NCBI GenBank assembly: GCA_963924565.1
Contig: OZ004607.1
Span: forward strand, 25,606,001-25,670,000
DNA from: Ascidiella aspersa
Lineage: Eukaryota
Direction of reading: 5' to 3'
Length of the DNA: 64,000 bases
Shown: positions 1 through 64,000 of the stretch, piece by piece
Layout: the number at the start of each line of letters is the position of its first letter
Numbering within the stretch: the stretch's first letter is position 1
Position numbers and translations under genes: made by a program
The notes under the pieces: generated by a model
What the model saw: the letters and a program-made list of their open reading frames with translations, nothing else
Told to the model about the DNA's origin: nothing
Database searches by the model: none

Positions 1-247
1 CAATCTTGGTGTATACCAGTAATAATTGTCTGCGAACTACTGGGTTACAGTGTAACAGAAAGAGGACACACCGCTTGAAACAGCTATAACGTTAAAAAGA
101 GGTATTGTCATGGTTAGCTCTCTTGGCCGCTTTCTTGAAACAATATAAACAATATAAAGTTTCAGTGTGCTAACTAAAACAGTTATGTATGTAGTGTGGC
201 TGGTGTTGCCAGTATAAGTAATATGTGTATACTCTGCAAATGCTCAC

Positions 248-3040
248 CGAAATCTATGACGCGACGGCATTTTTCAAACCCAGGCCAGCTTTTGATGATT
301 TCACAGGCTGGATCGGAGTTTCGAACGCAGGCTTTAGCTGCCGAAAGCTTGGTGCAACTTGACTAAAACAGTGTATTTTGTATGTTTAGGGTTATAATAA
401 GCATGTCAATCAACATGTGTTATTAATTTTAAATTAATTTCCACATTATCCAGTCCATCAACAGGGTTGTATCACGCGTTAGTGTTTCCGTGGCCTCGAC
501 ATTTAGGGGCTGGCGTCGTTTTAAAGATTCGCATTCAAGCTAAAGTGAATTGAATACAATTATCTCAAAATGCATTGTCTTTTTCACTAAAAACTTTATG
601 GGCCTTAGGATAAAGTTTAGGAGACACATTTATTTAAATCAGGGGTTCTTGATCGGGGTGCGTGGACAAGTATTGGAGGGTCAATGAAGCACCAATTGAA
701 ATCTTGATAATTGAAAAATGTAATAATTGAAAAGAAAATAGTTCAATTCAAAAAAAAAAGCTTTGGCTCCTTCTTAAATGTACTACGACTTCATTTAAGT
801 TTTTAGACTTTCATTTTAAGATTTTAACTGAAAACAGCAGTTTGTTTTATAATTTATGCCTTTTTTGCTATAATTACATGCTGATTGTAGTCTACGCAAA
901 CTAAAAAATTAAAAAAAAAAACAGATCTAAATGCTGATAACAACACTCATTTTTAAATCATAAAGTAAGAATATTAAACCACTTTTTTATTGTCAGTGTA
1001 TTAAAACAATAAATAAAATTACAGGCTTTACCGAAGGAACTGTCCAGTTGAAACCAAACTCAGTTACATCGTGAACAACTTGGTGGTTGGTCAACATCAT
1101 GTCGTTACTTCGAGATTTGTCGCAGTTCCCTGAAAATAATTTTAAAAATATGTTTAACTGTATGAGATAAAAAGTTCAATGGAATGTTTGTTGATGAAAT
1201 AAATCTTTATGAGCCCAAAACTCGAGAACTTTCATTTTTAAGCATTCTTGCCATACCTTGACCAAATATGTGATAAAACTTCACTACTATTCAAAATTTG
1301 TGAATATTCAAAGACTCACCGCACATTCCCTCTATCCTGCTGTCCCATGCGTGAGCAGAGAGCGAAACGGTTAAGGAATGCTCGGCAGGAGTGAACTTAA
1401 CCTCAAGGCCAATTGTGGAAGCGGCGAACACGAATCTTCGTCCACCCACTACCTTTAGGTTGACTTCAGATGAAGCCACGCCTTCGCCGTAAGGGAAACG
1501 CAGCTGGATTCCTTTGTATGTCGCCTAAACAAAACAACATACTTTGGTTAATTCCATTAACGGGACAAATACGAATTGCTTTATAATGACATTATTACTT
1601 TATTCAAATTTGTATGTTGCTGAGTTTGTCATATAGGATGCAACCAAATATATTATTTTGTTTAATCGGCAATTTTTAAATCTAAATATAGCTGAGGGTT
1701 AATATATTTAACGTTTTACCTATAGTTGAGATTTATATATAGGCCTACTTGTAAAGCTATACAACTTTTCCCGCGAAAAATAGTAAGGATGTCAGATAAC
1801 TATTATAAATAGTCCAATGATGTCATGACTTACGCAATTGCTTGAATAAGTGCACTTAAGTCACTATTTTCCTAAACGAATTGACTCGACATAAAACATT
1901 CAGGCAGAATGGCTTGACTGTCATTTTAACCATTAATTTTACTTTAGACTTAAATTTATCTGCGTTCTTAATTGTAACTTGTCACCCTAGTACCTTGCTA
2001 ATTCATTTTTTTAGTGGTTTACTACGCAGAAAATAATTGCTCAGAATCAAATAAATTTGTCAGCAAAGTTTTCAAATTGGTTTTGTTAACTTGACTTGAA
2101 ATAAGCCTTATACTGGTACTCAGTACAACTTACTGGGTTTTAAAATGACTATAGACAGCAAGCGTGTTCTGTTGACAAATTGGCCTTACCTTTATTTGAC
2201 GAAAACATGCTCAACCGACCTCTTCACAGAAACCCAAGCAAATCTATATTCTATTGTAAGCTATACGTTTCGCTACATGTACGATATAAATATACTTGAA
2301 AACAAAAACAAACAGTGTTTACCGTAAGATCACTGTTCAACTCGTATCGTCGATTTCCCAAAACAACTGTAACTCCGACAACGCAGGACGTGGCCTCTGG
2401 GAAGCGGGGGTCGCATTCTCCGCTGGTTTGGATCACCTCGAACGCCGAGTCTGGGTTGACCAGCGGTGAGGATCGAGCCACGATGTTCTGACATCCGGGA
2501 CTACTCGGGTAGGAATAGTAGAGGCCGTCGAACGTGTGGTAACCGGGGTCGCCAGCCACGTTGCAATAACCTGAAAAAATATAAGTTTGGTTGACCGAGT
2601 GTAAGGATTTAGGGCAGATTTAACAAGGCTTTTTTCGTTCACAAACAAAGTATTGCCGATCTTATTATTCATCTTGCTTGCACAAATGTATTGCCAACCG
2701 AACAACAAATGTTTACCTAAACTTTGCCAAAGTTTGGATCACAACCCCTATGGTTTGACTGTAAATTCCATTAAACGTACATTGAATCTCTTTTGTAATT
2801 CTTGTGGTGTTTACATACGACAATTCCCTTATCCGATCACTCACATTGACATTCCCACTGACAGTTGCACTTGTTGTCGTAGTATAACACCGGGGTCATT
2901 CCGTTTTCGCAAGAGGGCCGGTGAGTGTGGTCGCACAGGAGTCGCTTGTTATGCAACGCCATCGTCCCGTCCTCGGTACAGATCAGATAAGAGCAACGGT
3001 CGTTGGTGTCGGGAAATACCATTTCGCCCTCTTCGTATTG
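248..3040 (-). CDS. D4 assembly (D4N-VWD-start of C8)
   Basis: 2845-3040 ([26 protein letters not shown], resembling the VWF D4N cysteine pattern), 2323-2570 ([14 protein letters not shown]), 1320-1524, 1032-1129 (GMCGNCD) and 248-362. Confidence 0.85.
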
Positions 3041-6000
3041 CTATACATCATAAAGCAATAATACATAATATGTAAAGTATTTTGATTGGAACAGTTTGGG
3101 CACACTGTTTACAAAAAATCGGGCAAGACTTTGTGGGGAAATATTACTACCCGGCACGGCCTTTGACTTACTTTTATTTATCTTGGAACGGTATTTTAAT
3201 CATAAAATTGTAAATAAGCTTACTGTTTAACTTAAACACAAAATTCTCACAACTTTGCAAAAATATGAAAAAATAAGTCAAACAATTGTTAGGTTAATTA
3301 ATTTCTGCAGTGTTTTAAACATGTCATTTTGAAATGCCTAAGTTCCTGTAAAGTAATTTGTTACATAGCCTAAGTCCTTTTAAAAAATATTTTTTTTTAA
3401 ATCTCAGTCCAAGTCATCAGATGCCCAAGTCAAGAAGTTATTTCTGCAGCAAGTCAACCCCAAGATTTTTACACTACACAAGCCAAGTTTACCGCAACGA
3501 CTAAAGTCAAGTTCAGTCATTTTAAAAGAGTGACTTGGTTGCACTTCGAGTCATTGTCTTAAGTCATTACAATACTAAATTTCTGTTTGCGGTTATTCAC
3601 AAAAATTACCTCAGTTTTGGAAGTTTGTTGATCGTAATACATACAAACAACTGCTGCGGTTGTGCCTGGCGTTGGTGTAGTTGTCGGTGCAGGTGTGGTC
3701 ACGGCACCTAGATTAAACACGATAGGAATTATTTGTAAATATAAAATAAAATGTTACACAGAATCCTGCCATTTTGTTTCGTTTGGAATTATCAAAGGTC
3801 TAAATAAATCTTGAAATCACGCTCGCACCTGGCGTACTGACTGTAACAGGGGGCGACACGGTTTCTTTAGTTGTTCCAGTTGTTGTCGTTTCGTTTTCCC
3901 TGAGCGTCGGTGATGTTTCAATGCGTGGTGTCGTCGCAATTGTGGTCGGTGGAAGTCCTGCTTGCGTTGTAGGCTGTACAACTGAGGCAATACGAAGAAA
4001 TAAACAATCGACCGCTTTAAACATTGCAGTGAAACTTTGTATGGACTTTTCTTTATCTTAACAACTCTTCTACATTGCTGTAAATATTGTTTTTATGGAA
4101 AAGCATCTTGGTAGCCTATTGCAAAGTTGTAAAAAATTCGCGATTAGCAAAAATAACACATTGTTTAGTATAGGTTAAAGAGTTATAGATTATAAACATT
4201 TAGGAAAAATCACTATTACCTGCAACAATCTTCAGATCTAACACCTTAAACAGTTTTAATTCACGCCCGAACCATTTGAACAGACTTACTTCGCCCGTAA
4301 TGGACGCACAGCGAAGTCTTGACCACTTGCTTGGCAAGTTGTACGGGCGTTTCGTGGGGCGTGACGTTCAACTTTTTCTCGCTGGTGCTGGGTGACGTGA
4401 GCCGTTTCAGCAGGTTGGTTCGACTGTCCTTCGTACCGAATGCGAGAAAACTGAAGCCCTGTTGCTGAAGGACATTGACCGTGCCTTGAACAGCCCCGTT
4501 CGTGTTGCGCCCGACGATGGAGACGACAATCTGAAGGTATACGATGGTATTTAGAAGGGTCTGGGAGGACTTAGTCATAAAGTTTCTTGCTTTTGCTAAA
4601 TTTTAGAAACAAATGTGATTTCTACAACGGATTAAAGTTGTTGACAATATTTTAAATAAAACAAACGTTACTTGAGTTTTTACATTTTATTTTAAAGACG
4701 AAAACTTTACTTGGTTGAATAATGACAATTTAATTTTAAAAAGAAGTTTATTGTAAGAACGACCTGCTTACAACCAAGGAAATTTCACACAATTATTGTA
4801 AAGGCGTATTAGCCAATATTACCCTGACCACTGTATTCACCTTCTTCACTTTTTGGTGACGTGAATTTACACTTCTCGTTTTCCTCGACAGTTGCTGGTA
4901 CACTTTGTCCAGGGCCGTCGCCACGTCACTAATGCCACCGCCAGCGTTGAAACGTATTTCGTATATGTCGTCCATTATTTCGGTGAAGTTACTCGTCAAT
5001 CCCTTGCCATTGATCTTTAGAAGGTAACGGTAATGTTTTTAGATTTCGGGAATCCTGTCTTAAGTCGCTTGATATGGTTGAAATCTCAGTACAGTAAGAC
5101 CCCAAACAGGTTAAAAAATTAAGGCGTACCAAGAAGCACGTTTCGGTTTGTACTTATATTGTGATGAAATATTATTTTATGTGCCACACGCGACAGATAT
5201 CGTGCAGTGTTAATAGAATCTCTTTCAAGTAAAGTTCTATGTACAGTGTCGGTTCAAAAAAATATTCTTCAAACCAACGAACAATATACATACTCGCTAT
5301 TGGCTAAGCTAAACAAATAGAATATTTATGAATAAGAAGCCAGCTTGCCCACGTTATTTCAATTACCTGTGCACCGTCGGAGTTGAATGCCACCACAGCC
5401 ACTCTAGAAGCGTCCGGTCCTAGCCTGATGTTCTTTACAACGGCCGACATGAAGTTATCGAAATAACGGGCATCGGTGGGTAAAATTGACGCGTCCACGA
5501 CGAAGATGAGATCCATCGGACTCAAACACTTGTACACTGGTTCTGCACACAGGATTAGAAAATCACAACATTGCAAATCTAACCTAAAAATATCAAATAT
5601 ACCCAGCCGTCCTAAAGTTTGAAATTTATGTATGTAATGAATATCATGTAGCACCTTTTTTTGGTTGAAAGTATGGTTGTTCATTACGTTTGAAGGTCGA
5701 AATTTTTTATTCGTGCGGATTATACCGGATAACATTTGTATGCCAAAAACCCTGTTTGACCATCAGCCGATATAAAGTTCTTCCGACAAACATTAAGCAT
5801 ATACTGGAAAATATTGTCACTGATCGGTAACGGCGAGGATTTTCTCGGTTCGGCTAAACATTACTTACTTGAAGAAGGAATCACTGTAGGTGGACAAGAA
5901 ATGGCTGTGCAACATTCCACGCTAACGTTGTAGTCGTAACAGTTGGATCCTTCAGCGGCCGACACGTCCACGTGATAACACTGCGGGTAGTGGTTTAAGT

Positions 6001-9000
6001 CGCAAAGAACGTTGGATTGCATCTTGCCTTGGTTGCTCTGTATAACACACTTTCGTAAGCTTGGCGTAGTGATTTAATTTTTAGCTTTCATCTAGTACAT
6101 GATTTCCTGTTGGAGATGAATACAAAAGGATACTTTAATTAGGAAAATACACGAATTAATGAAAGACAGAGTATGTATATCGATACTTGCAAAAAAACAA
6201 AAACAAACAAAAAATGGATAAAAGCTTTTCCCTAATAAAACGTTAAGTTGGTTCCTTTTAGCAAGATATTTCAATTTTTAGAACTTCTAGTTGAAATTCA
6301 AAGTTTTATCTTAATGACTGTATAATTTTGCCACAAATGGTAAAAAAGTTGTTATGATTTTATGCGTTTGTGCAGACTTTAATTTCTTATTGGTAGTGTT
6401 CTTTAAAGAAATACAAACAAAACTTACATGACATGTGAGATTGTGACCTTGGTAACCTGGTCTGCAAATACCACTGAAGTTGCTCTCATAGGACGCCCAG
6501 CGTTCGAAGTCACCCAAGTTCGACAAAGTTGGAACGTGATTACTGGTAGGCGCTGCGTATCAAAGATTTAGTTTATCAGAAATCCGCATTGCGCATTGAT
6601 CGATTTTTTTATTTTAAGCTATATTTACACTTTAAATATGCACTTTAAAGCGTAATAGAAGCGTTAAGCGACGTAGTAAAACAGTTTTTTTTTCTTACTT
6701 GTCCAGTAGCACTCGCATGGTCGTGTAGTTGCAATTCCAGTCGTAAACGTTGTGATCGGTATCGAAACAGCTAAACGACACATATGCTTGTTTTAAAAGG
6801 TGAACAAATACAAATTGCTAGACAGAAAGTGGCACGGGAGTTTTATCGTAGTAATGCAATTTAAGTTCGCCGAGAACACCACCAAGACACAAATATTCTT
6901 CGGAAAAGCAAAATATTTACATGCAAGCAACGAATGTAAACGGCGTAGAACAGTGGTTCCAAACCTTTAATGGCTAACGGCACCCCTCAAAAAAAAATAG
7001 ATTTTCAGAACCCCCACTGGAATTTTCGTTGAGCATTTTACTGAAATGTCACTACAAATGGAACTGGAACAACACAATCAACTTTAAACATGTGGGAAAA
7101 TGTCATTTGATATAAATCGCACTAGTTGTATAAAAAAGTTTAGTAATTAAGCAAAAATCGGATTCCTAAAATACCTATCGGCACCCTTGAGCATTAGAAA
7201 TAGCACACCAGGGAGCCGTGCCACCCAGGTTGAGAACCAGTGGCGTAGAGAACATCAAAACAATGTATTTAGAATTTTAACGGCGCAAATCATGTCTGAC
7301 TCTACACAACAGCATTTTCAATGGTATACTGTTTCACATTTAACTATACAAACACTTTAGTCCTCTCATTACACTTCACTCATTGCACATCACGCAGGCT
7401 AAAGCTCGCACGCACTCGAATACTCAGGTGGCACGCAAACTTGGTGGCTGACCGCCGCCGTGTGGTTCTGGAAGTCAAGAAGCTCGTAGTTCTCCACGTA
7501 AGTAATTGAGCCAAACGACTTGAAAGGCTCCAGGGTTACGGGGGTGGCTGCCTGCAAACCGACCGTCACCAGGTAGACTGGCTCCGGGTGGGTTTGGGCC
7601 AAATCGTCAAAGCGACGAAGAGGTTGGTCCAGAGAGTCCTGTGCGAGTGAACAAGTTGATAAATGATGGTCTTACATCTGTATTTGTTGCGCTCTAAACT
7701 GGGTTATCTTCGAGAAATTTTTCTATTTAGCAAAATTATTTTTCTTTTACCCCATATTATAAGAAATTGTAAAGCTTGCATTAACATAAAAACAAAATAG
7801 GGTAAACTTGTAAGTTTTAAGCAATTAAAATTAATCAATGAAAAAATGACGTGGTGTCAACACGGACGAGATAACCAGATACAACGTCATCAGTTAATCC
7901 GCGTAAATCGCTTATTTATGAGGAGTCCTGAGACTTGGCAAACCAAAGAATACTCATTACTCAATGCAGAAACTCTTACCCGCGATCGAGCATCGGTTAT
8001 GAGCAGCACAACCCAAGGGACATTGGGCCTTGCTCCACGGTCGCTTCTCAGCACCTCGTCCATAGCCACGCTTAAGGCACGTCCGGTGTTGGTCAGCCCG
8101 CTGCGGTCGCGCAGTTTCTCGGTGGCGGCGAGGACGCCTTGTAGCGTTTGGTTTTGTGCGAGGCCGAGAAGAATTTGTGCGTTGGTGGCGTAACTTACGA
8201 TGGACACCTGTTTGAGAGGATAGTGGTTTGAAGCGAATGGGGTTTCGTCATTTACGTGTTCCGTGAACCTGTTTTGACATTTAGTCATTTCTGTAGCGAA
8301 TTTTTTCTTTTTGATCAAGGTAAAGAATATCATTTTTTTTTATCAAGGTTAGAATATCAAGTTTTACATTTATGATTCTACTTGGAGAATTAATAGAGGA
8401 TACCTTATTAAACAACATAAGTCTTTGGATAATAGAGCAGTCTGGTTGGTCATCATGCCATATTCAATAGTTCGACTATCCAGATACCTTATGCATGGTG
8501 GTATTAAATAGCAATAAAACGCATTTGCTTGACAGCTTTATATGTACATTGTAAGACATTACAATTGACTTTGTTAAACTAATTTTGGCGATAAAAAACA
8601 ATATCGTTTGTTGTACAGTATACGTTTCACAGGCTTGTCATAATTTTCAATGCTTTGTTTAAAAATACGTTTCTCTAGTTACCCGCGTGTCGTTTGGTCC
8701 GATGGTCAACGTGGAAAGCACAATGTCCAAGAAGTTTTGTATCTTTTTAAGTCTATACGGCCCAACTGCAGAAGAATCGACCAGTATCACCAAATCATGA
8801 GAGTAAGAACATTTAGGAATTGGACCTGCGAACATAGTTATTGACAGCCCTTTAAAACACTTAACAATTCCAAACAACACAGATAATCCTAAGGTATGCA
8901 ATACACTGTTCTACAAAATTGCTTGCAAAATAAGTAATGTACAGTTACAAATCGAAACTTCTAAGTCAGATATTAGAATACTTAATGCATTACTACAGAT

Positions 9001-12000
9001 TGTAAAGCTCTACAATAACGCATTTCAAAGATTTAACTTAACTTGTCGGTTTAAAACAAAGGTGATGCTACGAACCAGGTGTTTGAATTTCGAGCGGATG
9101 AGAGCAAAGATGCTTGAAAGCGTATTCGACCGGTCTTGGATGAGAAGTGTCGTTAATGAGGTCTGACGAGTTTGCGTAGTAAGCAACATAAAGCCCAGGA
9201 ACCGACGATCGTATTTGGTCGACTGGCGTTTTCATGAGTGCAATTACAGTCAACAGGCCAGGAACGTCGTTAAGATGTTCTTCAAGGCGCCGTAGCGGGG
9301 CTGTAAGATCCTTTACGTAAAAGTGCACAAGCGTAGACAAGGTTTATATATTTCGAACAAACGCTCCAACTCCCATTCGGCGAAACTTATCAACACTTCG
9401 CAGGTCGTACATCTTTCTAACGTAAATTTTTTGCTTTAATAATTTTGTACCTTATCAGTAGGGCGAATACTTTTAGACTTGTCAAAAAAAGTCAAAATTT
9501 TGTCAAAATTTACACGTTAGGTCAAATTTTGTCAATATTTTTGTAAGTCAAAATCGGACAAAAATGCACATAAATCGCGTACAAAATTAAAAAAAAAACT
9601 AAAGTCAGCTTTTTGAAATTGGTCGTTCGGTTATTTTGAAATTTATCTTTCATTTTATCAAAAAAAAAATAGTTTCGATATAAGTTCAAAGTCATTTTAA
9701 CCGTATTATATCTTTATTAGAGCAATATACAGTATACAAAACGCGTGATTAACGACGCCTAGGTTATTTAAATCAATGTATTTCTAACAGGTCAAAATTA
9801 TGTCAAAATACATTTTTTTCAGGTCAAAATTTCCTATTTTTTTGGTCAAAAAATATTCGCCCTACTTATCAGTGTATAACATGGCTTGACGGAAGTTTGA
9901 AATGGATGTATTTTGTATTTGTCAACTGACGACGCGTTACCTCATTGGCCGAGCTGGTGATCATAAGCACGGACCACGGCTCGCCATTCGGCCTCGGCGT
10001 GAGAACGTCTGTCACCAGCTTGTTGACAGCGACTTTGGTGTCGGTGCGATCCGTCAAGGATGGAATGATGCTGTCGATCTTCGTCAGAATCGTGTCCAGA
10101 TCGGGGGAGTCCCCAATGTTAATTAACATTTCTGGGGTATCCGCATACGTCATAAAGGCAATCTAAAATCATATGGGGTTAAAAAATAGCCACTGAATAT
10201 TAACAACCAAACGAAATATAGAAAACGCTGACTTGAAATCAGGGCTGCGGAGTCGGATTAGGGGCTCGAGTAGGACTATGTAAATCTTCTCGATCCCGAC
10301 GTGCGCATGGGCATTACTAAGTTTCGAAACATTAAAAGCCGCAAACTGTAAATTGTAAAGAATGGCAAAATGGTTGAATATTTTCCAACCATGTATTTAT
10401 AAGTGAGTGGGTTCTATTGCACCCCTGATTTGTGGATTTCTGAATATCTCCTGTACAGCTCCGTTAATATTTTCCTGAATAGCTACGTAAATTGGTAAAA
10501 TACAGGCTAAAGAGTCAGAGCTGGACTCGGGACTCGACGAAATTAAACGTTTGGCCGGAGTCGGACCCGGGTTATTTTTCGGAGCCCTGCTTGAAATATA
10601 CTTCTCTACAGTAATACTTTTCATGAAAATATGCCTAGAGATAAATGTGAAAATCTTACCTGTGTTTTATTTTTTCCGAATTCGAAACGCTTCAACAACA
10701 CTTTTAAATATTTTTTTATGTCTGCCAATTGATTCAAATCACAATCGGATATGTCCAGAGCGATGGCAATATTGGGATATTCTTTACAACTTGGTGGTAC
10801 TGTGGTGGCTTCTACAGTCGTTGGACCAGTTGGTGTAACAGTTGTTGGACCAGTTGGGCCAATAGTTGTTGGGCCAGTTGGACCAGTAGTTGTTGGACCA
10901 GTTGGCCCAGTAGTTGTTGGACCAGTTGGGCCAATAGTTGTTGGACCAGTTGGCCCAGTAGTTGTTGGACCAGTGGGCCCAGTAGTTATTGGACCAGTTG
11001 GTGTTGTGGGTGTTGGACCAGTTGGAGTTGTGTAAGCTGAAAAGGTTTTGTGAAATTACTTTAGATCAAAATAGTACATGCGCACAAGAACAACATTTTT
11101 AATGAATTTATTGTTTTGAAACACCTTAAAAAAGAAATAGAACGTAATAACCTTCCGTTGTCGTTGCGTTGTAATCCCGACAAATCTCATACTGAACGCG
11201 TTCAATAAGATGTGGCAAGTCGTTGACGGAGTTAAATGAAAGAGCTCCTGTGTTGTTTGTCCATGTGGTTAACTTATTGAAGTAAGGGATAACCGACGGA
11301 CCAGGGCCCACAGTAATCAAACGAACCCGTTCTTCTCGCAACTCATCAACCTCTTTCAAAGCATCGGCTTTTGTGTCTTTCGGCAGATGGTCAAGCATCA
11401 TTATCTGCACAGTTTATTAAACCTTATTAGTAGTTAGAATCTTTCTTTTAACGAAAGAGAATCAGCATGGACTAGGTAACAAATATCTTAGGATTTGTTG
11501 TTCAGACCCAGAAGCGGAAAGTAAAATGTACAAACCAGAATCTTGTCTGCGTCTCTCCGGACACCCTCGCCCAGCAGCAAATGGTGTACACTGTAATCAA
11601 TTGCAGGCACCAGGTTGCTGATACCGCGCAATCTCGCAAGGCCTTCAGGCGAAATCAACTGGTCCTCTATGGCCTTGAAGGCCGTCTTTTTCTCATAGGA
11701 GTTTCGAAGGTTAATGATGAGCTGCGGAACAGGGCCGATTTCGACAACTGCGAACCGTGTGTTGAGATCCTGCGTGAAACAATTAATATAATTGTTTTGT
11801 AGTAAATGGTAATTACCTTTTAGTTCAAAACTCGCATTTTTATATAATCACGCACTTCACCAGTGGTGCGATTTCACTGTTTACTATGTCACAGGACAAA
11901 GAACATTACCAAAAATTAGAAAACTCACGTCCAGATTTGTTCGCCGAATTACATCTTTAATAAAAGAACGAGTCAGAGCCAGGCCGTATTCGGTCATAAG

Positions 12001-15000
12001 AAGATGCCTGTCGACGAGAAAGACAATGTCCTGTCTTCTGGTGCAGACCCACGGCGAAACAGTAGGTCCAGTGGTCGTGGTAGGCTGTTCAGGCGGAACC
12101 GGAACCGTAATTTTGCACAAGTTCTGCCACATGAAGCTTACCACGCGCATTGTAAACAAAGGGATAAAGCGGGACCTGCAGATAAGAAAGCCATCTTAAT
12201 TAGACAACGCTCAGCGTCGTTTTAAATCGAACTGGAATACAATAATAATAGCTTGAACCCATGTATTTACCCAAATGAAAACCAAAGCACAATGGTGTAT
12301 TTTACAGCAGCTGTAGTATTTCTAACAATGTTTAGTTATCTACATCACCGATAATAATTTTAGGACAATATCGCTATACACTACCTAAAAAATCCGTTTG
12401 CAGAAAATTAAAATATAATTCGTTTAAGGACTGGATTTAATAACGGCCAAAATTACTAAAGAAAAAGGTGTATAAAATTTCTTGCTTGCCAGTTGCCATT
12501 TACGTTCCCTGTTTCTTAACAACCCACTATGTTGAGGAAAGAAAGCCATCTCGTTTGGTTAGATTAAAAACCTAATCATGAACTTTGTTTACATCCCACC
12601 TGTACGCATTGATGTATCCGTAGGTGTAGAAATTAATAAGGTGATACCACGGTACAGAAACTGCGTCTTCGGTTATTACTGACATCACGATGATATTATC
12701 GGCCAGCAAGGATTTCAGTTTTGCAACAGACAGAACGTCACGAGGGTATCTTTCCATCATGTTAACGATGACGCGTTTTATGGCTGTGCCGTTCTGGGAT
12801 CGGCCGAGAGTTCTAAACAGCTTTTCAGCGGCCTCGGTTCCGGATCTCATTGACAGAAGCCCTGTGGAAGGCGATACCTGCAAGTTGTCTTTCGTCATAG
12901 TCAAGAACTGCTGTTTGGATGTGGCGAATCCGGATGTAACGGGAATGATCTGCTTGCCAACGCGAAGTACGGCGGCGTGCACGAACTTGTTGCCGAACAC
13001 GACGTTGTTGGCGAAGATGTCAAAGAAGCGACGAACGGCGAGGCTCGTAACTTGATGCGCGGTCAGTTCGTCGTCGACCAGGAAGACCACGTCGATTTCG
13101 CAGGGCATATTCGGCGCCGGCGTGGTGCTGCTGACCAGCGCCGCTGTTGTTGTGACGTTCTCGTAGAAGCATATCAGCTCAAGGGCTTCATACTCGAGGT
13201 TGGTGAGGTCGCGCATGTAACGCACCGGGATTGTTCCGTACTGCATCGTCGACAGCTGCGCGGGGTTGGGGATGTGCAGGTCGCCGATCAGGTACGTTAT
13301 CACGGCGATGTTGCGTGCGGCGGCGGCGCGGATAGCGGGCAGCAAGTCATCGTAGTTGCGCCGGCCCATCATCAGAAACACCATGCGATGCGCCTGGTAG
13401 TCGATGTGCCTCGGTGAACCGTTGATGACGTCGTTGAGCACGTACATGAGCGCCTTACCTACATTGGCCGGGGCCGTGCGCCCTGAGTGATGAATGTCCT
13501 CCATCGCTTTCATGATTTCCGGCGCCGTGTAGTAGCGGCCCAAGCCGAAGTCAAGTTCGGGCGATTCGCCGTAGCTGACCACGGCGAACCTTGACCTTGC
13601 GTCGTGGCCTTGGTTGGAAAGCAGATGAACCATGTCCTGCATAAACGTAATCAGTCTGCGTCCGTCCGACTCTGGGTGCAGAAGAAGCGAGTCGTAAAGA
13701 AAAACACCATCCACTGTGACGCAGATCGGTGGGGGGATTGTGGGGAGTGGCGTGGGCGTCTCCTCTTCTCGTTTCGCACAGAACGCGCTGGCGAGATCGT
13801 AGGCGGTGTACGGCAAATACCGAGCCGGGCTGACTGGGAACTGTCGATAGTGAAATTCTCTGATTGCGTGCGACTCGAGGAAATTCGTGTTGACTGCGAT
13901 CGCGTGAAAGTGAAGCTTCAAATCCATCATTTTGTCCCAGGTGCTCTGCTTTATCACGTCTGTTACGTGACGGTTCACGATTAAAATCATCTCCCGCCTG
14001 ACGTCCTCCCGCCCGGGTTTGCTGTAATTAAACATGTCGAGAGCGTCACTTATCAGAGGTTCGATCGTCAGACTTGGCAAGGGTGGCAAACTAGGCTTGA
14101 AGCGCTTGACAGCGAACTGCAACGTGGTTTGTATAATTGGTCGATTCAAATACAGTATGTTCTTTGGTTGGAGGCCAGACACGATCAAACCTGCCTGAGT
14201 GACGCCGTTTTTGTAGTTAATCAGGGTGTCCATGACGTTGAAGTATTTTTCCAGGTACTTCAGAAGCGTGCGATTAGCAATCAAGGCCTCGTCGACAATA
14301 AAAACAACGTCAAGTAAGGGATTGCAAGCAGGCGGGGTGATGGCTGTGGTAACAGTGGGTGGCGGGATGCGGTCGCGACAGACGCGGTCCACAATGCTCT
14401 TCTCCACGGCGTCGATTTCGTTATGCGTGCCGTTGTTTATTACTAAGGGCGAGTTGTTCCCGGGTAAAGTGGTCAGCGCGTTCACCACAGCCGAGTCGTG
14501 GGCAATCGAAATGAGCTCGATGTCGTTCTTGGTGAGCTGCCGAACGGCGCGCTTGAGAGCCCTTCCCGACTCGGGCGCTCTGTCCATGATGTTGATCACT
14601 GACTTGCGGTAATTAGCGTAGCGGCGGTGACCGGTCACAAACATGGAGCGTCGGACGAAGTTAAGCGCTTGCGCAAGGTACAACGGGCCGCTTGCATCGC
14701 CGTGGAAACTGAGCCATATCAATGCCTCCTCAACCATCATGGCGCGCTTGTAATCTTCCAGTCCAAAAGACACGGTAGGTGATTTGTCGCCGCCGTACAA
14801 CACAGCAGCCACTCGCACCCGACTTCCCACATCAAAGTTGTGGATAATGTTGATGATCATTTCCCGCACAGCCGGCGCCTTGGTAAGCAACAGCTGGCGG
14901 TCCACCAGGAAAACAATGTCTCCGATCAGGTAATCGCAAGGCACGTAGGGCGGCACCACGGGCGCTTTGGCGCAAACGGCCTCCACCACCTTGTGGCCGG

Positions 15001-18000
15001 CGTCGATTAGCTGGGACAGGGTCATGATGTGCGTGTGGAAGATGGGGTTAGTGACCAGCAGACGCGTGGCGGCGTTCGTGGCCATCGGGTAGCGGGACAA
15101 CACCGAGATGATGACCTTGTCCTTGTAGATCTTCTTCAGTAGGGCCGGATCTACCGCTTCGGGTTTCCTTTCAAGGATGATCTGAGAAGTGAAGGAAACG
15201 TTACACTCTCTACCCCCCAAGGTGTTTTTAGTCGAATCTCTATACCTATCTTAATTTCTACTTTTTAAAAATATCTAAAATAGTTCTCTAAATCTTTTGA
15301 AACAATTGGCGTTAATTACGTATTTTTTAAACCAAAATAGAAAGCTTTTGGGTTACAAGAAGGTACTATACCTAAACGGGAACGAAACCGTGCCCAAATG
15401 CACTCAATACTATCGATAAAACATCTTTAAATTCTTACCACGATAGTTTTGGGACCTTCCGTTGTAGACTCAAGCAATTCAAGTGCTTTACGGAGAGCGT
15501 TGTTGGTCTGAGCCCTCCTTCGTGTGGGCAAAGCGCGAGTAGGAGGCGAAGAGAACATTCTGTCCAATTCTCCAGCAACTCGAGCATTGGTTTGATGCGG
15601 GCTGAAGTCAATGTTCACCACAGCTGGGTCTCCATCGCTCACCACCGCTAACTATAATGAACAGTAAATAAATTACGGCTTGCTGCTTTAGAGTGAACAA
15701 TAACAAACTGCACAGCAGAATGACTGGTCCAACGAACAAACCGAGTATTTGGTTAGCAGACACTATTCTTTCCATTCTTCAAATGCATTCTTTGTTTAAA
15801 AACTGAACACTACAAAATTCTAATCACAGTCCAGATATATTTAATCCAATGCTAGTCTGGAATGGGGTCATTACACGCATGTAATAATTTTCATTTAAAA
15901 GGCCTACTATTAAATTGGCTACCAAAATTTCACATTGCATAACAAGTGATGACTATTTAGGCACCTGCACGTGGTCGGCACCAATCGTCATCTTTTGCAG
16001 AACGTTATGGAAGAAACGTTGAGCCGCGTCACGCTTGGAAGCCAAAGGAGAGTCGGCAAAGCTTCCGTCCAACACAAATACCACATTCGCTCGTTCCATA
16101 CATACGTACGCCTCCGTCGTAAAACCAGGAGTTGTGATACCTATACCGCACCACTCGATGTTAGTCAGCATATCTTTGATTTCAGTAGAATATTAGGTTT
16201 CAGTACACAGTACAAACATGGCAATATTTTACATGACTAGGACAGCTTAATAAACTAAGTTTTGCAGCAAGAAAAGTTTCTGAACAACATACCTATGAAA
16301 AGGATGAGTGTATGATGTATTCATATACACTTTAAATATTTTCCAAATAAGTATCTCATTAGTGTTTTAATTCAGTACATAATTTCGAAGGAGTGAATTT
16401 TGTACGTAATGGCAATCATGTTTACCAGGAGTGGTTGGCTGCCAAGGAGTGGTAACCCCAGGGGTTATAGCCAAGGTCGTTTCCGTAACGTTTCCTCCCC
16501 CAGGTAAAATTGCGTATACATCTACGACAAGAAAACAAAATTAATTTAAATATTGTTTTTTAATTTGTAATCACTTAACATGGGGTTTTCTTGGTATTTT
16601 AGCAAAAATGTAGACAAAAAATTATTTGAAGTGCCTTTACAAAACTATATAATTACATAGAAATAATTTATAAAAGATTTACATTCTGCAATATACCCTC
16701 AAAGCTTAACAAGTGATTTTATACGTTTTACAAAACATCGCCATTTTGGCGCCTTGATGTCCTTCTTGATAAGGTTAATAACAATATATTTAAATTGAGA
16801 CAAGGATAGAGGTATTGGTGGAGTTGCTGGTTGTATGTGTTCTCAGTTTATTTCGACGTTGATGTTTTTCCAATTCTTATCGCTGTATAGGTTGTTCTGG
16901 CAAATTAACTTTTAACGCCTTAACGTTCTACATAGTCACTCACCGGAGCAAAGGTGATCGGCGACAGCGTCGAGAAACTTGGGCGCGATCAGACCCTGGT
17001 ATCCCCCGTCCACAACACGGTACCTCACGTCGGGGGAGACCGTGTCCAAAAACGAAGTTAGCGCTGCCAGTTTCGGGTCTGGCGGCGCCACAGGGACCTG
17101 TCCAGGTCCGATGGAATGCTGCGAACCGCCGTTGACAAATCCGTTCACCTTCCCGTTCACTTCACCATTTACGTTGCCGTTCACTTTGCCGTTCACTTTG
17201 CCATTCACGTTGCCATTTACTTTGCCGTTAACTTGGTCGCCGTGGTGTTTGCGCGCTTTCGCACCGGTCACCACCAGCAAATGCATAAAGTAGCGCATCC
17301 CGGTGGCGTTCAGCGCCGTGATTCCCGCCTTCAGCGAGTCGATGCGGTTCACCTCGTCGGCGTCAATCACCATCACGAAGCTCGATGCGAAGGCGAAGCG
17401 ATCCTCTATGCCCGGAATTTTACCGGCTGCGAATAAAACGATCACAATTTCGTAAGGAAGCGTATGGCTTCGTCGAATAAAAAGACACAATTATTGTATA
17501 GTCAAAATATATGTGGCAACTGAACAAAATTTAGGTGTACAGTGCAGCCTTTTAAAGTGAAGGGCCAAATATGTGGGGTAAGCCTACGGGCTAAATATGT
17601 GTACCCCAAATGGAACACAAAAGCTTTCGATCAGATTAACCTTAATTGAAGTGTTAAAGTCCATTCTCTAAACGTCCATTAGTCAACTGATTATTAGGAG
17701 GATTGTATGTATCACTTTTTTGCAGCCGAAGTTGCCGAGGGGATAGACAATATAACATAGCGAAAAAGGGCTCTTGTAACCTGCCGGTTTGCAGAACAAA
17801 AGTGCGTCGAGCTGAATGTGCGGTTAACATGTTTTATTATAATAATGACACATTACGGGCTAAAAGCACCACCGACCCATAAACAGCTTGCTGAAGTCGA
17901 TCATTGCCTGTCCCGCGTCCCGTGATTTGTTGGCGGGAATGTCGAGCAGTTCGATCCTGTCTTTGAACTTGTGACGGTGGCCGTTGTAGCCGTTCGGAGC

Positions 18001-21000
18001 GAGGTAGAAGGGCTCGGTTGTGTGGACGTGGTCGTCATAGGTCACCACCGTTACCTGAAACATTCCATTACTTTCTATTTATTTTATCAAGGCACGAACA
18101 AGTGGCGAAGCGAAGATTTTCTGATATCGACGTTTGCTTCGATTTATTAACAAGTTTTTCCAAACATCTTACGTCCAGGTCGAGTCAAGTTCAGTTACGT
18201 CATTTTACACAAAAAGGCTTAAGTCAACTCATGTCATTTAAAATAGTTACTTCAGCGCATTGACTTAAGTCAACACTTAGTATTGGTACGTTTGATCAAC
18301 AAAATAAAATACACTGAGTTTAAAAACTATATCCTACCGTTTTTGCCCGCCACAATACGATCAAGGGTTAAAACAATTTTTTTTTTAATTCGCTTTTGAA
18401 AAATTCGCATCTGCGATAATCGGCTCCAAACCAATAAAAATACATATTAATGTAGTGATGCCATCACAACTTAGATTTATATGCTGACCTACTTTTTCGG
18501 CCCGTGGGATTGCAAAAAATATCGGTTAGATCGGAAGTGACATTTTATACTTCCTGTTTATTGATAAATTCAGATTACATGTTGCGAATAAGATGCATAA
18601 GCAAAGGCAAGAGAAGCAGTTTTACCAGAGTTTTCTCTTTTGACATGACGAAGCGTTCTGATAGATCTTCTACGAAGGTTCGTAGAGGAGAAATATCGCC
18701 ATGCAAGTCTCCGAATACAGTCGACGAACCATCAACCATCACGATCAAATCGTTTTGAACAAAGTTGCAACCAGCTACAGGAAAATATGAACAAAAAATT
18801 GCTGCGCTCTATAAGGTTGGGCAAGTCTACTTACCGTTTATTCTGAAAAATATTTAATTTAAATTACAAATTAGGCAGATTTTTTCTTTTTTCTAAGCAG
18901 CCAAGTTATAAAAAAGTTATACAATAAAACTACAAACTAAAGGTATAGTATTAATTTCGTTTAGTTACCATACAGGAAATTTTCTTATTTTCTTCGTCAT
19001 TTGGTAAGTTTTTACAGGGTAACATTTGCGAAACACATAAAATTTCATTAGGTGAAAGGTAAATATATTTCATTACTTGGTTCTGGGGTTGTTGTTTGCG
19101 TTGTTTCTGACACGGTCGTAAACGAAGTTGTAATCGGAGCTGTACCTGCCAAAACAACCAGAATTAAATAAGTTAAAATTGATAATACGGTATGGTACAA
19201 ATTAGAAGAAAAACTTACTCGTTTGCTGAGTGGTAGAAATGCTCGGGGTTGTAAGTGAAGGGGTGTAAGGAGATGTTAGTTCCGTCGGTCCTGGATAGGC
19301 ACATACATTTTCAATTAATTAAGGTCACTTGTAAGAAATGGTTCAATTTATTGCGTTTCGCAGTCATCACAACAGCTGCCATCAATTAACAAACGATCAG
19401 GAACTAATTAAAACTTTTATTATCATATCAGAACATTCTTAAAACTTTTTCTAAAGCGGGACCTGCCAAACATTTTTTGGATCGCATAGACCTGGATAAA
19501 CATGAAATGTTTTAAGGAAAACGTCACAAAACAAATATACTTAAGAAACCTGCTGTTTTTTATTTGTCATGCCTCAAATATGACTAAAATAGAGTTTTTA
19601 AATACATTCAAGAAGGCGCCAAATCGTTTTTTTAGACATGCTGTTTTTATTTAAAAATATATATTTCGTGTTTAAATATATGCTAGTATCTATCAGGCCT
19701 CCAAGCTCCCCTTTCGAAAACAAAATAACCTACGTACCACCAAGGGGTCCCTAGCTTAACAATTCATGCTCCAAAAAGTTTTAGTAATATACTTTTAGGC
19801 TTAATTATAGTTTAAATCACCAAACGTTATTTAGATTTTCAGGGCACTCACCGCATATGAGGTCCCGGACGTCTTTCTCGTGACGTGGCAGGTGAAGCAG
19901 CCCGCCCTTAACAACTACGACCTTATCGTCGCGCACCGCTGGACCGACCGACTCGCGAAGCGCGCGCAGATCAGCTGGGGAAGAAGTGTGCTTCCTAGGG
20001 GCCACCACGACCACCACTTCGGAGCCCTTTATTACGGCCGGGGCCACCACTTGAGCCAAAGTGTCCTGATGGGCGCTGATTGGACGCCGATCCAGTGACG
20101 AAATATCAAGCACGATGACTTTGCGCACGCCTTGCCGTCCACCTGCGCTCGCTGAAAAGATTTACGCAGTTTGAATAGTGGTCATCTAAAGCTAATACTA
20201 TATTATGTTACTTTAATTTTTAGTTCAGTAAATAAAATTTTTCATACCATCTCGACCGAAAAATTCCAATTAGGTATAACGAAGCTAAAGCTATATAAAT
20301 ATAAGCCATGTAGTATAAACAGTAAAGGAAATATATTTCTCTATCACCACATTATACAACTCTACGTCTCTCCTAGCTTGCACAAGCGTTGTTGCGTGGT
20401 TAGAACAAAATAAATACTTGTGATGAACAATATTAAAAAAAGAACTAACGTTTTAACTTCGTATTTAGAGCTTCCTGGATGAGAGGAACGCTTCGATCCC
20501 GCAAAGTCTGCGGCGCCTGAAGTCCAGCAATGGACCTCTCCAGCTCCGCGCTGTCGTGGTTAAAGTCCAGTGAAAATCCCATCGGAAAACTCCCGCGAAG
20601 TTTATTGGCGTAAAAGTAGACACCAACCTTCAAAAACGATCATACAGTTAACGACTCTCGACAACTGCTATATTTGCATACCTGTAAAACGTTTCTTATT
20701 CTCACGTTGTTTGTCCGGAGCAAGTTGTCTGAATTATCAAGCTCGAGAGTAGCGTTAAAACACAACGTGAAATTAAAAATACCTAAAACGTTGCTTTTAC
20801 ATCATACATGCTGTTTGTACAAATTCAGAAGTGAAACAGTTTTAATACCTGAGTATTGTTTAGTCCAATATGGAAGTCTCTTGTAACGTCTCCCAGAAAG
20901 TCCCTGTAGATTTCCGTGGGTGTTCCCCTTGATCCATCCAAAACGAATAAAACATCAGTTGCAGGCATTGCGCCACAAACTAAAACAAAGATGGATCAAA

Positions 21001-24000
21001 TAGTAAAGAATGCTGTAGCGTTTAAAGCTTTCAAATTCATACAAAATATTGATATAAAGCAACAAAGGGAACATAGATCAACTGGAAAATGGTAATATAA
21101 TTAACGTAAATAGGAGTACTTTTAATAAAATGAATATATATCAATGTTTTTTTTAATATAGATTGTGTACAGTATACATAATTTCGTACATCAATTTTTT
21201 ATCTCATACCTGAATAAGGAGTTGTTACTGTTGGTGAGTAGGCGGCGGTGACCTCGGCTAAAGACAAATTAGAAGAGTTTTACATCAAATTGGGTGTGAT
21301 ATTAAAACTTATTATGAATAGCTGTTTCAGATTATTAGTTGATAACAGTATTTAATGTCATTAAGATTTATAAAAAGACATGTTTGTGTTTAATGACTAG
21401 GTTTTTACTGTAGAACGAGACGTATAGATACACCAACCAGAAAAAATTGGTATATTCTTTATGGCACCATACTCAAATATACTGGAAATACTGTAACACT
21501 AATTCGCGAAATTACCATAAACAACTTACGTCGTTGACAAATGATGTTTCTTAATTTGGGGAGTTTTTCAAAGAGTCCTGGAAAGCTCGAGGGTACTTCA
21601 ACCAAATGAGATGACGGCACCGCTGGTTCAACCGTTTCCTTCAGTTCCCTAATGACGTCATCGGTCGAGGGCGGTCGCCATGGTATCAAGATAGGTACCA
21701 CTTCGACGTGATCAACGTGGGCAGTTGTGATGACGTCATTCACGGTTGGAACGTCAATCGATGGAGAGTCTTTCGACGTCACGACTACAACGGCGACTTT
21801 TCGGCGATCGGGTTTGGATTCTAAACCAATAACATGTTTTTTAAACGACCTTACGTATTACATTACTTTTAATAAAGTAAACAAGCTTCGATATAATTAC
21901 CGTAATAACCCAGGCAAACGTGTTGAAAATGGAGCTTAAAAACAATTACCTATATGTAAGGTTGTGGCAATTATTAAATTCTCAAAACAATACCGTTAAT
22001 AAAGCGGTGGATGATTTTGTTTATGTTTGGAGCAGAAGGCCTCCTTGGTTGATTCGGGTAGGTCAAATGGTGGATGGCTTCTTCAAGTGTCTGGCTTGTG
22101 TTGAATGTGCCAATAGGAAAACCGTGTGGAAAAGTGTTTTGTACACCTTCGTCATAAAAGCTAATGCCAACCTAAAACGTCAATAAAGAAATATGAGGTC
22201 AATGAGGAAATTCATAACGAAACACATAGATTTGAAAATTTCTTAAAACTGACCCTTGTATGATTGGATCCAATTACAAAGCTTTTGGTTAGTTGTTTAA
22301 GCAGCTTTTTGTAATCGTTGATCGGAGAAGGAACTCCAACTGGCGGTGTTGATCCATCCAACACAACAAGTAGATCCGTCGATGGCATTTCCGTACATAC
22401 TAAGAAACAAAAAACTTAAGGTTTGTATAGACAATTTTTCATATGAATCTATCTTAGTTATATATATGTATAATTAAATTATACGTTTAGGTCAGTTTTA
22501 TGTCTCAAGATTAAGTTAGCTTAACCACCTGGAGTAGGTGTGGTTGTCCCTGGAGTTGTTATTCCACTAATGGTCGGTGCCGTGCTTATTTCAGGAGTTG
22601 TGCTGCCAGTTACTATAATAACGAAAAAATATGTTAGACTTTGAGTACGGTAGTTGTTTTTATACAGGCCTACATAGTAGCTATATGCCTGATATAAAAA
22701 GTATTTCAGAACATGTCTAAAAAGTTATCACAACTTTTTTTAATCAAAGTTTAGCAGACAAATAACAAATTTTACCTGCTTCAGTTGTTGTTACATTCAG
22801 AGGATCTGAAACGATGCAAAGATAATAAGTTCTAGATTTTACTGATTTTCGAATGGCTTTTTAGTGTGCTGATTAGCTAGATTAGGTATTATTCAAAGGT
22901 ATGATAAAACGAGCAGTGGTGAGAAAGTTTTATATTTGAATATTACCCAAACCCTCGATTAATAATAGTTTAAAGAACCCTGAGCGAGTACTTCTGTCTT
23001 ATAGATTTTAAAGTTTATGCACATTACGCACCAATCGTTAGTGAGCATCTTACATTGGCAAATAATTTCTGTCAGTTTGGGAATATGATCTTCAAGTCCA
23101 GGGAAACTGAAACGGACTTCCAGCAGATTTGAATCGTTGACCGCCGGTTGCACTGTCTCCTTTATCTTCTTCACAACCGAATCACTCGCTGTCGGTTTCC
23201 ATGGCACCACCAGGACAACCGCCTCCATATCCTTCACGTGATGCTTGGTGATGACGTCAGGAGTGTCGGGGACGTCGATGGTGGGAACATCCTTTGACGT
23301 CACGACCACAACAGCCACTTTTCGTTTGTCAGGTTTACTTTCTAAAAATTGATTATTGTAAAAAATGACTTGGTAAAACCAAAGTAACTCTGAAAATTAG
23401 CTTGCCACTGCATTAACTATCTTATATTTTTTATTAATGTGAAACTTTTGTGATTAGCTTTTAGGAAATGTTTTTGCGCTTAGTTATCAAATAGTTGGTT
23501 ATGTCAGTTTACGTACAGTAAGACATCCTAAAACTTTTAGTATATTGCTAATAAAAAGGTTATAAAATAAAGTAGCCATACACGGTTGTTATAATTTTCA
23601 CAAACCGTTGACAAAACGTTGCAGAATCTTGTTTATAATTGGAGCAGAAAGATGTTTCGGCTTGTCAGGGTAGGTTAAGTTCTCGATAGCTTCTTCAAGG
23701 CTCGTGCTGGTATTGAATGTGTTAATAGGGAAACCGTGTGGGAATGTATGTTCTTCTTTGTCGTCGTAGAAGCTTACGCCAACCTGCAAGCAATTAATGT
23801 GTAAAAGCTATAACGAGTTTGTTAGGATTAAATCAAATTTCGCCATAAAACAACTTCCACTCAATACAGTCAGAGACAACAAAATTGGCCATGTTTTGTT
23901 ATGTTTAACGTTTTACCAACATCGATTTGTTTTGTCGAGCTTTCTACCGTCCTCTTAACATTACTAAACCATGCATAGTAATACATACATTGGTAGCAAA

Positions 24001-27000
24001 AATTAAAAATATATTTTATTTTTCACAAATCACCATTTTAACAGTTTTAATAAAACGATAAAGCGTATCCAAATATATGTAGAAAGTCTAAATGCTTACC
24101 CTTGTCTTATTATTGCCAATATCAAAGCTTTTTATCAACTTTTTCAAAAGCTTTTTATATTCGCGAATTGGCGAGGAAATACCAGTGGGTGGAGTTGATC
24201 CATCCAACACGACAAGTAGATCCGTCGATGGCATTTCCGTACATACTGCGAAAAGAAAAACAAAACTTCAAAGTGACACAAAAGTAATATAAGTGTGTTG
24301 TTGAAATGTGAATTTTCGGTTGGTTAGAGTTTAACAGAAACGTTTCGTCAATGCTTCATTGACGTACGTGATCATGGTAAAGTTTTGTGTGCTTTCTGTT
24401 ATAACATATACATAAGGTGTACTAAGTTACTTATCTTAATATTCTTTATTCACAAACATGTTTGTAAAGGATAACCATTTACCACATAAACTTATGTATA
24501 CAATAAAAGTTAAATGAATTCATTAGACCAGTTTTTCTCAAGATGCAATTAACTTAATCACCTGGAGTAGGTGTGGTTGTCCCTGGAGTTGTTATTGCAG
24601 TGATGGTTGGTGCCGTGCTAACTTCGGGAGTTGTGCTGCCAGTTACTATAATACAAAAAATAGGATTTTTTAATCAAAGTAAATAGTTAGCAGAAATTAA
24701 CAATTTTCACCTGCTTCGGTTGTTGTTACATTCAGGGGATCTGAAACAAATCAAGAAAAGATAAATAATTCAGGATTTTTTTAAGATCGTTACTTGTTTT
24801 TTATTGTGTATGTATAGCCTAATTAAAAATTTATTTAAAGGGACGATAAAACTTGCAATCGTGATGATGGTTTTATACCTAAATGTTACCCTAAACGTCG
24901 ATTGTTAATAAATTACAGAATCCTGCGCGGGTACTGTACTTCTGTCTTGTAGATTTTAAACAACCCGTGACATTAAATAATTGTTTTGTTATATACATTA
25001 GTGCCAATCTTTAGCCGGCAACTTACATTGACAAATGATTTCTGTCAGTTTGGGAATATGATCTTCGAGTCCAGGGAAACTGGAACGGACTTCCAACAGA
25101 TTTGAATCGTTGACCGCCGGTTGCACTGTCTCCTTTATCTTCTTTACATCCGAATCACTCGCTGTCGGTTTCCATGGCACCACCAGGACAACCGCCTCCA
25201 TATCCTTCACGTGATGCTTGGTGATGATGTCAGGAGTGTCGGGAACGTCGATGGTGGGAACATCCTTTGACGTCACGACCACAACAGCCACTTTTCGTTT
25301 GTCAGGTTTACTTTCTAAAAATTTATTATGGTAAAAAAGTTTCGACTTGGTAAAACCAAAGTAACTCTGAAAATAAGCTTGCCACTGCATTAACTATCTT
25401 ACATTTTTCAAGAATTTGAAACTTTTGTGATTAGCTTTTAGGAAACGTCTTAGTGCTTAGTTGTCGAATAGGTCAAATTGGTTATGTCGGTTTACGGACT
25501 TACGTAGCTTAATAATAAGTTGCAAAGCCCAAAAAACAGTTGGACACCCTACAACTTTTATAGTATATTGCTAATAAAAAGGTTATAAAATAAAGTACAC
25601 GGTTAATTGTTATATTTTTCACAAACCGTTGACAAAACGTTGTAGAATCTTGTTTATAATTGGGGCAGAAGGATGTCTCAGCTTGTCAGGGTAGGTTAAG
25701 TTCTCGATAGCTTCTTCAAGGCTCTTGCTTGTATTAAATGTGTTAATAGGGAAACCGTGTGGGAATGTGTGTTCTTCTTTGTCGTCGTAGAAGCTTACGC
25801 CAACCTGCAAGCAATTAATGTGTAAAAGTTATAACAAGTTTATTAGGGATAAATAAAATTCTGCCATAAAACAACTTCCACTCAATACAGTCAGAGACAG
25901 AGACTGAACAAAATGGGCCATATTTTGTCGTGTTTAACGTTTTGCCAACATAGATTTGTTTTGTCGAGCTTTCTACTCTCAACATTACTAAACCATGCAT
26001 CTCATTACATACATTGTTAACAAAAAAGTAAAATAAAATTTTATTTTTACCAATTCACCGTCTTGATAATTTTAATAAAACGATGATATGCGTATCCAAA
26101 TATTTGTAGAAAGTCTAATTGCTTACCCGTGTCTTATTATTGCCAATATCAAAGCTTTTAATTAACTTTTTCAAAAGCTTTTTATATTCGTGAATTGGCG
26201 AGCGAACACCAATTGGTGGAGTTGATCCATCCAACACGACAAGTAGATCCGTCGATGGCATTTCCGTACATACTGCGAAAAAAAAATACAAAACTTTCAA
26301 GTGGCACAAAAGTACTACAAATCTGTTGTTGAAATACAAATTTCCTATTAGTTAGAGTTGAACAGAGCCGTTTCGTCCATGTCTCATTGACGTACGTGAT
26401 TATGGTAAAGTTTTGTGTGCCTTCTGTTTTAACATATATATTATAAGGTCTCAGGAATTATTAAACTTAATATTATTCATTCAAAAATAAGTTTTGTAAT
26501 GATAACAATTTACCACATAAAATTGTATATACAACAAAAATTAAATAAATTCTTTAGATTAGACAATTGGACAAATTTTACACAAGTTTTTGATTAGACA
26601 AGTTTTTGTCTCTATATTCATTTAGCTTTATCACCTGGACTAGGTGTGGTAGTCCCTGGAGTTGTTATTGCGATTATGGTTGGTGCCGTGCTTACTTCAG
26701 GAGGTGTGATGCCAGTTACTATGATAACGAAAAAGATGATTTTGTCTATCAAAGTAAATAGTTAGCAGAAATTAACAAATTTCACCTGCTTCGGTTGTTG
26801 TTACATTCAGCGGATCTGAAACAATTCAAGAAAAGATAAATAATTCAGTATTTTTTTCCTTTTCCTAAGATCTTACTTGTTTTTTTAATGTGTATATATC
26901 TATTAGCTTAATTAAATATTTATTTAAAGGGACGATGAAACATGCAATCGTGATAATTGTTTTATATTTAAATGTTACTCTATTGTTGATTTTAAACAAG

Positions 27001-30000
27001 CCGTGACATTAAATAATTGTTGTTCAAATAAATGATACGCCAATATCTAGTGAGCAGCTTACATTGACAAATGATTTCTGTCAGTTTGGGAACATGATCT
27101 TCGAGTCCAGGGAAACTGGAACGGACTTCCAGCACATTTGAATCGTTGACCGCCGGTTGCACTGTCTCCTTTATCTTCTTCACATCCGAATCACTCGCTG
27201 TCGGTTTCCATGGCACCACCAGGACAACCGCCTCCATATCCATCACTTGATGCTTGGTGATGACGTCAGGAATGTCGGGGACGTCGATGGTTGGAACATC
27301 CTTTGACGTCACGACCACAACAGCCACTTTTCGTTTGTCAGGTTTACTTTCTATAAATTGATTATTGTAAAAAAAGACTTGGTAAAACCAAAGTAACTCT
27401 GAAAATTAGCTTGCCACTGCATTGGGCCTAATTATCTTTTATTAAATTATCTTGAACACATGGTTGTTTTACCTACAGTAAGACACCCTAAAACTTTTAG
27501 TATATTGCTAATAAAAAAGGTTATTAAACAAAGTAGATGGTAGTTATAATTTTCACAAACCGTTGACAAAACGCTGTAGAATCTTGTTTATAATTGGGGC
27601 AGAAGGATGTCTCGGCTTGTCAGGGTAGGTTAAGTTCTCGATAGCTTCTTTAAGGCTCTTGCTTGTATTAAATGTGTTAATAGGGAAACCGTGTGGGAAT
27701 GTATGTTCTTCTTTGTCGTCGTAGAAGCTTACGCCAACCTGCAAGCAATCAATGTGTAAAAGTTATAACAAGTTTGTTAGGAATAAAATAAAATTCGCCG
27801 TAAAACAACTTCCACTCAATACAATCAGAGGCTGACACAGCAAAATTGGCCATGTTTTGTTGTGTTTAACGCTTTGCCAACATATATTGATTTCATAGAG
27901 CTTGTTGCTCTCAACATTACTGCACCATGCATCGTATAACATACATTGCTAGCAAACAAATAAAAATATATGTTTCATTTTTACCAATTCACCTTTTTAA
28001 TAGTTTTAATAAAACGATAATGCGCATTCAAATTTTTGTAGAAAGTCTGAATGCTTACCCTTGTCTTATTATTGCCAATATCGAAGCTTTTCATTAACTT
28101 TTTCAAAAGCTTTTTATATTCGTGAATTGGCGAGCGAACACCACTTGGCGGTGTTGATCCATCCAACACGACAAGTAGATCCGTCGATGGCATTTCCGTA
28201 CATACTGCGAAAAGAAATACAAAACTCCAAAGTGGCACAGAAGTAATTTGAGTCTGTTGTTAAAATGCGAAACTTCCACTAGTTAGAGCTTAACAGAACT
28301 GTTTCGTCAATGCTTCATTGACGTACATGATTATGGTGAAGTTTTGTGTGCTTCTGATTTAGCATTATATATATATGTTATATATTATGAGATATGCGAA
28401 AATATTGAACTTGATATTTTTTATTCAAAATCAAGTTTTTAAAGGATAACAATTTACCAAAAAAACTTATATATACAATAAAAGTAAATGAGTTCGTTAG
28501 ACGAGTTTTATGTCTCAAGATGCAGTTAACTTAATCACCTGGAGTAGGTGTGGTTGTCCCTGGAGTTGTTATTGCAGTGATGGTTGGTGCCGTGCTAACT
28601 TCGGGAGTTGTGCTGCCAGTTACTATAGTAACGAAAAATATTGTTTTTTTAATCAAAGTCAATAGTTTGCAGAAATTAACAATTTTTACCTGCTTCGGTT
28701 GTTGTTACATTCAGGGGATCTGAAACAAATCAAGAAAACACAAATAATTAAAGATTTTCCTAAGATCCTTACTTGTGATTTAATGTGTATATATCTATTG
28801 GCTTAATTACATGTTAATTTAAAGGGACGATTAAACTTGCAATCGTAATAATTGTTTTATGTTTAAATGTTACCTAAACTTCTATTGATAATAATAAATT
28901 GCAGAATCCTGCGCGAGTACTTCGGTCTTGTAGATGTTAACAAGACGTGACAGTAAGTAATTGTTGTTTATAAAAGTTATACCAATCTTTGACAAGCAGC
29001 TTACATTGGCAAATAATTTCTGTCAGTTTGGGAATATGATCTTCGAGTCCAGGGAAACTGGAACGGACTTCCAACAGATTTGAATCGTTGACCGCCGGTT
29101 GCACTGTCTCCTTTATCTTCTTCACATCCGAATCACTCGCTGTCGGTTTCCATGGCACCACCAGGACAACCGTCTCCATATCTTTCACGTGATGCTTGGT
29201 GATGACGTCAGGAGTGTCGGGAACGTCGATGGTGGGAACATCCTTTGACGTCACGACCACAACAGCCACTTTGCGCTTGTCAGGTTTACTTTCTGTAAAT
29301 CAGGAAACGAGGAAAGCTATATTCTATAGTCTTATTTTACTTTTATAAGTTAAACATAAATAATGTTTGGCTAGTCAACTCAATTTTTTTCAGAGTAAAA
29401 TAGTTCTACGACTCAGACTACACCTAAAAAAGAAACGCCTAAATCCATATTATACAATATTTTTTTAATGATACAGACTAGTACATTTCACAAACCGTTG
29501 ACAAAACGTTGTAAAATCTTATTGATATTAGGAGCAGAAGGGTGTCTTGGTTTATTTGGGTAAGTTAGATTTTCGATGGCTTCCTCTAGGGTTTTGCTTG
29601 TGTTGAAAGTGCCAATGGGAAAACCTTGTGGGAACGTGTGATGTTCGCCTTCATCATAAAAGCTAACGCCAACCTTTACAAAAAAAACTTAGAATGTTGA
29701 AAAGAAAAGAAAAAAGCTTTGAATTTTGAGAGGATAATCATTTGTCGTAGATCTTACCCTGGTCTTATTGGTTCCAATATCGAAACTTTTAATCAACTTT
29801 TTCAAAAGCTTTTTATATTCGTGGATCGGAGGAGGGACACCAACTGGTGGTGTGGAGCCATCCAAAACAATCTGTAGATCCGTAGAAGGCATTTTCGTAC
29901 AAACTGAGCAAAAACATGTTGCTTATGATTGCCTATGAAAAGTTGTAAACAAGCAAAATTTTCTATTACCTGGTTGCTTTGTCGTAACTTCCGTCGTCTT

Positions 30001-33000
30001 GTAAACAGTCGTGGCTACAACGGTAAAACAACTTCTTGTATGACACAGTAAAAATGTTGAAGATTTTCAAACTTTTAAGGGCAACAAAATTTATAGGCAT
30101 AATTTATGAAATTAAAAAATGTTATCAGTATGATGATTGCATATATGATGTTTTAAAAACTTACCTTGAGTCGTTGCTGTTATCGGAACTGTAACAAAAT
30201 ATATAGTGCATTACTTTTAGGCATAAATGATGTTGGGTACATTATTTATTTACGCACAAACCGTGCAAACAAGTGCTGAATCTGACCTTAACCATTCAAG
30301 TTCGTTACGGCTGAGATAATTTATTCTCTTACCCAATTTCTCAAGTTGTATAAAGCAATTATTCAATCAAAAAACAACACTAGAATGAATAAAATACAAT
30401 AATTACATTCCAAATTTGAACAGTACGAAATACTGATACTACTTTTCTATTCAGATTTGAAATATAGAAGTTCATTTGATGGCCACACATACCCCCTTAA
30501 ACTGCCCCCTTGGTGGCAATTACTCACAGGTAAAACAAAATCATAAAGCGCGATTAGCGAACAATGCGACGTACCAGAACAGATGAGGTCGCGGATCCGG
30601 TTGGCCTCTTTGGGAAGACTCGCGAGTCCGTGAGGCACCGCGACGATCCGGGATCGCGCAAAGTCCTCCGTCGAGTTTATGATACTCTGCGTGGCGCGGA
30701 TGAATCCGGGCATCATCGGAACAGCGACCACGAATATTTCGACTCCGCTCTGTGAGGCGGACTTGAGAACTTCCGGAAGTCGCGCGGGCGCATCGAATGG
30801 CGCACCCAGCGGTGCTTTACGCATTTCCACGATGGCCACTTTGCGCGCGTGAGGTCGACCTCCTGCGTCAGCTGCGTGGAACGATTTTATGATTAGCGTC
30901 TGCATTTTAATTTGGGACGTTCTTTTTTAATTAGATAAACTGCTGCAGATATATTTGCAACCCGATGAAGACGACCTTGGCAAAAATACCATGGTTCAGG
31001 CCACAGTTTAGCAACTTAACCCCACAGCGGACAAAACCTAATACAACCAGGTTGCAGCGGATGTACTAAATTGCAATTCTTCTTGATAACTACGTTCACT
31101 TATATTTTATTGTTTAATAGAACGTGCAAAATATGCCTAAATACATTTTATTGTTGACCATACCGAAAGTCAAGAACACCTTGACTGTTTCCAAAATACT
31201 TCATCCATACATACTTTAATTTTTGATTACTTCCTCAACTCACGTCCAAACTTTTCGTCCAACGCTTCTTCTATTAATTTTGAAAAATCTGTTTTCCTGT
31301 ATTGCCCGGGGTAATCCAGGAGACTCAACGCATTTTCCAAAGCGGAGGGAGTGTCGAATGATCCAAAAGGGAAACCCCGCGGGAAAGTATCGTACAAGGA
31401 ACGATCGTAAAAGTAAACAGCGACCTAAATAAATAAAATAATTACAGAAGAAAAGCATAGCGCATGACTTAACTAACTTAAGAAACTACAGCATAAAACA
31501 TTTCGAGAATGCACACAACAGTATCGCACACAACTGTCATTTGCTATGCGAAGAAGAACTGTTGCTACAAACCTCGGTTTGGTTTTTCCCGATTGGCAAC
31601 TGCTCGGTCACGTTTCTTAGAAGTTGAAGGTGTGGCGTTTTGGCATCAGTCACCGAACCATCGAGCAGAAACATAACGTCGGTGGCTGGCATCGAAGTGC
31701 ATTCTTAAAATAACAAAGGCATATAAATATAAACACAATCTGCAATGTAGGCCAATTAAAATTAAAGAAAGTATTCAATAGACAACTAAGCCTTAGTTGT
31801 GTACTCACCTGGTGTAAACGGGCCAGTTGTTGTTTCAATTCTTTGGGTCGTAAATATTTCGGTCGTTTCAGTCAAGAACGTTACTTCAGTTGTAACTACG
31901 TGGGTTGTTTCAGCAGCTGTTGTTGTGCGAACAACGTGGGCTATAAAACGAAACAGAAATATTTAAAATGACATGGTGTCGTCGTATTGTTCTGTTTTTA
32001 TACACATTAGGGTGAACAATTCAAACAAAGGTTAGACATTTTAATAAAATTACTGCATATTTACAGTTTAAGAAAGATACTCACGAAGGCATATCAAATC
32101 TGTAAGGTTGCTGACTATGCTTGGCAATTGTTGGAAACTCTTTGAGAGCACAATCACGTCACTTTTGTTCAGCGCAGGTCTCACCACGTCAACATACGCC
32201 GCCAAAGAGTCGCCCATGTCCTCATCTGGTGGAATCACCAACGCAAATACTTCTATGCCGTGTTTGAGTGCGGCCTTCAAAACTGCTCCAACTGAAAGTG
32301 AATGCGAGGCGCCGATTCCTGGGGATAAAATAGGTGCTCCGATTGGGGATCCACCAAGTTTCATCGGAGGTCCACCACCGGCTCCAATCGGAGGTGGTCC
32401 ACCACCAACACCACCCATTGGAGGTCCGCCACCACCTCCCATTGGAGGTCCGCCACCACCTCCCATCGGAGGTCCACCACCACCTCCCATCGGAGGTCCA
32501 CCACCTACACCTATAGGAGGTCCACCATCGCTTCCGATTGGGGGTCCACCTCCTGGTGATAAAGAAGGTTCACCTTTCATTGTTGGCATTCCAGGAACTA
32601 TTGGAGGATTAAGCCCTCCTACTATTGGTGGACCCGCCCCGAAGAACGCAAACGAGGGTTCTCGGATGTCGATTACCGCCACTTTTCTGGCATGTGGACG
32701 TCCTCCTGCCGATTCTGTTGAGTTAAATATAAAACAAGAATGTTATCGACAGGGCAGTGCATAATTAATAGGTTGCTCAGCAACAATTTTGATGCATAAC
32801 CTTTTTTGTCACAATATGTGTTTTATATGTTGATTCAGCTATGTGCAACGCATGTTTGGCTAAGAAATATTTGGACACGATCGAGTAAGCATAACCCGTA
32901 AGCAGGGCGAAATTAGTTTATGTGTATTATTAGGTCTATAGGACACGTTGCAAAAAGTACGAAGTTTGCTTTCACCAAAAAAGTTAGTTCAGGCCTTTAA

Positions 33001-36000
33001 AAGTCAGTTAAACTGCTGTAGGATTACTGAATGGCATATCTGTTTAATTGAGAAGTTTTCATTTTTGTGTAAGCAAATACATATGGATGCGAAAGAGATA
33101 TCTAACCTTATTTTTGACATAATTAACAGTTCATTGTATGGTTTTCAACCACGGACTGTTGGGATTGCGATACTTGTATTATTCTGCATGACACCTGTTT
33201 TGCGTACCGGAAAACTTTTGCGTAAACGCTTGTTTTATTTGCGGACTGATGCTCATCTCATATCGTCCAGGACGCCGAAGATTGTTGATCGCAGTTTCAA
33301 GATCTTGATGAGACTCGAAACGACTAAGAGGGAATCCCATCGGGAGGTGACCTTCTAAAGTATCTCCGTAGAAGTAAACGCCAACCTGTCAGCAATTTTC
33401 ATTCTCATGATGCGGCCATACTTTATTAATACTAGACATTTGGCGGGATAGACAACAACACAAAGTACATGTCAATCAAATTCAGTAAATTACATGTGTG
33501 TTGTTTGGTCCAAAGATGAAGTTGCTCGTAAGGTTGCGAAGCAGTTCCTTATAATAAGGAAGAGACACAGTTGCGGCTTGTTCGTCCGTCCTTCCGTCAA
33601 AAATAAAAAGTATGTCGGTAGGAGGAATTGTGTCGCAAATTGTAACTGAAATAACAAAAAAACAAAACATTAAATTTGCGTTTTCAAACAACTCCGGTGC
33701 CATGTGTTGCATATGGTACCTGGTGGTACAGGCGTCGGTGTTACGGACGTTAATATGGGAATTGTGGTGCCAGTAATTTCAGCTGTCGATGCTGTAGCAA
33801 GGGTAACGGCTGCCGTTGGTGTGGTGGAAGCTGGTAGCGTAGTGGTAGTTTCTGGAAGGGCTGTTTAAAAATATATACATGGTCAAACTAAGAAAATAAT
33901 ACACGAATTGTACCACGTTGATTTGTTTCTTTGTTGTTCTATCTATTACGAGTTTTAATAGCGTTAATTGCGTGAGGTACAAATTAACATGATTTTTCTT
34001 ACGAAGACAAATCAGGTCTGTCAGGTTCGCGGCCACTTCTGTGAGTTCTGAAAAGCTCTTCTTCAGAACAATTACATCGGACTTGTTCAGGGCCGGTTCG
34101 ACAACACTGACGTAATCGGCAAGGTCCGGGCCCATGTCGGCTTCTGGGGGAACCACCAAGGCCACGACTTCCACTCCAGCTTTAACAGCGTTGGCAACCA
34201 CCTCATCGACGCTCAGCGATGGAGGACCAACAATATTAAAATCCGGCATTTGGGGAAGGCCTGGAAATGAGGGCGGTGGTGGTGTCCCCATTCCAGGAGG
34301 AAAGTCCTTTCCACCATTTACAAACGACATTCCTGCGCCAGGAGGGGGCAACGGGGGCAGTTTGGGCTCACGGATGTCGATGATCGCTACTTTTCTGGCG
34401 TTTGGTCGCCCACCCGCTGCAACTAAAGAGAATAACAGCATACTGTAGTAGCAAGCTTGTATACTATCAGAGTGTGCTAAAGATTGACACCGGTTGCCAC
34501 GAGCGCGATAGGCAACAACAAAAACTCACGAAGGGCAATTTAAACACGCTCGTGAAAAGGCTAAAGACATGTTTTGAATGACATCCTGCATGGGCTACAA
34601 TACAAGTAAATCTGAATATGATCGATATTTGTCAACTTTCGAATGTTTGTCAGCAGCAAGTAGTGTTTCTTTGTTTAGAGTTATCGCAGAATAATTAGCC
34701 ATGTAAAACAAATATGGTTGTAGCGTAACCAGTAAATCCTTGCAAGACTATCTCACCGGTGAACTTCTGCTCCAAGGTTTTTTGAAGTGTTTCTGCAATC
34801 TCGGGAAAAATTCGCCCGGGTCGTTTGAGTTTGTCAATTGCGTCGTCCAGATCCTGACGGGTATCGAATCTGCTGAGCGGAAATCCCTCAGGAGGGCTCC
34901 CGTACACTTTATGGTCACCGTAGAAGTACACGCCAAACTGGAAAACGTATCAGATTTTATACACAAGACTTTTTATCTGGTTTCTTAAATCAGCCAAGTT
35001 GTAACTGGCCAGTATTGCAACGAAAACAACGATGATTTAATTTATAATATACTTTGTGCCTGCTAAAATAAAAAAATGAAATACCTGGGTGTTATGCGGC
35101 CCGAAGACAAAGTTATTGGTGAGATTACGGAGCATCTCTTTGTAGTAAGGAAGAGATGTAACGGCAGCTTGTTCGTCTGACATTCCGTCAAGGATAAATA
35201 AAATGTCACTTGGGGGCATCGTGTGACACACTGTTTACAACAAAAGAGTGGTTATGCTTTTAAAAAGTATAAAGCAAAATATAAGTATAAAACAATAAAC
35301 ATCTTAGATTATTTATTTTTAAAAAGGTTTTAGTAAAACGTGTTTTCCAAAACTAATTGTCAGCATACTAAAGGTTTCGGTTACTATAGGTTTGACTTTT
35401 CCCCATAATCAAGGCCTTGTTATAAACAGTAAAGTCCGATATTAGCTGGCCTTATCAGGATTATAGTGCAAGCAAGACAAGGCCAGAAAAATATAGACTG
35501 CGGTGAGTTCAATCTCACAATTTCGGCCATCACGGGACCGGTAAAAGACTCCTGTTTGCATGGGCTGTTCACTTTAAATAAATGTAAAAAATGGAAAATT
35601 GGAGTATTGCTTTAGATTAGAGTAACATAAGGAGTCTGAAACCTATTTTCTGAACATATTTTCATAAACAACCTATGGGACGAGATTTATTTGCAGTTGT
35701 GCATGTTTCCACTATCTGCTGCACTTACCAGGGAGAGGCGGTTGCGGCGTGGTGGGCAGGAGTGGTGGAGTTGCGCATACGGCCTGGGAAACGTTGCGTA
35801 GAAACACTTCGCTCTCGATAGCGGGCTTGGCGGCGACAATCACTCGACCAGCGTCCGCCACCAGCTTGTGTAGGTTCGGGCGATCCACCGAGTCCAGTCC
35901 CAGTGCAATAACTTGAAGCCACGTGCCGCCACGCTGAGCTTCCGCCCTTGCTTGGTTAAGCTTTTCGACCCAAGTGTCGTAGAGGTTAACGTCCTTAATG

Positions 36001-39000
36001 AAACAGCACATTTTTTTTATCTTTTTTTATCTAGCTTTTTGTTTTTCATTGGCAACTGAATTGTGTTTGTGTTATTATTGTCGGTTTCGTTGCTCTGAAT
36101 ATGTGATAATGGAAATCACCTAGAGCAAGATAAATGTCGACCTGAAATCCTGATCAGTAACACTAGAACACTCTAGCGAAGCTAGAAACTCAGACACAAT
36201 TAAAAGATCTTAAATGATACATAATAAAATTAATAAACATAGCTTTTTTTACATTTAATCACTTTTATTCAATTTAATAGCTTCTACTAAACTTTGATAC
36301 CTATAATAATAAATTAAATATCGTCAAACACAACAAATTACAAATAGCTACATAGACCCAAAACACGATAAAATAAGAAAAAACTATATGGTTGGCCAAA
36401 AATCGTTGTGCAGGATCGGGACAGAAGTGCTGGGAGTAAACCTTAATTCTTCCATCGGTGAAAACTGCAATGACGAAAGGAACGCCAGGACGTCTTCCGA
36501 TGTCCGACGGGTGCAACGCTCCGTCGATCAAATGTATCAGCGCCGCATACAAGTTAGTTGTTCCCATGAACATCTTGAGTTGCCTAATTCGCGCAATCAT
36601 GCCTGGCTTGTTACGCTTGTAGGTGGCCAAGTTCCATTCCTTGTTGGTTTCGTCGTTGCCGAACTCGATTAGGCCGACCTGCGAAGCGTAAAGCGATTCC
36701 TGGATGTTGGATATTACGTGCTTAAATATAACATTTCCGCGAAACAGATACGCCTATGCTAAATCAACTGATTATGCGGGAGATGAAAATGCATATAGGG
36801 GATGTGAGTAACATGACACCTATAAGTACATATAAAAACATTTGAAAACCAATGTAAATAAATTAACTTACAAATATGTATTATTTTAATACAAATCTGA
36901 AGTATTATTAATTATGTAATCTAAAGCAAAGGCTTAACAATTTACTTAATCTGAGTGGAATATAACCCGGTACTTCCGACTTGGTGAAGCCTTATGTTGC
37001 TTTACTTAACAATACACAATTACTTTTACCAAACAACAAAAACAAAATATCCAAATTAAAAGTTTAAAACAAAAAAGTATATAGAACAATAAAATACAAC
37101 TACACAAACCAATAAAACACATATGACAATAAAGTGTTACCCTGGTGGAGTCTGTGGCAATGTCAAATGAGTCAACCAGAGTTATTAGAATTTTCTTTAG
37201 GATCTCAAATCCAGCAGGCCCTATGCTTGCAGAAGCGTCAACGACGAAATAAACGTCGACCTCACAAGCTAAAAAAGCAAGAAATATTTAGGTATGATGG
37301 CACATTAAATATTTTCTATAGTCTTATGCAATTTAAGTAGGCTATGGGGTTGTTACTAACCACGACATAGTGCCATTTTATGGTAATTCGATCAGAAGTT
37401 ATGCTCAAATTAACCTAAGCTTACTTGGCGAAGGTGGTGGCCGCAGTTTAGGTGTAGTTGTGACGGCCATTGTTGTTGGAATCTCTAAAAGCAAAAATAT
37501 TTTGTTTTATTAATACGATAATAGATTTGATAGAGACATAATATTCTCTTTGCGAGAAGGTTCGAGGAAATTTTAACTACATTTCGACAAATAGTTTATT
37601 ATTGGCAAGTTAAGGAAATGTAACAAAATAAGTTATTCTAGTTTGATTTTTGCCAACGGTATATTAGGGTGTTCCTGACCTGGACAAACTGCATTGGTGA
37701 TGTTCAGGATGTTATCACGGAACTGTTCGCTTCCGCCGTTGAAGGTAAACATCTCATTTGGAGCCACGGCGCCCATCACTTGCGTCATGAGCTCATCAAG
37801 GAGGCGCTGTGGTCTCGGTCCCTGGGCTGCGGCCACCCCGACCACCACCACTTTGCCCCCCAGGTCCTGAACCCGGGAAATGTACCGGGGAAGGTTGACG
37901 TCGGCCTGCCCAGACCCCTTCCTTGTTGCCAAGAGCACAATCACCTGGGGAACGCCCGGACGGGATCCTGCGAAAAATATATAGTACCGTGAAATCGGAA
38001 ACAAGTTTAAAAGAGTGCAAGTCCAAACCTGGAAGTGAAGGTTCAGCAAAAACCTATACTTTTTATTTCGTGTAAGGCGAAATATTGTTGCTGCATGAAT
38101 GGTTGTTACGCATATTTTTTACCTGGAATTCTACCAGACAGTCCAGAGAGTAGAACATCCAGGGCGGACGCGAGGTTAACTTTTGGCGATGTAGAAGTGT
38201 CCTTTAGGTTATCGATGGCATCCCAGGTTTCCTGGAGGGTTCGCGGAGCGAGGGGAAAGTAATATTTTCCGCCCATTCCTATACTCTTCTCATATCCTAT
38301 CACGGACATCTATAGAAAAAGTCAGAAAAATTTACGAACGTTTAGTCCATTTTATCTATCATTGATACAGGTAGGTAGCTTATATAAGCATAAAAGTAGC
38401 CAAGCACCTCCAGTGGGTTTTGACCTTTTTAGTGTCGTTACACCTGAAAATAATTTTATTAAGGGGTAGGCTAATTACCCGCATTTAAGGACCACCTATC
38501 TACAATGAAAGCTTAAATATACAGTATAAAGACAACCAAATAACAATAACTAAATAGTTTACCAACCCTAGTTTTGTCCGGTGCGATTTTAAAATGTTCT
38601 GCGAACGCCTTTAAAGCGAGTTTGACGTTCTCCCCATTCACTCCACCTCCTTTTCGCATCCAGTTGGAAGCGTCCACGAACCAAGTAATGTCCAATTCGT
38701 CATTGTAGTTACACGCTAAAACATATACCACGAAAAATCATTTTTCGCGATTTAGAACCTAAAGGTATAGTTTGCCTAAAATTCCTGTGGTAGGCTGTTC
38801 ATTACATGACAAAGCAAAATAACAGTTAAAGTTTAGTTCTGTATGTGTGTAATGACTAACATAAGCTAAAAGAATTAAGCGAAATATAGGCTACATATGA
38901 CACTATTTTAAGAAGTTTGTAACGCGAAGAAAGACACCAAATCAACGGAAGACAATTTCAGTTCAAGTTTGTAAGCTTCATGAATCTACAATACGCCGGT

Positions 39001-42000
39001 GTAGAAAAAAGAAAAACATATTGTTAAAATTCCTCTAGCAGCAAAAGGAATCGCTTTGAAATATAGTAGGCTCACTGCAACACTCCTATATTTGAAATAA
39101 TTATATATCACAATTATGACATACAACAAAGTGTAACATACCGGTATATGTAAATATCAACATTTAATTACAAACTCACCTGCTGTTTTTCGAACTTCCG
39201 GTAAAGCTGAAACAAAACAAAAAGCATTTCAAGCACATTTAAATGGCGGACAGCTGACCTGAAAACTTAGGGCTAGTAACATTTCACACTACCTTGTACC
39301 AAAAGCACACGCCATTATCTTTTTATACTTAGATTGATCTAAATCCTACGCGTTTAAAGGTATGTGCATTTAAGTCAAGTAAGCTGAAATTTTGCAGCTT
39401 CCGCTTACGCTGGTCAGCATAAATTGTGAAAGGTAAAGCCACAGTAACACATTTTAATTTTGGATTCATAATGGAAAATCAAGATGAAGACACACAATGT
39501 GTTATTACAGTGTCGTAATATGTTTATGAACCTTGGTCATTAAGGAAACAATGCCGTAAAAGTTAGGGTTAGCCAAAACTTATCGCTACGTTTTACTCAT
39601 ATAATTAGTCTCTCACTTATCGGAATACTAGGTGTGGGAGGTGCAGTTGCGGCGGTTGTCGTTCTCCCACGGGGGTAGCAGATCATGTCGACGAGTTCCG
39701 AGGCCAGTTTCTCGGGCGCCACGTCATAACGCAGCTCCAGCTTGGCTCCTTCAAGCGCGTTGCTCCAATCAACGCGCTGCAAAGGTGTCGCGTCGTGGAA
39801 TATGTGTCCAAAATAAGCGAAGACAAACGCGTAACCTTGTGCCTTCATTTGCGTTACCAGCTTAACAACGTTGCGGCCTTTCGGCAATCTCGTAAGAACG
39901 ATAAAATAGAGCTTGTCGTACGTGTTCGGGCGGAGATGCCGGTTGAACACTAAGTCGCGTCCTTGATTTATTGCCATATGCAGCCTAAGAGCGTTGGGCC
40001 TACGATTTGCTTTAATTGCTGGTCGGCCACTGCCGTCGAAGCGACTCAACAGCGCAGTCTTGTTGCTGCCATCTTCGCTCATGTGGACGGTCCACTTCAA
40101 TGGCCTTCCAGTCATTGCCATTGAAACCCGGGCGTGGTCGTTGCTGCCGTCTATAGGAAACTCCGCGAACAAATGGTAGAACACGGCGTTGATGACTCGT
40201 TTTCGCCAAGGGATGTCAACAACAAGGCTATCTACGATTGCAAAAATGTCAATCGGTTGTAAGCAAGACGGTGCTGGAGTGGTTGTAAAAAGAGGAAAGG
40301 TTTCTTGTGTTGCCGTGGTCTGGTTAATTGGCCCAGTTGGTCCTGGTGTTGTTGATCCAGTATACTCCAAAGTAGTTGGGCTTGGTGTTGTAGACCCAGT
40401 GAACTCTTCCGTAGTTGGCCTTAGTGTTGAAGGTCCGGTAAACTCTACCGTAGTTGGCCTTAGTGTTGAAGGCCCGGTAAACTGTTCGGTAGTTGGCGCT
40501 TTTACAGTGGACCCAGTGAATTCTTTAACTGTTTTTGCTGACACCCCTATTGTTGTTGGTCCAGTTGGTATTTTACTGGTTAGACCCGTGGCAGTTGTTT
40601 CAGGTATGGTACTTGGAACATGAAATGGGACCCCTGACTCGCACATCATTTTATACACGGTCAAATCGATGTCGTTTCCAACTAATTCCCGCGAATTTGC
40701 TATCTTCCTGAAGAAGCCTTGAGGTCCGGCGACGTGTGCTAAATAACTCAATTGGAGCTGTCTGCCGTATCCCAAAACAACAAAGGTGACACCTCTCTGA
40801 TGCAAGTTAGCTAACACCTGTTCCTGAGCTCCGGTAAGATTTTCTGGCTTCGTGTGCATCATAATAAATACTGACGTATTACGCGGTATTGCAAGGGAGT
40901 CGGATTCATTTAGGACCCGAGACAAAGCAGCGCCTAGATTGGGGGTCGGAGTGTCGGGAAGACTCGGGTGTAGAGATACGTCAGACTTCAGGAACTTTTG
41001 AAGTCTCTTATTGTCTTCGGGAGTAATCAGGTACTGAGGTGACTCGCCGTATTGAACAATTCCAACACGTACACGGTTTATACCATGTTCGCCTGGAATA
41101 AAATTATAGGGGCCGAGCGTTCTGCCAAGCTTGCTTGTTGCGTCCATCATATTCAGCAAGTCGTGGTTGGTCACCCCGTCCGAGTTGTCCCACAGAAAGA
41201 ACACATCGGTTGGGTGTGAGCAGTAGGTTGGTTTGACGGGAACACGTCGCGGCGCCCTGCAAACCTTCTGTGCCACTTCTTCGTACTTATCAGGCAGATT
41301 GGCATCAAAGACGTACAAAATGTTGTCCACGCCGACCGTGTCAGTCCATTGGTGCTTGTCGTGAAAGTTGGAATAGGTTTTTGGCGAAGTGATGATGGTA
41401 AGCACTACATCTTTTTCAGCAAGTTCCGCTATGGTTTTCTTTAATGCCGTTTGTGAGCTGTCGCTTGGCTGACTTCCCTGTAGAACTAGGATTGATTTTT
41501 GAACACGTTTTTCGTCAAGCCTCGCACCCATTCTCAAAGAACCTAGATTTATCGAAATGTCCTCAAGGGCGTATTGCAGGTCAAACCCGTGAGGGTGTGC
41601 CTTGCCGTTTCTGTATACTTTGTTGTTCAAAGTCGACAAAATGTCCCAGTCAAAGTTCTGCGTGACCTTGCCTGCTTGCGGAGTGAACTTAATAACTCTC
41701 CAAACCCGATTGGCGGCGAGTGTTATCGACACGGCCGTGTTGCTCTCCGAAATCGTGATGTTGCGTAGCAGGGTTCGAAGTAACGCGAAGACAGCGTTGG
41801 TTTTGCGAGTTTTCTCGGCCAGGGTCGGCGCGTTGAGAAGTTCGACGTCGATGATTATCGCGAGATCGGCGACCATGGTACACGATTCCAGTGGCGCAAC
41901 CGGAGTCGGCGTGTGTGTCACTACTGGCTGTGGGGTTGTAACGCCTGTGGGTGCTGGAGTGGTCGTAATCTCCTCATTGTGTCCCGGGCACAGATCGTTT

Positions 42001-45000
42001 AAAATGGCGAGCGACACGCGACCGGCTTCGCCCGAGAGTATTTCATTGACGGTATGGAGGTGATAAATATGAACCAGTTCGGTGCCAGCGAAGTGATCGT
42101 GATTACCGGCGGCGTGATCCCATATAGTGAGAATTATTACCTCGATGCCATGATCGTTAGCGAATTTAACCCCTGCAGTGTAGTTGCCGTGTGGCTCGCT
42201 AAATGTGATCACGAAAATAACGTTGTCGAGCGTTTCACCGTGCATTGTTTTGTTAATCGCTATAAGCTCCTTGGATGACCTAATTATAGCTTCCGTTAGG
42301 TCGTTTCGCCGGCTTCTCTGTGATTCTAGGTCGAAAATCGCATCCGTGATAATGCTCATGTTTTGGAAGTGACTGATGTTAAACGATACCTCGATGTAAT
42401 CGCCGTACTGGTCCACTCCAACGTGCAGAGTCGTGTTAGGTGTTCCGTACGAGTCCGGTTTGATGGCTGCAATGTAAGTGTGCATCACCTTCTTGAGTTC
42501 GTAGTAAGATTTGGGCGATACATTATCGGGACTGTGCAGGAGATATATGAGATTTACTTTCCCGTCACAGTATCGCCTGGTCACCGTTACAGCTTTCACT
42601 CCTTGCCAACCTGTTGTGGTTGGGAAGGTTGGTTTTGTGACGTTTGGGGTCACTTCTGTGGTTAAGCTTGGGGTCGATGTGACTTCTGGGAGACCTGCTA
42701 GCGTAAGAGGTCGAGTGAAGTTGGCACCAAACGAAGTTACGTATGGCGTTGTGGCCACTGATGTACATTGCACGTTACAAGCTTCGGTGCACTCGCTGTA
42801 AACACAAATAAAACGTACAATTAAACATTATTTATCAGACACATGATCAGTATCTTCTCAATAAATTGAAATTAATATATAAATTAATCTTCCGCAAGTG
42901 TCATTGCTTTAAATGTTACTTATTCAATACATTATGAAATTGTGTGACGTCATGCAGAAAATGGTTACAAAAGTCTTTCAGGAAATTTCTATGTTCCCTC
43001 GAATAAACTTATGCCGATTGGTTTCTTGAGTGCAACCCGTATATTTACCATCTGGTTGGTCCGTCATGAACAACCAAGTCGCCCACGTTATAGTATTGGC
43101 CGCGAGCGTGGCAAGAGTTGATCTCGAAAACGCATGACTGAGTCTTGCCATCGAACGTCAATCCTGTAATTGGGTGTAACAAAAACAGTACAGCTCATCT
43201 TTAGAGAAAAACACTTAAAAGACAATAATTATTTAAAAAATGTAACAAAACTTCATAAGACAATGTTAGCTTGATAAAAGTTATTTAAAATCACATCAAA
43301 GTATTTAATAAGAATGTATAAAAAAGCCGGGGTGAGATACCCCGATTGGGTTAGTTTTTAGAGGCCTATATCGTCGGTACGGAGTGCGCAAGCCTCAAGC
43401 AGACTGGGCAAATATATCGCGTGTAATACCTTCTGGACAGGTAGGGAAGCAACCTTCAACACAAGCAATGCCTTTTGGACAAAGGTTGCTGTCGCTACTG
43501 GGATGATGGCAAAGGGTGCAGGCCGGTGCGCACGACTGGTAATGCCACATACACTCCGTTTGGTCTTGGTTGAAAGCCTCGCACATCAAAGCTGAAAATG
43601 TTATGAATGCAAACCAACAGTGGTCAATAAATGGATTAACGGCAACTTTTAGGCAAATGTACCCTTAAGAAAAAAAATAATTTCACAAAAAGACCAGGGC
43701 GAGATGAACACTTACGACAGACAGTTGGCGTCCTCCATTTTAGTGGAAGCCCTGCGTTTGCACAAGCCGATGCATATGCTGCAACCGCGGTACAGAAGCA
43801 CTCGCAATCGCCTCCCATGTTACAACCGCATGAATCGAAAACACAGTTTTCGTAGTACCATCTCACATTGACCTAAATAACAATATTGCGTTTGGTGACA
43901 ATCCAAGTGTAGATATGCTCTTTTACAATTGTATCGTTTATTCTAAACTTAATTTGCAATCCTGCAGCAAAGTCATGCATACATGGTTCGAAAAAAGTTA
44001 TATGTCACAATGGTGGGAAGTATAACTTACCAAGGAGTGGCAGGGGATAAACATGCTGCTGTATAAGATTTTACAACTCTTTTGTGCCCATGGCATGCGA
44101 GAGGGATTGAGTAGACATGGGTTCTTCAACGTAACGACGCTGTCACAGTTAGGAGAGGTCTTTTAAAAACAAACAATTGTTTTAAGGTAATATTTAAATG
44201 CCTAAATCTTAATTAGTAGGTAATAAACCTATCTCTGGTCAAATAACATGCAAGACATACAACTGAAAATGTATAATTAATGTTTTATTTTCCAACCTTC
44301 CAACTGTTTCCGAACTCGAATTGGTTGACGGCTTGCATTCGGTCGCTCTTGGTTTTGTCATTGTTTTGATTCCCATCGAAGTTGCCGCATAAACCACAGA
44401 CCCGACCCTTTACATAGGTGTAAAACGCAAATTTTAAAGCTTAACCAAACAGATTTGTCTACCACACAAAGCGACAAATCAATTTCCAACGAGAACGTGT
44501 AATAAAGTCAACCAGTGCATCAAATTTAACGGTAAAAAATATCACCCACCTTCCACTTTGGATCGAGCCAAACAGTGACAGTCGACCTGCTGTCCCAGGA
44601 CACAGTAAGGCCGATGTCTGTAGTAACGATAGTCTGGAGACCAGCCTGGTGGTAATCCCACATGGCGTAAGTCCAGTTGGTGTGCGATCCGGGCGCGGGA
44701 ACAACCTTCACTGTTTTGGGTTTGTCTGAAATTTTTTCATTACAATTTTAAACTTAAATTTGACATACAGATTACAACCACTTGAAATAAATGGCCGTAT
44801 CCGAATCCAACGTGTCATACCGTATCCGAATCCAACGTGACCGAGTTGAATCGACACCTTGTCTTCGAGAGTGATGGTTACCCCCTTGGTGCAGGCGATC
44901 CCCCCTTCACCACACAAACCGTTTTCCACATGAATGCGAAAGCTGCCGGCACTGTTATCGCAGTAGTCCTGTAAAACCAATTTGAGGTGCTACTTGAATA

Positions 45001-48000
45001 TGTTAGGCGCGTTAGAGCAATGTTATGGAAAACAATACTCGTTGGAAAACAAACAATACATAATAAACCGAAATGTTACTCGTTTTATTCAAAAAAGTGA
45101 ATTTAAACCACCACATCAAAATTCGTCGTAATGTGAAAAATATAACAAATAATAGGATAGTAAAAGCGGGTAAATCTATAAAAAAATGTGTAATTTGTGC
45201 TCACGTGGGCAAGTATGTATGTACAGGATCCCATAAATTTATATGAATACCCGTCGAAGGTGATATAATGAGGATCGCCGTAAGCCAGGCATTGGCCGAG
45301 GCAAGAGTGGTTTGTACATATCCACTCTCTGTTCACACATTCGCTGCAAAACATAATATGATGATTGTATAGTCTAGTAGGCTACACAACCAACACGGGC
45401 GGTTGATACAAACTTTAATACGGATCAAAAAAAATGTTAATACGGATCTCGGTGTCAATCATCAAACTAAAAGGATGCTAGCTTTTTACAATATAAATGC
45501 ATCTCTTGTCATTTGAGTGGGCTTTGGAGTGTTAAAGCTTCGTCATACCATGTCTACGTTTATTTTCTGTTTTCTTTCCATAATAGGCCTACAGTTTTAT
45601 CACATATTTCTTAAATGTTTGTTTGTGCCTATACAATACAAGTACAGACAACGGCCTTTACCGAAATAAAACTTTGCAAACAAAATTGTTGCAACCAATA
45701 TGTATTTTATTATGGTTTGAGTCGCACATTTTAACACATGTTAGACTGGATCCTCTGAGTTTCAAATTAATTTTGAGCAAAAGCACAAGCAAAATGTTGT
45801 TACCACTTATTGCAGTCACGCATCAACGTATGCCCGGGAAAGAAGGGCCTTGAACTGTAGTAGCATGGGCAGTCGTGTTCCTGAATGCAAACGCTGCGTT
45901 CGACATCATAAACCTGGCCGTCCGGGCAGCCACAGCCCTCAACACAGGTAGCTGTAATAGTGTGGATAAAGTAAGAGCAAACATAAACTATCCGCTGGTC
46001 TAAGTATATTGTTTTATGACTATATCCTATACACTATATGTATTGGTCATTTTTGACAAAAGCCAACAAACAAATTACTTGAATAGCAATCGTCTCCGAG
46101 TGTTCGGCAGTTTCTTTGACATTCGATCCCGACCGAATGGGGGTCACTTGCGTTGCATGTTATAAGGGTCTGGCCAGGAGGGCAGGTTGCACCACCTGTA
46201 TAACATATTTTAAACGTGGTTAAAAGACAAACTACAGTCTTATTGCACTACTTTATTAAGATTTTTTTTCTTCTATAAAAACAAATGTTATTATATCGAC
46301 ATGACTCTAATTTCTACACAAAAGGAAAAATAAACATATTTGTGGGTGTTAACTAAAACTTACGGTTTCTTCTGCCCCCTCTTCCACCCAAACCTGGGTA
46401 TGGTCGCTTGTTGTAAGTACAAGTGAAACGGCCCTCCAAGCAGGCGCTGCAAATGGGCAAGATAATATATATATATTTAGAGTAAACACATGGTAAGTAC
46501 TAAGTAGTATTATCTTTAGTTAGACAGGCGGCTAAGTTTTTCAGCATTATAACACCTTTGCCAGTAAAATAGAGAGCTTAAGTTTCTACCAATTTTAATC
46601 CATTATAAAATTGTTAGGGATCTTTTTTGTGGTTTTCTATGGCAACAACATCAATATCCCTATAAATTGCCCAACTAACGTTTGTTAAGTATAGTCAACA
46701 AGTTAGAGTCACTTTACAGTGAGTGATGCTTTCACTAACCAGTTGGTATTCTTTCTATGCAGCCTGGCGAAGGGCCGATAGAAGTTGCCCTTGTGGTAGC
46801 AATGGCAGTGCGACTGCTCGACGCAGTGGCCCTCGTGAAGAAAGAGCCCGTCGGGACAGTTGCAGCCCTGGACGCAGGTTTCGTCGCAACGCACCGAAAG
46901 GTCGGCGATGGAGCGGCATGTCGAATAACAGGAGCTGGCGCACTCGCGGTACACCTGGTTGTTGTCGCACGTCACGTCTAAGGAGCGGGGGAAAACGTGT
47001 TTTGATCACTTAGGATTGAAAAAAGACGAAAAAATAGTCCGGGTCACGAATCCCGACTCAGGCCTAATTAACCGTATTCGTGGAGCCCCGTACCTGGCTC
47101 ACACTTCATAGCCCCATATTTCGCCCAACTTTCCACCCTATGCTATATCACCTTTTCCATTTAAAGTATGAGGCATAATCGGTTCGCAAGAAAAACGTCA
47201 GACTCGGGACTCTGGTAGTCTTACGTAGTTTATTCGATTACCGAGTCAGTCGTGAGCAAGAGCAAGATAATGAATCACCTAAAGCCAAACGCTCACACGT
47301 TGTCTTCTTAAAATGTCAAGGCGGGGTAGAAAAGAGCAACAACAGCCACACAATAAATATGCTGTTTGCTACCAGGCATAGTATACTACGGAACTGACAG
47401 GTTCTGAAAGATAACAACTGAGTTGTGCGTTGTCGTAATTATCGCTTTGTACTTTTGACAGTTGTTTCGCGCATTTTATCTCATTCGCTTCATCCGTTTT
47501 TGTGTCGTTTTACTTTGCGTCTTGTGGGCCATGTGTGTCATTCCCTGATGAAGGCTTTTTAAACAGCTAGTTAGCCAAAAAGGTTGGACAAACAAATATA
47601 TACTGAAGAACTTATTTTTAGTAGTACAACCACACAAGCCGTAAAATAAAAACTCACGACAGAATCTGGGGGTCCTCCAATTGGTCACGTGACCGGCGCG
47701 TGCGCAGACGCGTGCATAGTTGGCGATCGCGTTGCAGAGACACTCTTCTCCGTCCTCGCAAGCGCAAACGTCGTACACGCACTGATCGTAGTACTGCTGC
47801 GGCTGTATGTCCACCTGACAGGCGGCGAACGTGCTGCTGCGAATCACTTCGCATTCGGTGGAGGCAAAATTGGCTGCGAACGAAGGGTATTCAGTAAAGT
47901 CGTGGACTGATGTTGGGCTGGTTGGGTAAATATATATATGAACGACAATCCGATCCGATCTCAAATAGCGTCTTTAATATGTCAAAAAACAGAATCTAGT

Positions 48001-51000
48001 AACAATTGTTTTAAGTGTTGAAAAGTTAGCTACGTTTTATTTTTACCTTTTAAGACAAAGAGATGATTTTGTTAAACATCTACCATTATTTGTAAAATGA
48101 CGATATCCGTTTGGTTGGGGATTCGCAGCGAAGCAACTCTATATCAACCACTTTACATCCTGAATCGACTTCGATATGATATTTTCGGGCATTCCTATAA
48201 GTTTGAAATGGTATTTCTATACTATTTTATTCTTCCCTCGTGCACTTTCCAATACTGCGAGTAATTCGACACAAACAATTCGCTGGATTATGATTTTGCG
48301 GCCCTAACTTCTCCTGCAAGGACCGAGACGAATGACATCATCATTCTCATTTGGCAACCATGCGAATCTTGTGGCGACAATCAGGTTCGGATACGTTTAA
48401 CAATTTCTTGTTTCCCCAATTAAATGTCAAATATTTTAAGAAAGTGCCATGCCGACGGGCGACTTTGCCATACACCCAAAGCCCAGGCATGCGTACTTGG
48501 CACAATAAAACAAAGTTGCAGCATATAGTTTCCTTTGTAGACATTGTTTGGTTATTTTTGCAATGTTTGGACTCGAGAACGTTCATTAGGCACTCTTTAA
48601 AAGCCGCCGACTAGTAATGAGGAAACAAATCAATCGATTTATAAATTATGTGCATTAAGAACAATGACCCAGTTTATCCTCTTTTATTCGGTTTGAGTTG
48701 TCTTTATGCGACTGCAAAATGATCAAAGCTAAAACACTACCTCGCTTGTGATTTACTTGGCATGGCTCAAACAACTGATCGGAAGCTGTGTCGCGGCAAT
48801 CCGAATTAGCCTTCCACATGTTGGCGAACGTCGCAGGATTTTTTTCAACCATGCCTGGAAAATAACAGTTAGGATGTAAGTAGTCTGATATTTTGTCTGT
48901 AGCATCCACACATTAGTATTGGTAATTTACATTAAAAACTTGTTCATTGTTTGTTTGGGTAAGTGATTTGAGTTTTCCGCTGTTTAAACCTCCTAAATTG
49001 TCGACAATTGATAGTTGCCTTAACGTTGCCACACAAATCATCTGGGAAATAATTTTATTTTGTTACAATTCAAAGTTTGTTCACCTTTTTGTGCGTACTA
49101 TTCGAAGGTTTCGTATCGTGTTTTCCTACAACCATTGTTCAGAAAATCTGCTACGTTTTATAACTTTACGTTAACTTAATAAACTCTTTACTTTTCTATT
49201 CAGTACTTTAGCCTAGCAATTATAGATTGGCCTGGACAAAGTCGCATAAAGAATAAATGAAGTTTTTCTCTACCATTAAAATTCCTCATGTCGTTTATCT
49301 GGTTGTCATCATAGTTTCCGCATAAGCCGCACAACTTTCCCATCCATCTAAAAACAAAATTCAAATTTTATCACAAATACAAAAAATTATCAATTTTTTG
49401 ATTTTAGTAACTTTGTTTTTTTTGTTTTTTTGTTAAAAAAACAATATAATATTTTAACTTTATTCGTTTCAATCATCTGATAGCAAAAACCAAGCCTGAA
49501 ATTTATTACCATCAGACCTTCATTTTGTTTACACTCTACCTCCTATCAGCCTTAACGTATAGTCTTGACGTGCCATCCCAATCAACAGTAATGCCAATAT
49601 CAGAGCTAATCTGAACGAATGAGGAAGACACCTGTTGTATCTGGAAAGAATCTGTTGAAGCACAAAGTTGATTATGATTTAAACTAAAACCTTAATTTAT
49701 AAAACATTAAGATATCTTTGTTTTTATGCTTGAAAACAAGGTTAATCATAGTCAAGTATCAACAAATTAGTAAAACTAAAACTTCAAACTAATAAATTGA
49801 AGTACTGGTAATAAAGAAGTGATTAGTATAACAACGAAGGCTACAATGCAAGAATACTGAATGCTGGTTAGGTGTCGCAAACACCCGATGATCCCTAGTG
49901 CTATAGACAAAACAAACGTAGCAGTTAAAGGTTTTGTTGATTGGCGTATCTGCCTTGTGTCGTGATTGAATTGCCGTGAGAAAGCGCCATCGGCTCAACA
50001 ACATAGTAGGCCCCGGGACAACAGTCGGAAATCATCGAAAGATGTCTAGCGATAATTCGGGACATTTCTGCATTTTCCAACCGGTACCAGGCAATCGGTG
50101 CAGTCCGCCCAAGGATTCGTGCGTTGGCCTACAAATCGTTCGACGAACCCAAACAGGGGATGGAGAACTACACTCGACGAAACAAAGGAAGCAATCGCAA
50201 CGACCAGCAAGTGCTTGTGACGCAGTAGACTAAGTGGCAACAGCGTGCGAACTATTGCGAGTAAGGCGTATCATAAACCCGCGTGATCTGACTGTAATCG
50301 TACAACAGCAGACTGCATCATAAGCTATGTTTTTCTGGACAGAGTTCCATGTCCAATTACAGACCGGTCGAAAAGGGCAGTCCAATTACCGGAAGCGATT
50401 AATCATGCATTGCGCCCCTGTTGAAAGTCGCCTCACCTCGGATGAAAGGCAGTCCCACAATCTTTTCGTCCACGGACACCGAATGTCCTTGGCTTAGCCT
50501 GATCGTGACTCGTCGGGGTCGCACGGTTCTGTTCGAGTTTCTCGACGCCCTAATGCCCGGCGCAATGTTGAAAGCAACGGTGACGTCTTTGGTGCAAGTG
50601 ACCATCGTGTCAGCGCCGCATATCGTGTTGTCCACCACCACGCTGTTTTTTAACCATGTATTTAAAAATGCATGCTTTACTCGCAAATTAATGTCCACCT
50701 TTCACTTTAAAAGTGGAAATCTTTCTGAGTTGTCTATTTAAACACCATTGTAAATTAGGCGCGTTGCAAACAATGCAAACAAATAAACAATCACATAACA
50801 AAGACACTATTTAAAATTCCAAAAAGAATTCAGCGGTACAACCTAAAGATATTTATAAAAAAGAGACAGCGCCTTTTTTGTCCTACACAGAATCAATTTT
50901 ATCTTGGCGACTTATTTTTAAAACTAGCTCCTATATGATTGCTACCTAAAAAGCGAACTGTGACTGCAGTCTTTCGTGAAGGTATATTGACACTCTCCGT

Positions 51001-54000
51001 GCATTGTGTAGATCTGTCCGTCGAAGGTTGTGTAATGAGGGTCACCAACTGCTGAGCACTCCGAAGGACAAGACAACCTTGTGCAATTCCACATTGCGCT
51101 CTGGCATGTGCTAATAGAAAGAACAAATATTTTGTACCATACAATTATTGCAGCCACTTTCTTGTGAACAATTTTTGTAATCTATTTAAACTTTTGAGGT
51201 TTATCACCACTTGCCAGGATAAGTAATAACAAACATAGTGTTTCCTATGGTATAATGTAGATTGCTACACTTTGTAACAGATTTGACATGAATTGGTCGT
51301 GTACACTTGAGCTGATTTAATTTTTTTTTAATTCAAAATTATCTTTTGTTTTTCATTTTCCGCGTTTGGGACACGCTATAACATTTTTACCCAATGTCTT
51401 TAAATTGATTAAACCCGAAAATTTTATAAATACACCTGTTTTAAATATCGACAGCAAAACCTACCACGAGGAACAGTCCTGCTCGAGAACGTATCCCACT
51501 GGGTGTTCGAGGGAGTTATGGATGCAGGGACACTGGTCCTCCGGGACGCAGTGTCCGTCGTGGAGAAGAGTTCCAGGAGGACACACACATCCGTCCACGC
51601 AGTGCTCGTCACAGTCCGTGTCTGGGGTGACCAGGTTATGGCAGGACTTGGGGCACGAGCTTCCGCACTCCTCGTACATCATCCCCGTGTCGCAAGTGAT
51701 CGCTGCGGGCAAATGCGTATGACTTTTACAGCAGTAAAAATGCCGCCGAGAATAAACTGCAATGCTTAGGTACGCGCTTTGGAGACACATTAAGTTTTAT
51801 ACGTTACTGAATTTGCGAGCCTGGACGCAAAAATAAAGCGAGCAGTTCGGAGACACAAGCTTATTGCATGGCATAAACAGTACATGCTGTAACTAGAACT
51901 AAATAAAAACTAAACCGTTATTCATAAAGAGACTTTTGAATCAGACGTATGCTAATTCCAAAATAAGTTTCGAATAAGTTTGCAACATTGTCTAAGTCAG
52001 TACTTAAAGCTTTTCTCAATCTTTCGTCAGAATTTTGGTAGGTGTAATCATGAACAAGCAAAACGATGGTGGCCAACTTAAATACGTTTAACTAAAGCTC
52101 TTACGGCAAAAGTTTGGTCTTCTCCAGTCTGGCTTGATGTCGGTTTTCTCCATACAAAGGCGAGAATATTGTGACACGGCGGCACAATGGCACTCCGGCT
52201 GAAGTGTAGTCTGTAAGCGTGAATATAACACGAAGAAATGTAACTTTCGTAAAGCGAGAGATTGAAATTTATCGGTTCTTATTTGGTAAAACAAATGTGT
52301 TTACACCTAAAATTAGAGTTAGTTGTGTTGGGTATATAAAAATGTATTCAGTGATTTACTACTTACCTTTTTTGCGTGTTTAGTATCGAAAGAGGTTCGA
52401 TTTGTACGTTCACATTTTAAATGCACTCATGATTTTAATTAAATCTCCACCCGTATAGCTTCGTCAATAGAACAATACCACAGCGCTTAAATATAAGATC
52501 GTTAAAATCTAAACCCACCTCACATCTACAAAGATCCGATACGCAGCCATCTTCAAGTGGTGTCGGATCCACCCCGGCTCTAATGCAGTCGGCAAAAGCG
52601 CCATTTTTCGAGATGAATATCATGCAAACTTTACGAATTTTCTGAAAATGTGTTTATTTTACAACATGTTTAAAACTTCAAAACAGACGAACGAAATAGT
52701 GTTACAAGTCGTTTAGGTGTTATATGGTTAAATATTATGTTACCCATTTCGACAATGTATATCATCAGATCGCGTGAATAACCGGGCTTTTACACTATAT
52801 CGAATCCTATTAAATCATGAAATATAAAAGCCTATATGTAAACCAGTCGGCACAGTTGTTTAAATTAAATTACCCAGCGCCAAGAAAGGGAACAAAATAT
52901 TACCTCTACATTTTCAGCGCTGACTCCTTTGCAGTCGTATTTTAACTTGCTCACTTCCTGGCAATGTGTATGTATCCCCCTAACGTTCCATTCCCTGGCC
53001 CAAAACAAGGTGTTGCGGGCCGGCGTTTCTAAAATACGATTACGCATTAAAACATGATTTTATAACCTGTTCAATTGATGGCGCTAAGTTTTTATATGTG
53101 AATAAACGTTTGGTTAAATTGGTTTTTATAGTTTATAATTATATCAATATATAGAAAAATTAAGCTCAGTTCAAAGGCATTAAGCTCAGTTCAAAGACCC
53201 CATACAAACTTAAATGAGCCAAAATTTTCGCAACTTAATTATAACAACCCATATACGTATTGGTGTCACAAATCCGTAATACTGTAATTATAAGATAAAT
53301 AATAATTCAGGCAAATACGGAGAGCGACCCACTGTCTTTCAGTTGCATATCGTTCGAAGAGTTGCCGTCTGCGTCGCCACAAAGCCCGCAAAGTCTGCCG
53401 CTGTAATTGTTCTCGTGCAATTCGATTTCAGCAACCCCCTTGCCGTTCCACAGCAGTATTATGCCAATCTTGAGAGTCACTCGCAGGTATCGCCCCACCT
53501 TGGAAATGGAGAACATCGGCTGGGCGTAGGTGTTGTGGGTGAGTCTACGAACAGCAACGTATAACGATAGTGTACCAACCAGTAATATTAAACACAACCC
53601 AAAGAATAACTTCTGTTGTTTAAACATCAAACAACACTTTATTTGTCGTCACAATCACAATTTCGTTCACACGAGCGAAACACCATACACGGTTACTAAA
53701 GTTTTAGGGCGCTCTTTAAATAGTAGGCTAACAAAAAACATAAAGTAACTAAAATATTATGAAGCGCCAAAAAAATGAAAAACTTGGCCAAATATTGCCA
53801 GTCAACTAACAATGGAAATGTCGAATATTTCTGTCAAAAGTTCAACCAGGTAAATGTTGCTAATTATTTACTTCAGAATACATCACTTATTTATCTCAGG
53901 TTATTTACAGAAATGGTAATTTAGTGAGGAATATTAAGTAACTAAAAGGTATGCCTATTATTACTTACACAGTTCCGTTTAGCAAGGCCACGTTATTGGG

Positions 54001-57000
54001 TAACAAGGTGAGACTAGGAGAGTTTCCAATGTCAACAACCAGAGCCATAAAGTCCTTAGTTGCGTTGATGAGTGGTTTCAAATCGTCGTGGAGCTTTAGA
54101 ATATCAAAAAGTTAATCCTACATTGCATTTTAAAAGATATTTAATTCGTTTTAAAAAAGTATTATAACGAAGGCTAAATATATTAAGTTACTTTGCTGCA
54201 TTATGATAACAAGTAAGCAATATTTTGGAATGATTTTTGTGAGCTATAGGTATTTATCACTCTCATTCCCGATGTACCACGATATAATGCGGAACCGCGT
54301 TATTCATAATTACGTTGTCGTATAAGGTTTGATTGGAGATCTCGCCGGTCTCCCGTTCAATAGGTGCGTAGTCCTCGATGTTCTTTGACAGCTCGATGCT
54401 GAAAGTGTGGTCAGGGCAGTCCTGGAGCATTGTGTAGTGGCAGCGCCCGGGAAAGTCGTAGGAGGATCCGTCGAATGTGCGAATGTGGCGGCCGCTCCAG
54501 ATCGCACAAGTGGCTTCGGCGTGTCGTTTTCGTGTCGCTGTGTTGTCCGGAAAGTTTTCATGTTATATTTTCAAAACAAGTATTTTTGCCTGCGACCACA
54601 ATTTAATTTTTTGTGCAAAACACTGAACAGTTTTTATTCAAATATAACACAACAACATCATTTTAAACGTTGTATTACGTCAGGTTTTTTTCCAAAAACT
54701 ATAGTCTTTTTTTACTGCGATCACTATTTAATTGTTTGTTCAAAACATTGAACAGTTTTTGTTCAAATAATAAAACAACAACATCATTTTAAACGTTATA
54801 TCACGTTATATTGTTTTCCCAAAACGTGTTATCACATTCGTTATTGATCGTAGAGCAGTGTTCATTAGGGTTGGCTTAGCCTACCTAAAATTTCTGCTAC
54901 AAAAAATCTTTAAATCAACAAACTTGTGGCTGTCACGTCCGAGGACCGTGATCCGAACAGTATTACAAGTAAAACCACAGCCTATCCTTTAGCAAAACTG
55001 GGGTACGGGTACCTTACAAAATATGAAGGCTACTTGACTATGGCATTTAAGATTCAGCTAAAACTAACTTGTTATAATGAATAGTATATATTTTAAAGTA
55101 ATGTTTTGCGACATTGTTGGTAAATTGCAAGCTATATATTACTAAGTTCGCAGTTGGTTCCAGCGTATCCCAAGCCACAGAGACATACATCAGGAGAGAT
55201 ACACGTTCCTCCATGTTGACATCGCTTCGTGCAAATAGCTGAAACAATCGTAAATTAGTTTTTATCCTAGTAAAAAATAATTACAAAAAGAACAATATTC
55301 TGCATAAAAGGTGTTACTTTTTTTTAACCATAATTGTATTATGCGATTTGGTATGTCTCATTTTTCTGACCAAATACTGTGGCTGTAAAACTCCCCGCCT
55401 AAATTATTGCCAGGATGAAACTGAATTGCACTCAGAGTAATAAAAGTGTATCGTTATCCAGGCTGTTAAAGTAGAGCATCTAAATCAGCGGTTTCCAACA
55501 AGCGGCACGCGTGCCAAATGTGGCACGCGACCTAATAAAAAATGGCACGCAAGCCCTCCCCAAAAAAACTAAAATTGTTATTTCGCCATTTGCCAAAAAA
55601 GTTCAATTTGTTATTCAGCCAATTGTCAGAAAATACTAAGTTTGTTATACATCCAATTGTCATTGTTTGTTCACAATATAAAACAATCGCGGCAATCACG
55701 ACAACCAACAATTACTTTTAATATGGTAACATTATACTGTGTGAAGGCTAGCATTCATATATATATATATAGCTTGGTGTTAAGAAACAAGAAGTCAGCT
55801 CACCGAAAGACACTTTGATGTAGTGATGCGCATTTCTACACGACATTTTTTTTTTCAAGTTTAAATAAACGTTCTTATTTTTGGTAAAAAAGCGCTTTTA
55901 TGATTAAAAAAAATTGGTTCGGTTACGAAACTTTGGCACGGGAAGAAGTTATAAGATAAAAATTGGCACGCCGGCATGTTTGAGTTGGACACCCCTGATC
56001 TAAGTCATAAGTTTACTTGTCTTATACTTACGAAGCTCACAGGAGTGACCATGCCATTTCCCCCTGCATTTGCAAGTATCTGGTGCAACACATTCTCCGT
56101 CGTGTTTGCAATCAGGACTACAATGTGCTATTAATAAACGAAATATAAGCAATATTAGAACAACATATACATGATGAGAAAACCTTGAATCCATATGTTA
56201 GATCAGTACTTGTCAACCTTTTTTGGAATAGTACACACTTTTCCGTTTACTGAAGGTCTTACACCCCCAGTCCACGCAATGCACTTAACCGTTATAAAAT
56301 AACTAGTTAGTACCTCACAATAATGATTTATCAAGATAAACATTTGATTATGATGTCACAAATAGAACATAGCATCTTATAAGTAGGGCGAATATTTTTT
56401 GACCAAAAAAATAGGAAATTTTGACCTGAAAATTTAAATTTTGACAAAGTTTAACCTAAATATAATTCATTTTGACAAAATTTTGACCTGTTAGAAATAC
56501 ATTGATTTAAATGAGCGCGACATTAATCACGCGTTTTTTATACCGTATATTGCTCTAATAAAGATATAATACGGTTAAAATGACTTTTAACACAAATCAA
56601 AACTAAATTTTTTTGATAAAATTGAACGATAAATTTCAAAACAACTGAACGACGAATTTCAAAAAGCTGACTATATATTTTTTTTTATTTTTGTAAACGA
56701 TTTATGTGCATTTTTATTTGATTTTGACTTTACAAATTTTTGACAAATTTTGACCTAACGTGTAAATTGTGACAAAATTTTGACTTTTTTTGACAAGTCA
56801 AAAAATATTCGCCCTACTTATAAGCTATGTACGCTTAAATACATGTTGTGCCATGTATTTGTACACTACAATTAGTCAGGTAATAATACTAATTATTGTG
56901 ATACCTGTTTATAGGCTTATTGTTTTGCGGTATCATTAGACCCTAGTACACCCCATCAATGTGGTATATCCTTTAACAATTCTGGCACGCCCTGGGATGC

Positions 57001-59691
57001 ATAATACACCCGGTTGAAAAGCGCTGTGTTAGACTAATGTATATTATACATTCAACTTTAGGGCGTTGGTGTAACAACAAGATGTCCTCATATACTTACG
57101 CTGATCGCATACATCTCCTGTCCAACCCGCAAAACACTGGCAAACGTCTCGCTTCGAGCAGACACCATTCGCGCACGGGGGATCGCATATCGCTAAAAAG
57201 GACACATAATTGTTTTTTAAACGTAAGTTTTTTAAGTATATAAAATGTTTTTAGGTTATGCTTGTTTATTTTTTATTGTTATAAATAAATAACTATGATA
57301 TTGACTATTCTGGTAATTAAAGTTTTTATTGCGGTTTGAAGGACAAATGTTTACCACACGTTGAATGTATGTCTTTTTGGTGTATGAAATTTGGTGGATT
57401 GATTTACACGTATTTTAAAAAATAACACATGAACAAAAAAACTACTTTCCTGTCTGTGTTACTTTTTTTGTAAAAGTTAGCTTTAGTTGTCACCTGTTTG
57501 GCATACGGTTCCGGTAAAACCAACCGAACAAGTGCACACGTTTGGTTCACTGCAAATTCCACCGTTTATACATTCAGGGTTGCAGATAGCTGAAAACGAA
57601 AGCGATAAAAAAGGGTGTATTTAATTTTATCGGTAAAAAAGGTGTATATAAATATGTATATAAAATATAAAAAATTATAAAATATGGTTGTCAAACTTAA
57701 GCCTCAGGAGACTCCTGAGTATGCCGCGAAACTTTTTGAAATAAGCTGTAGTTCGTATTACAAATTTGCATGCCGATAAGCATGCAAGACTTACCCACTA
57801 TTACTTTAAATTACTTGTTATATATAATATTTTTTCATTATCTTGCTAGTTAGTAAGAGTTATTGTTAATTATTTATGTATTGGGTATTTTATATATAAA
57901 TAGAAAGTTTTCCGCTATTTTTGACTTTTTGTTATTCCCCTGCAAGCTAAAGGGCCATATGGCCCCATGGTTGGAAACCCCTGGCTTAGGCTACGACTTA
58001 CGTGCGTTGCACTCTACTCCCTTCCAGCCGTGTTCGCAAAAACAGAGGTTCGGAGCCTTGCAAGTGCCGTGAACACAGCTGTTTGCACAAGTAACTGTAT
58101 GACAAATAGATTTGCATATCAACACTAAAATCCAATAAACACCTATTCGGGTAAAAAATCATTTAACAATATTTTCAGAAATAGGTGTTTTTGAATAGTA
58201 TGTTCTCTTTAGCGCAGGGTTAATCGGAGGTCAAATTTAAAAACGTTAGGATGCCTCAAAATCGGTGCTAGCCGATATTGACTGTGTAACAACTGTTACA
58301 ATTTACCTTATTCATATTTTAGGACCAAAACTACAGGTATTGCAGCAAGATTTCGCAAAGGGCGAAAAAAAGCATGACTTTTATTCCAAATAAACTGATT
58401 TCATAGTTTATAAAGCGTTGTACAAGATAGACTGCGCATATCTAAGTTTCAAACAAAATAAAGTGTAACAATACTTACATTGTGTGCAGTCCGGTCCGAA
58501 CCAGTCGTTAATGCACGCGCAGGTGTCGGTTTTGATGCATTGCCCGCCATTTTTGCATGGCAGTCGGCACAAAGCTAAAACATAAACGCAAAAATGAATT
58601 AATATTGCGTCACACTCTGGTTAGCCTAACCAGCAGTCAGGTATGACCATGTGTATTAATAGTTTAAATGAGCGTTCAGCCGTTCACCTAACTAAGCGGT
58701 CAGTTATTATTTGACCCCACCGAAACACCGTATCACTGCACCATATTACCCTGGCGAACCGGGAACCGAACAGCACCCTTTTTGGTTGTTTAGGTTTTCT
58801 TACTTAAAGTATTTATGCTATATTTTGTGGCACTTAAAAAGAGCTTAGTAGGTACTTTATTCAGAATATTTAAGCAATCACGTTTATTTCCAGCTTGATC
58901 CTGCAGCTGACTTCTTCGAACAAAACCTACAAGGTCTTCACTTGCATTTTTAGTTTCTTTTAAAATCGAACCAGCCAAGTTGATAAGTCCTCCAATACGT
59001 GAACTGAATAAAATAACGAAAATTGTTTGAATTTTTCCATCAATATCATATATTGATAGATAAAGTGAAATACGTAAAAATCACGCTGATTAAAGTTTTC
59101 TCTAAACTAAAAAAAGATCAATCGTTCAATCACACAGCCTTAAAACATTAGTTAAAATATCATTTTTTCCTTAAGGTGGACTTGCCTCATAATTCATTCT
59201 TGGTTTCTCAGGACTAATTTTAAAAGTTAAATGGGAGGCATTTTGAACTATATATACCTGTTGTTATTTTGAGCACTCGCCAACAGGAAACCTAAAAAAA
59301 ATATAATGGTTACGCAACATAGAAAAATAGTCAGATAGCAGTAGGCTAGGTATACATCAGCATATCTCACCAAGATTTGCTAATTAAAAACTACAGAGAA
59401 ACTTCGTTAAACCTCGAAGAACGAGGCGAAAGATAAAATCAATAGCCGTACAACACACATAATAATGCTGCATTTTTAGTTGATTAACTTCAAAAATATT
59501 TTCTTATTTAAAATCTGGAGTAAAACTAATGGTTATAACGTGTTCTTTCTGGATGTGCAAAAGATTGAAAAGGAAATTTAAAGCGGTTTAAGTCAACAAC
59601 GATTTCGTACAAAATCTAATAGCTATACCTTACCAGTTTGACATAAGGTTATTGCTAGAAGCGTTGTAAGCATCCAACGATCCGATTTCAT
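248..59691 (-). CDS. Giant multi-exon VWF-like/gel-forming-mucin-like secreted protein (SP-EGFx6-D1-D2-D'-D3-VWAx24-CysD-VWA-D4...); 3' end lies outside the window
   Basis: About 114 GT-AG exons joined with consistent phases and no stops. Contains VWD motifs (GDPHY.TFDG, CGLCG), C8/TIL cysteine patterns and 25 VWA folds. Domain order parallels VWF D1-D2-D'-D3-A..-D4. Confidence 0.9.
3610..5542 (-). CDS. VWA25 and Thr-rich linker exons
   Basis: 5367-5542 ([14 protein letters not shown]), 4841-5014, 4290-4530; linkers 3829-3981 and 3610-3707. Confidence 0.85.
5869..6770 (-). CDS. Mucin CysD-like domain (three exons)
   Basis: 6699-6770, 6428-6552 and 5869-6037 join to CECYWTTPTSNH...GDFERW...GICRPG...CDLN...[11 protein letters not shown], matching the CysD pattern C.W..., GD.E and CYDY.I.V.CC. 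Confidence 0.75.
6951..7242. mobile_element. hAT (Charlie-like) MITE
   Basis: TIR cagtggttccaaacc...ggttgagaaccagtg; flanks gcgtagaa/gcgtagag. Confidence 0.8.
7416..12175 (-). CDS. End of VWA21 and VWA22-VWA24, with a Thr/Pro/Gly repeat linker
   Basis: 11929-12175, 11536-11769, 11152-11404; 10660-11036 (repeat, then [15 protein letters not shown]), 9941-10162, 9076-9310; 8683-8825, 7980-8207 ([14 protein letters not shown]), 7416-7638. Confidence 0.85.
9459..9864. mobile_element. hAT-type MITE, family A, copy 1
   Basis: TIR tagggcgaata...tattcgcccta; perfect 8-bp TSD cttatcag; internal gtcaaaattt subrepeats; reverse-complement homolog at 56384-56816. Confidence 0.9.
10240..10589. mobile_element. 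hAT-type MITE
   Basis: TIR cagggctgcgga...tcggagccctg; perfect TSD cttgaaat. Confidence 0.85.
10820..11030 (-). repeat. Coding 24-bp tandem repeat, (GPTGPTTT)n
   Basis: Repeated ttggaccagttgg.cc.gtagttg units within exon 10660-11036. Confidence 0.9.
12600..15181 (-). CDS. Giant exon B (2582 nt): end of VWA17, VWA18-VWA20 and most of VWA21
   Basis: ORF 12572-15220. Domain starts [36 protein letters not shown] and [10 protein letters not shown]. Confidence 0.88.
15439..20979 (-). CDS. VWA15, VWA16 and first part of VWA17, with linkers
   Basis: VWA15 20849-20979, 20450-20627, 19852-20151; linkers 19219-19290 and 19077-19145; VWA16 18626-18774, 17877-18054, 16944-17426; linker 16426-16521; VWA17 15965-16140 and 15439-15651. 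Confidence 0.85.
17128..17235 (-). repeat. Coding 12-bp repeat, (xVNG)9
   Basis: [36 protein letters not shown] in exon 16944-17426. Confidence 0.9.
21210..29903 (-). CDS. VWA10-VWA14: recently duplicated five-exon modules
   Basis: First exons at 29758-29903, 28059-28204, 26127-26272, 24100-24245 and 22254-22399 ([17 protein letters not shown]). Units 10-13 are 146+178+288+30+84 nt = 242 codons. Confidence 0.9.
21530..29903. repeat. Tandem segmental duplication, about 5 units of 1.7-2.0 kb including introns
   Basis: Near-identical exons and alignable introns recur at spacings of 1846, 2027, 1932 and 1699 bp between first exons. Confidence 0.92.
29970..35230 (-). CDS. VWA7-VWA9 with Pro/Gly insertions and Thr-rich linker exons
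   Basis: VWA7 35085-35230, 34757-34937, 34003-34422; linker 33720-33860; VWA8 33494-33645, 33208-33385, 32085-32714; linker 31809-31940; VWA9 31573-31703, 31244-31424, 30575-30871; micro-exons 30165-30188 and 29970-30014. Confidence 0.85.
32350..32560 (-). repeat. Coding ~21-bp repeat, (GGGPPMG)n
   Basis: Repeated ccaccacctcccatcggaggt units in exon 32085-32714. Confidence 0.9.
35729..39206 (-). CDS. VWA5 and VWA6 with linker exons
   Basis: 27-nt exon 39180-39206; VWA5 38567-38715, 38123-38309, 37680-37967; linker 37425-37484; VWA6 37141-37268 (VDASAS), 36442-36678 (GTTNL, VFTDG), 35729-35993. Confidence 0.85.
39617..42795 (-). CDS. Giant exon A (3179 nt): Thr/Pro linker plus VWA1-VWA4
   Basis: ORF 39597-42773. 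Four Cys-bracketed VWA folds start [35 protein letters not shown] and [12 protein letters not shown]. Ends at a gtgag donor at 39616. Confidence 0.88.
40335..40525 (-). repeat. Coding 36-bp repeat, ([12 protein letters not shown])-like, about 5-6 copies
   Basis: Seen in the ORF 39597-42773 translation between VWA3 and VWA4. Confidence 0.8.
43049..46195 (-). CDS. D' and D3 assemblies
   Basis: 46079-46195 and 45804-45951 (TIL'/E'), 45205-45343 ([10 protein letters not shown]), 44821-44968, 44550-44710, 44297-44407 ([12 protein letters not shown]), 44031-44159, 43716-43872 (GGDCECFC), 43430-43591 and 43049-43163. Confidence 0.9.
46364..51110 (-). CDS. D2 assembly (VWD-C8-TIL-E) ending in a basic furin-like segment
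   Basis: Exons 50946-51110 ([14 protein letters not shown]), 50437-50642, 49540-49651, 49274-49347 ([10 protein letters not shown]), 48741-48854, 47658-47873 (C8), 46740-46977 (TIL) and 46364-46446 (...GGRGGRRN). Confidence 0.9.
51465..54537 (-). CDS. D1 assembly (VWD-C8-TIL)
   Basis: Exons 54314-54537 ([25 protein letters not shown]), 53969-54093, 53333-53544 ([12 protein letters not shown]), 52904-53028, 52519-52641, 52105-52210 (C8) and 51465-51702 (TIL). Confidence 0.9.
55143..58574 (-). CDS. Six single-exon EGF-like domains
   Basis: Phase 1-1 exons of 93-96 nt at 58479-58574, 58002-58094, 57494-57589, 57100-57192, 56032-56127 and 55143-55238, e.g. [31 protein letters not shown]. Confidence 0.92.
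55486..55997. mobile_element. hAT-type MITE
   Basis: TIR cagcggtttccaac...gttggacacccctg; subterminal ggcacg repeats; flanks atctaaat/atctaagt. Confidence 0.8.
56204..57026. mobile_element. Older hAT-type MITE hosting family A copy 2
   Basis: Ends cagtacttgtcaacc...ggttgaaaagcgctg; flanks tgttagat/tgttagac. Confidence 0.7.
56384..56816. mobile_element. hAT-type MITE, family A, copy 2 (opposite orientation, nested)
   Basis: Same TIRs as copy 1; perfect TSD cttataag. Confidence 0.9.
58927..59691 (-). CDS. Exons 1-3: signal peptide and N-terminal segment
   Basis: 59634-59691 [19 protein letters not shown]|gtaag; 59258-59291 [11 protein letters not shown]; third exon ends at 59003 ([18 protein letters not shown]...), with a donor at 58927 or 58882, both phase 1. 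Hydrophobic core ends in an A-S-A cleavage motif. Confidence 0.7.
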
Positions 59692-61743
59692 AGCAAATTT
59701 TGCCTACCGAGGGGTGCGGGCGTGATGGTTGTCATAAACTGTCAAACTGTTGCCGTTTGTCTGGTTAAAAATCTAGCAAAGAACGTTTAACTGTCACCCG
59801 CTTACATCGACAGAAGCAGTTAAATTGTCCTTGGAAATTGCTGCTTCCTTTTTCCCCGCGGAAGCGGCAATTAATGACTTTACGCCAACCCAAGTAGTAC
59901 TTCCAATGGCGTTCACGCGTTTCCCGAAAAAAAGCAGTCTAGCTTACTTCAATTCGCAATTCGTCTGCAAAAGCAAAGAATTTGGCCGGTAACATAAAAT
60001 TTCTGCGAAAGGAAATTAAGGAGTAATCGTTTACGCACAGAAAGTAGCACATTTATGTTGCTTTTGGCAGACATGATTACGTGTTGTCAATAACAATTTA
60101 AAACTTGGGGGTTTAAACGGGATAATTAATCATATCGTTAATTTTTTTATTATTTGGAGCTTGGTTAAGTGGCAAGTTCGTCAGTTGTGGTTTGCAATAT
60201 AAGATGTCACAGTAACCAGCAAACATGATAACCCTCTTTAAAAGATAGGTTGGTAATTGACACATAGTTTAAAACGAAGCCAAAAGGTACGAAATGTCGA
60301 TTAATATTCAAAGAGTAGAAGACGAAGTCCATGGTACTGTCGCGGCTTGTTTTTCTCGTAACAATCACTCGCGTCAATCACACGGTCATGTGAGCTGTAA
60401 ATCTGCCCGATAATGAAGTGCGACGAGGTCGACCACCAATAAATCACCTCTTTTCGTTGAACTTGACGTTTGTGCACTTTCCCGCAGCCCGAAATCCGCT
60501 CCCCGATCGGAAACTAGAATTTAATTTCGTACGATCAACCAACGCATTCCTTGCAATCAATTCTCACTACATTTATGGGTCAACAGGGTTGTGTTCACAA
60601 GATACTTTACAAGATTGTCATTACAAAGCTAAAAAGAGAAGAAGGAACCATATCAAGTGAGTCGGAGCACGTCGTATTTAAAATTACCTGAATTTAGCGC
60701 GGAATTACACATAAATTCCTCTACTATATAGAGCCAGGGGCGGCTCCCCTGGGCTCTTCCATATATATATATATATAGGAGTTTTCTCTTTCTACACTCT
60801 TCTTTCTTTTTATGACGCCATATCATCTTGGTCAACTTGTGGCTAATGCGCCAAATACTTAAGAAGTGCGAATTGCAAAAATGAAATATGTCGAATCATC
60901 TCATTATAAATCAGTTTGTTTATTGAAAGTGTTGGGGGCTTAAAATTGCCATCTGTTAAGCGATCATGTTTAAGGTAAAACAGCAAACACCACTGTTAAT
61001 ATTTATTTTGGAAAAGTTTTTTTTATAAATGGTCTTGTCTTTTGTAGCTCACCAAAGGTAAAACAATAAGATTTAAAGTGGTTAAAGAACTGTTCTTGCA
61101 CATGTACACATGCACATGTAAAATGTTAAGCGCATGTGCATGTAGGCTAATTGAAAAAAAAACAGAAGGTCAAAAATACTAGATACTTTTCTACAAATAT
61201 TATTTTAAGTAGGTTTCGGCATTATTAGCACTTTCTGTATAACATTCTCTATTTACCAGGCACGAGGTAATGATCAGGCCATCGTTCCTTGGCGTTACAT
61301 TTAGACATAGCTTTGTGACGTTATGTTTTTAAACAACTCTTGGTCGTCACGTTTGGACGTATTTGTGACGCCTTCTCCAAAAAATACATGTCTCATCAAT
61401 AAAAATCTTGATTCCTCCCTTTTTTATAATAGCATTTTGACAGTTTTTATAATAGCATTTTGACACACAAGGTTTGAAGTTTTTATTATGAGATTAGTAT
61501 GCTGGTGAATCCTTACTTGTAAATATATGCCTATACCCATCACTGAGTTTGTACAAGCATAAATCAGGAAAAGTCAACAAACTGCATCACCCCTTTATCA
61601 GGCCACCCGCGAGCAAAGTGCTACATATGCAGAAAAAGGGTAAAGCTTTTAATAATTAACATAAACGTTCCTTCACCGCACAGGTATTTGGAATACATCT
61701 AGTAGTCAATTGAGAAGGCTATTTCTATATAAACTTGGTGAAT

Positions 61744-64000
61744 ATGGTTAACAAGGCCGTGCTTTTGGTTTCCGCAGTTGGAATTGTTATAGTCACGACG
61801 ATTTGCGCTCTCGTTGTGACCCTTGTGCCTTCGGACGCCCCAGGTAAGCTTAGGTTTAAAATTATAATCCACAACGGTTGCTTGACTTTCTTTGTTACAA
61901 AAAATAGCCTATTGTTTGGTTTATCGAAAATGTTTAATGGACTGTTAATTGCTAACTTACAACCGACAGTTCGTTAAGTTTAAACCTATATTAAAACTAC
62001 TAAAAATCGACAAAAACGGGTACGATAATATGGACTCCAGCATTAAGGCCGAGATAAAAACAACACCAACGTCAGAATAAAACACACTTCAGAATAAGGC
62101 TAAAATAGGACTAATACCTAATGGTATGAGTACGGTCTAAATCGGAATATGTCCTAAATTCGTCGGAATAAGACCTAAAAAGTCAAAATCAGGCCTAAAC
62201 AACACTTTAACTAACCCCAAACCCCAACCCTAAGTATATCACTAACTCCCCTAATAATGTCAAGACTATCCCATTTTCCAACCCCACCCATTACCCACCA
62301 ATAACCCCTAACAGGACCAAAAATCCGGTGCCAAACAGCGGCGCCCTGACGGCGCCGGTCAAACTAGGGCGTCCAAACGTAGTCACCATAACGGCCGATG
62401 CCAGACCGAGGCCTCCAATCGTCTCATACCCTCTACCCACAGGTTCGGGCGTTACTTGGGACATTTAGGCCTTCTTCTGATGAATTTAGGCCTAATTCTG
62501 ATGTATTTAGGCCTTATTCCGGTAAATTTAGGCCTTATTCCGATGAAATTAGGTCTTATTCCGACAGACTTAGGTCTTATTCAGACGATTTTGATCTTAA
62601 TCTGTACTGGATATTACTGCGTATTTGGCATTATTATGACGTTAGTCCTAACACTATGGTTTTATAGATTTTTCTGCTTTTGGTATTGTTGCTTTTTAGG
62701 TCTTATTCAGGGACGTGCAGTCAGGGGAGGCAGGTGAGGCACTGCCTCACCTGTCAACAGCTGGCAAAGCAAAATATATATTAAGCAAAAGTTAAATCTA
62801 CGTTTCTATACCTAAATCGTGCTTTATTTTTTCCTTCTATTTCTGTTGCGTTATTTATATCAAGCGTTCACGCGGTCAAAATCGTTGAAATACGCTAAGT
62901 GAGGCAGCGCCAAGCAGTGCCTCTCTTCAGATCGCATAAGTGCTATACACTGCATTATGCGTACCTTTTTCTTTCGCAAATTCTCTCGGAAAACATGATG
63001 AACGATTTAGCTATGATTTGAGGCATGCCTCAATTGTTACGTCCCAGCAATAAAACCTTTCTTCGTCCAGCTTGAATGCCCGCATAGTACGTATACATTG
63101 ACTTCTTGTAGTGTAAATCTCTAAAGTTGAAGTCATAATTAAAGGCAGACCTGTTGCAAATTTAAAACTTTTGCATCAGACGACTGGACAAAAAAAAATA
63201 ACACGCAACTTTCAAAGAGATTGGTAAAAAAGGAGTGGATGTGTGGCTGTAATACGCCAGGGGGGCCATGGCCACCCAAAAATTTACAAATATTGTACTT
63301 AATAATAATTTGTTTTGTGCTTTTATCAGCAGTACCACAACAGTCGATAACAGGCTTGCCACGCTATTAAATGTCATGCACTGTTACGTCATAAAAGATG
63401 TAGTCATTATTACGTTTGCTATATAATGTAGTTTTACTATACTTTTTAATCATTTTGTTTTTGCTCTCTGAATAGTTTTTGATTTTTTTTTTGTAATTTT
63501 TATTAGTACGTTACCGTTTTTGTGGTTGTTAAAGAAAAAAGTGACTCGAAAAATGTTGTGCCTCACCATCTAGCAACCTCACCGCACGTCACTGGTCTTA
63601 TTGTGTGTTCCCGATAATATACACAAAATCGTGTACCGTAGGCATTATTTATCTGGTAAATAAAATGCTGCATTAATCGCTATAAAATGTTGCCATTTCT
63701 TCCTTCTAAATCAAAACGTATGGAGGTTTTTATTAAATAGGGTTTAGTATTAGGTAACGACTATTTTTCTATTTTTTTAGCATTCTTTTGTTCAAGGTTT
63801 AACCATAGAGAAACGACGGGCAATTTTTTATAACTTTTTCAAGCGTATCGTTTGAAGTCGAGCGTTTCCAATCTGTACCTAATGCAATTTCAACGGAGGC
63901 GTGTATGTTTTAGTTAAAGACAATGGCGACGTCCAGCCAATTCGGACTTGCGCGCATCGCCAGTTTGATGAGGAGTCGACGGTGTGCGTCTGCAACTCAA
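61744..64000 (+). CDS. GBA: Glucosylceramidase-like (GH30) gene, first two coding exons, partial
   Basis: Exon 61744-61843 (MVNKAVLLVSAVGIVIVTTICALVVTLVPSDAP|gtaag) splices in phase 1 to 63914-64000 (VKDNGDVQPIRTCAHRQFDEESTVCVCNS), matching the GBA N-terminal motif RPC...F..SSVVCVCN. Confidence 0.8.
62017..62707. repeat. Fold-back-like repeat with opposed ~21-bp arrays
   Basis: ttaggccttattccg-type units at 62460-62590; their reverse complements (gaataagacctaaa) at ~62090-62200; C-rich taacccc spacer between them. Confidence 0.6.
62708..63594. mobile_element. hAT-type non-autonomous element in the GBA-like intron
   Basis: TIR cagggacgtgc...gcacgtcactg; perfect TSD gtcttatt; internal gaggca/tgcctc repeats. 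Confidence 0.85.

Follow-up and report, generated by a model that had tools for sequence, protein, structure and literature searches.

A predicted giant gene of the VWF and gel-forming-mucin family with 25 VWA-like units in the ascidian Ascidiella aspersa

Vertebrate VWF carries three A domains, A1 (GPIb), A2 (ADAMTS13 site) and A3 (collagen), of which A1 and A3 are bracketed by cysteines. In the same position, between D3 and D4, the gel-forming mucins MUC2, MUC5AC and MUC5B have PTS and CysD modules and no VWA. A 64,000-nucleotide stretch of the Ascidiella aspersa genome (contig OZ004607.1, positions 25,606,001 to 25,670,000; hereafter the window) raises the question of whether a single gene of this family can hold both kinds of insert, and whether such a gene has anything to say about how VWF arose. 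It is plausible, as judged from the sequence, that the gene described here bears on the origin of VWF.

Chaining of ab initio GT-AG exons predicts a minus-strand gene (G000:C1:25599508-25665691) of ~66 kb, ~120 exons and ~8,400 codons, with the predicted domain order signal peptide, six EGFs, D1, D2, (RRNR), D', D3, twenty-four repeats of a Cys-bracketed VWA unit with a Thr/Pro linker, a CysD-like module, a further VWA unit, D4, VWC-like modules and CTCK. The exon joins outside two giant exons are ab initio predictions, with phase compatibility imposed by the chaining algorithm, and the curated exons are all open and AG/GT-flanked, giving >25 kb of coding sequence with no in-frame stop inside exons. 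We consider it probable, at about 0.72, that the locus represents one very large gene encoding a secreted protein of ~8,400 residues in the VWF and gel-forming-mucin family. All profile and structure searches were run exon by exon, and the CysD-like module and the split VWA units were therefore scored or folded only as separate exons. The minus-strand elements listed in the first-pass annotation were all recovered where it had placed them, through the exon model and through Pfam, profile and structure matches, the CysD being the weakest among them. Its span for the gene, 248 to 59691, holds at the upper end, where an ATG and signal peptide begin at 59691, whereas position 248 is an exon end, from which the gene continues 6.5 kb below the window to its stop codon. 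The N-terminal part comprises the following features.

59634..59691, minus: first coding exon with ATG and signal peptide; donor CTG/GTAAGG, phase 1; in-frame stop four codons upstream
58574-58479, 58094-58002, 57589-57494, 57192-57100, 56127-56032, 55238-55143, minus: six EGF-like exons, all phase 1-1
54537-54314, 54093-53969, 53544-53333 (the last with CGLCG), minus: VWD1 of the D1 assembly (Pfam VWD)
52628-52519 and 52210-52105, minus: C8-1 of D1 (Pfam C8 in two halves)
51702-51465, minus: TIL1/E1 of D1 (112 bits to VWF residues 294-368)
51110-50946, 50642-50437, ~49691-49539, ~49367-49203, minus: VWD2 of the D2 assembly (Pfam VWD)
47917-47658, minus: C8-2; 46977-46740: TIL2 (Pfam TIL, E=9e-13); 46446-46364: end of E2
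46079..46446, minus: D2/D' junction, reading ...GGRGGRRN/R GATCPPGQ across the 46364/46195 intron of the exon model
46195-46079, 45951-45804, minus: D' (TIL'-E', no VWD), the second exon matching positions 31-55 of the Pfam TIL profile
45343-45205, 44968-44821, 44725-44550, 44437-44342, minus: VWD3 of the D3 assembly (Pfam VWD)
~44162-44001, 43872-43716, minus: C8-3, aligned to C8-3 of MUC5AC, MUC2, MUC5B and VWF
43591-43430, minus: TIL3 (QTECMWHY); 43163-43049: E3

The phase of the signal-peptide exon fits that of the first EGF exon, and each of the six EGF exons matches a Pfam EGF family (E 5e-8 to 2e-4). The N-terminal part holds three VWD-C8-TIL assemblies, the third preceded by a D' that has no VWD; they are identified both by Pfam and by matches to the cognate modules of solved VWF, MUC2, MUC5AC and MUC5B structures. 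A CGLC motif is present in both D1 and D2, and GDPHY is carried by D2 and D3. At the D2/D' junction, where VWF has RSKR, the exon model places a sequence-level furin-type site, RRNR; to our knowledge, the gel-forming mucins are not cleaved at this place. C8-3 has a CxCxC motif and TIL3 a C-x-W-x-Y cysteine, and the corresponding cysteines form intermolecular disulfides in VWF and MUC2 (PMC6739602).

Downstream of D3 lies the VWA array, with one further unit, VWA25, beyond the CysD-like module.

39617..42795, minus: giant exon 1 (3,179 nt), holding the end of E3, Thr/Pro linkers and VWA1 to VWA4 in a single open frame
30575..39206, minus: VWA5 to VWA9, each split into three exons (classes A/B/C; phases 2/0, 0/1, 2/1); Thr/Pro linkers on exons of their own
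21530..29903, minus: VWA10 to VWA14, a homogenised core; ~2-kb DNA repeat including introns, with exons of 30/84/146/178/288 nt per unit
15439..20979, minus: VWA15, VWA16 (containing an (NGKV)n insert), exons one and two of VWA17, and linker exons
12600..15181, minus: giant exon 2 (2,582 nt), holding the end of VWA17, VWA18 to VWA20 and most of VWA21
7416..12175, minus: end of VWA21 and the VWA22 to VWA24 region
12175-11929, 11769-11536, 11404-11152, minus: VWA22
11036-10660, 10162-9941, 9310-9076, minus: (TGPTGPTT)n linker and VWA23
8849-8683, 8207-7980, 7638-7416, minus: VWA24 (exon B, Pfam VWA 2.2e-12)
5542-5367, 5014-4823, 4560-4290, minus: VWA25 (exon A, Pfam VWA 8.6e-6)
3981-3829, 3707-3610, minus: Thr/Pro-rich linker exons ahead of D4

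Since the end of E3 and VWA1 to VWA4 share one open frame, D3 and the A-type array are physically continuous. All 25 units carry both an N- and a C-terminal cysteine, and the globular units are separated by Thr/Pro-rich stretches of 10-130 residues, the linkers consisting of 56% Thr, Pro and Ser. Pro/Gly-rich inserts occur in VWA7 and VWA8. The beads appear, from their sequences, to be mostly MIDAS-less, and VWA6 is the only unit with an intact DxSxS.

The assignment of these units to the VWA family was approached with several methods. Pfam VWA scores above cutoff in VWA1, VWA3, VWA18, VWA20, VWA24 and VWA25; within giant exon 1, the per-unit values are 2.9e-7 (VWA1), 0.0082 (VWA2), 6.9e-12 (VWA3) and none (VWA4), and no significant Pfam VWA match was obtained for VWA2, VWA4, VWA19 and VWA21, of which VWA2 and VWA19 match below threshold only. 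A jackhmmer self-search started from one unit returned matches only within the same exon. The units were thus too divergent for self-search, and a profile was therefore built from unrelated collagen-VI-like proteins and run exon by exon (E<0.5, Z=1000). This independent profile matches 23/25 units, the best opposite-strand match being at noise level (E=7), and finds the three exons of VWA25 in profile order (6.9e-8, 0.071 and 5.4e-4). Twenty-five VWA-like units, the number counted in the first-pass annotation, were thereby recovered. In an AF2 model, giant exon 2 forms four alpha/beta blocks. The VWA20 model aligns to collagen VI N2 with Z 22.8, and to VWF A1/A2/A3 with Z 19-20, while a joint model of VWA20 and VWA21 aligns to both VWA domains of PTMP1. 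VWA4 yields a low-confidence AF2 model (pLDDT 54) whose best structural matches are VWA folds (Z 6-7), with nothing significant in Foldseek for this model alone. All 25 units appear to adopt the alpha/beta VWA fold, for which the models give strong support in VWA20 and VWA21 and weak but VWA-pointing support in VWA4. A search of solved-structure sequences with VWA18 gave collagen VI alpha-3 as the sole match at E<=1e-3, and structural matches to VWF A1, A2 and A3 are no better than those to collagen VI or integrin I domains. By sequence and model, the units thus seem no closer to A1-A3 than to other VWA domains, and resemble those of collagen VI. Membership of collagen VI itself was ruled out, with no triple-helix exons seen.

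Within the array, the core differs from its surroundings in its internal similarity. VWA10, VWA11 and VWA13 share 85-98% amino acid identity with VWA12, and VWA14 shares 59-81%. At the DNA level, the exons of the VWA10-13 repeats are 91-95% identical and their introns 74-89%, and the repeats recur every ~1.9-2.0 kb, which suggests recent duplication or homogenisation of four to five core units. These near-identical 2-kb repeats might have been mis-assembled, in which case the count of 25 would be too high or too low, and the real gene would differ by a few units and possibly vary between individuals. The copies, however, differ at many positions and are spaced at 1,846-2,075 nt, as distinct assembled copies would be, and the window has no N runs; we regard a miscount as quite unlikely. 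The copy number of VWA10-13 does hinge on the assembly.

The remainder of the array seems to be considerably older. Orthologous contigs of a second species (L024 and L025) contain the array units one-to-one, with coverage ending at the linker before VWA23; VWA16 and VWA17 have one-to-one counterparts in L025, where the same order is kept over 19 kb. Giant exon 2 is single-copy in the A. aspersa genome, and its orthologs are colinear at 48-49% identity with invariant bracket cysteines. Because the units are kept one-to-one in species that are only 48% identical, the array is probably largely old, and the gene appears to be conserved between ascidian species. No homolog of 582-1,851 residues was found for giant exon 1 (1,058 residues), the repeat search with giant exon 2 returned nothing further, and VWD hallmark motifs were found in 0/184 retrieved proteins.

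Between VWA24 and VWA25, the first-pass annotation had proposed a CysD, the domain that would lend the gene a mucin-type insert.

6770-6699 (..RPCECYWT), 6552-6428, 6037-5869, minus: probable divergent CysD, three exons

The position between D3 and D4 stands, while the identity of the domain is statistically marginal. GDFE and C-x-D-Y-x-V-x-V-x-C-C motifs are present, and pairwise comparison with a bona fide CysD of the same genome gives two colinear matches, one over positions 10-33 (E=0.018) and one over positions 80-89 (E=0.012). Pfam Mucin2_WxxW, on the other hand, matches the last exon only (E=0.089; profile positions 49-88), the candidate is absent from a genome-wide PF13330 scan, and a profile of 20 CysD exons from the same genome scores it at 6.4 bits, which is noise level. 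The three-exon module at 6770-5869 is a candidate, probably divergent CysD.

The C-terminal end continues beyond the window, into the flanking sequence L001.

3040-2845, minus: Cys-rich exon in place of the D4N of VWF
2570-2323, 1524-1320, 1129-1023, minus: VWD4 (Pfam VWD), with GDPG and not GDPH
362-248, minus: start of C8-4, the rest lying outside the window at L001 9966-9835
L001 9446-9229, below the window: TIL-like exon, followed by several VWC-like exons
L001 4219-3987, 3672-3511: cystine knot, with the stop codon at 3508-3510

Pfam identifies C8 (E=2e-8) and, on the split cystine-knot exon, DAN (0.0022) and Cys_knot (0.031). The knot shows the pattern CxGxC...CSCC...CDC, and the VWC-like exons are recognised by their cysteine pattern, Pfam VWC giving no match on single C-terminal exons. 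Both elements that the first-pass annotation had proposed to look for beyond position 1, VWC repeats and a cystine knot, are thus found, and are followed by a stop codon.

The small-exon joins are predicted only, and the chain is in phase by construction, so that the locus might instead comprise at least two adjacent genes on the same strand, such as one for a mucin-like N-terminal part, one for a multi-VWA matrix protein and one for D4-CK. Such a division is very unlikely. The last module of D3 and VWA1-4 lie within one open exon, neither an internal signal peptide nor a terminal exon is seen from 43 kb down to 2 kb, cassettes and phases stay uniform throughout the VWA array, and the order is kept in the ortholog over 19 kb; a separate D4-CK gene would, moreover, be without a signal peptide. 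A single gene therefore remains our preferred reading.

Compared with known systems, this gene shares with VWF the order D1-D2-D'-D3-A domains-D4-C domains-CTCK, CGLC in D1 and D2, the furin-type site after D2, and the C8-3 CxCxC and TIL3 cysteines. Its C8-3 lacks the extra cysteine common to MUC2, MUC5AC and MUC5B, and its VWA units occupy the slot of the A domains, between D3 (E3) and D4. Like A1 and A3, these units are bracketed by a terminal cysteine pair, with a mostly non-functional MIDAS, and short O-glycosylatable linkers surround the A domains in both. In contrast, it has 25 A-type units rather than three, none of them specifically similar to A1, A2 or A3, together with six EGFs at the N-terminus, a CysD-like module and Thr/Pro linkers between all units, and its product is ~3x longer and belongs to an animal without vertebrate-type platelets. 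With the gel-forming mucins MUC2, MUC5AC and MUC5B, it has in common the D1-D2-D'D3...D4-VWC-CTCK frame, the O-glycosylatable Thr/Pro segments and possibly CysD, but it has a globular VWA centre and no long PTS domain. The RRNR propeptide site, a D4 with no GDPH (the autocatalytic motif that is cleaved in MUC2 and MUC5AC) and a C8-3 with no extra cysteine set it further apart from the mucins. When per-exon bit scores against solved structures are summed over six exons, the totals are ~558 for VWF, ~499 for MUC5AC, ~476 for MUC2 and ~448 for MUC5B. Only the D1 and D2 TIL/E exons are clearly nearer VWF (112 bits, versus 51-82 to mucins); those of VWD and C8 score equally or favour mucins, VWD2 and C8-3 scoring slightly higher to mucins than to VWF; the D modules thus appear intermediate between the two. 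Collagen VI alpha-3, other multi-VWA matrix proteins and mussel PTMP1 resemble this gene in their tandem VWA arrays and are the closest to its individual units in both sequence and structure, but have no VWD/C8/TIL assemblies or CTCK, whereas the present gene has no collagen triple helix and its units are Cys-bracketed and Thr/Pro-linked.

Ascidian VWF-like genes have been reported before. Zones 2 and 4, glandular parts of the endostyle, express CiVWFL1/2 of Ciona and BvWF of Botryllus (PMC2527998, PMC8462739), and Hynes mentioned an ascidian 'proto-VWF' as unpublished data in 2012 (PMC3308698), which justifies the caution in the first-pass annotation that an ortholog might be partly described. 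These ascidian genes, called VWF-like, are possible orthologs of the present gene, and the accessible literature on ascidian VWF-like genes does not describe 25 VWA units, N-terminal EGFs or CysD.

The signal peptide, the two CGLC motifs, RRNR, the C8-3 and TIL3 cysteines, the cystine knot and the Thr/Pro linkers support at sequence level the earlier suggestion of a secreted, polymer-forming protein built as beads on a string. By analogy with VWF and mucins, the cystine knot would dimerise the tails in the ER, and the D1-D2 propeptide, with CGLC in both VWDs, would promote head-to-head disulfide bonding of D3 in the Golgi before being cut off at RRNR by a furin-type protease. The product would be a linear, disulfide-linked polymer, the middle part of each subunit consisting of 25 disulfide-stapled VWA beads and short O-glycosylated spacers. 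Most likely, again by analogy, it would serve as a structural or adhesive fibre in a secreted matrix. We favour the endostyle mucous feeding net, because other ascidian VWF-like genes are expressed in the glandular endostyle zones, with wound or rejection plugs as the alternative. Such a protein would be a naturally occurring disulfide polymer of great length, with 25 stapled globular beads, of relevance to the mechanics of mucus nets and to biomaterials.

VWF has been viewed in reviews as a vertebrate or chordate novelty that arose when three VWA domains were inserted into a mucin frame (PMC3308698). It is possible, if doubtful, that the present gene is a true tunicate VWF ortholog, in which VWA was inserted between D3 and D4 before the tunicate-vertebrate split, followed by the ascidian expansion to 25 units and the later gain of EGFs and CysD. 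The VWA units in the A-domain slot, within a D1-D2-D'D3...D4-C-CK frame common to both, are consistent with this, as are the furin-type site, the TIL/E scores, the VWF-type C8-3, the cysteine brackets, the absence of GDPH from D4 and the unpublished gene of Hynes (PMC3308698). Against it stand the lack of specific A1-A3 likeness, with collagen VI as the sole solved-structure sequence match, the higher mucin scores of VWD2 and C8-3, and the large survey of Lang et al., in which no invertebrate VWF ortholog was found (PMC4948705). A second giant locus of the same genome, at C1:4.28-4.38 Mb, also joins EGF, VWD-C8-TIL, VWA and CysD on one strand, which shows how readily such domains are shuffled in this lineage. 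That locus differs in having FCGBP-like repeated VWD-C8-TIL, ~70 cbEGF exons and canonical, high-scoring VWA and CysD, and it lacks a D1-D2-D'D3...D4-CK frame whose A slot holds a VWA array.

Because this second locus combines the same four domain types, lineage-specific domain shuffling is a live alternative. A mucin-family gene would then have gained its VWA array independently, by exon shuffling from ascidian VWD, VWA, CysD and EGF genes, and its likeness to VWF would be convergent, an account to which we assign somewhat less than even odds. It would agree with the phase-symmetric modular exons (1-1 for EGF and linker exons, three-exon cassettes for VWA units), with the collagen-VI-like units, and with N-terminal EGF repeats and a CysD-like module that are foreign to VWF. 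Against it stand an insertion point shared with VWF, the furin site and the VWF-type C8-3 cysteine pattern, as well as the age of the array and its conservation between species. As the gene has the full frame, a furin-type site, VWA units in the A slot and ascidian conservation, the origin of VWF becomes testable through phylogeny, introns and endostyle versus blood-cell expression. The most far-reaching proposal treats the gene as VWF's tunicate counterpart, with an A-domain insertion that predates vertebrates and an original job as polymer fibres of the endostyle mucous net or of wound plugs. This we hold to be unlikely; if true, the hemostatic VWF of vertebrates would descend from a net protein of filter feeding, trimmed down to three A domains. 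The free shuffling of VWD, VWA, CysD and EGF in at least one other giant gene of this genome tempers any simple ancestor story.

Among more distant proteins, a 6,024-residue amphioxus protein was considered as a case of the same architecture and ruled out; its cluster includes a partial member of 4,112 residues with the composition CUB-EGF-VWAx15-Sushi and without VWD. One member of a distant-homolog cluster carries a run accession which we take to be that of a marine metatranscriptome. A cellulose-synthase-like match was taken as ascidian context.

The sequence is best read as a single giant gene for a secreted, disulfide-polymerizing protein of the VWF/mucin family. All features of interest lie on the minus strand of the window (G000:C1:25606001-25670000; assembly size: 308.6 Mb), which contains no runs of N and in which no tRNA genes were found. 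Exons were chained with our own program, which combined codon log-odds, GT-AG sites and phase compatibility, was retrained twice and was anchored on profile hits. It predicted a single chain of approximately 120 exons and 8,480 codons, an estimate to which EGF5 and two VWD2 exons, overlooked by the program, were added by eye and in which a few small exons are doubtful. Every hand-curated exon of the VWA and CysD region has AG/GT flanks and an open frame. Furthermore, a whole-genome Pfam VWD scan placed VWD pieces at 54.5/53.4, 51.0, 45.2/44.4 and 2.4 kb of the window, matching the positions expected of D1, D2, D3 and D4. Sequence and fold searches were run exon by exon rather than on the joined spliced protein. 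Position 248, at which the first-pass annotation had ended the gene, is the end of an exon, and the chain runs on into L001, the 10 kb below the window, where the VWC repeats and cystine knot which that annotation had proposed to look for have recognizable counterparts.

Principal features of the predicted exon chain, 5′ to 3′
59691, minus strand: ATG of the first exon, which encodes the signal peptide; preceded by an in-frame stop; donor GTAAGG, phase 1
42795-39617, minus strand: first giant open exon, 3,179 nt
15181-12600, minus strand: second giant open exon
6770-6699, 6552-6428 and 6037-5869, minus strand: three exons of the candidate CysD
L001: remainder of C8-4 (Pfam E=2e-8)
L001: TIL-like exon
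L001: several exons with VWC-type cysteine patterns
L001: cystine knot, CxGxC...CSCC...CDC (DAN 0.0022; Cys_knot 0.031)
L001:3508-3510: stop codon, end of the chain

The proposed order of signal peptide, six EGFs, D1-D2-D'-D3 and, beyond the array, D4 is borne out by the domain matches. Each of the six EGF-like repeats occupies one phase 1-1 exon (Pfam EGF-family E 5e-8 to 2e-4, with several matches passing the curated cutoff). Pfam identifies VWD, C8 and TIL in both D1, where C8 is split over two exons, and D2; these are followed by D' (TIL'-E' without a VWD) and D3 (VWD, C8, TIL and E), and the D-module exons align with the cognate modules in solved structures of VWF, MUC2, MUC5AC and MUC5B. 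The motif CGLCG is present in both propeptide VWD domains, and in the exon model the D2/D' junction reads ...GGRRN|R-GATCPP, with RRNR at the place of the RSKR of VWF. In VWF, the C8-3 and TIL3 regions provide intermolecular disulfides. The same regions do so in MUC2 (PMC6739602). Both the CGC...GGDCECFC block of C8-3 and the ...TEC-MWHY cysteine of TIL3 are retained here. The protein would be expected to polymerize, and its propeptide may be cleaved at the furin-type site.

The link between D3 and the VWA array is independent of any predicted splice, since the last E3 cysteines, a Thr/Pro linker and VWA1-4 share the first giant exon. VWA5-16 are encoded by three exons per unit (classes A, B and C; phases 2/0, 0/1 and 2/1), with their linkers in separate phase 1-1 exons. 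VWA17 extends into the second giant exon, which also encodes VWA18-20 and most of VWA21 and, like the first, holds Thr/Pro-rich linkers between its VWA-type domains. These are followed by VWA22-24, a Cys-rich module, VWA25, two linker exons and D4. With 24 units before the Cys-rich module and one after it, the count is 25, in agreement with the number first proposed. Linkers are 10-130 residues long and may be glycosylated; Thr, Pro and Ser make up 56% of the linker-only exons. Every unit has a cysteine a few residues ahead of the first strand and a terminal cysteine, and in the second giant exon these bracket cysteines are invariant in nine colinear sequences. DxSxS is kept only in VWA6. The product can be pictured as a rod of 25 stapled VWA beads strung together, and as a fibre it would probably have a structural or adhesive role in a secreted matrix, for example an endostyle net.

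Three units contain low-complexity inserts that may form flexible or elastic loops. The third exon of VWA8 (32085-32714, minus strand) carries an approximately 110-residue Pro/Gly/Met-rich (GGGGPPM)n insert with a 24-nt tandem repeat at 32362-32550, that of VWA7 (34003-34422, minus strand) a shorter Pro/Gly-rich stretch inside the domain, and that of VWA16 (16944-17426, minus strand) an (NGKV)n insert with a 12-nt repeat at 17141-17234.

Divergence among the units keeps them from finding one another in self-searches, and a VWA profile was therefore built from 1,049 unrelated domains, mostly of collagen-VI-like proteins, with the closest colinear relatives, presumed orthologs, left out. Searched exon by exon, it matches 23 of the 25 units, with hits that follow the order of the profile (E 2e-18 to 0.37; Z=1000), the best match on the opposite strand having E=7. 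The Pfam VWA cutoff is passed by V1, V3, V18 and V20 and by individual exons of V24 and V25; V2 (0.0082) and V19 (0.052) stay below it, and V4 and V21 give no match. An AF2 model of the second giant exon, with the orthologs as alignment, comprises four alpha/beta blocks with disordered linkers between them. In this model V20 superimposes on collagen VI N2 (Z 22.8; rmsd 2.4; 182 residues) and on VWF A2, A3 and A1 (Z 19-20), and V20 and V21 jointly align with both VWA domains of mussel PTMP1. Collagen VI is also closest to the VWA units in a sequence search against solved structures. Folded alone, V4 gave a low-confidence model with which Foldseek returned nothing significant; an exhaustive structural search with it is topped by VWA folds (Z 6-7), which is at most suggestive of a VWA fold in V4.

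The Cys-rich module between VWA24 and VWA25, first annotated as a CysD, is probably a divergent member of that family and is the weakest part of the architecture. Its first exon includes CECYWT and the second LGDFERW. Mucin2_WxxW is the sole Pfam family matched by the last exon (E=0.089), and a high-scoring CysD of the same genome is matched colinearly by the second exon at positions 10-33 (pairwise E=0.018) and by the third at positions 80-89 (E=0.012). Against this, the candidate is not among the 74 CysD pieces of a genome-wide scan, and it scores at noise level with a profile built from 20 CysD pieces of its own genome.

The gene was initially taken to bear on the origin of VWF, which has been described as a mucin frame altered through three VWA domains (Hynes, PMC3308698); the same review mentions unpublished data on an ascidian proto-VWF. 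The gene may be a true proto-VWF. It resembles VWF in where its A array lies, in the presence of a furin-type site, in its Cys-bracketed A domains, in a D4 VWD beginning GDPG rather than GDPH, and in a C8-3 without the extra cysteine just before the WRTP motif that is common to MUC2, MUC5AC and MUC5B and also absent in VWF. Alternatively, it may be a convergent ascidian construction, differing from VWF in its six EGFs, 25 units, CysD-like module and Thr/Pro linkers throughout; Lang et al. (PMC4948705) reported no apparent invertebrate VWF orthologs, and 17 multi-VWD proteins in Ciona. Bits summed over six D-module exons against four solved N-terminal constructs, a comparison of scores and not a phylogeny, are highest for VWF (~558), followed by MUC5AC (~499), MUC2 (~476) and MUC5B (~448). 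It is only in the TIL/E exons of D1 and D2 that VWF leads (112 vs 51-82); VWF and mucins tie in the VWD1 and C8-2 exons, and the VWD2 and C8-3 exons lean to the mucins. Among ascidian relatives, CiVWFL1/2 are described as endostyle-specific in Ciona (PMC8462739, citing Sasaki 2003), and expression of a homolog in Botryllus has been reported for endostyle zones 2 and 4 and, during rejection, for macrophage-like cells (PMC2527998). No account of a member with 25 VWA domains, N-terminal EGFs and a CysD was found in the literature.

The strongest VWA matches of the genome lie at C1:4.28-4.38 Mb, where a run of same-strand exons longer than 100 kb (G000:C1:4277000-4382000, plus strand) begins with EGF, VWD-C8-TIL repeats interspersed with canonical VWA domains of one exon each, cbEGF and two CysD, and continues with approximately 70 cbEGF exons, (VWD-C8-TIL)x2, VWA-EGF-VWA-EGF-VWA and three CysD. 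This is another giant gene, or several, and could be the CiVWFL-type locus. The combination of VWD, VWA, CysD and EGF is thus not unique to the window gene, which is distinguished from this locus by having the D1-D2-D'D3...D4-C-CK frame in full, with its array in the place of the A domains.

An exhaustive search with the second giant exon, which has no paralog in the same genome, retrieved a colinear sequence of 871 residues (49% identity) and several further sequences at 24-30%, all of them unnamed and derived from metagenome or raw-read assemblies. The named matches that were looked up are collagen-VI-like proteins or one amphioxus protein, a partial member of whose cluster reads CUB-EGF-VWAx15-Sushi, and VWD motifs occur in none of the 184 retrieved proteins. 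Two JGI metagenome contigs, Ga0210059_1003864 and JGI24159J19872_10001755, are 99.99% identical, represent one species and are presumably host (ascidian) DNA. They carry an ortholog of VWA15/16 to VWA22 (48% amino acid identity) in the same order over 19 kb, namely a three-exon unit, counterparts of V16 and V17, a four-unit giant exon, V22 and a Thr/Pro tandem-repeat linker. As this order is shared with a second, quite distant species, most of the array predates the split of the two. VWA10-13 (21530-29903) constitute a 2-kb DNA repeat, introns included, with identities of 91-95% (DNA) and 85-98% (amino acid) in exons and 74-89% in introns; for the neighbouring V9 and V15, ungapped comparison gives no more than 7-37% identity. 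This pattern indicates that an array which is otherwise old has recently undergone tandem duplication or gene conversion.

Upstream of the first exon, at 62463-62582 and 61421-61465, are short AT-rich tandem repeats with units of 21/63 nt and 23 nt. Elsewhere in the assembly, a cellulose-synthase-like match (G000:C5:19610700-19611167; Bitscore: 27.5, above the Pfam cutoff) within a 647-residue open frame is consistent with a tunicate genome.

Follow-up and report, generated by a model that had tools for sequence, protein, structure and literature searches.

Gene Organisation and Domain Architecture

The 64,000-nt stretch of Ascidiella aspersa DNA analysed here (the window) carries on its minus strand a gene for a large VWF-like protein with a head of the D1-D2-D'-D3 polymer family, in which the alignment matched 110 of the 115 cysteines of horse VWF. 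The gene model comprises 35 exons from 59691 to 39700 (-), with GT-AG boundaries at 34 of 34 introns, and codes for 2540 residues without a stop codon. A predicted signal peptide is encoded by two exons (59691-59634 and 59291-59258, minus strand), where a hydrophobic ORF continues in frame through a strong phase-1 donor; this start exon was picked by inspection, and another candidate at 59460 was dropped when an extra exon matching Ciona fixed the phase. Six EGF-like domains, one per exon, follow at 55143..58574 (-) and are colinear with residues 75-261 of the Ciona intestinalis "mucin-2-like" protein P0220 (48-83%).

The D1 assembly (VWD1-C8-TIL1-E1), together with the start of VWD2, occupies 50946..54537 (-), as delineated by Pfam VWD and TIL matches, the model, and the alignment. 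The remaining part of D2 (VWD2-C8-TIL2 and the start of E2), with Pfam C8 and TIL matches, lies at 46740..50642 (-). Both assemblies retain the CGLC motif in the alignment. An 83-nt exon (46364..46446, minus strand) supplies the end of E2 and a Gly/Arg-rich linker, and the first D' exon (TIL', 46079..46195, minus strand) contains the predicted mature N-terminus G-A-T-C from 46193. The remaining D' and the D3 assembly (43049..45951, minus strand) include Cys1389 and Cys1430, the equivalents of VWF C1099 and C1142. The position of VWF His395 is kept, and the column of His460 holds Gln; in VWF, these two residues serve as pH sensors.

Compared with solved structures, the TIL2-E2 exon scored 112 bits with VWF and 65 bits with MUC2, the C8-2 exon did not discriminate, and the TIL' exon had VWF D' (2mhp) as its best PDB match, a weak one (E 0.31); the latter exon is also 44% identical to residues 1039-1081 of Ciona P0220. 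Neither the TIL2 exon nor the large VWA exon found a match in word-based homologue searches, and scanning metagenomes with the TIL2 alignment turned up no relative.

The central region (4290..42795, minus strand) contains at least 21 VWA-type domains with Pro/Thr-rich spacers, recognised from Pfam VWA matches in two long exons and from 21 VWA-start motifs. The first big VWA exon matches residues 1532-2299 of Ciona P0220, and the array presumably resides on the same transcript as the D1-D3 head. A probable D4 assembly (VWD4 and the start of C8) was recognised at 330..2570 (-) from a Pfam VWD match at 2254-2619 and exons read by eye. The gene extends past the window end inside D4, and any C domains and cystine knot would fall outside the window.

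An intact D-x-S-x-S metal-site motif is present in only one of the 21 VWA starts (at 37266, over 42569-5528 on the minus strand), and most of the VWA domains are therefore probably metal-free. Four or five near-identical VWA units with a spacing of about 2 kb are located at 21400-29300 (-), with starts at 28202, 26270, 24243, and 22397, and apparently represent a recent tandem exon duplication. Gly/Pro-rich inserts with G-G-G-P-P repeats interrupt VWA domains at 32068-32742 and 34050-34400 (-), and a VWA exon at 16936-17490 (-) carries an insert of N-G-K/N-V tetrapeptide repeats. A short PTS-type repeat, P-T-G-P-T-T-T/I-G, was found at 10621-11055 (-); thus, small mucin-like spacers occur between VWA domains. 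On the opposite strand, an ORF that opens with a hydrophobic stretch and then reaches a likely donor (61747-61850, plus strand) suggests a divergently transcribed signal-anchor neighbour about 2 kb upstream of the VWF-like gene. Imperfect tandem repeats of about 21 nt at 62390-62670 are probably non-coding.

The Splice Junction at the E2-TIL' Boundary

The first-pass annotation had proposed that joining 46364 to 46195 creates a VWF-type propeptide cleavage site, R-R-N-R/G-A-T-C, and in the sequence this join was upheld as a predicted canonical GT-AG junction with the best local donor and an open model. The minus-strand exon stops at 46364 (AAC C/gtaagt), and the following exon opens at 46195 (tacag/GT GGT); the predicted 168-nt intron between them (46196..46363, minus strand) is a phase-1 intron that divides the P1 Arg codon, of which 46364 is the first base, and the P4 Arg codon begins at 46373. 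The predicted product reads G-G-R-G-G-R-R-N-R, then G-A-T-C-P-P-G, and in the model numbering R-R-N-R corresponds to residues 1046-1049, with the P1 Arg at 1049 and the first TIL' Cys at 1053.

The same annotation held that the final Arg codon exists only after splicing, which proved incorrect: the unspliced DNA already reads R-R-N-R-K-F-stop. The Arg is independent of splicing, because the donor GT provides the same two bases, and splicing contributes only the P' side of the motif.

In a splice scoring matrix built from the model's other 33 introns, donor 46364 reached 7.9 bits, the highest value among 20 GT candidates within 46440-46200, with the runner-up at 3.9 bits. The acceptor of the 46195 exon is weak (3.7 bits, second lowest among 34); three stronger AGs break the frame with donor 46364, and two other in-frame AGs score below zero. 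This weak acceptor and the availability of in-frame alternatives, such as donor 46394 located 30 nt upstream of 46364, would allow the main transcript to use another junction, in which case the motif would be missing from most molecules. We consider this very unlikely, since donor 46394 scores 3.8 bits against 7.9, the linker obtained with donor 46364 (22 residues) fits the 21 residues of Ciona, and the donor of a third orthologue (described below) closes an E2 exon of similar length, 77 nt versus 83 nt. Joining donor 46394 to 46195 would remove the entire basic stretch, a possible uncleavable isoform.

The position of the intron was considered as a sign of VWF kinship and rejected, since each of the four TIL exons in the model has such a module-boundary intron in front of it, in phase 1 and placed three or four codons ahead of the first Cys. 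A passage in PMC7109749 places the beginning of human VWF exon 18 at c.2282, which, according to our own codon arithmetic, interrupts codon 761, within RSKR, in phase 1. An intron at the site is unremarkable.

Register and Quality of the R-X-X-R Site

R-R-N-R ends three residues ahead of the first TIL' Cys, as RSKR of VWF does, so that the VWF register noticed in the first pass was borne out. Horse VWF reads R-S-K-R, then S-L-S-C, and the VWF furin site RSKR is assigned to residues 760-763 in the relevant part of PMC9169620. Judged from the aligned sequences, the site is positionally homologous to the furin site at the E2-TIL' boundary of VWF. Among the 111 Cys of D1-E3, only one is preceded by an R-X-X-R ending four residues before it; the naive chance at a fixed site is 0.003. 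R-X-X-R occurs ten times in the first 1600 residues of the model; therefore, the signal is carried by position and not by the motif.

Efficient furin cleavage goes with basic residues at two of the positions P2, P4, and P6. The model site has Asn at P2, Gly at P6, and Gly at P1', being basic at one of these three positions, and departs from the VWF-type optimum of R-X-K/R-R with Ser at P1'. No glycosylation sequon is present within the E2-TIL' linker of the model, which, like the Gly at P1', speaks for cleavage.

The linker contains two overlapping R-X-X-R motifs, including R-G-G-R ending at Arg1046, as well as an Arg-Arg pair. A convertase could consequently cut a different bond, after Arg1046 or at the Arg-Arg pair, by an enzyme of the PC5/PACE4 or PC1/PC2 type and with later trimming; the propeptide would still be removed, and the neo-terminus would differ. 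Such an outcome appears unlikely to us, because the register with Ciona, amphioxus, and VWF is held by Arg1049 only, and the extra Arg residues are not conserved.

Two further basic stretches were observed in the model. R-P-R-R at residues 742-745 (50642-50437, minus strand), in a basic loop insertion of VWD2, is the only optimal R-X-K/R-R among the first 1600 residues; it is found neither in Ciona P0220 nor in locus L003 of the third orthologue, whose insertion there is not basic. R-K-R at about residues 264-266 (54537-54520, minus strand), between EGF6 and D1, could be another convertase site, one whose use would detach the EGF module; this stretch has no P4 Arg and is not found in Ciona, and acceptor 54537 is weak.

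Conservation of the Site among Relatives

The comparison set included 264 proteins, 263 of which matched D1-E3; no hagfish, lamprey, or ambulacrarian sequence was knowingly part of it. The cysteine pattern was parseable in 163 of them and in the model, and unparseable in 59, with another 41 too briefly aligned or without anchors. The in-register R-X-X-R is present in 57 of the 59 VWFs, in all 57 as R-X-K/R-R. The model shares it, as do Ciona P0220 (R-T-Y-R) and six entries from a single amphioxus group (R-E-G-R). None of the 97 other parsed relatives (89 distinct linkers) has it; these are mostly vertebrate mucins, many of them unnamed and labelled from similarity and composition. Among the 59 unparsed proteins, 22 were read, and none had the motif in the E2-TIL' linker. 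The length of this linker is 22 residues in the model, 21 in Ciona, 21-30 in VWF, 25 in the amphioxus group, and 9 (median) in the other relatives; linkers of equal length that lack an in-register R-X-X-R are found in three hemolectin-like proteins.

The view that the site is a VWF-like rather than a typical mucin trait was thus sustained with respect to vertebrate mucins, but the trait is not exclusive to VWF-like proteins: it is not confined to VWA-bearing proteins, because the amphioxus carriers of R-E-G-R are PTS/CysD mucins without VWA matches.

Conservation in orthologues, proposed earlier as a check, was found in Ciona P0220, where R-T-Y-R is in register, but probably does not extend to a third orthologue, whose E2 exon lacks the P4 Arg, unless the next exon provides one. 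The latter is represented by three near-identical loci of one species (L001-L003) with the same exon pattern. Its E2 exon ends with S-A-G-A-I and a C before a phase-1 intron, and, if the intron is placed as in the window, P1 could be Arg and P4 would be Gly. A TIL' profile detected no downstream exon within about 3.2-3.4 kb in L002 and L003, with the window as a control giving 61 bits. In L003 (6868-10285), the intron following the E2 exon is longer than 3.4 kb, versus 168 nt in the window.

An alternative is that the linker is merely a flexible Gly/Arg-rich bridge that stays uncut in the secretory pathway, the protein being secreted intact like MUC2 or nicked only extracellularly. This would fit a minimal motif that recurs elsewhere in the protein, with P2 and P' positions that are unfavourable in Ciona and amphioxus as well, with a glycosylation sequon at the Ciona site, and with the P4 Arg probably missing in the third orthologue; moreover, portions of PMC9169620 and PMC7599080 describe MUC2 as cut near the junction after secretion, without a furin site. 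It accounts less well for the two Arg residues, P1 and P4, which share one register across four divergent lineages whose linkers otherwise share nothing, and for the lack of any in-register motif in the 97 other relatives. We regard an uncut linker as rather unlikely, although it is the most credible of the alternatives weighed here. As far as sequence comparison goes, the motif is real and conserved beyond Ascidiella aspersa, and it is not proof of VWF orthology.

Phylogenetic Analysis

Phylogenetic trees were constructed with the linker removed, using FastTree for 39 rows and IQ-TREE for 25 of those rows. In the FastTree tree, the model groups with the mucins and the amphioxus genes, and VWF falls outside this group (support 92). 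The IQ-TREE tree left the base open, with the model and Ciona joining the amphioxus R-E-G-R protein at 60/55, and the motif requires two changes on this tree. In the AU test, the cost in log-likelihood units was 0.10 when the model and Ciona were grouped with both amphioxus and VWF (p 0.47), 3.90 with VWF alone (p 0.25), and 4.12 with vertebrate mucins (p 0.30), so that none of the three placements was rejected. A single origin of the site, an ancestral site lost in mucins, and convergence are all possible on these alignments.

Proposed Removal of the Propeptide

We cautiously favour the reading that, in this tunicate VWF-like protein, EGF6-D1-D2 is a candidate propeptide removed by a convertase, with a furin-family cut after Arg1049. 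The model contains the motif in the VWF register, a long linker, the corresponding domain order, the CGLC motifs, and the D3 cysteines; cleavage and assembly are proposed by analogy with VWF and MUC2, and a role in the endostyle by analogy with Ciona and Botryllus. In the acidic Golgi or a granule, D1-D2 would keep a pair of D3 assemblies together, as in VWF and MUC2, and Cys1389 and Cys1430 could then form interchain disulfides between the D3 assemblies. The exposed E2-TIL' linker would next be cut after Arg1049 by a furin-family convertase; in the parts of PMC9169620 that deal with the cryo-EM maps of VWF and MUC2, this linker is flexible and exposed. The EGF6-D1-D2 piece (1023 residues, 113 kDa unglycosylated) may stay non-covalently bound until secretion and then be released, leaving polymers that would start at G-A-T-C and carry more than 20 VWA domains.

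R-X-X-R is given as an accepted furin consensus in a passage of PMC9395820, and furin prefers basic P2 and P6 according to the inhibitor passages of PMC10107917. Since P2 is not basic here, the site is likely cut more slowly or less completely than that of VWF.

In endostyle mucus, the polymers would likely form threads with an adhesive or structural function. The Ciona VWFL genes are endostyle-specific (PMC8462739), and a vWF-like RNA of Botryllus was localised to endostyle zones and macrophage-like cells (PMC2527998). Ciona P0220 is probably one of these endostyle VWF-like genes, and expression of the Ascidiella aspersa gene in the endostyle may be expected by analogy.

Evolutionary Implications and Comparison with Known Systems

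The D1-D2-D'-D3 family and tunicate VWF-like genes are already known. In the comparison of VWF with MUC2 in PMC9169620, as far as that part extends, the furin site is found in VWF only, and sections of PMC9169620 and PMC7599080 treat the E2-TIL' furin insertion as a VWF-specific difference from mucins. A survey states, in the section concerned, that there is no apparent invertebrate VWF orthologue (PMC4948705), and a passage of a review mentions an ascidian "proto-VWF" as unpublished data only (PMC3308698). In the literature searched, which included few subscription papers and no supplements, no report of the site in tunicates or amphioxus was found. The site could already be described in the work on hagfish VWF (Grant et al. 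2017), in the first publication on Ci-VWFL, or in the supplements of either.

Since the Ciona and amphioxus relatives share the weak motif, this likely cleavage step may predate vertebrates. More tentatively, and with considerable doubt, one could hypothesise a proto-VWF: a single chordate lineage with a long linker and an in-register R-X-X-R that gave rise to the amphioxus mucin, to the tunicate EGF6-D1-D2/D'-D3-(VWA)20+-D4 protein, and to VWF, so that a cleavable propeptide would be pre-vertebrate. If so, blood clotting would have come after an endostyle mucus polymer that already combined A domains with propeptide removal. The presence of the in-register Arg motif in both a tunicate VWA protein and an amphioxus mucin allows a test of which of propeptide removal, A-domain insertion, and tubule storage came first in the origin of VWF. 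If uncleaved, the protein would be just another member of a known family, though a very large one.

The closest known system is Ciona P0220, which likewise has a signal peptide, six EGF, D1-D2-D'-D3, and then VWA. It is 58.5% identical over D1-E3, colinear exon by exon, and sister to the model at 100/100; the gene is, on these comparisons, its orthologue. Its site differs, being R-T-Y-R with Val at P1' and an N-R-T sequon overlapping at P5, and its database model differs as well (2451 residues, few VWA domains, and no D4).

The next-best match is the amphioxus "mucin-2-like" group with R-E-G-R (P0045, P0102, and P0151-P0154; 40-44%), which shares EGF-like domains (five), D1-D2-D'-D3, and the in-register R-X-X-R, but has a true PTS/CysD mucin centre and no VWA match. 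Another D1-D2-D'-D3 protein, P0213 of Branchiostoma lanceolatum, has an N-terminal VWA domain and no linker motif; therefore, VWA joined the D1-D2-D'-D3 family more than once.

The vertebrate gel-forming mucins (MUC2, MUC5AC, MUC5B, MUC6, and MUC19) and Ciona Ci-GFM1, a different, chitin-binding relative (PMC6109156), share with the model the D1-D2-D'-D3 head, the multimerisation cysteines, and the mucin-type G-G-D-C-E-C-F-C motif in C8-3. Their linker is short (median 9) and has no R-X-X-R, and a long PTS region forms the centre, where our model has VWA repeats with short P/T spacers.

Vertebrate VWF has the same D1-D2-D'-D3-A-D4 order, with VWA between D3 and D4 (provided that one transcript spans these parts in the window), a long E2-TIL' linker with in-register Arg residues at P4 and P1, the two D3 cysteines and the His395 position, and a phase-1 intron inside the motif, which in our model lies two codons further 3'. 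In 57 of 59 VWF sequences, the site combines R-X-K/R-R with Ser at P1', and VWF has three A domains and no N-terminal EGF, in contrast to at least 21 VWA and six EGF here; hagfish VWF has two A domains. N-terminal EGF repeats were rejected as a VWF trait, since relatives from amphioxus, Clavelina, and coral carry them and VWF does not. Over D1-E3, the model is equally similar to both families, with 34-36% identity to VWFs and 35-37% to two mucins.
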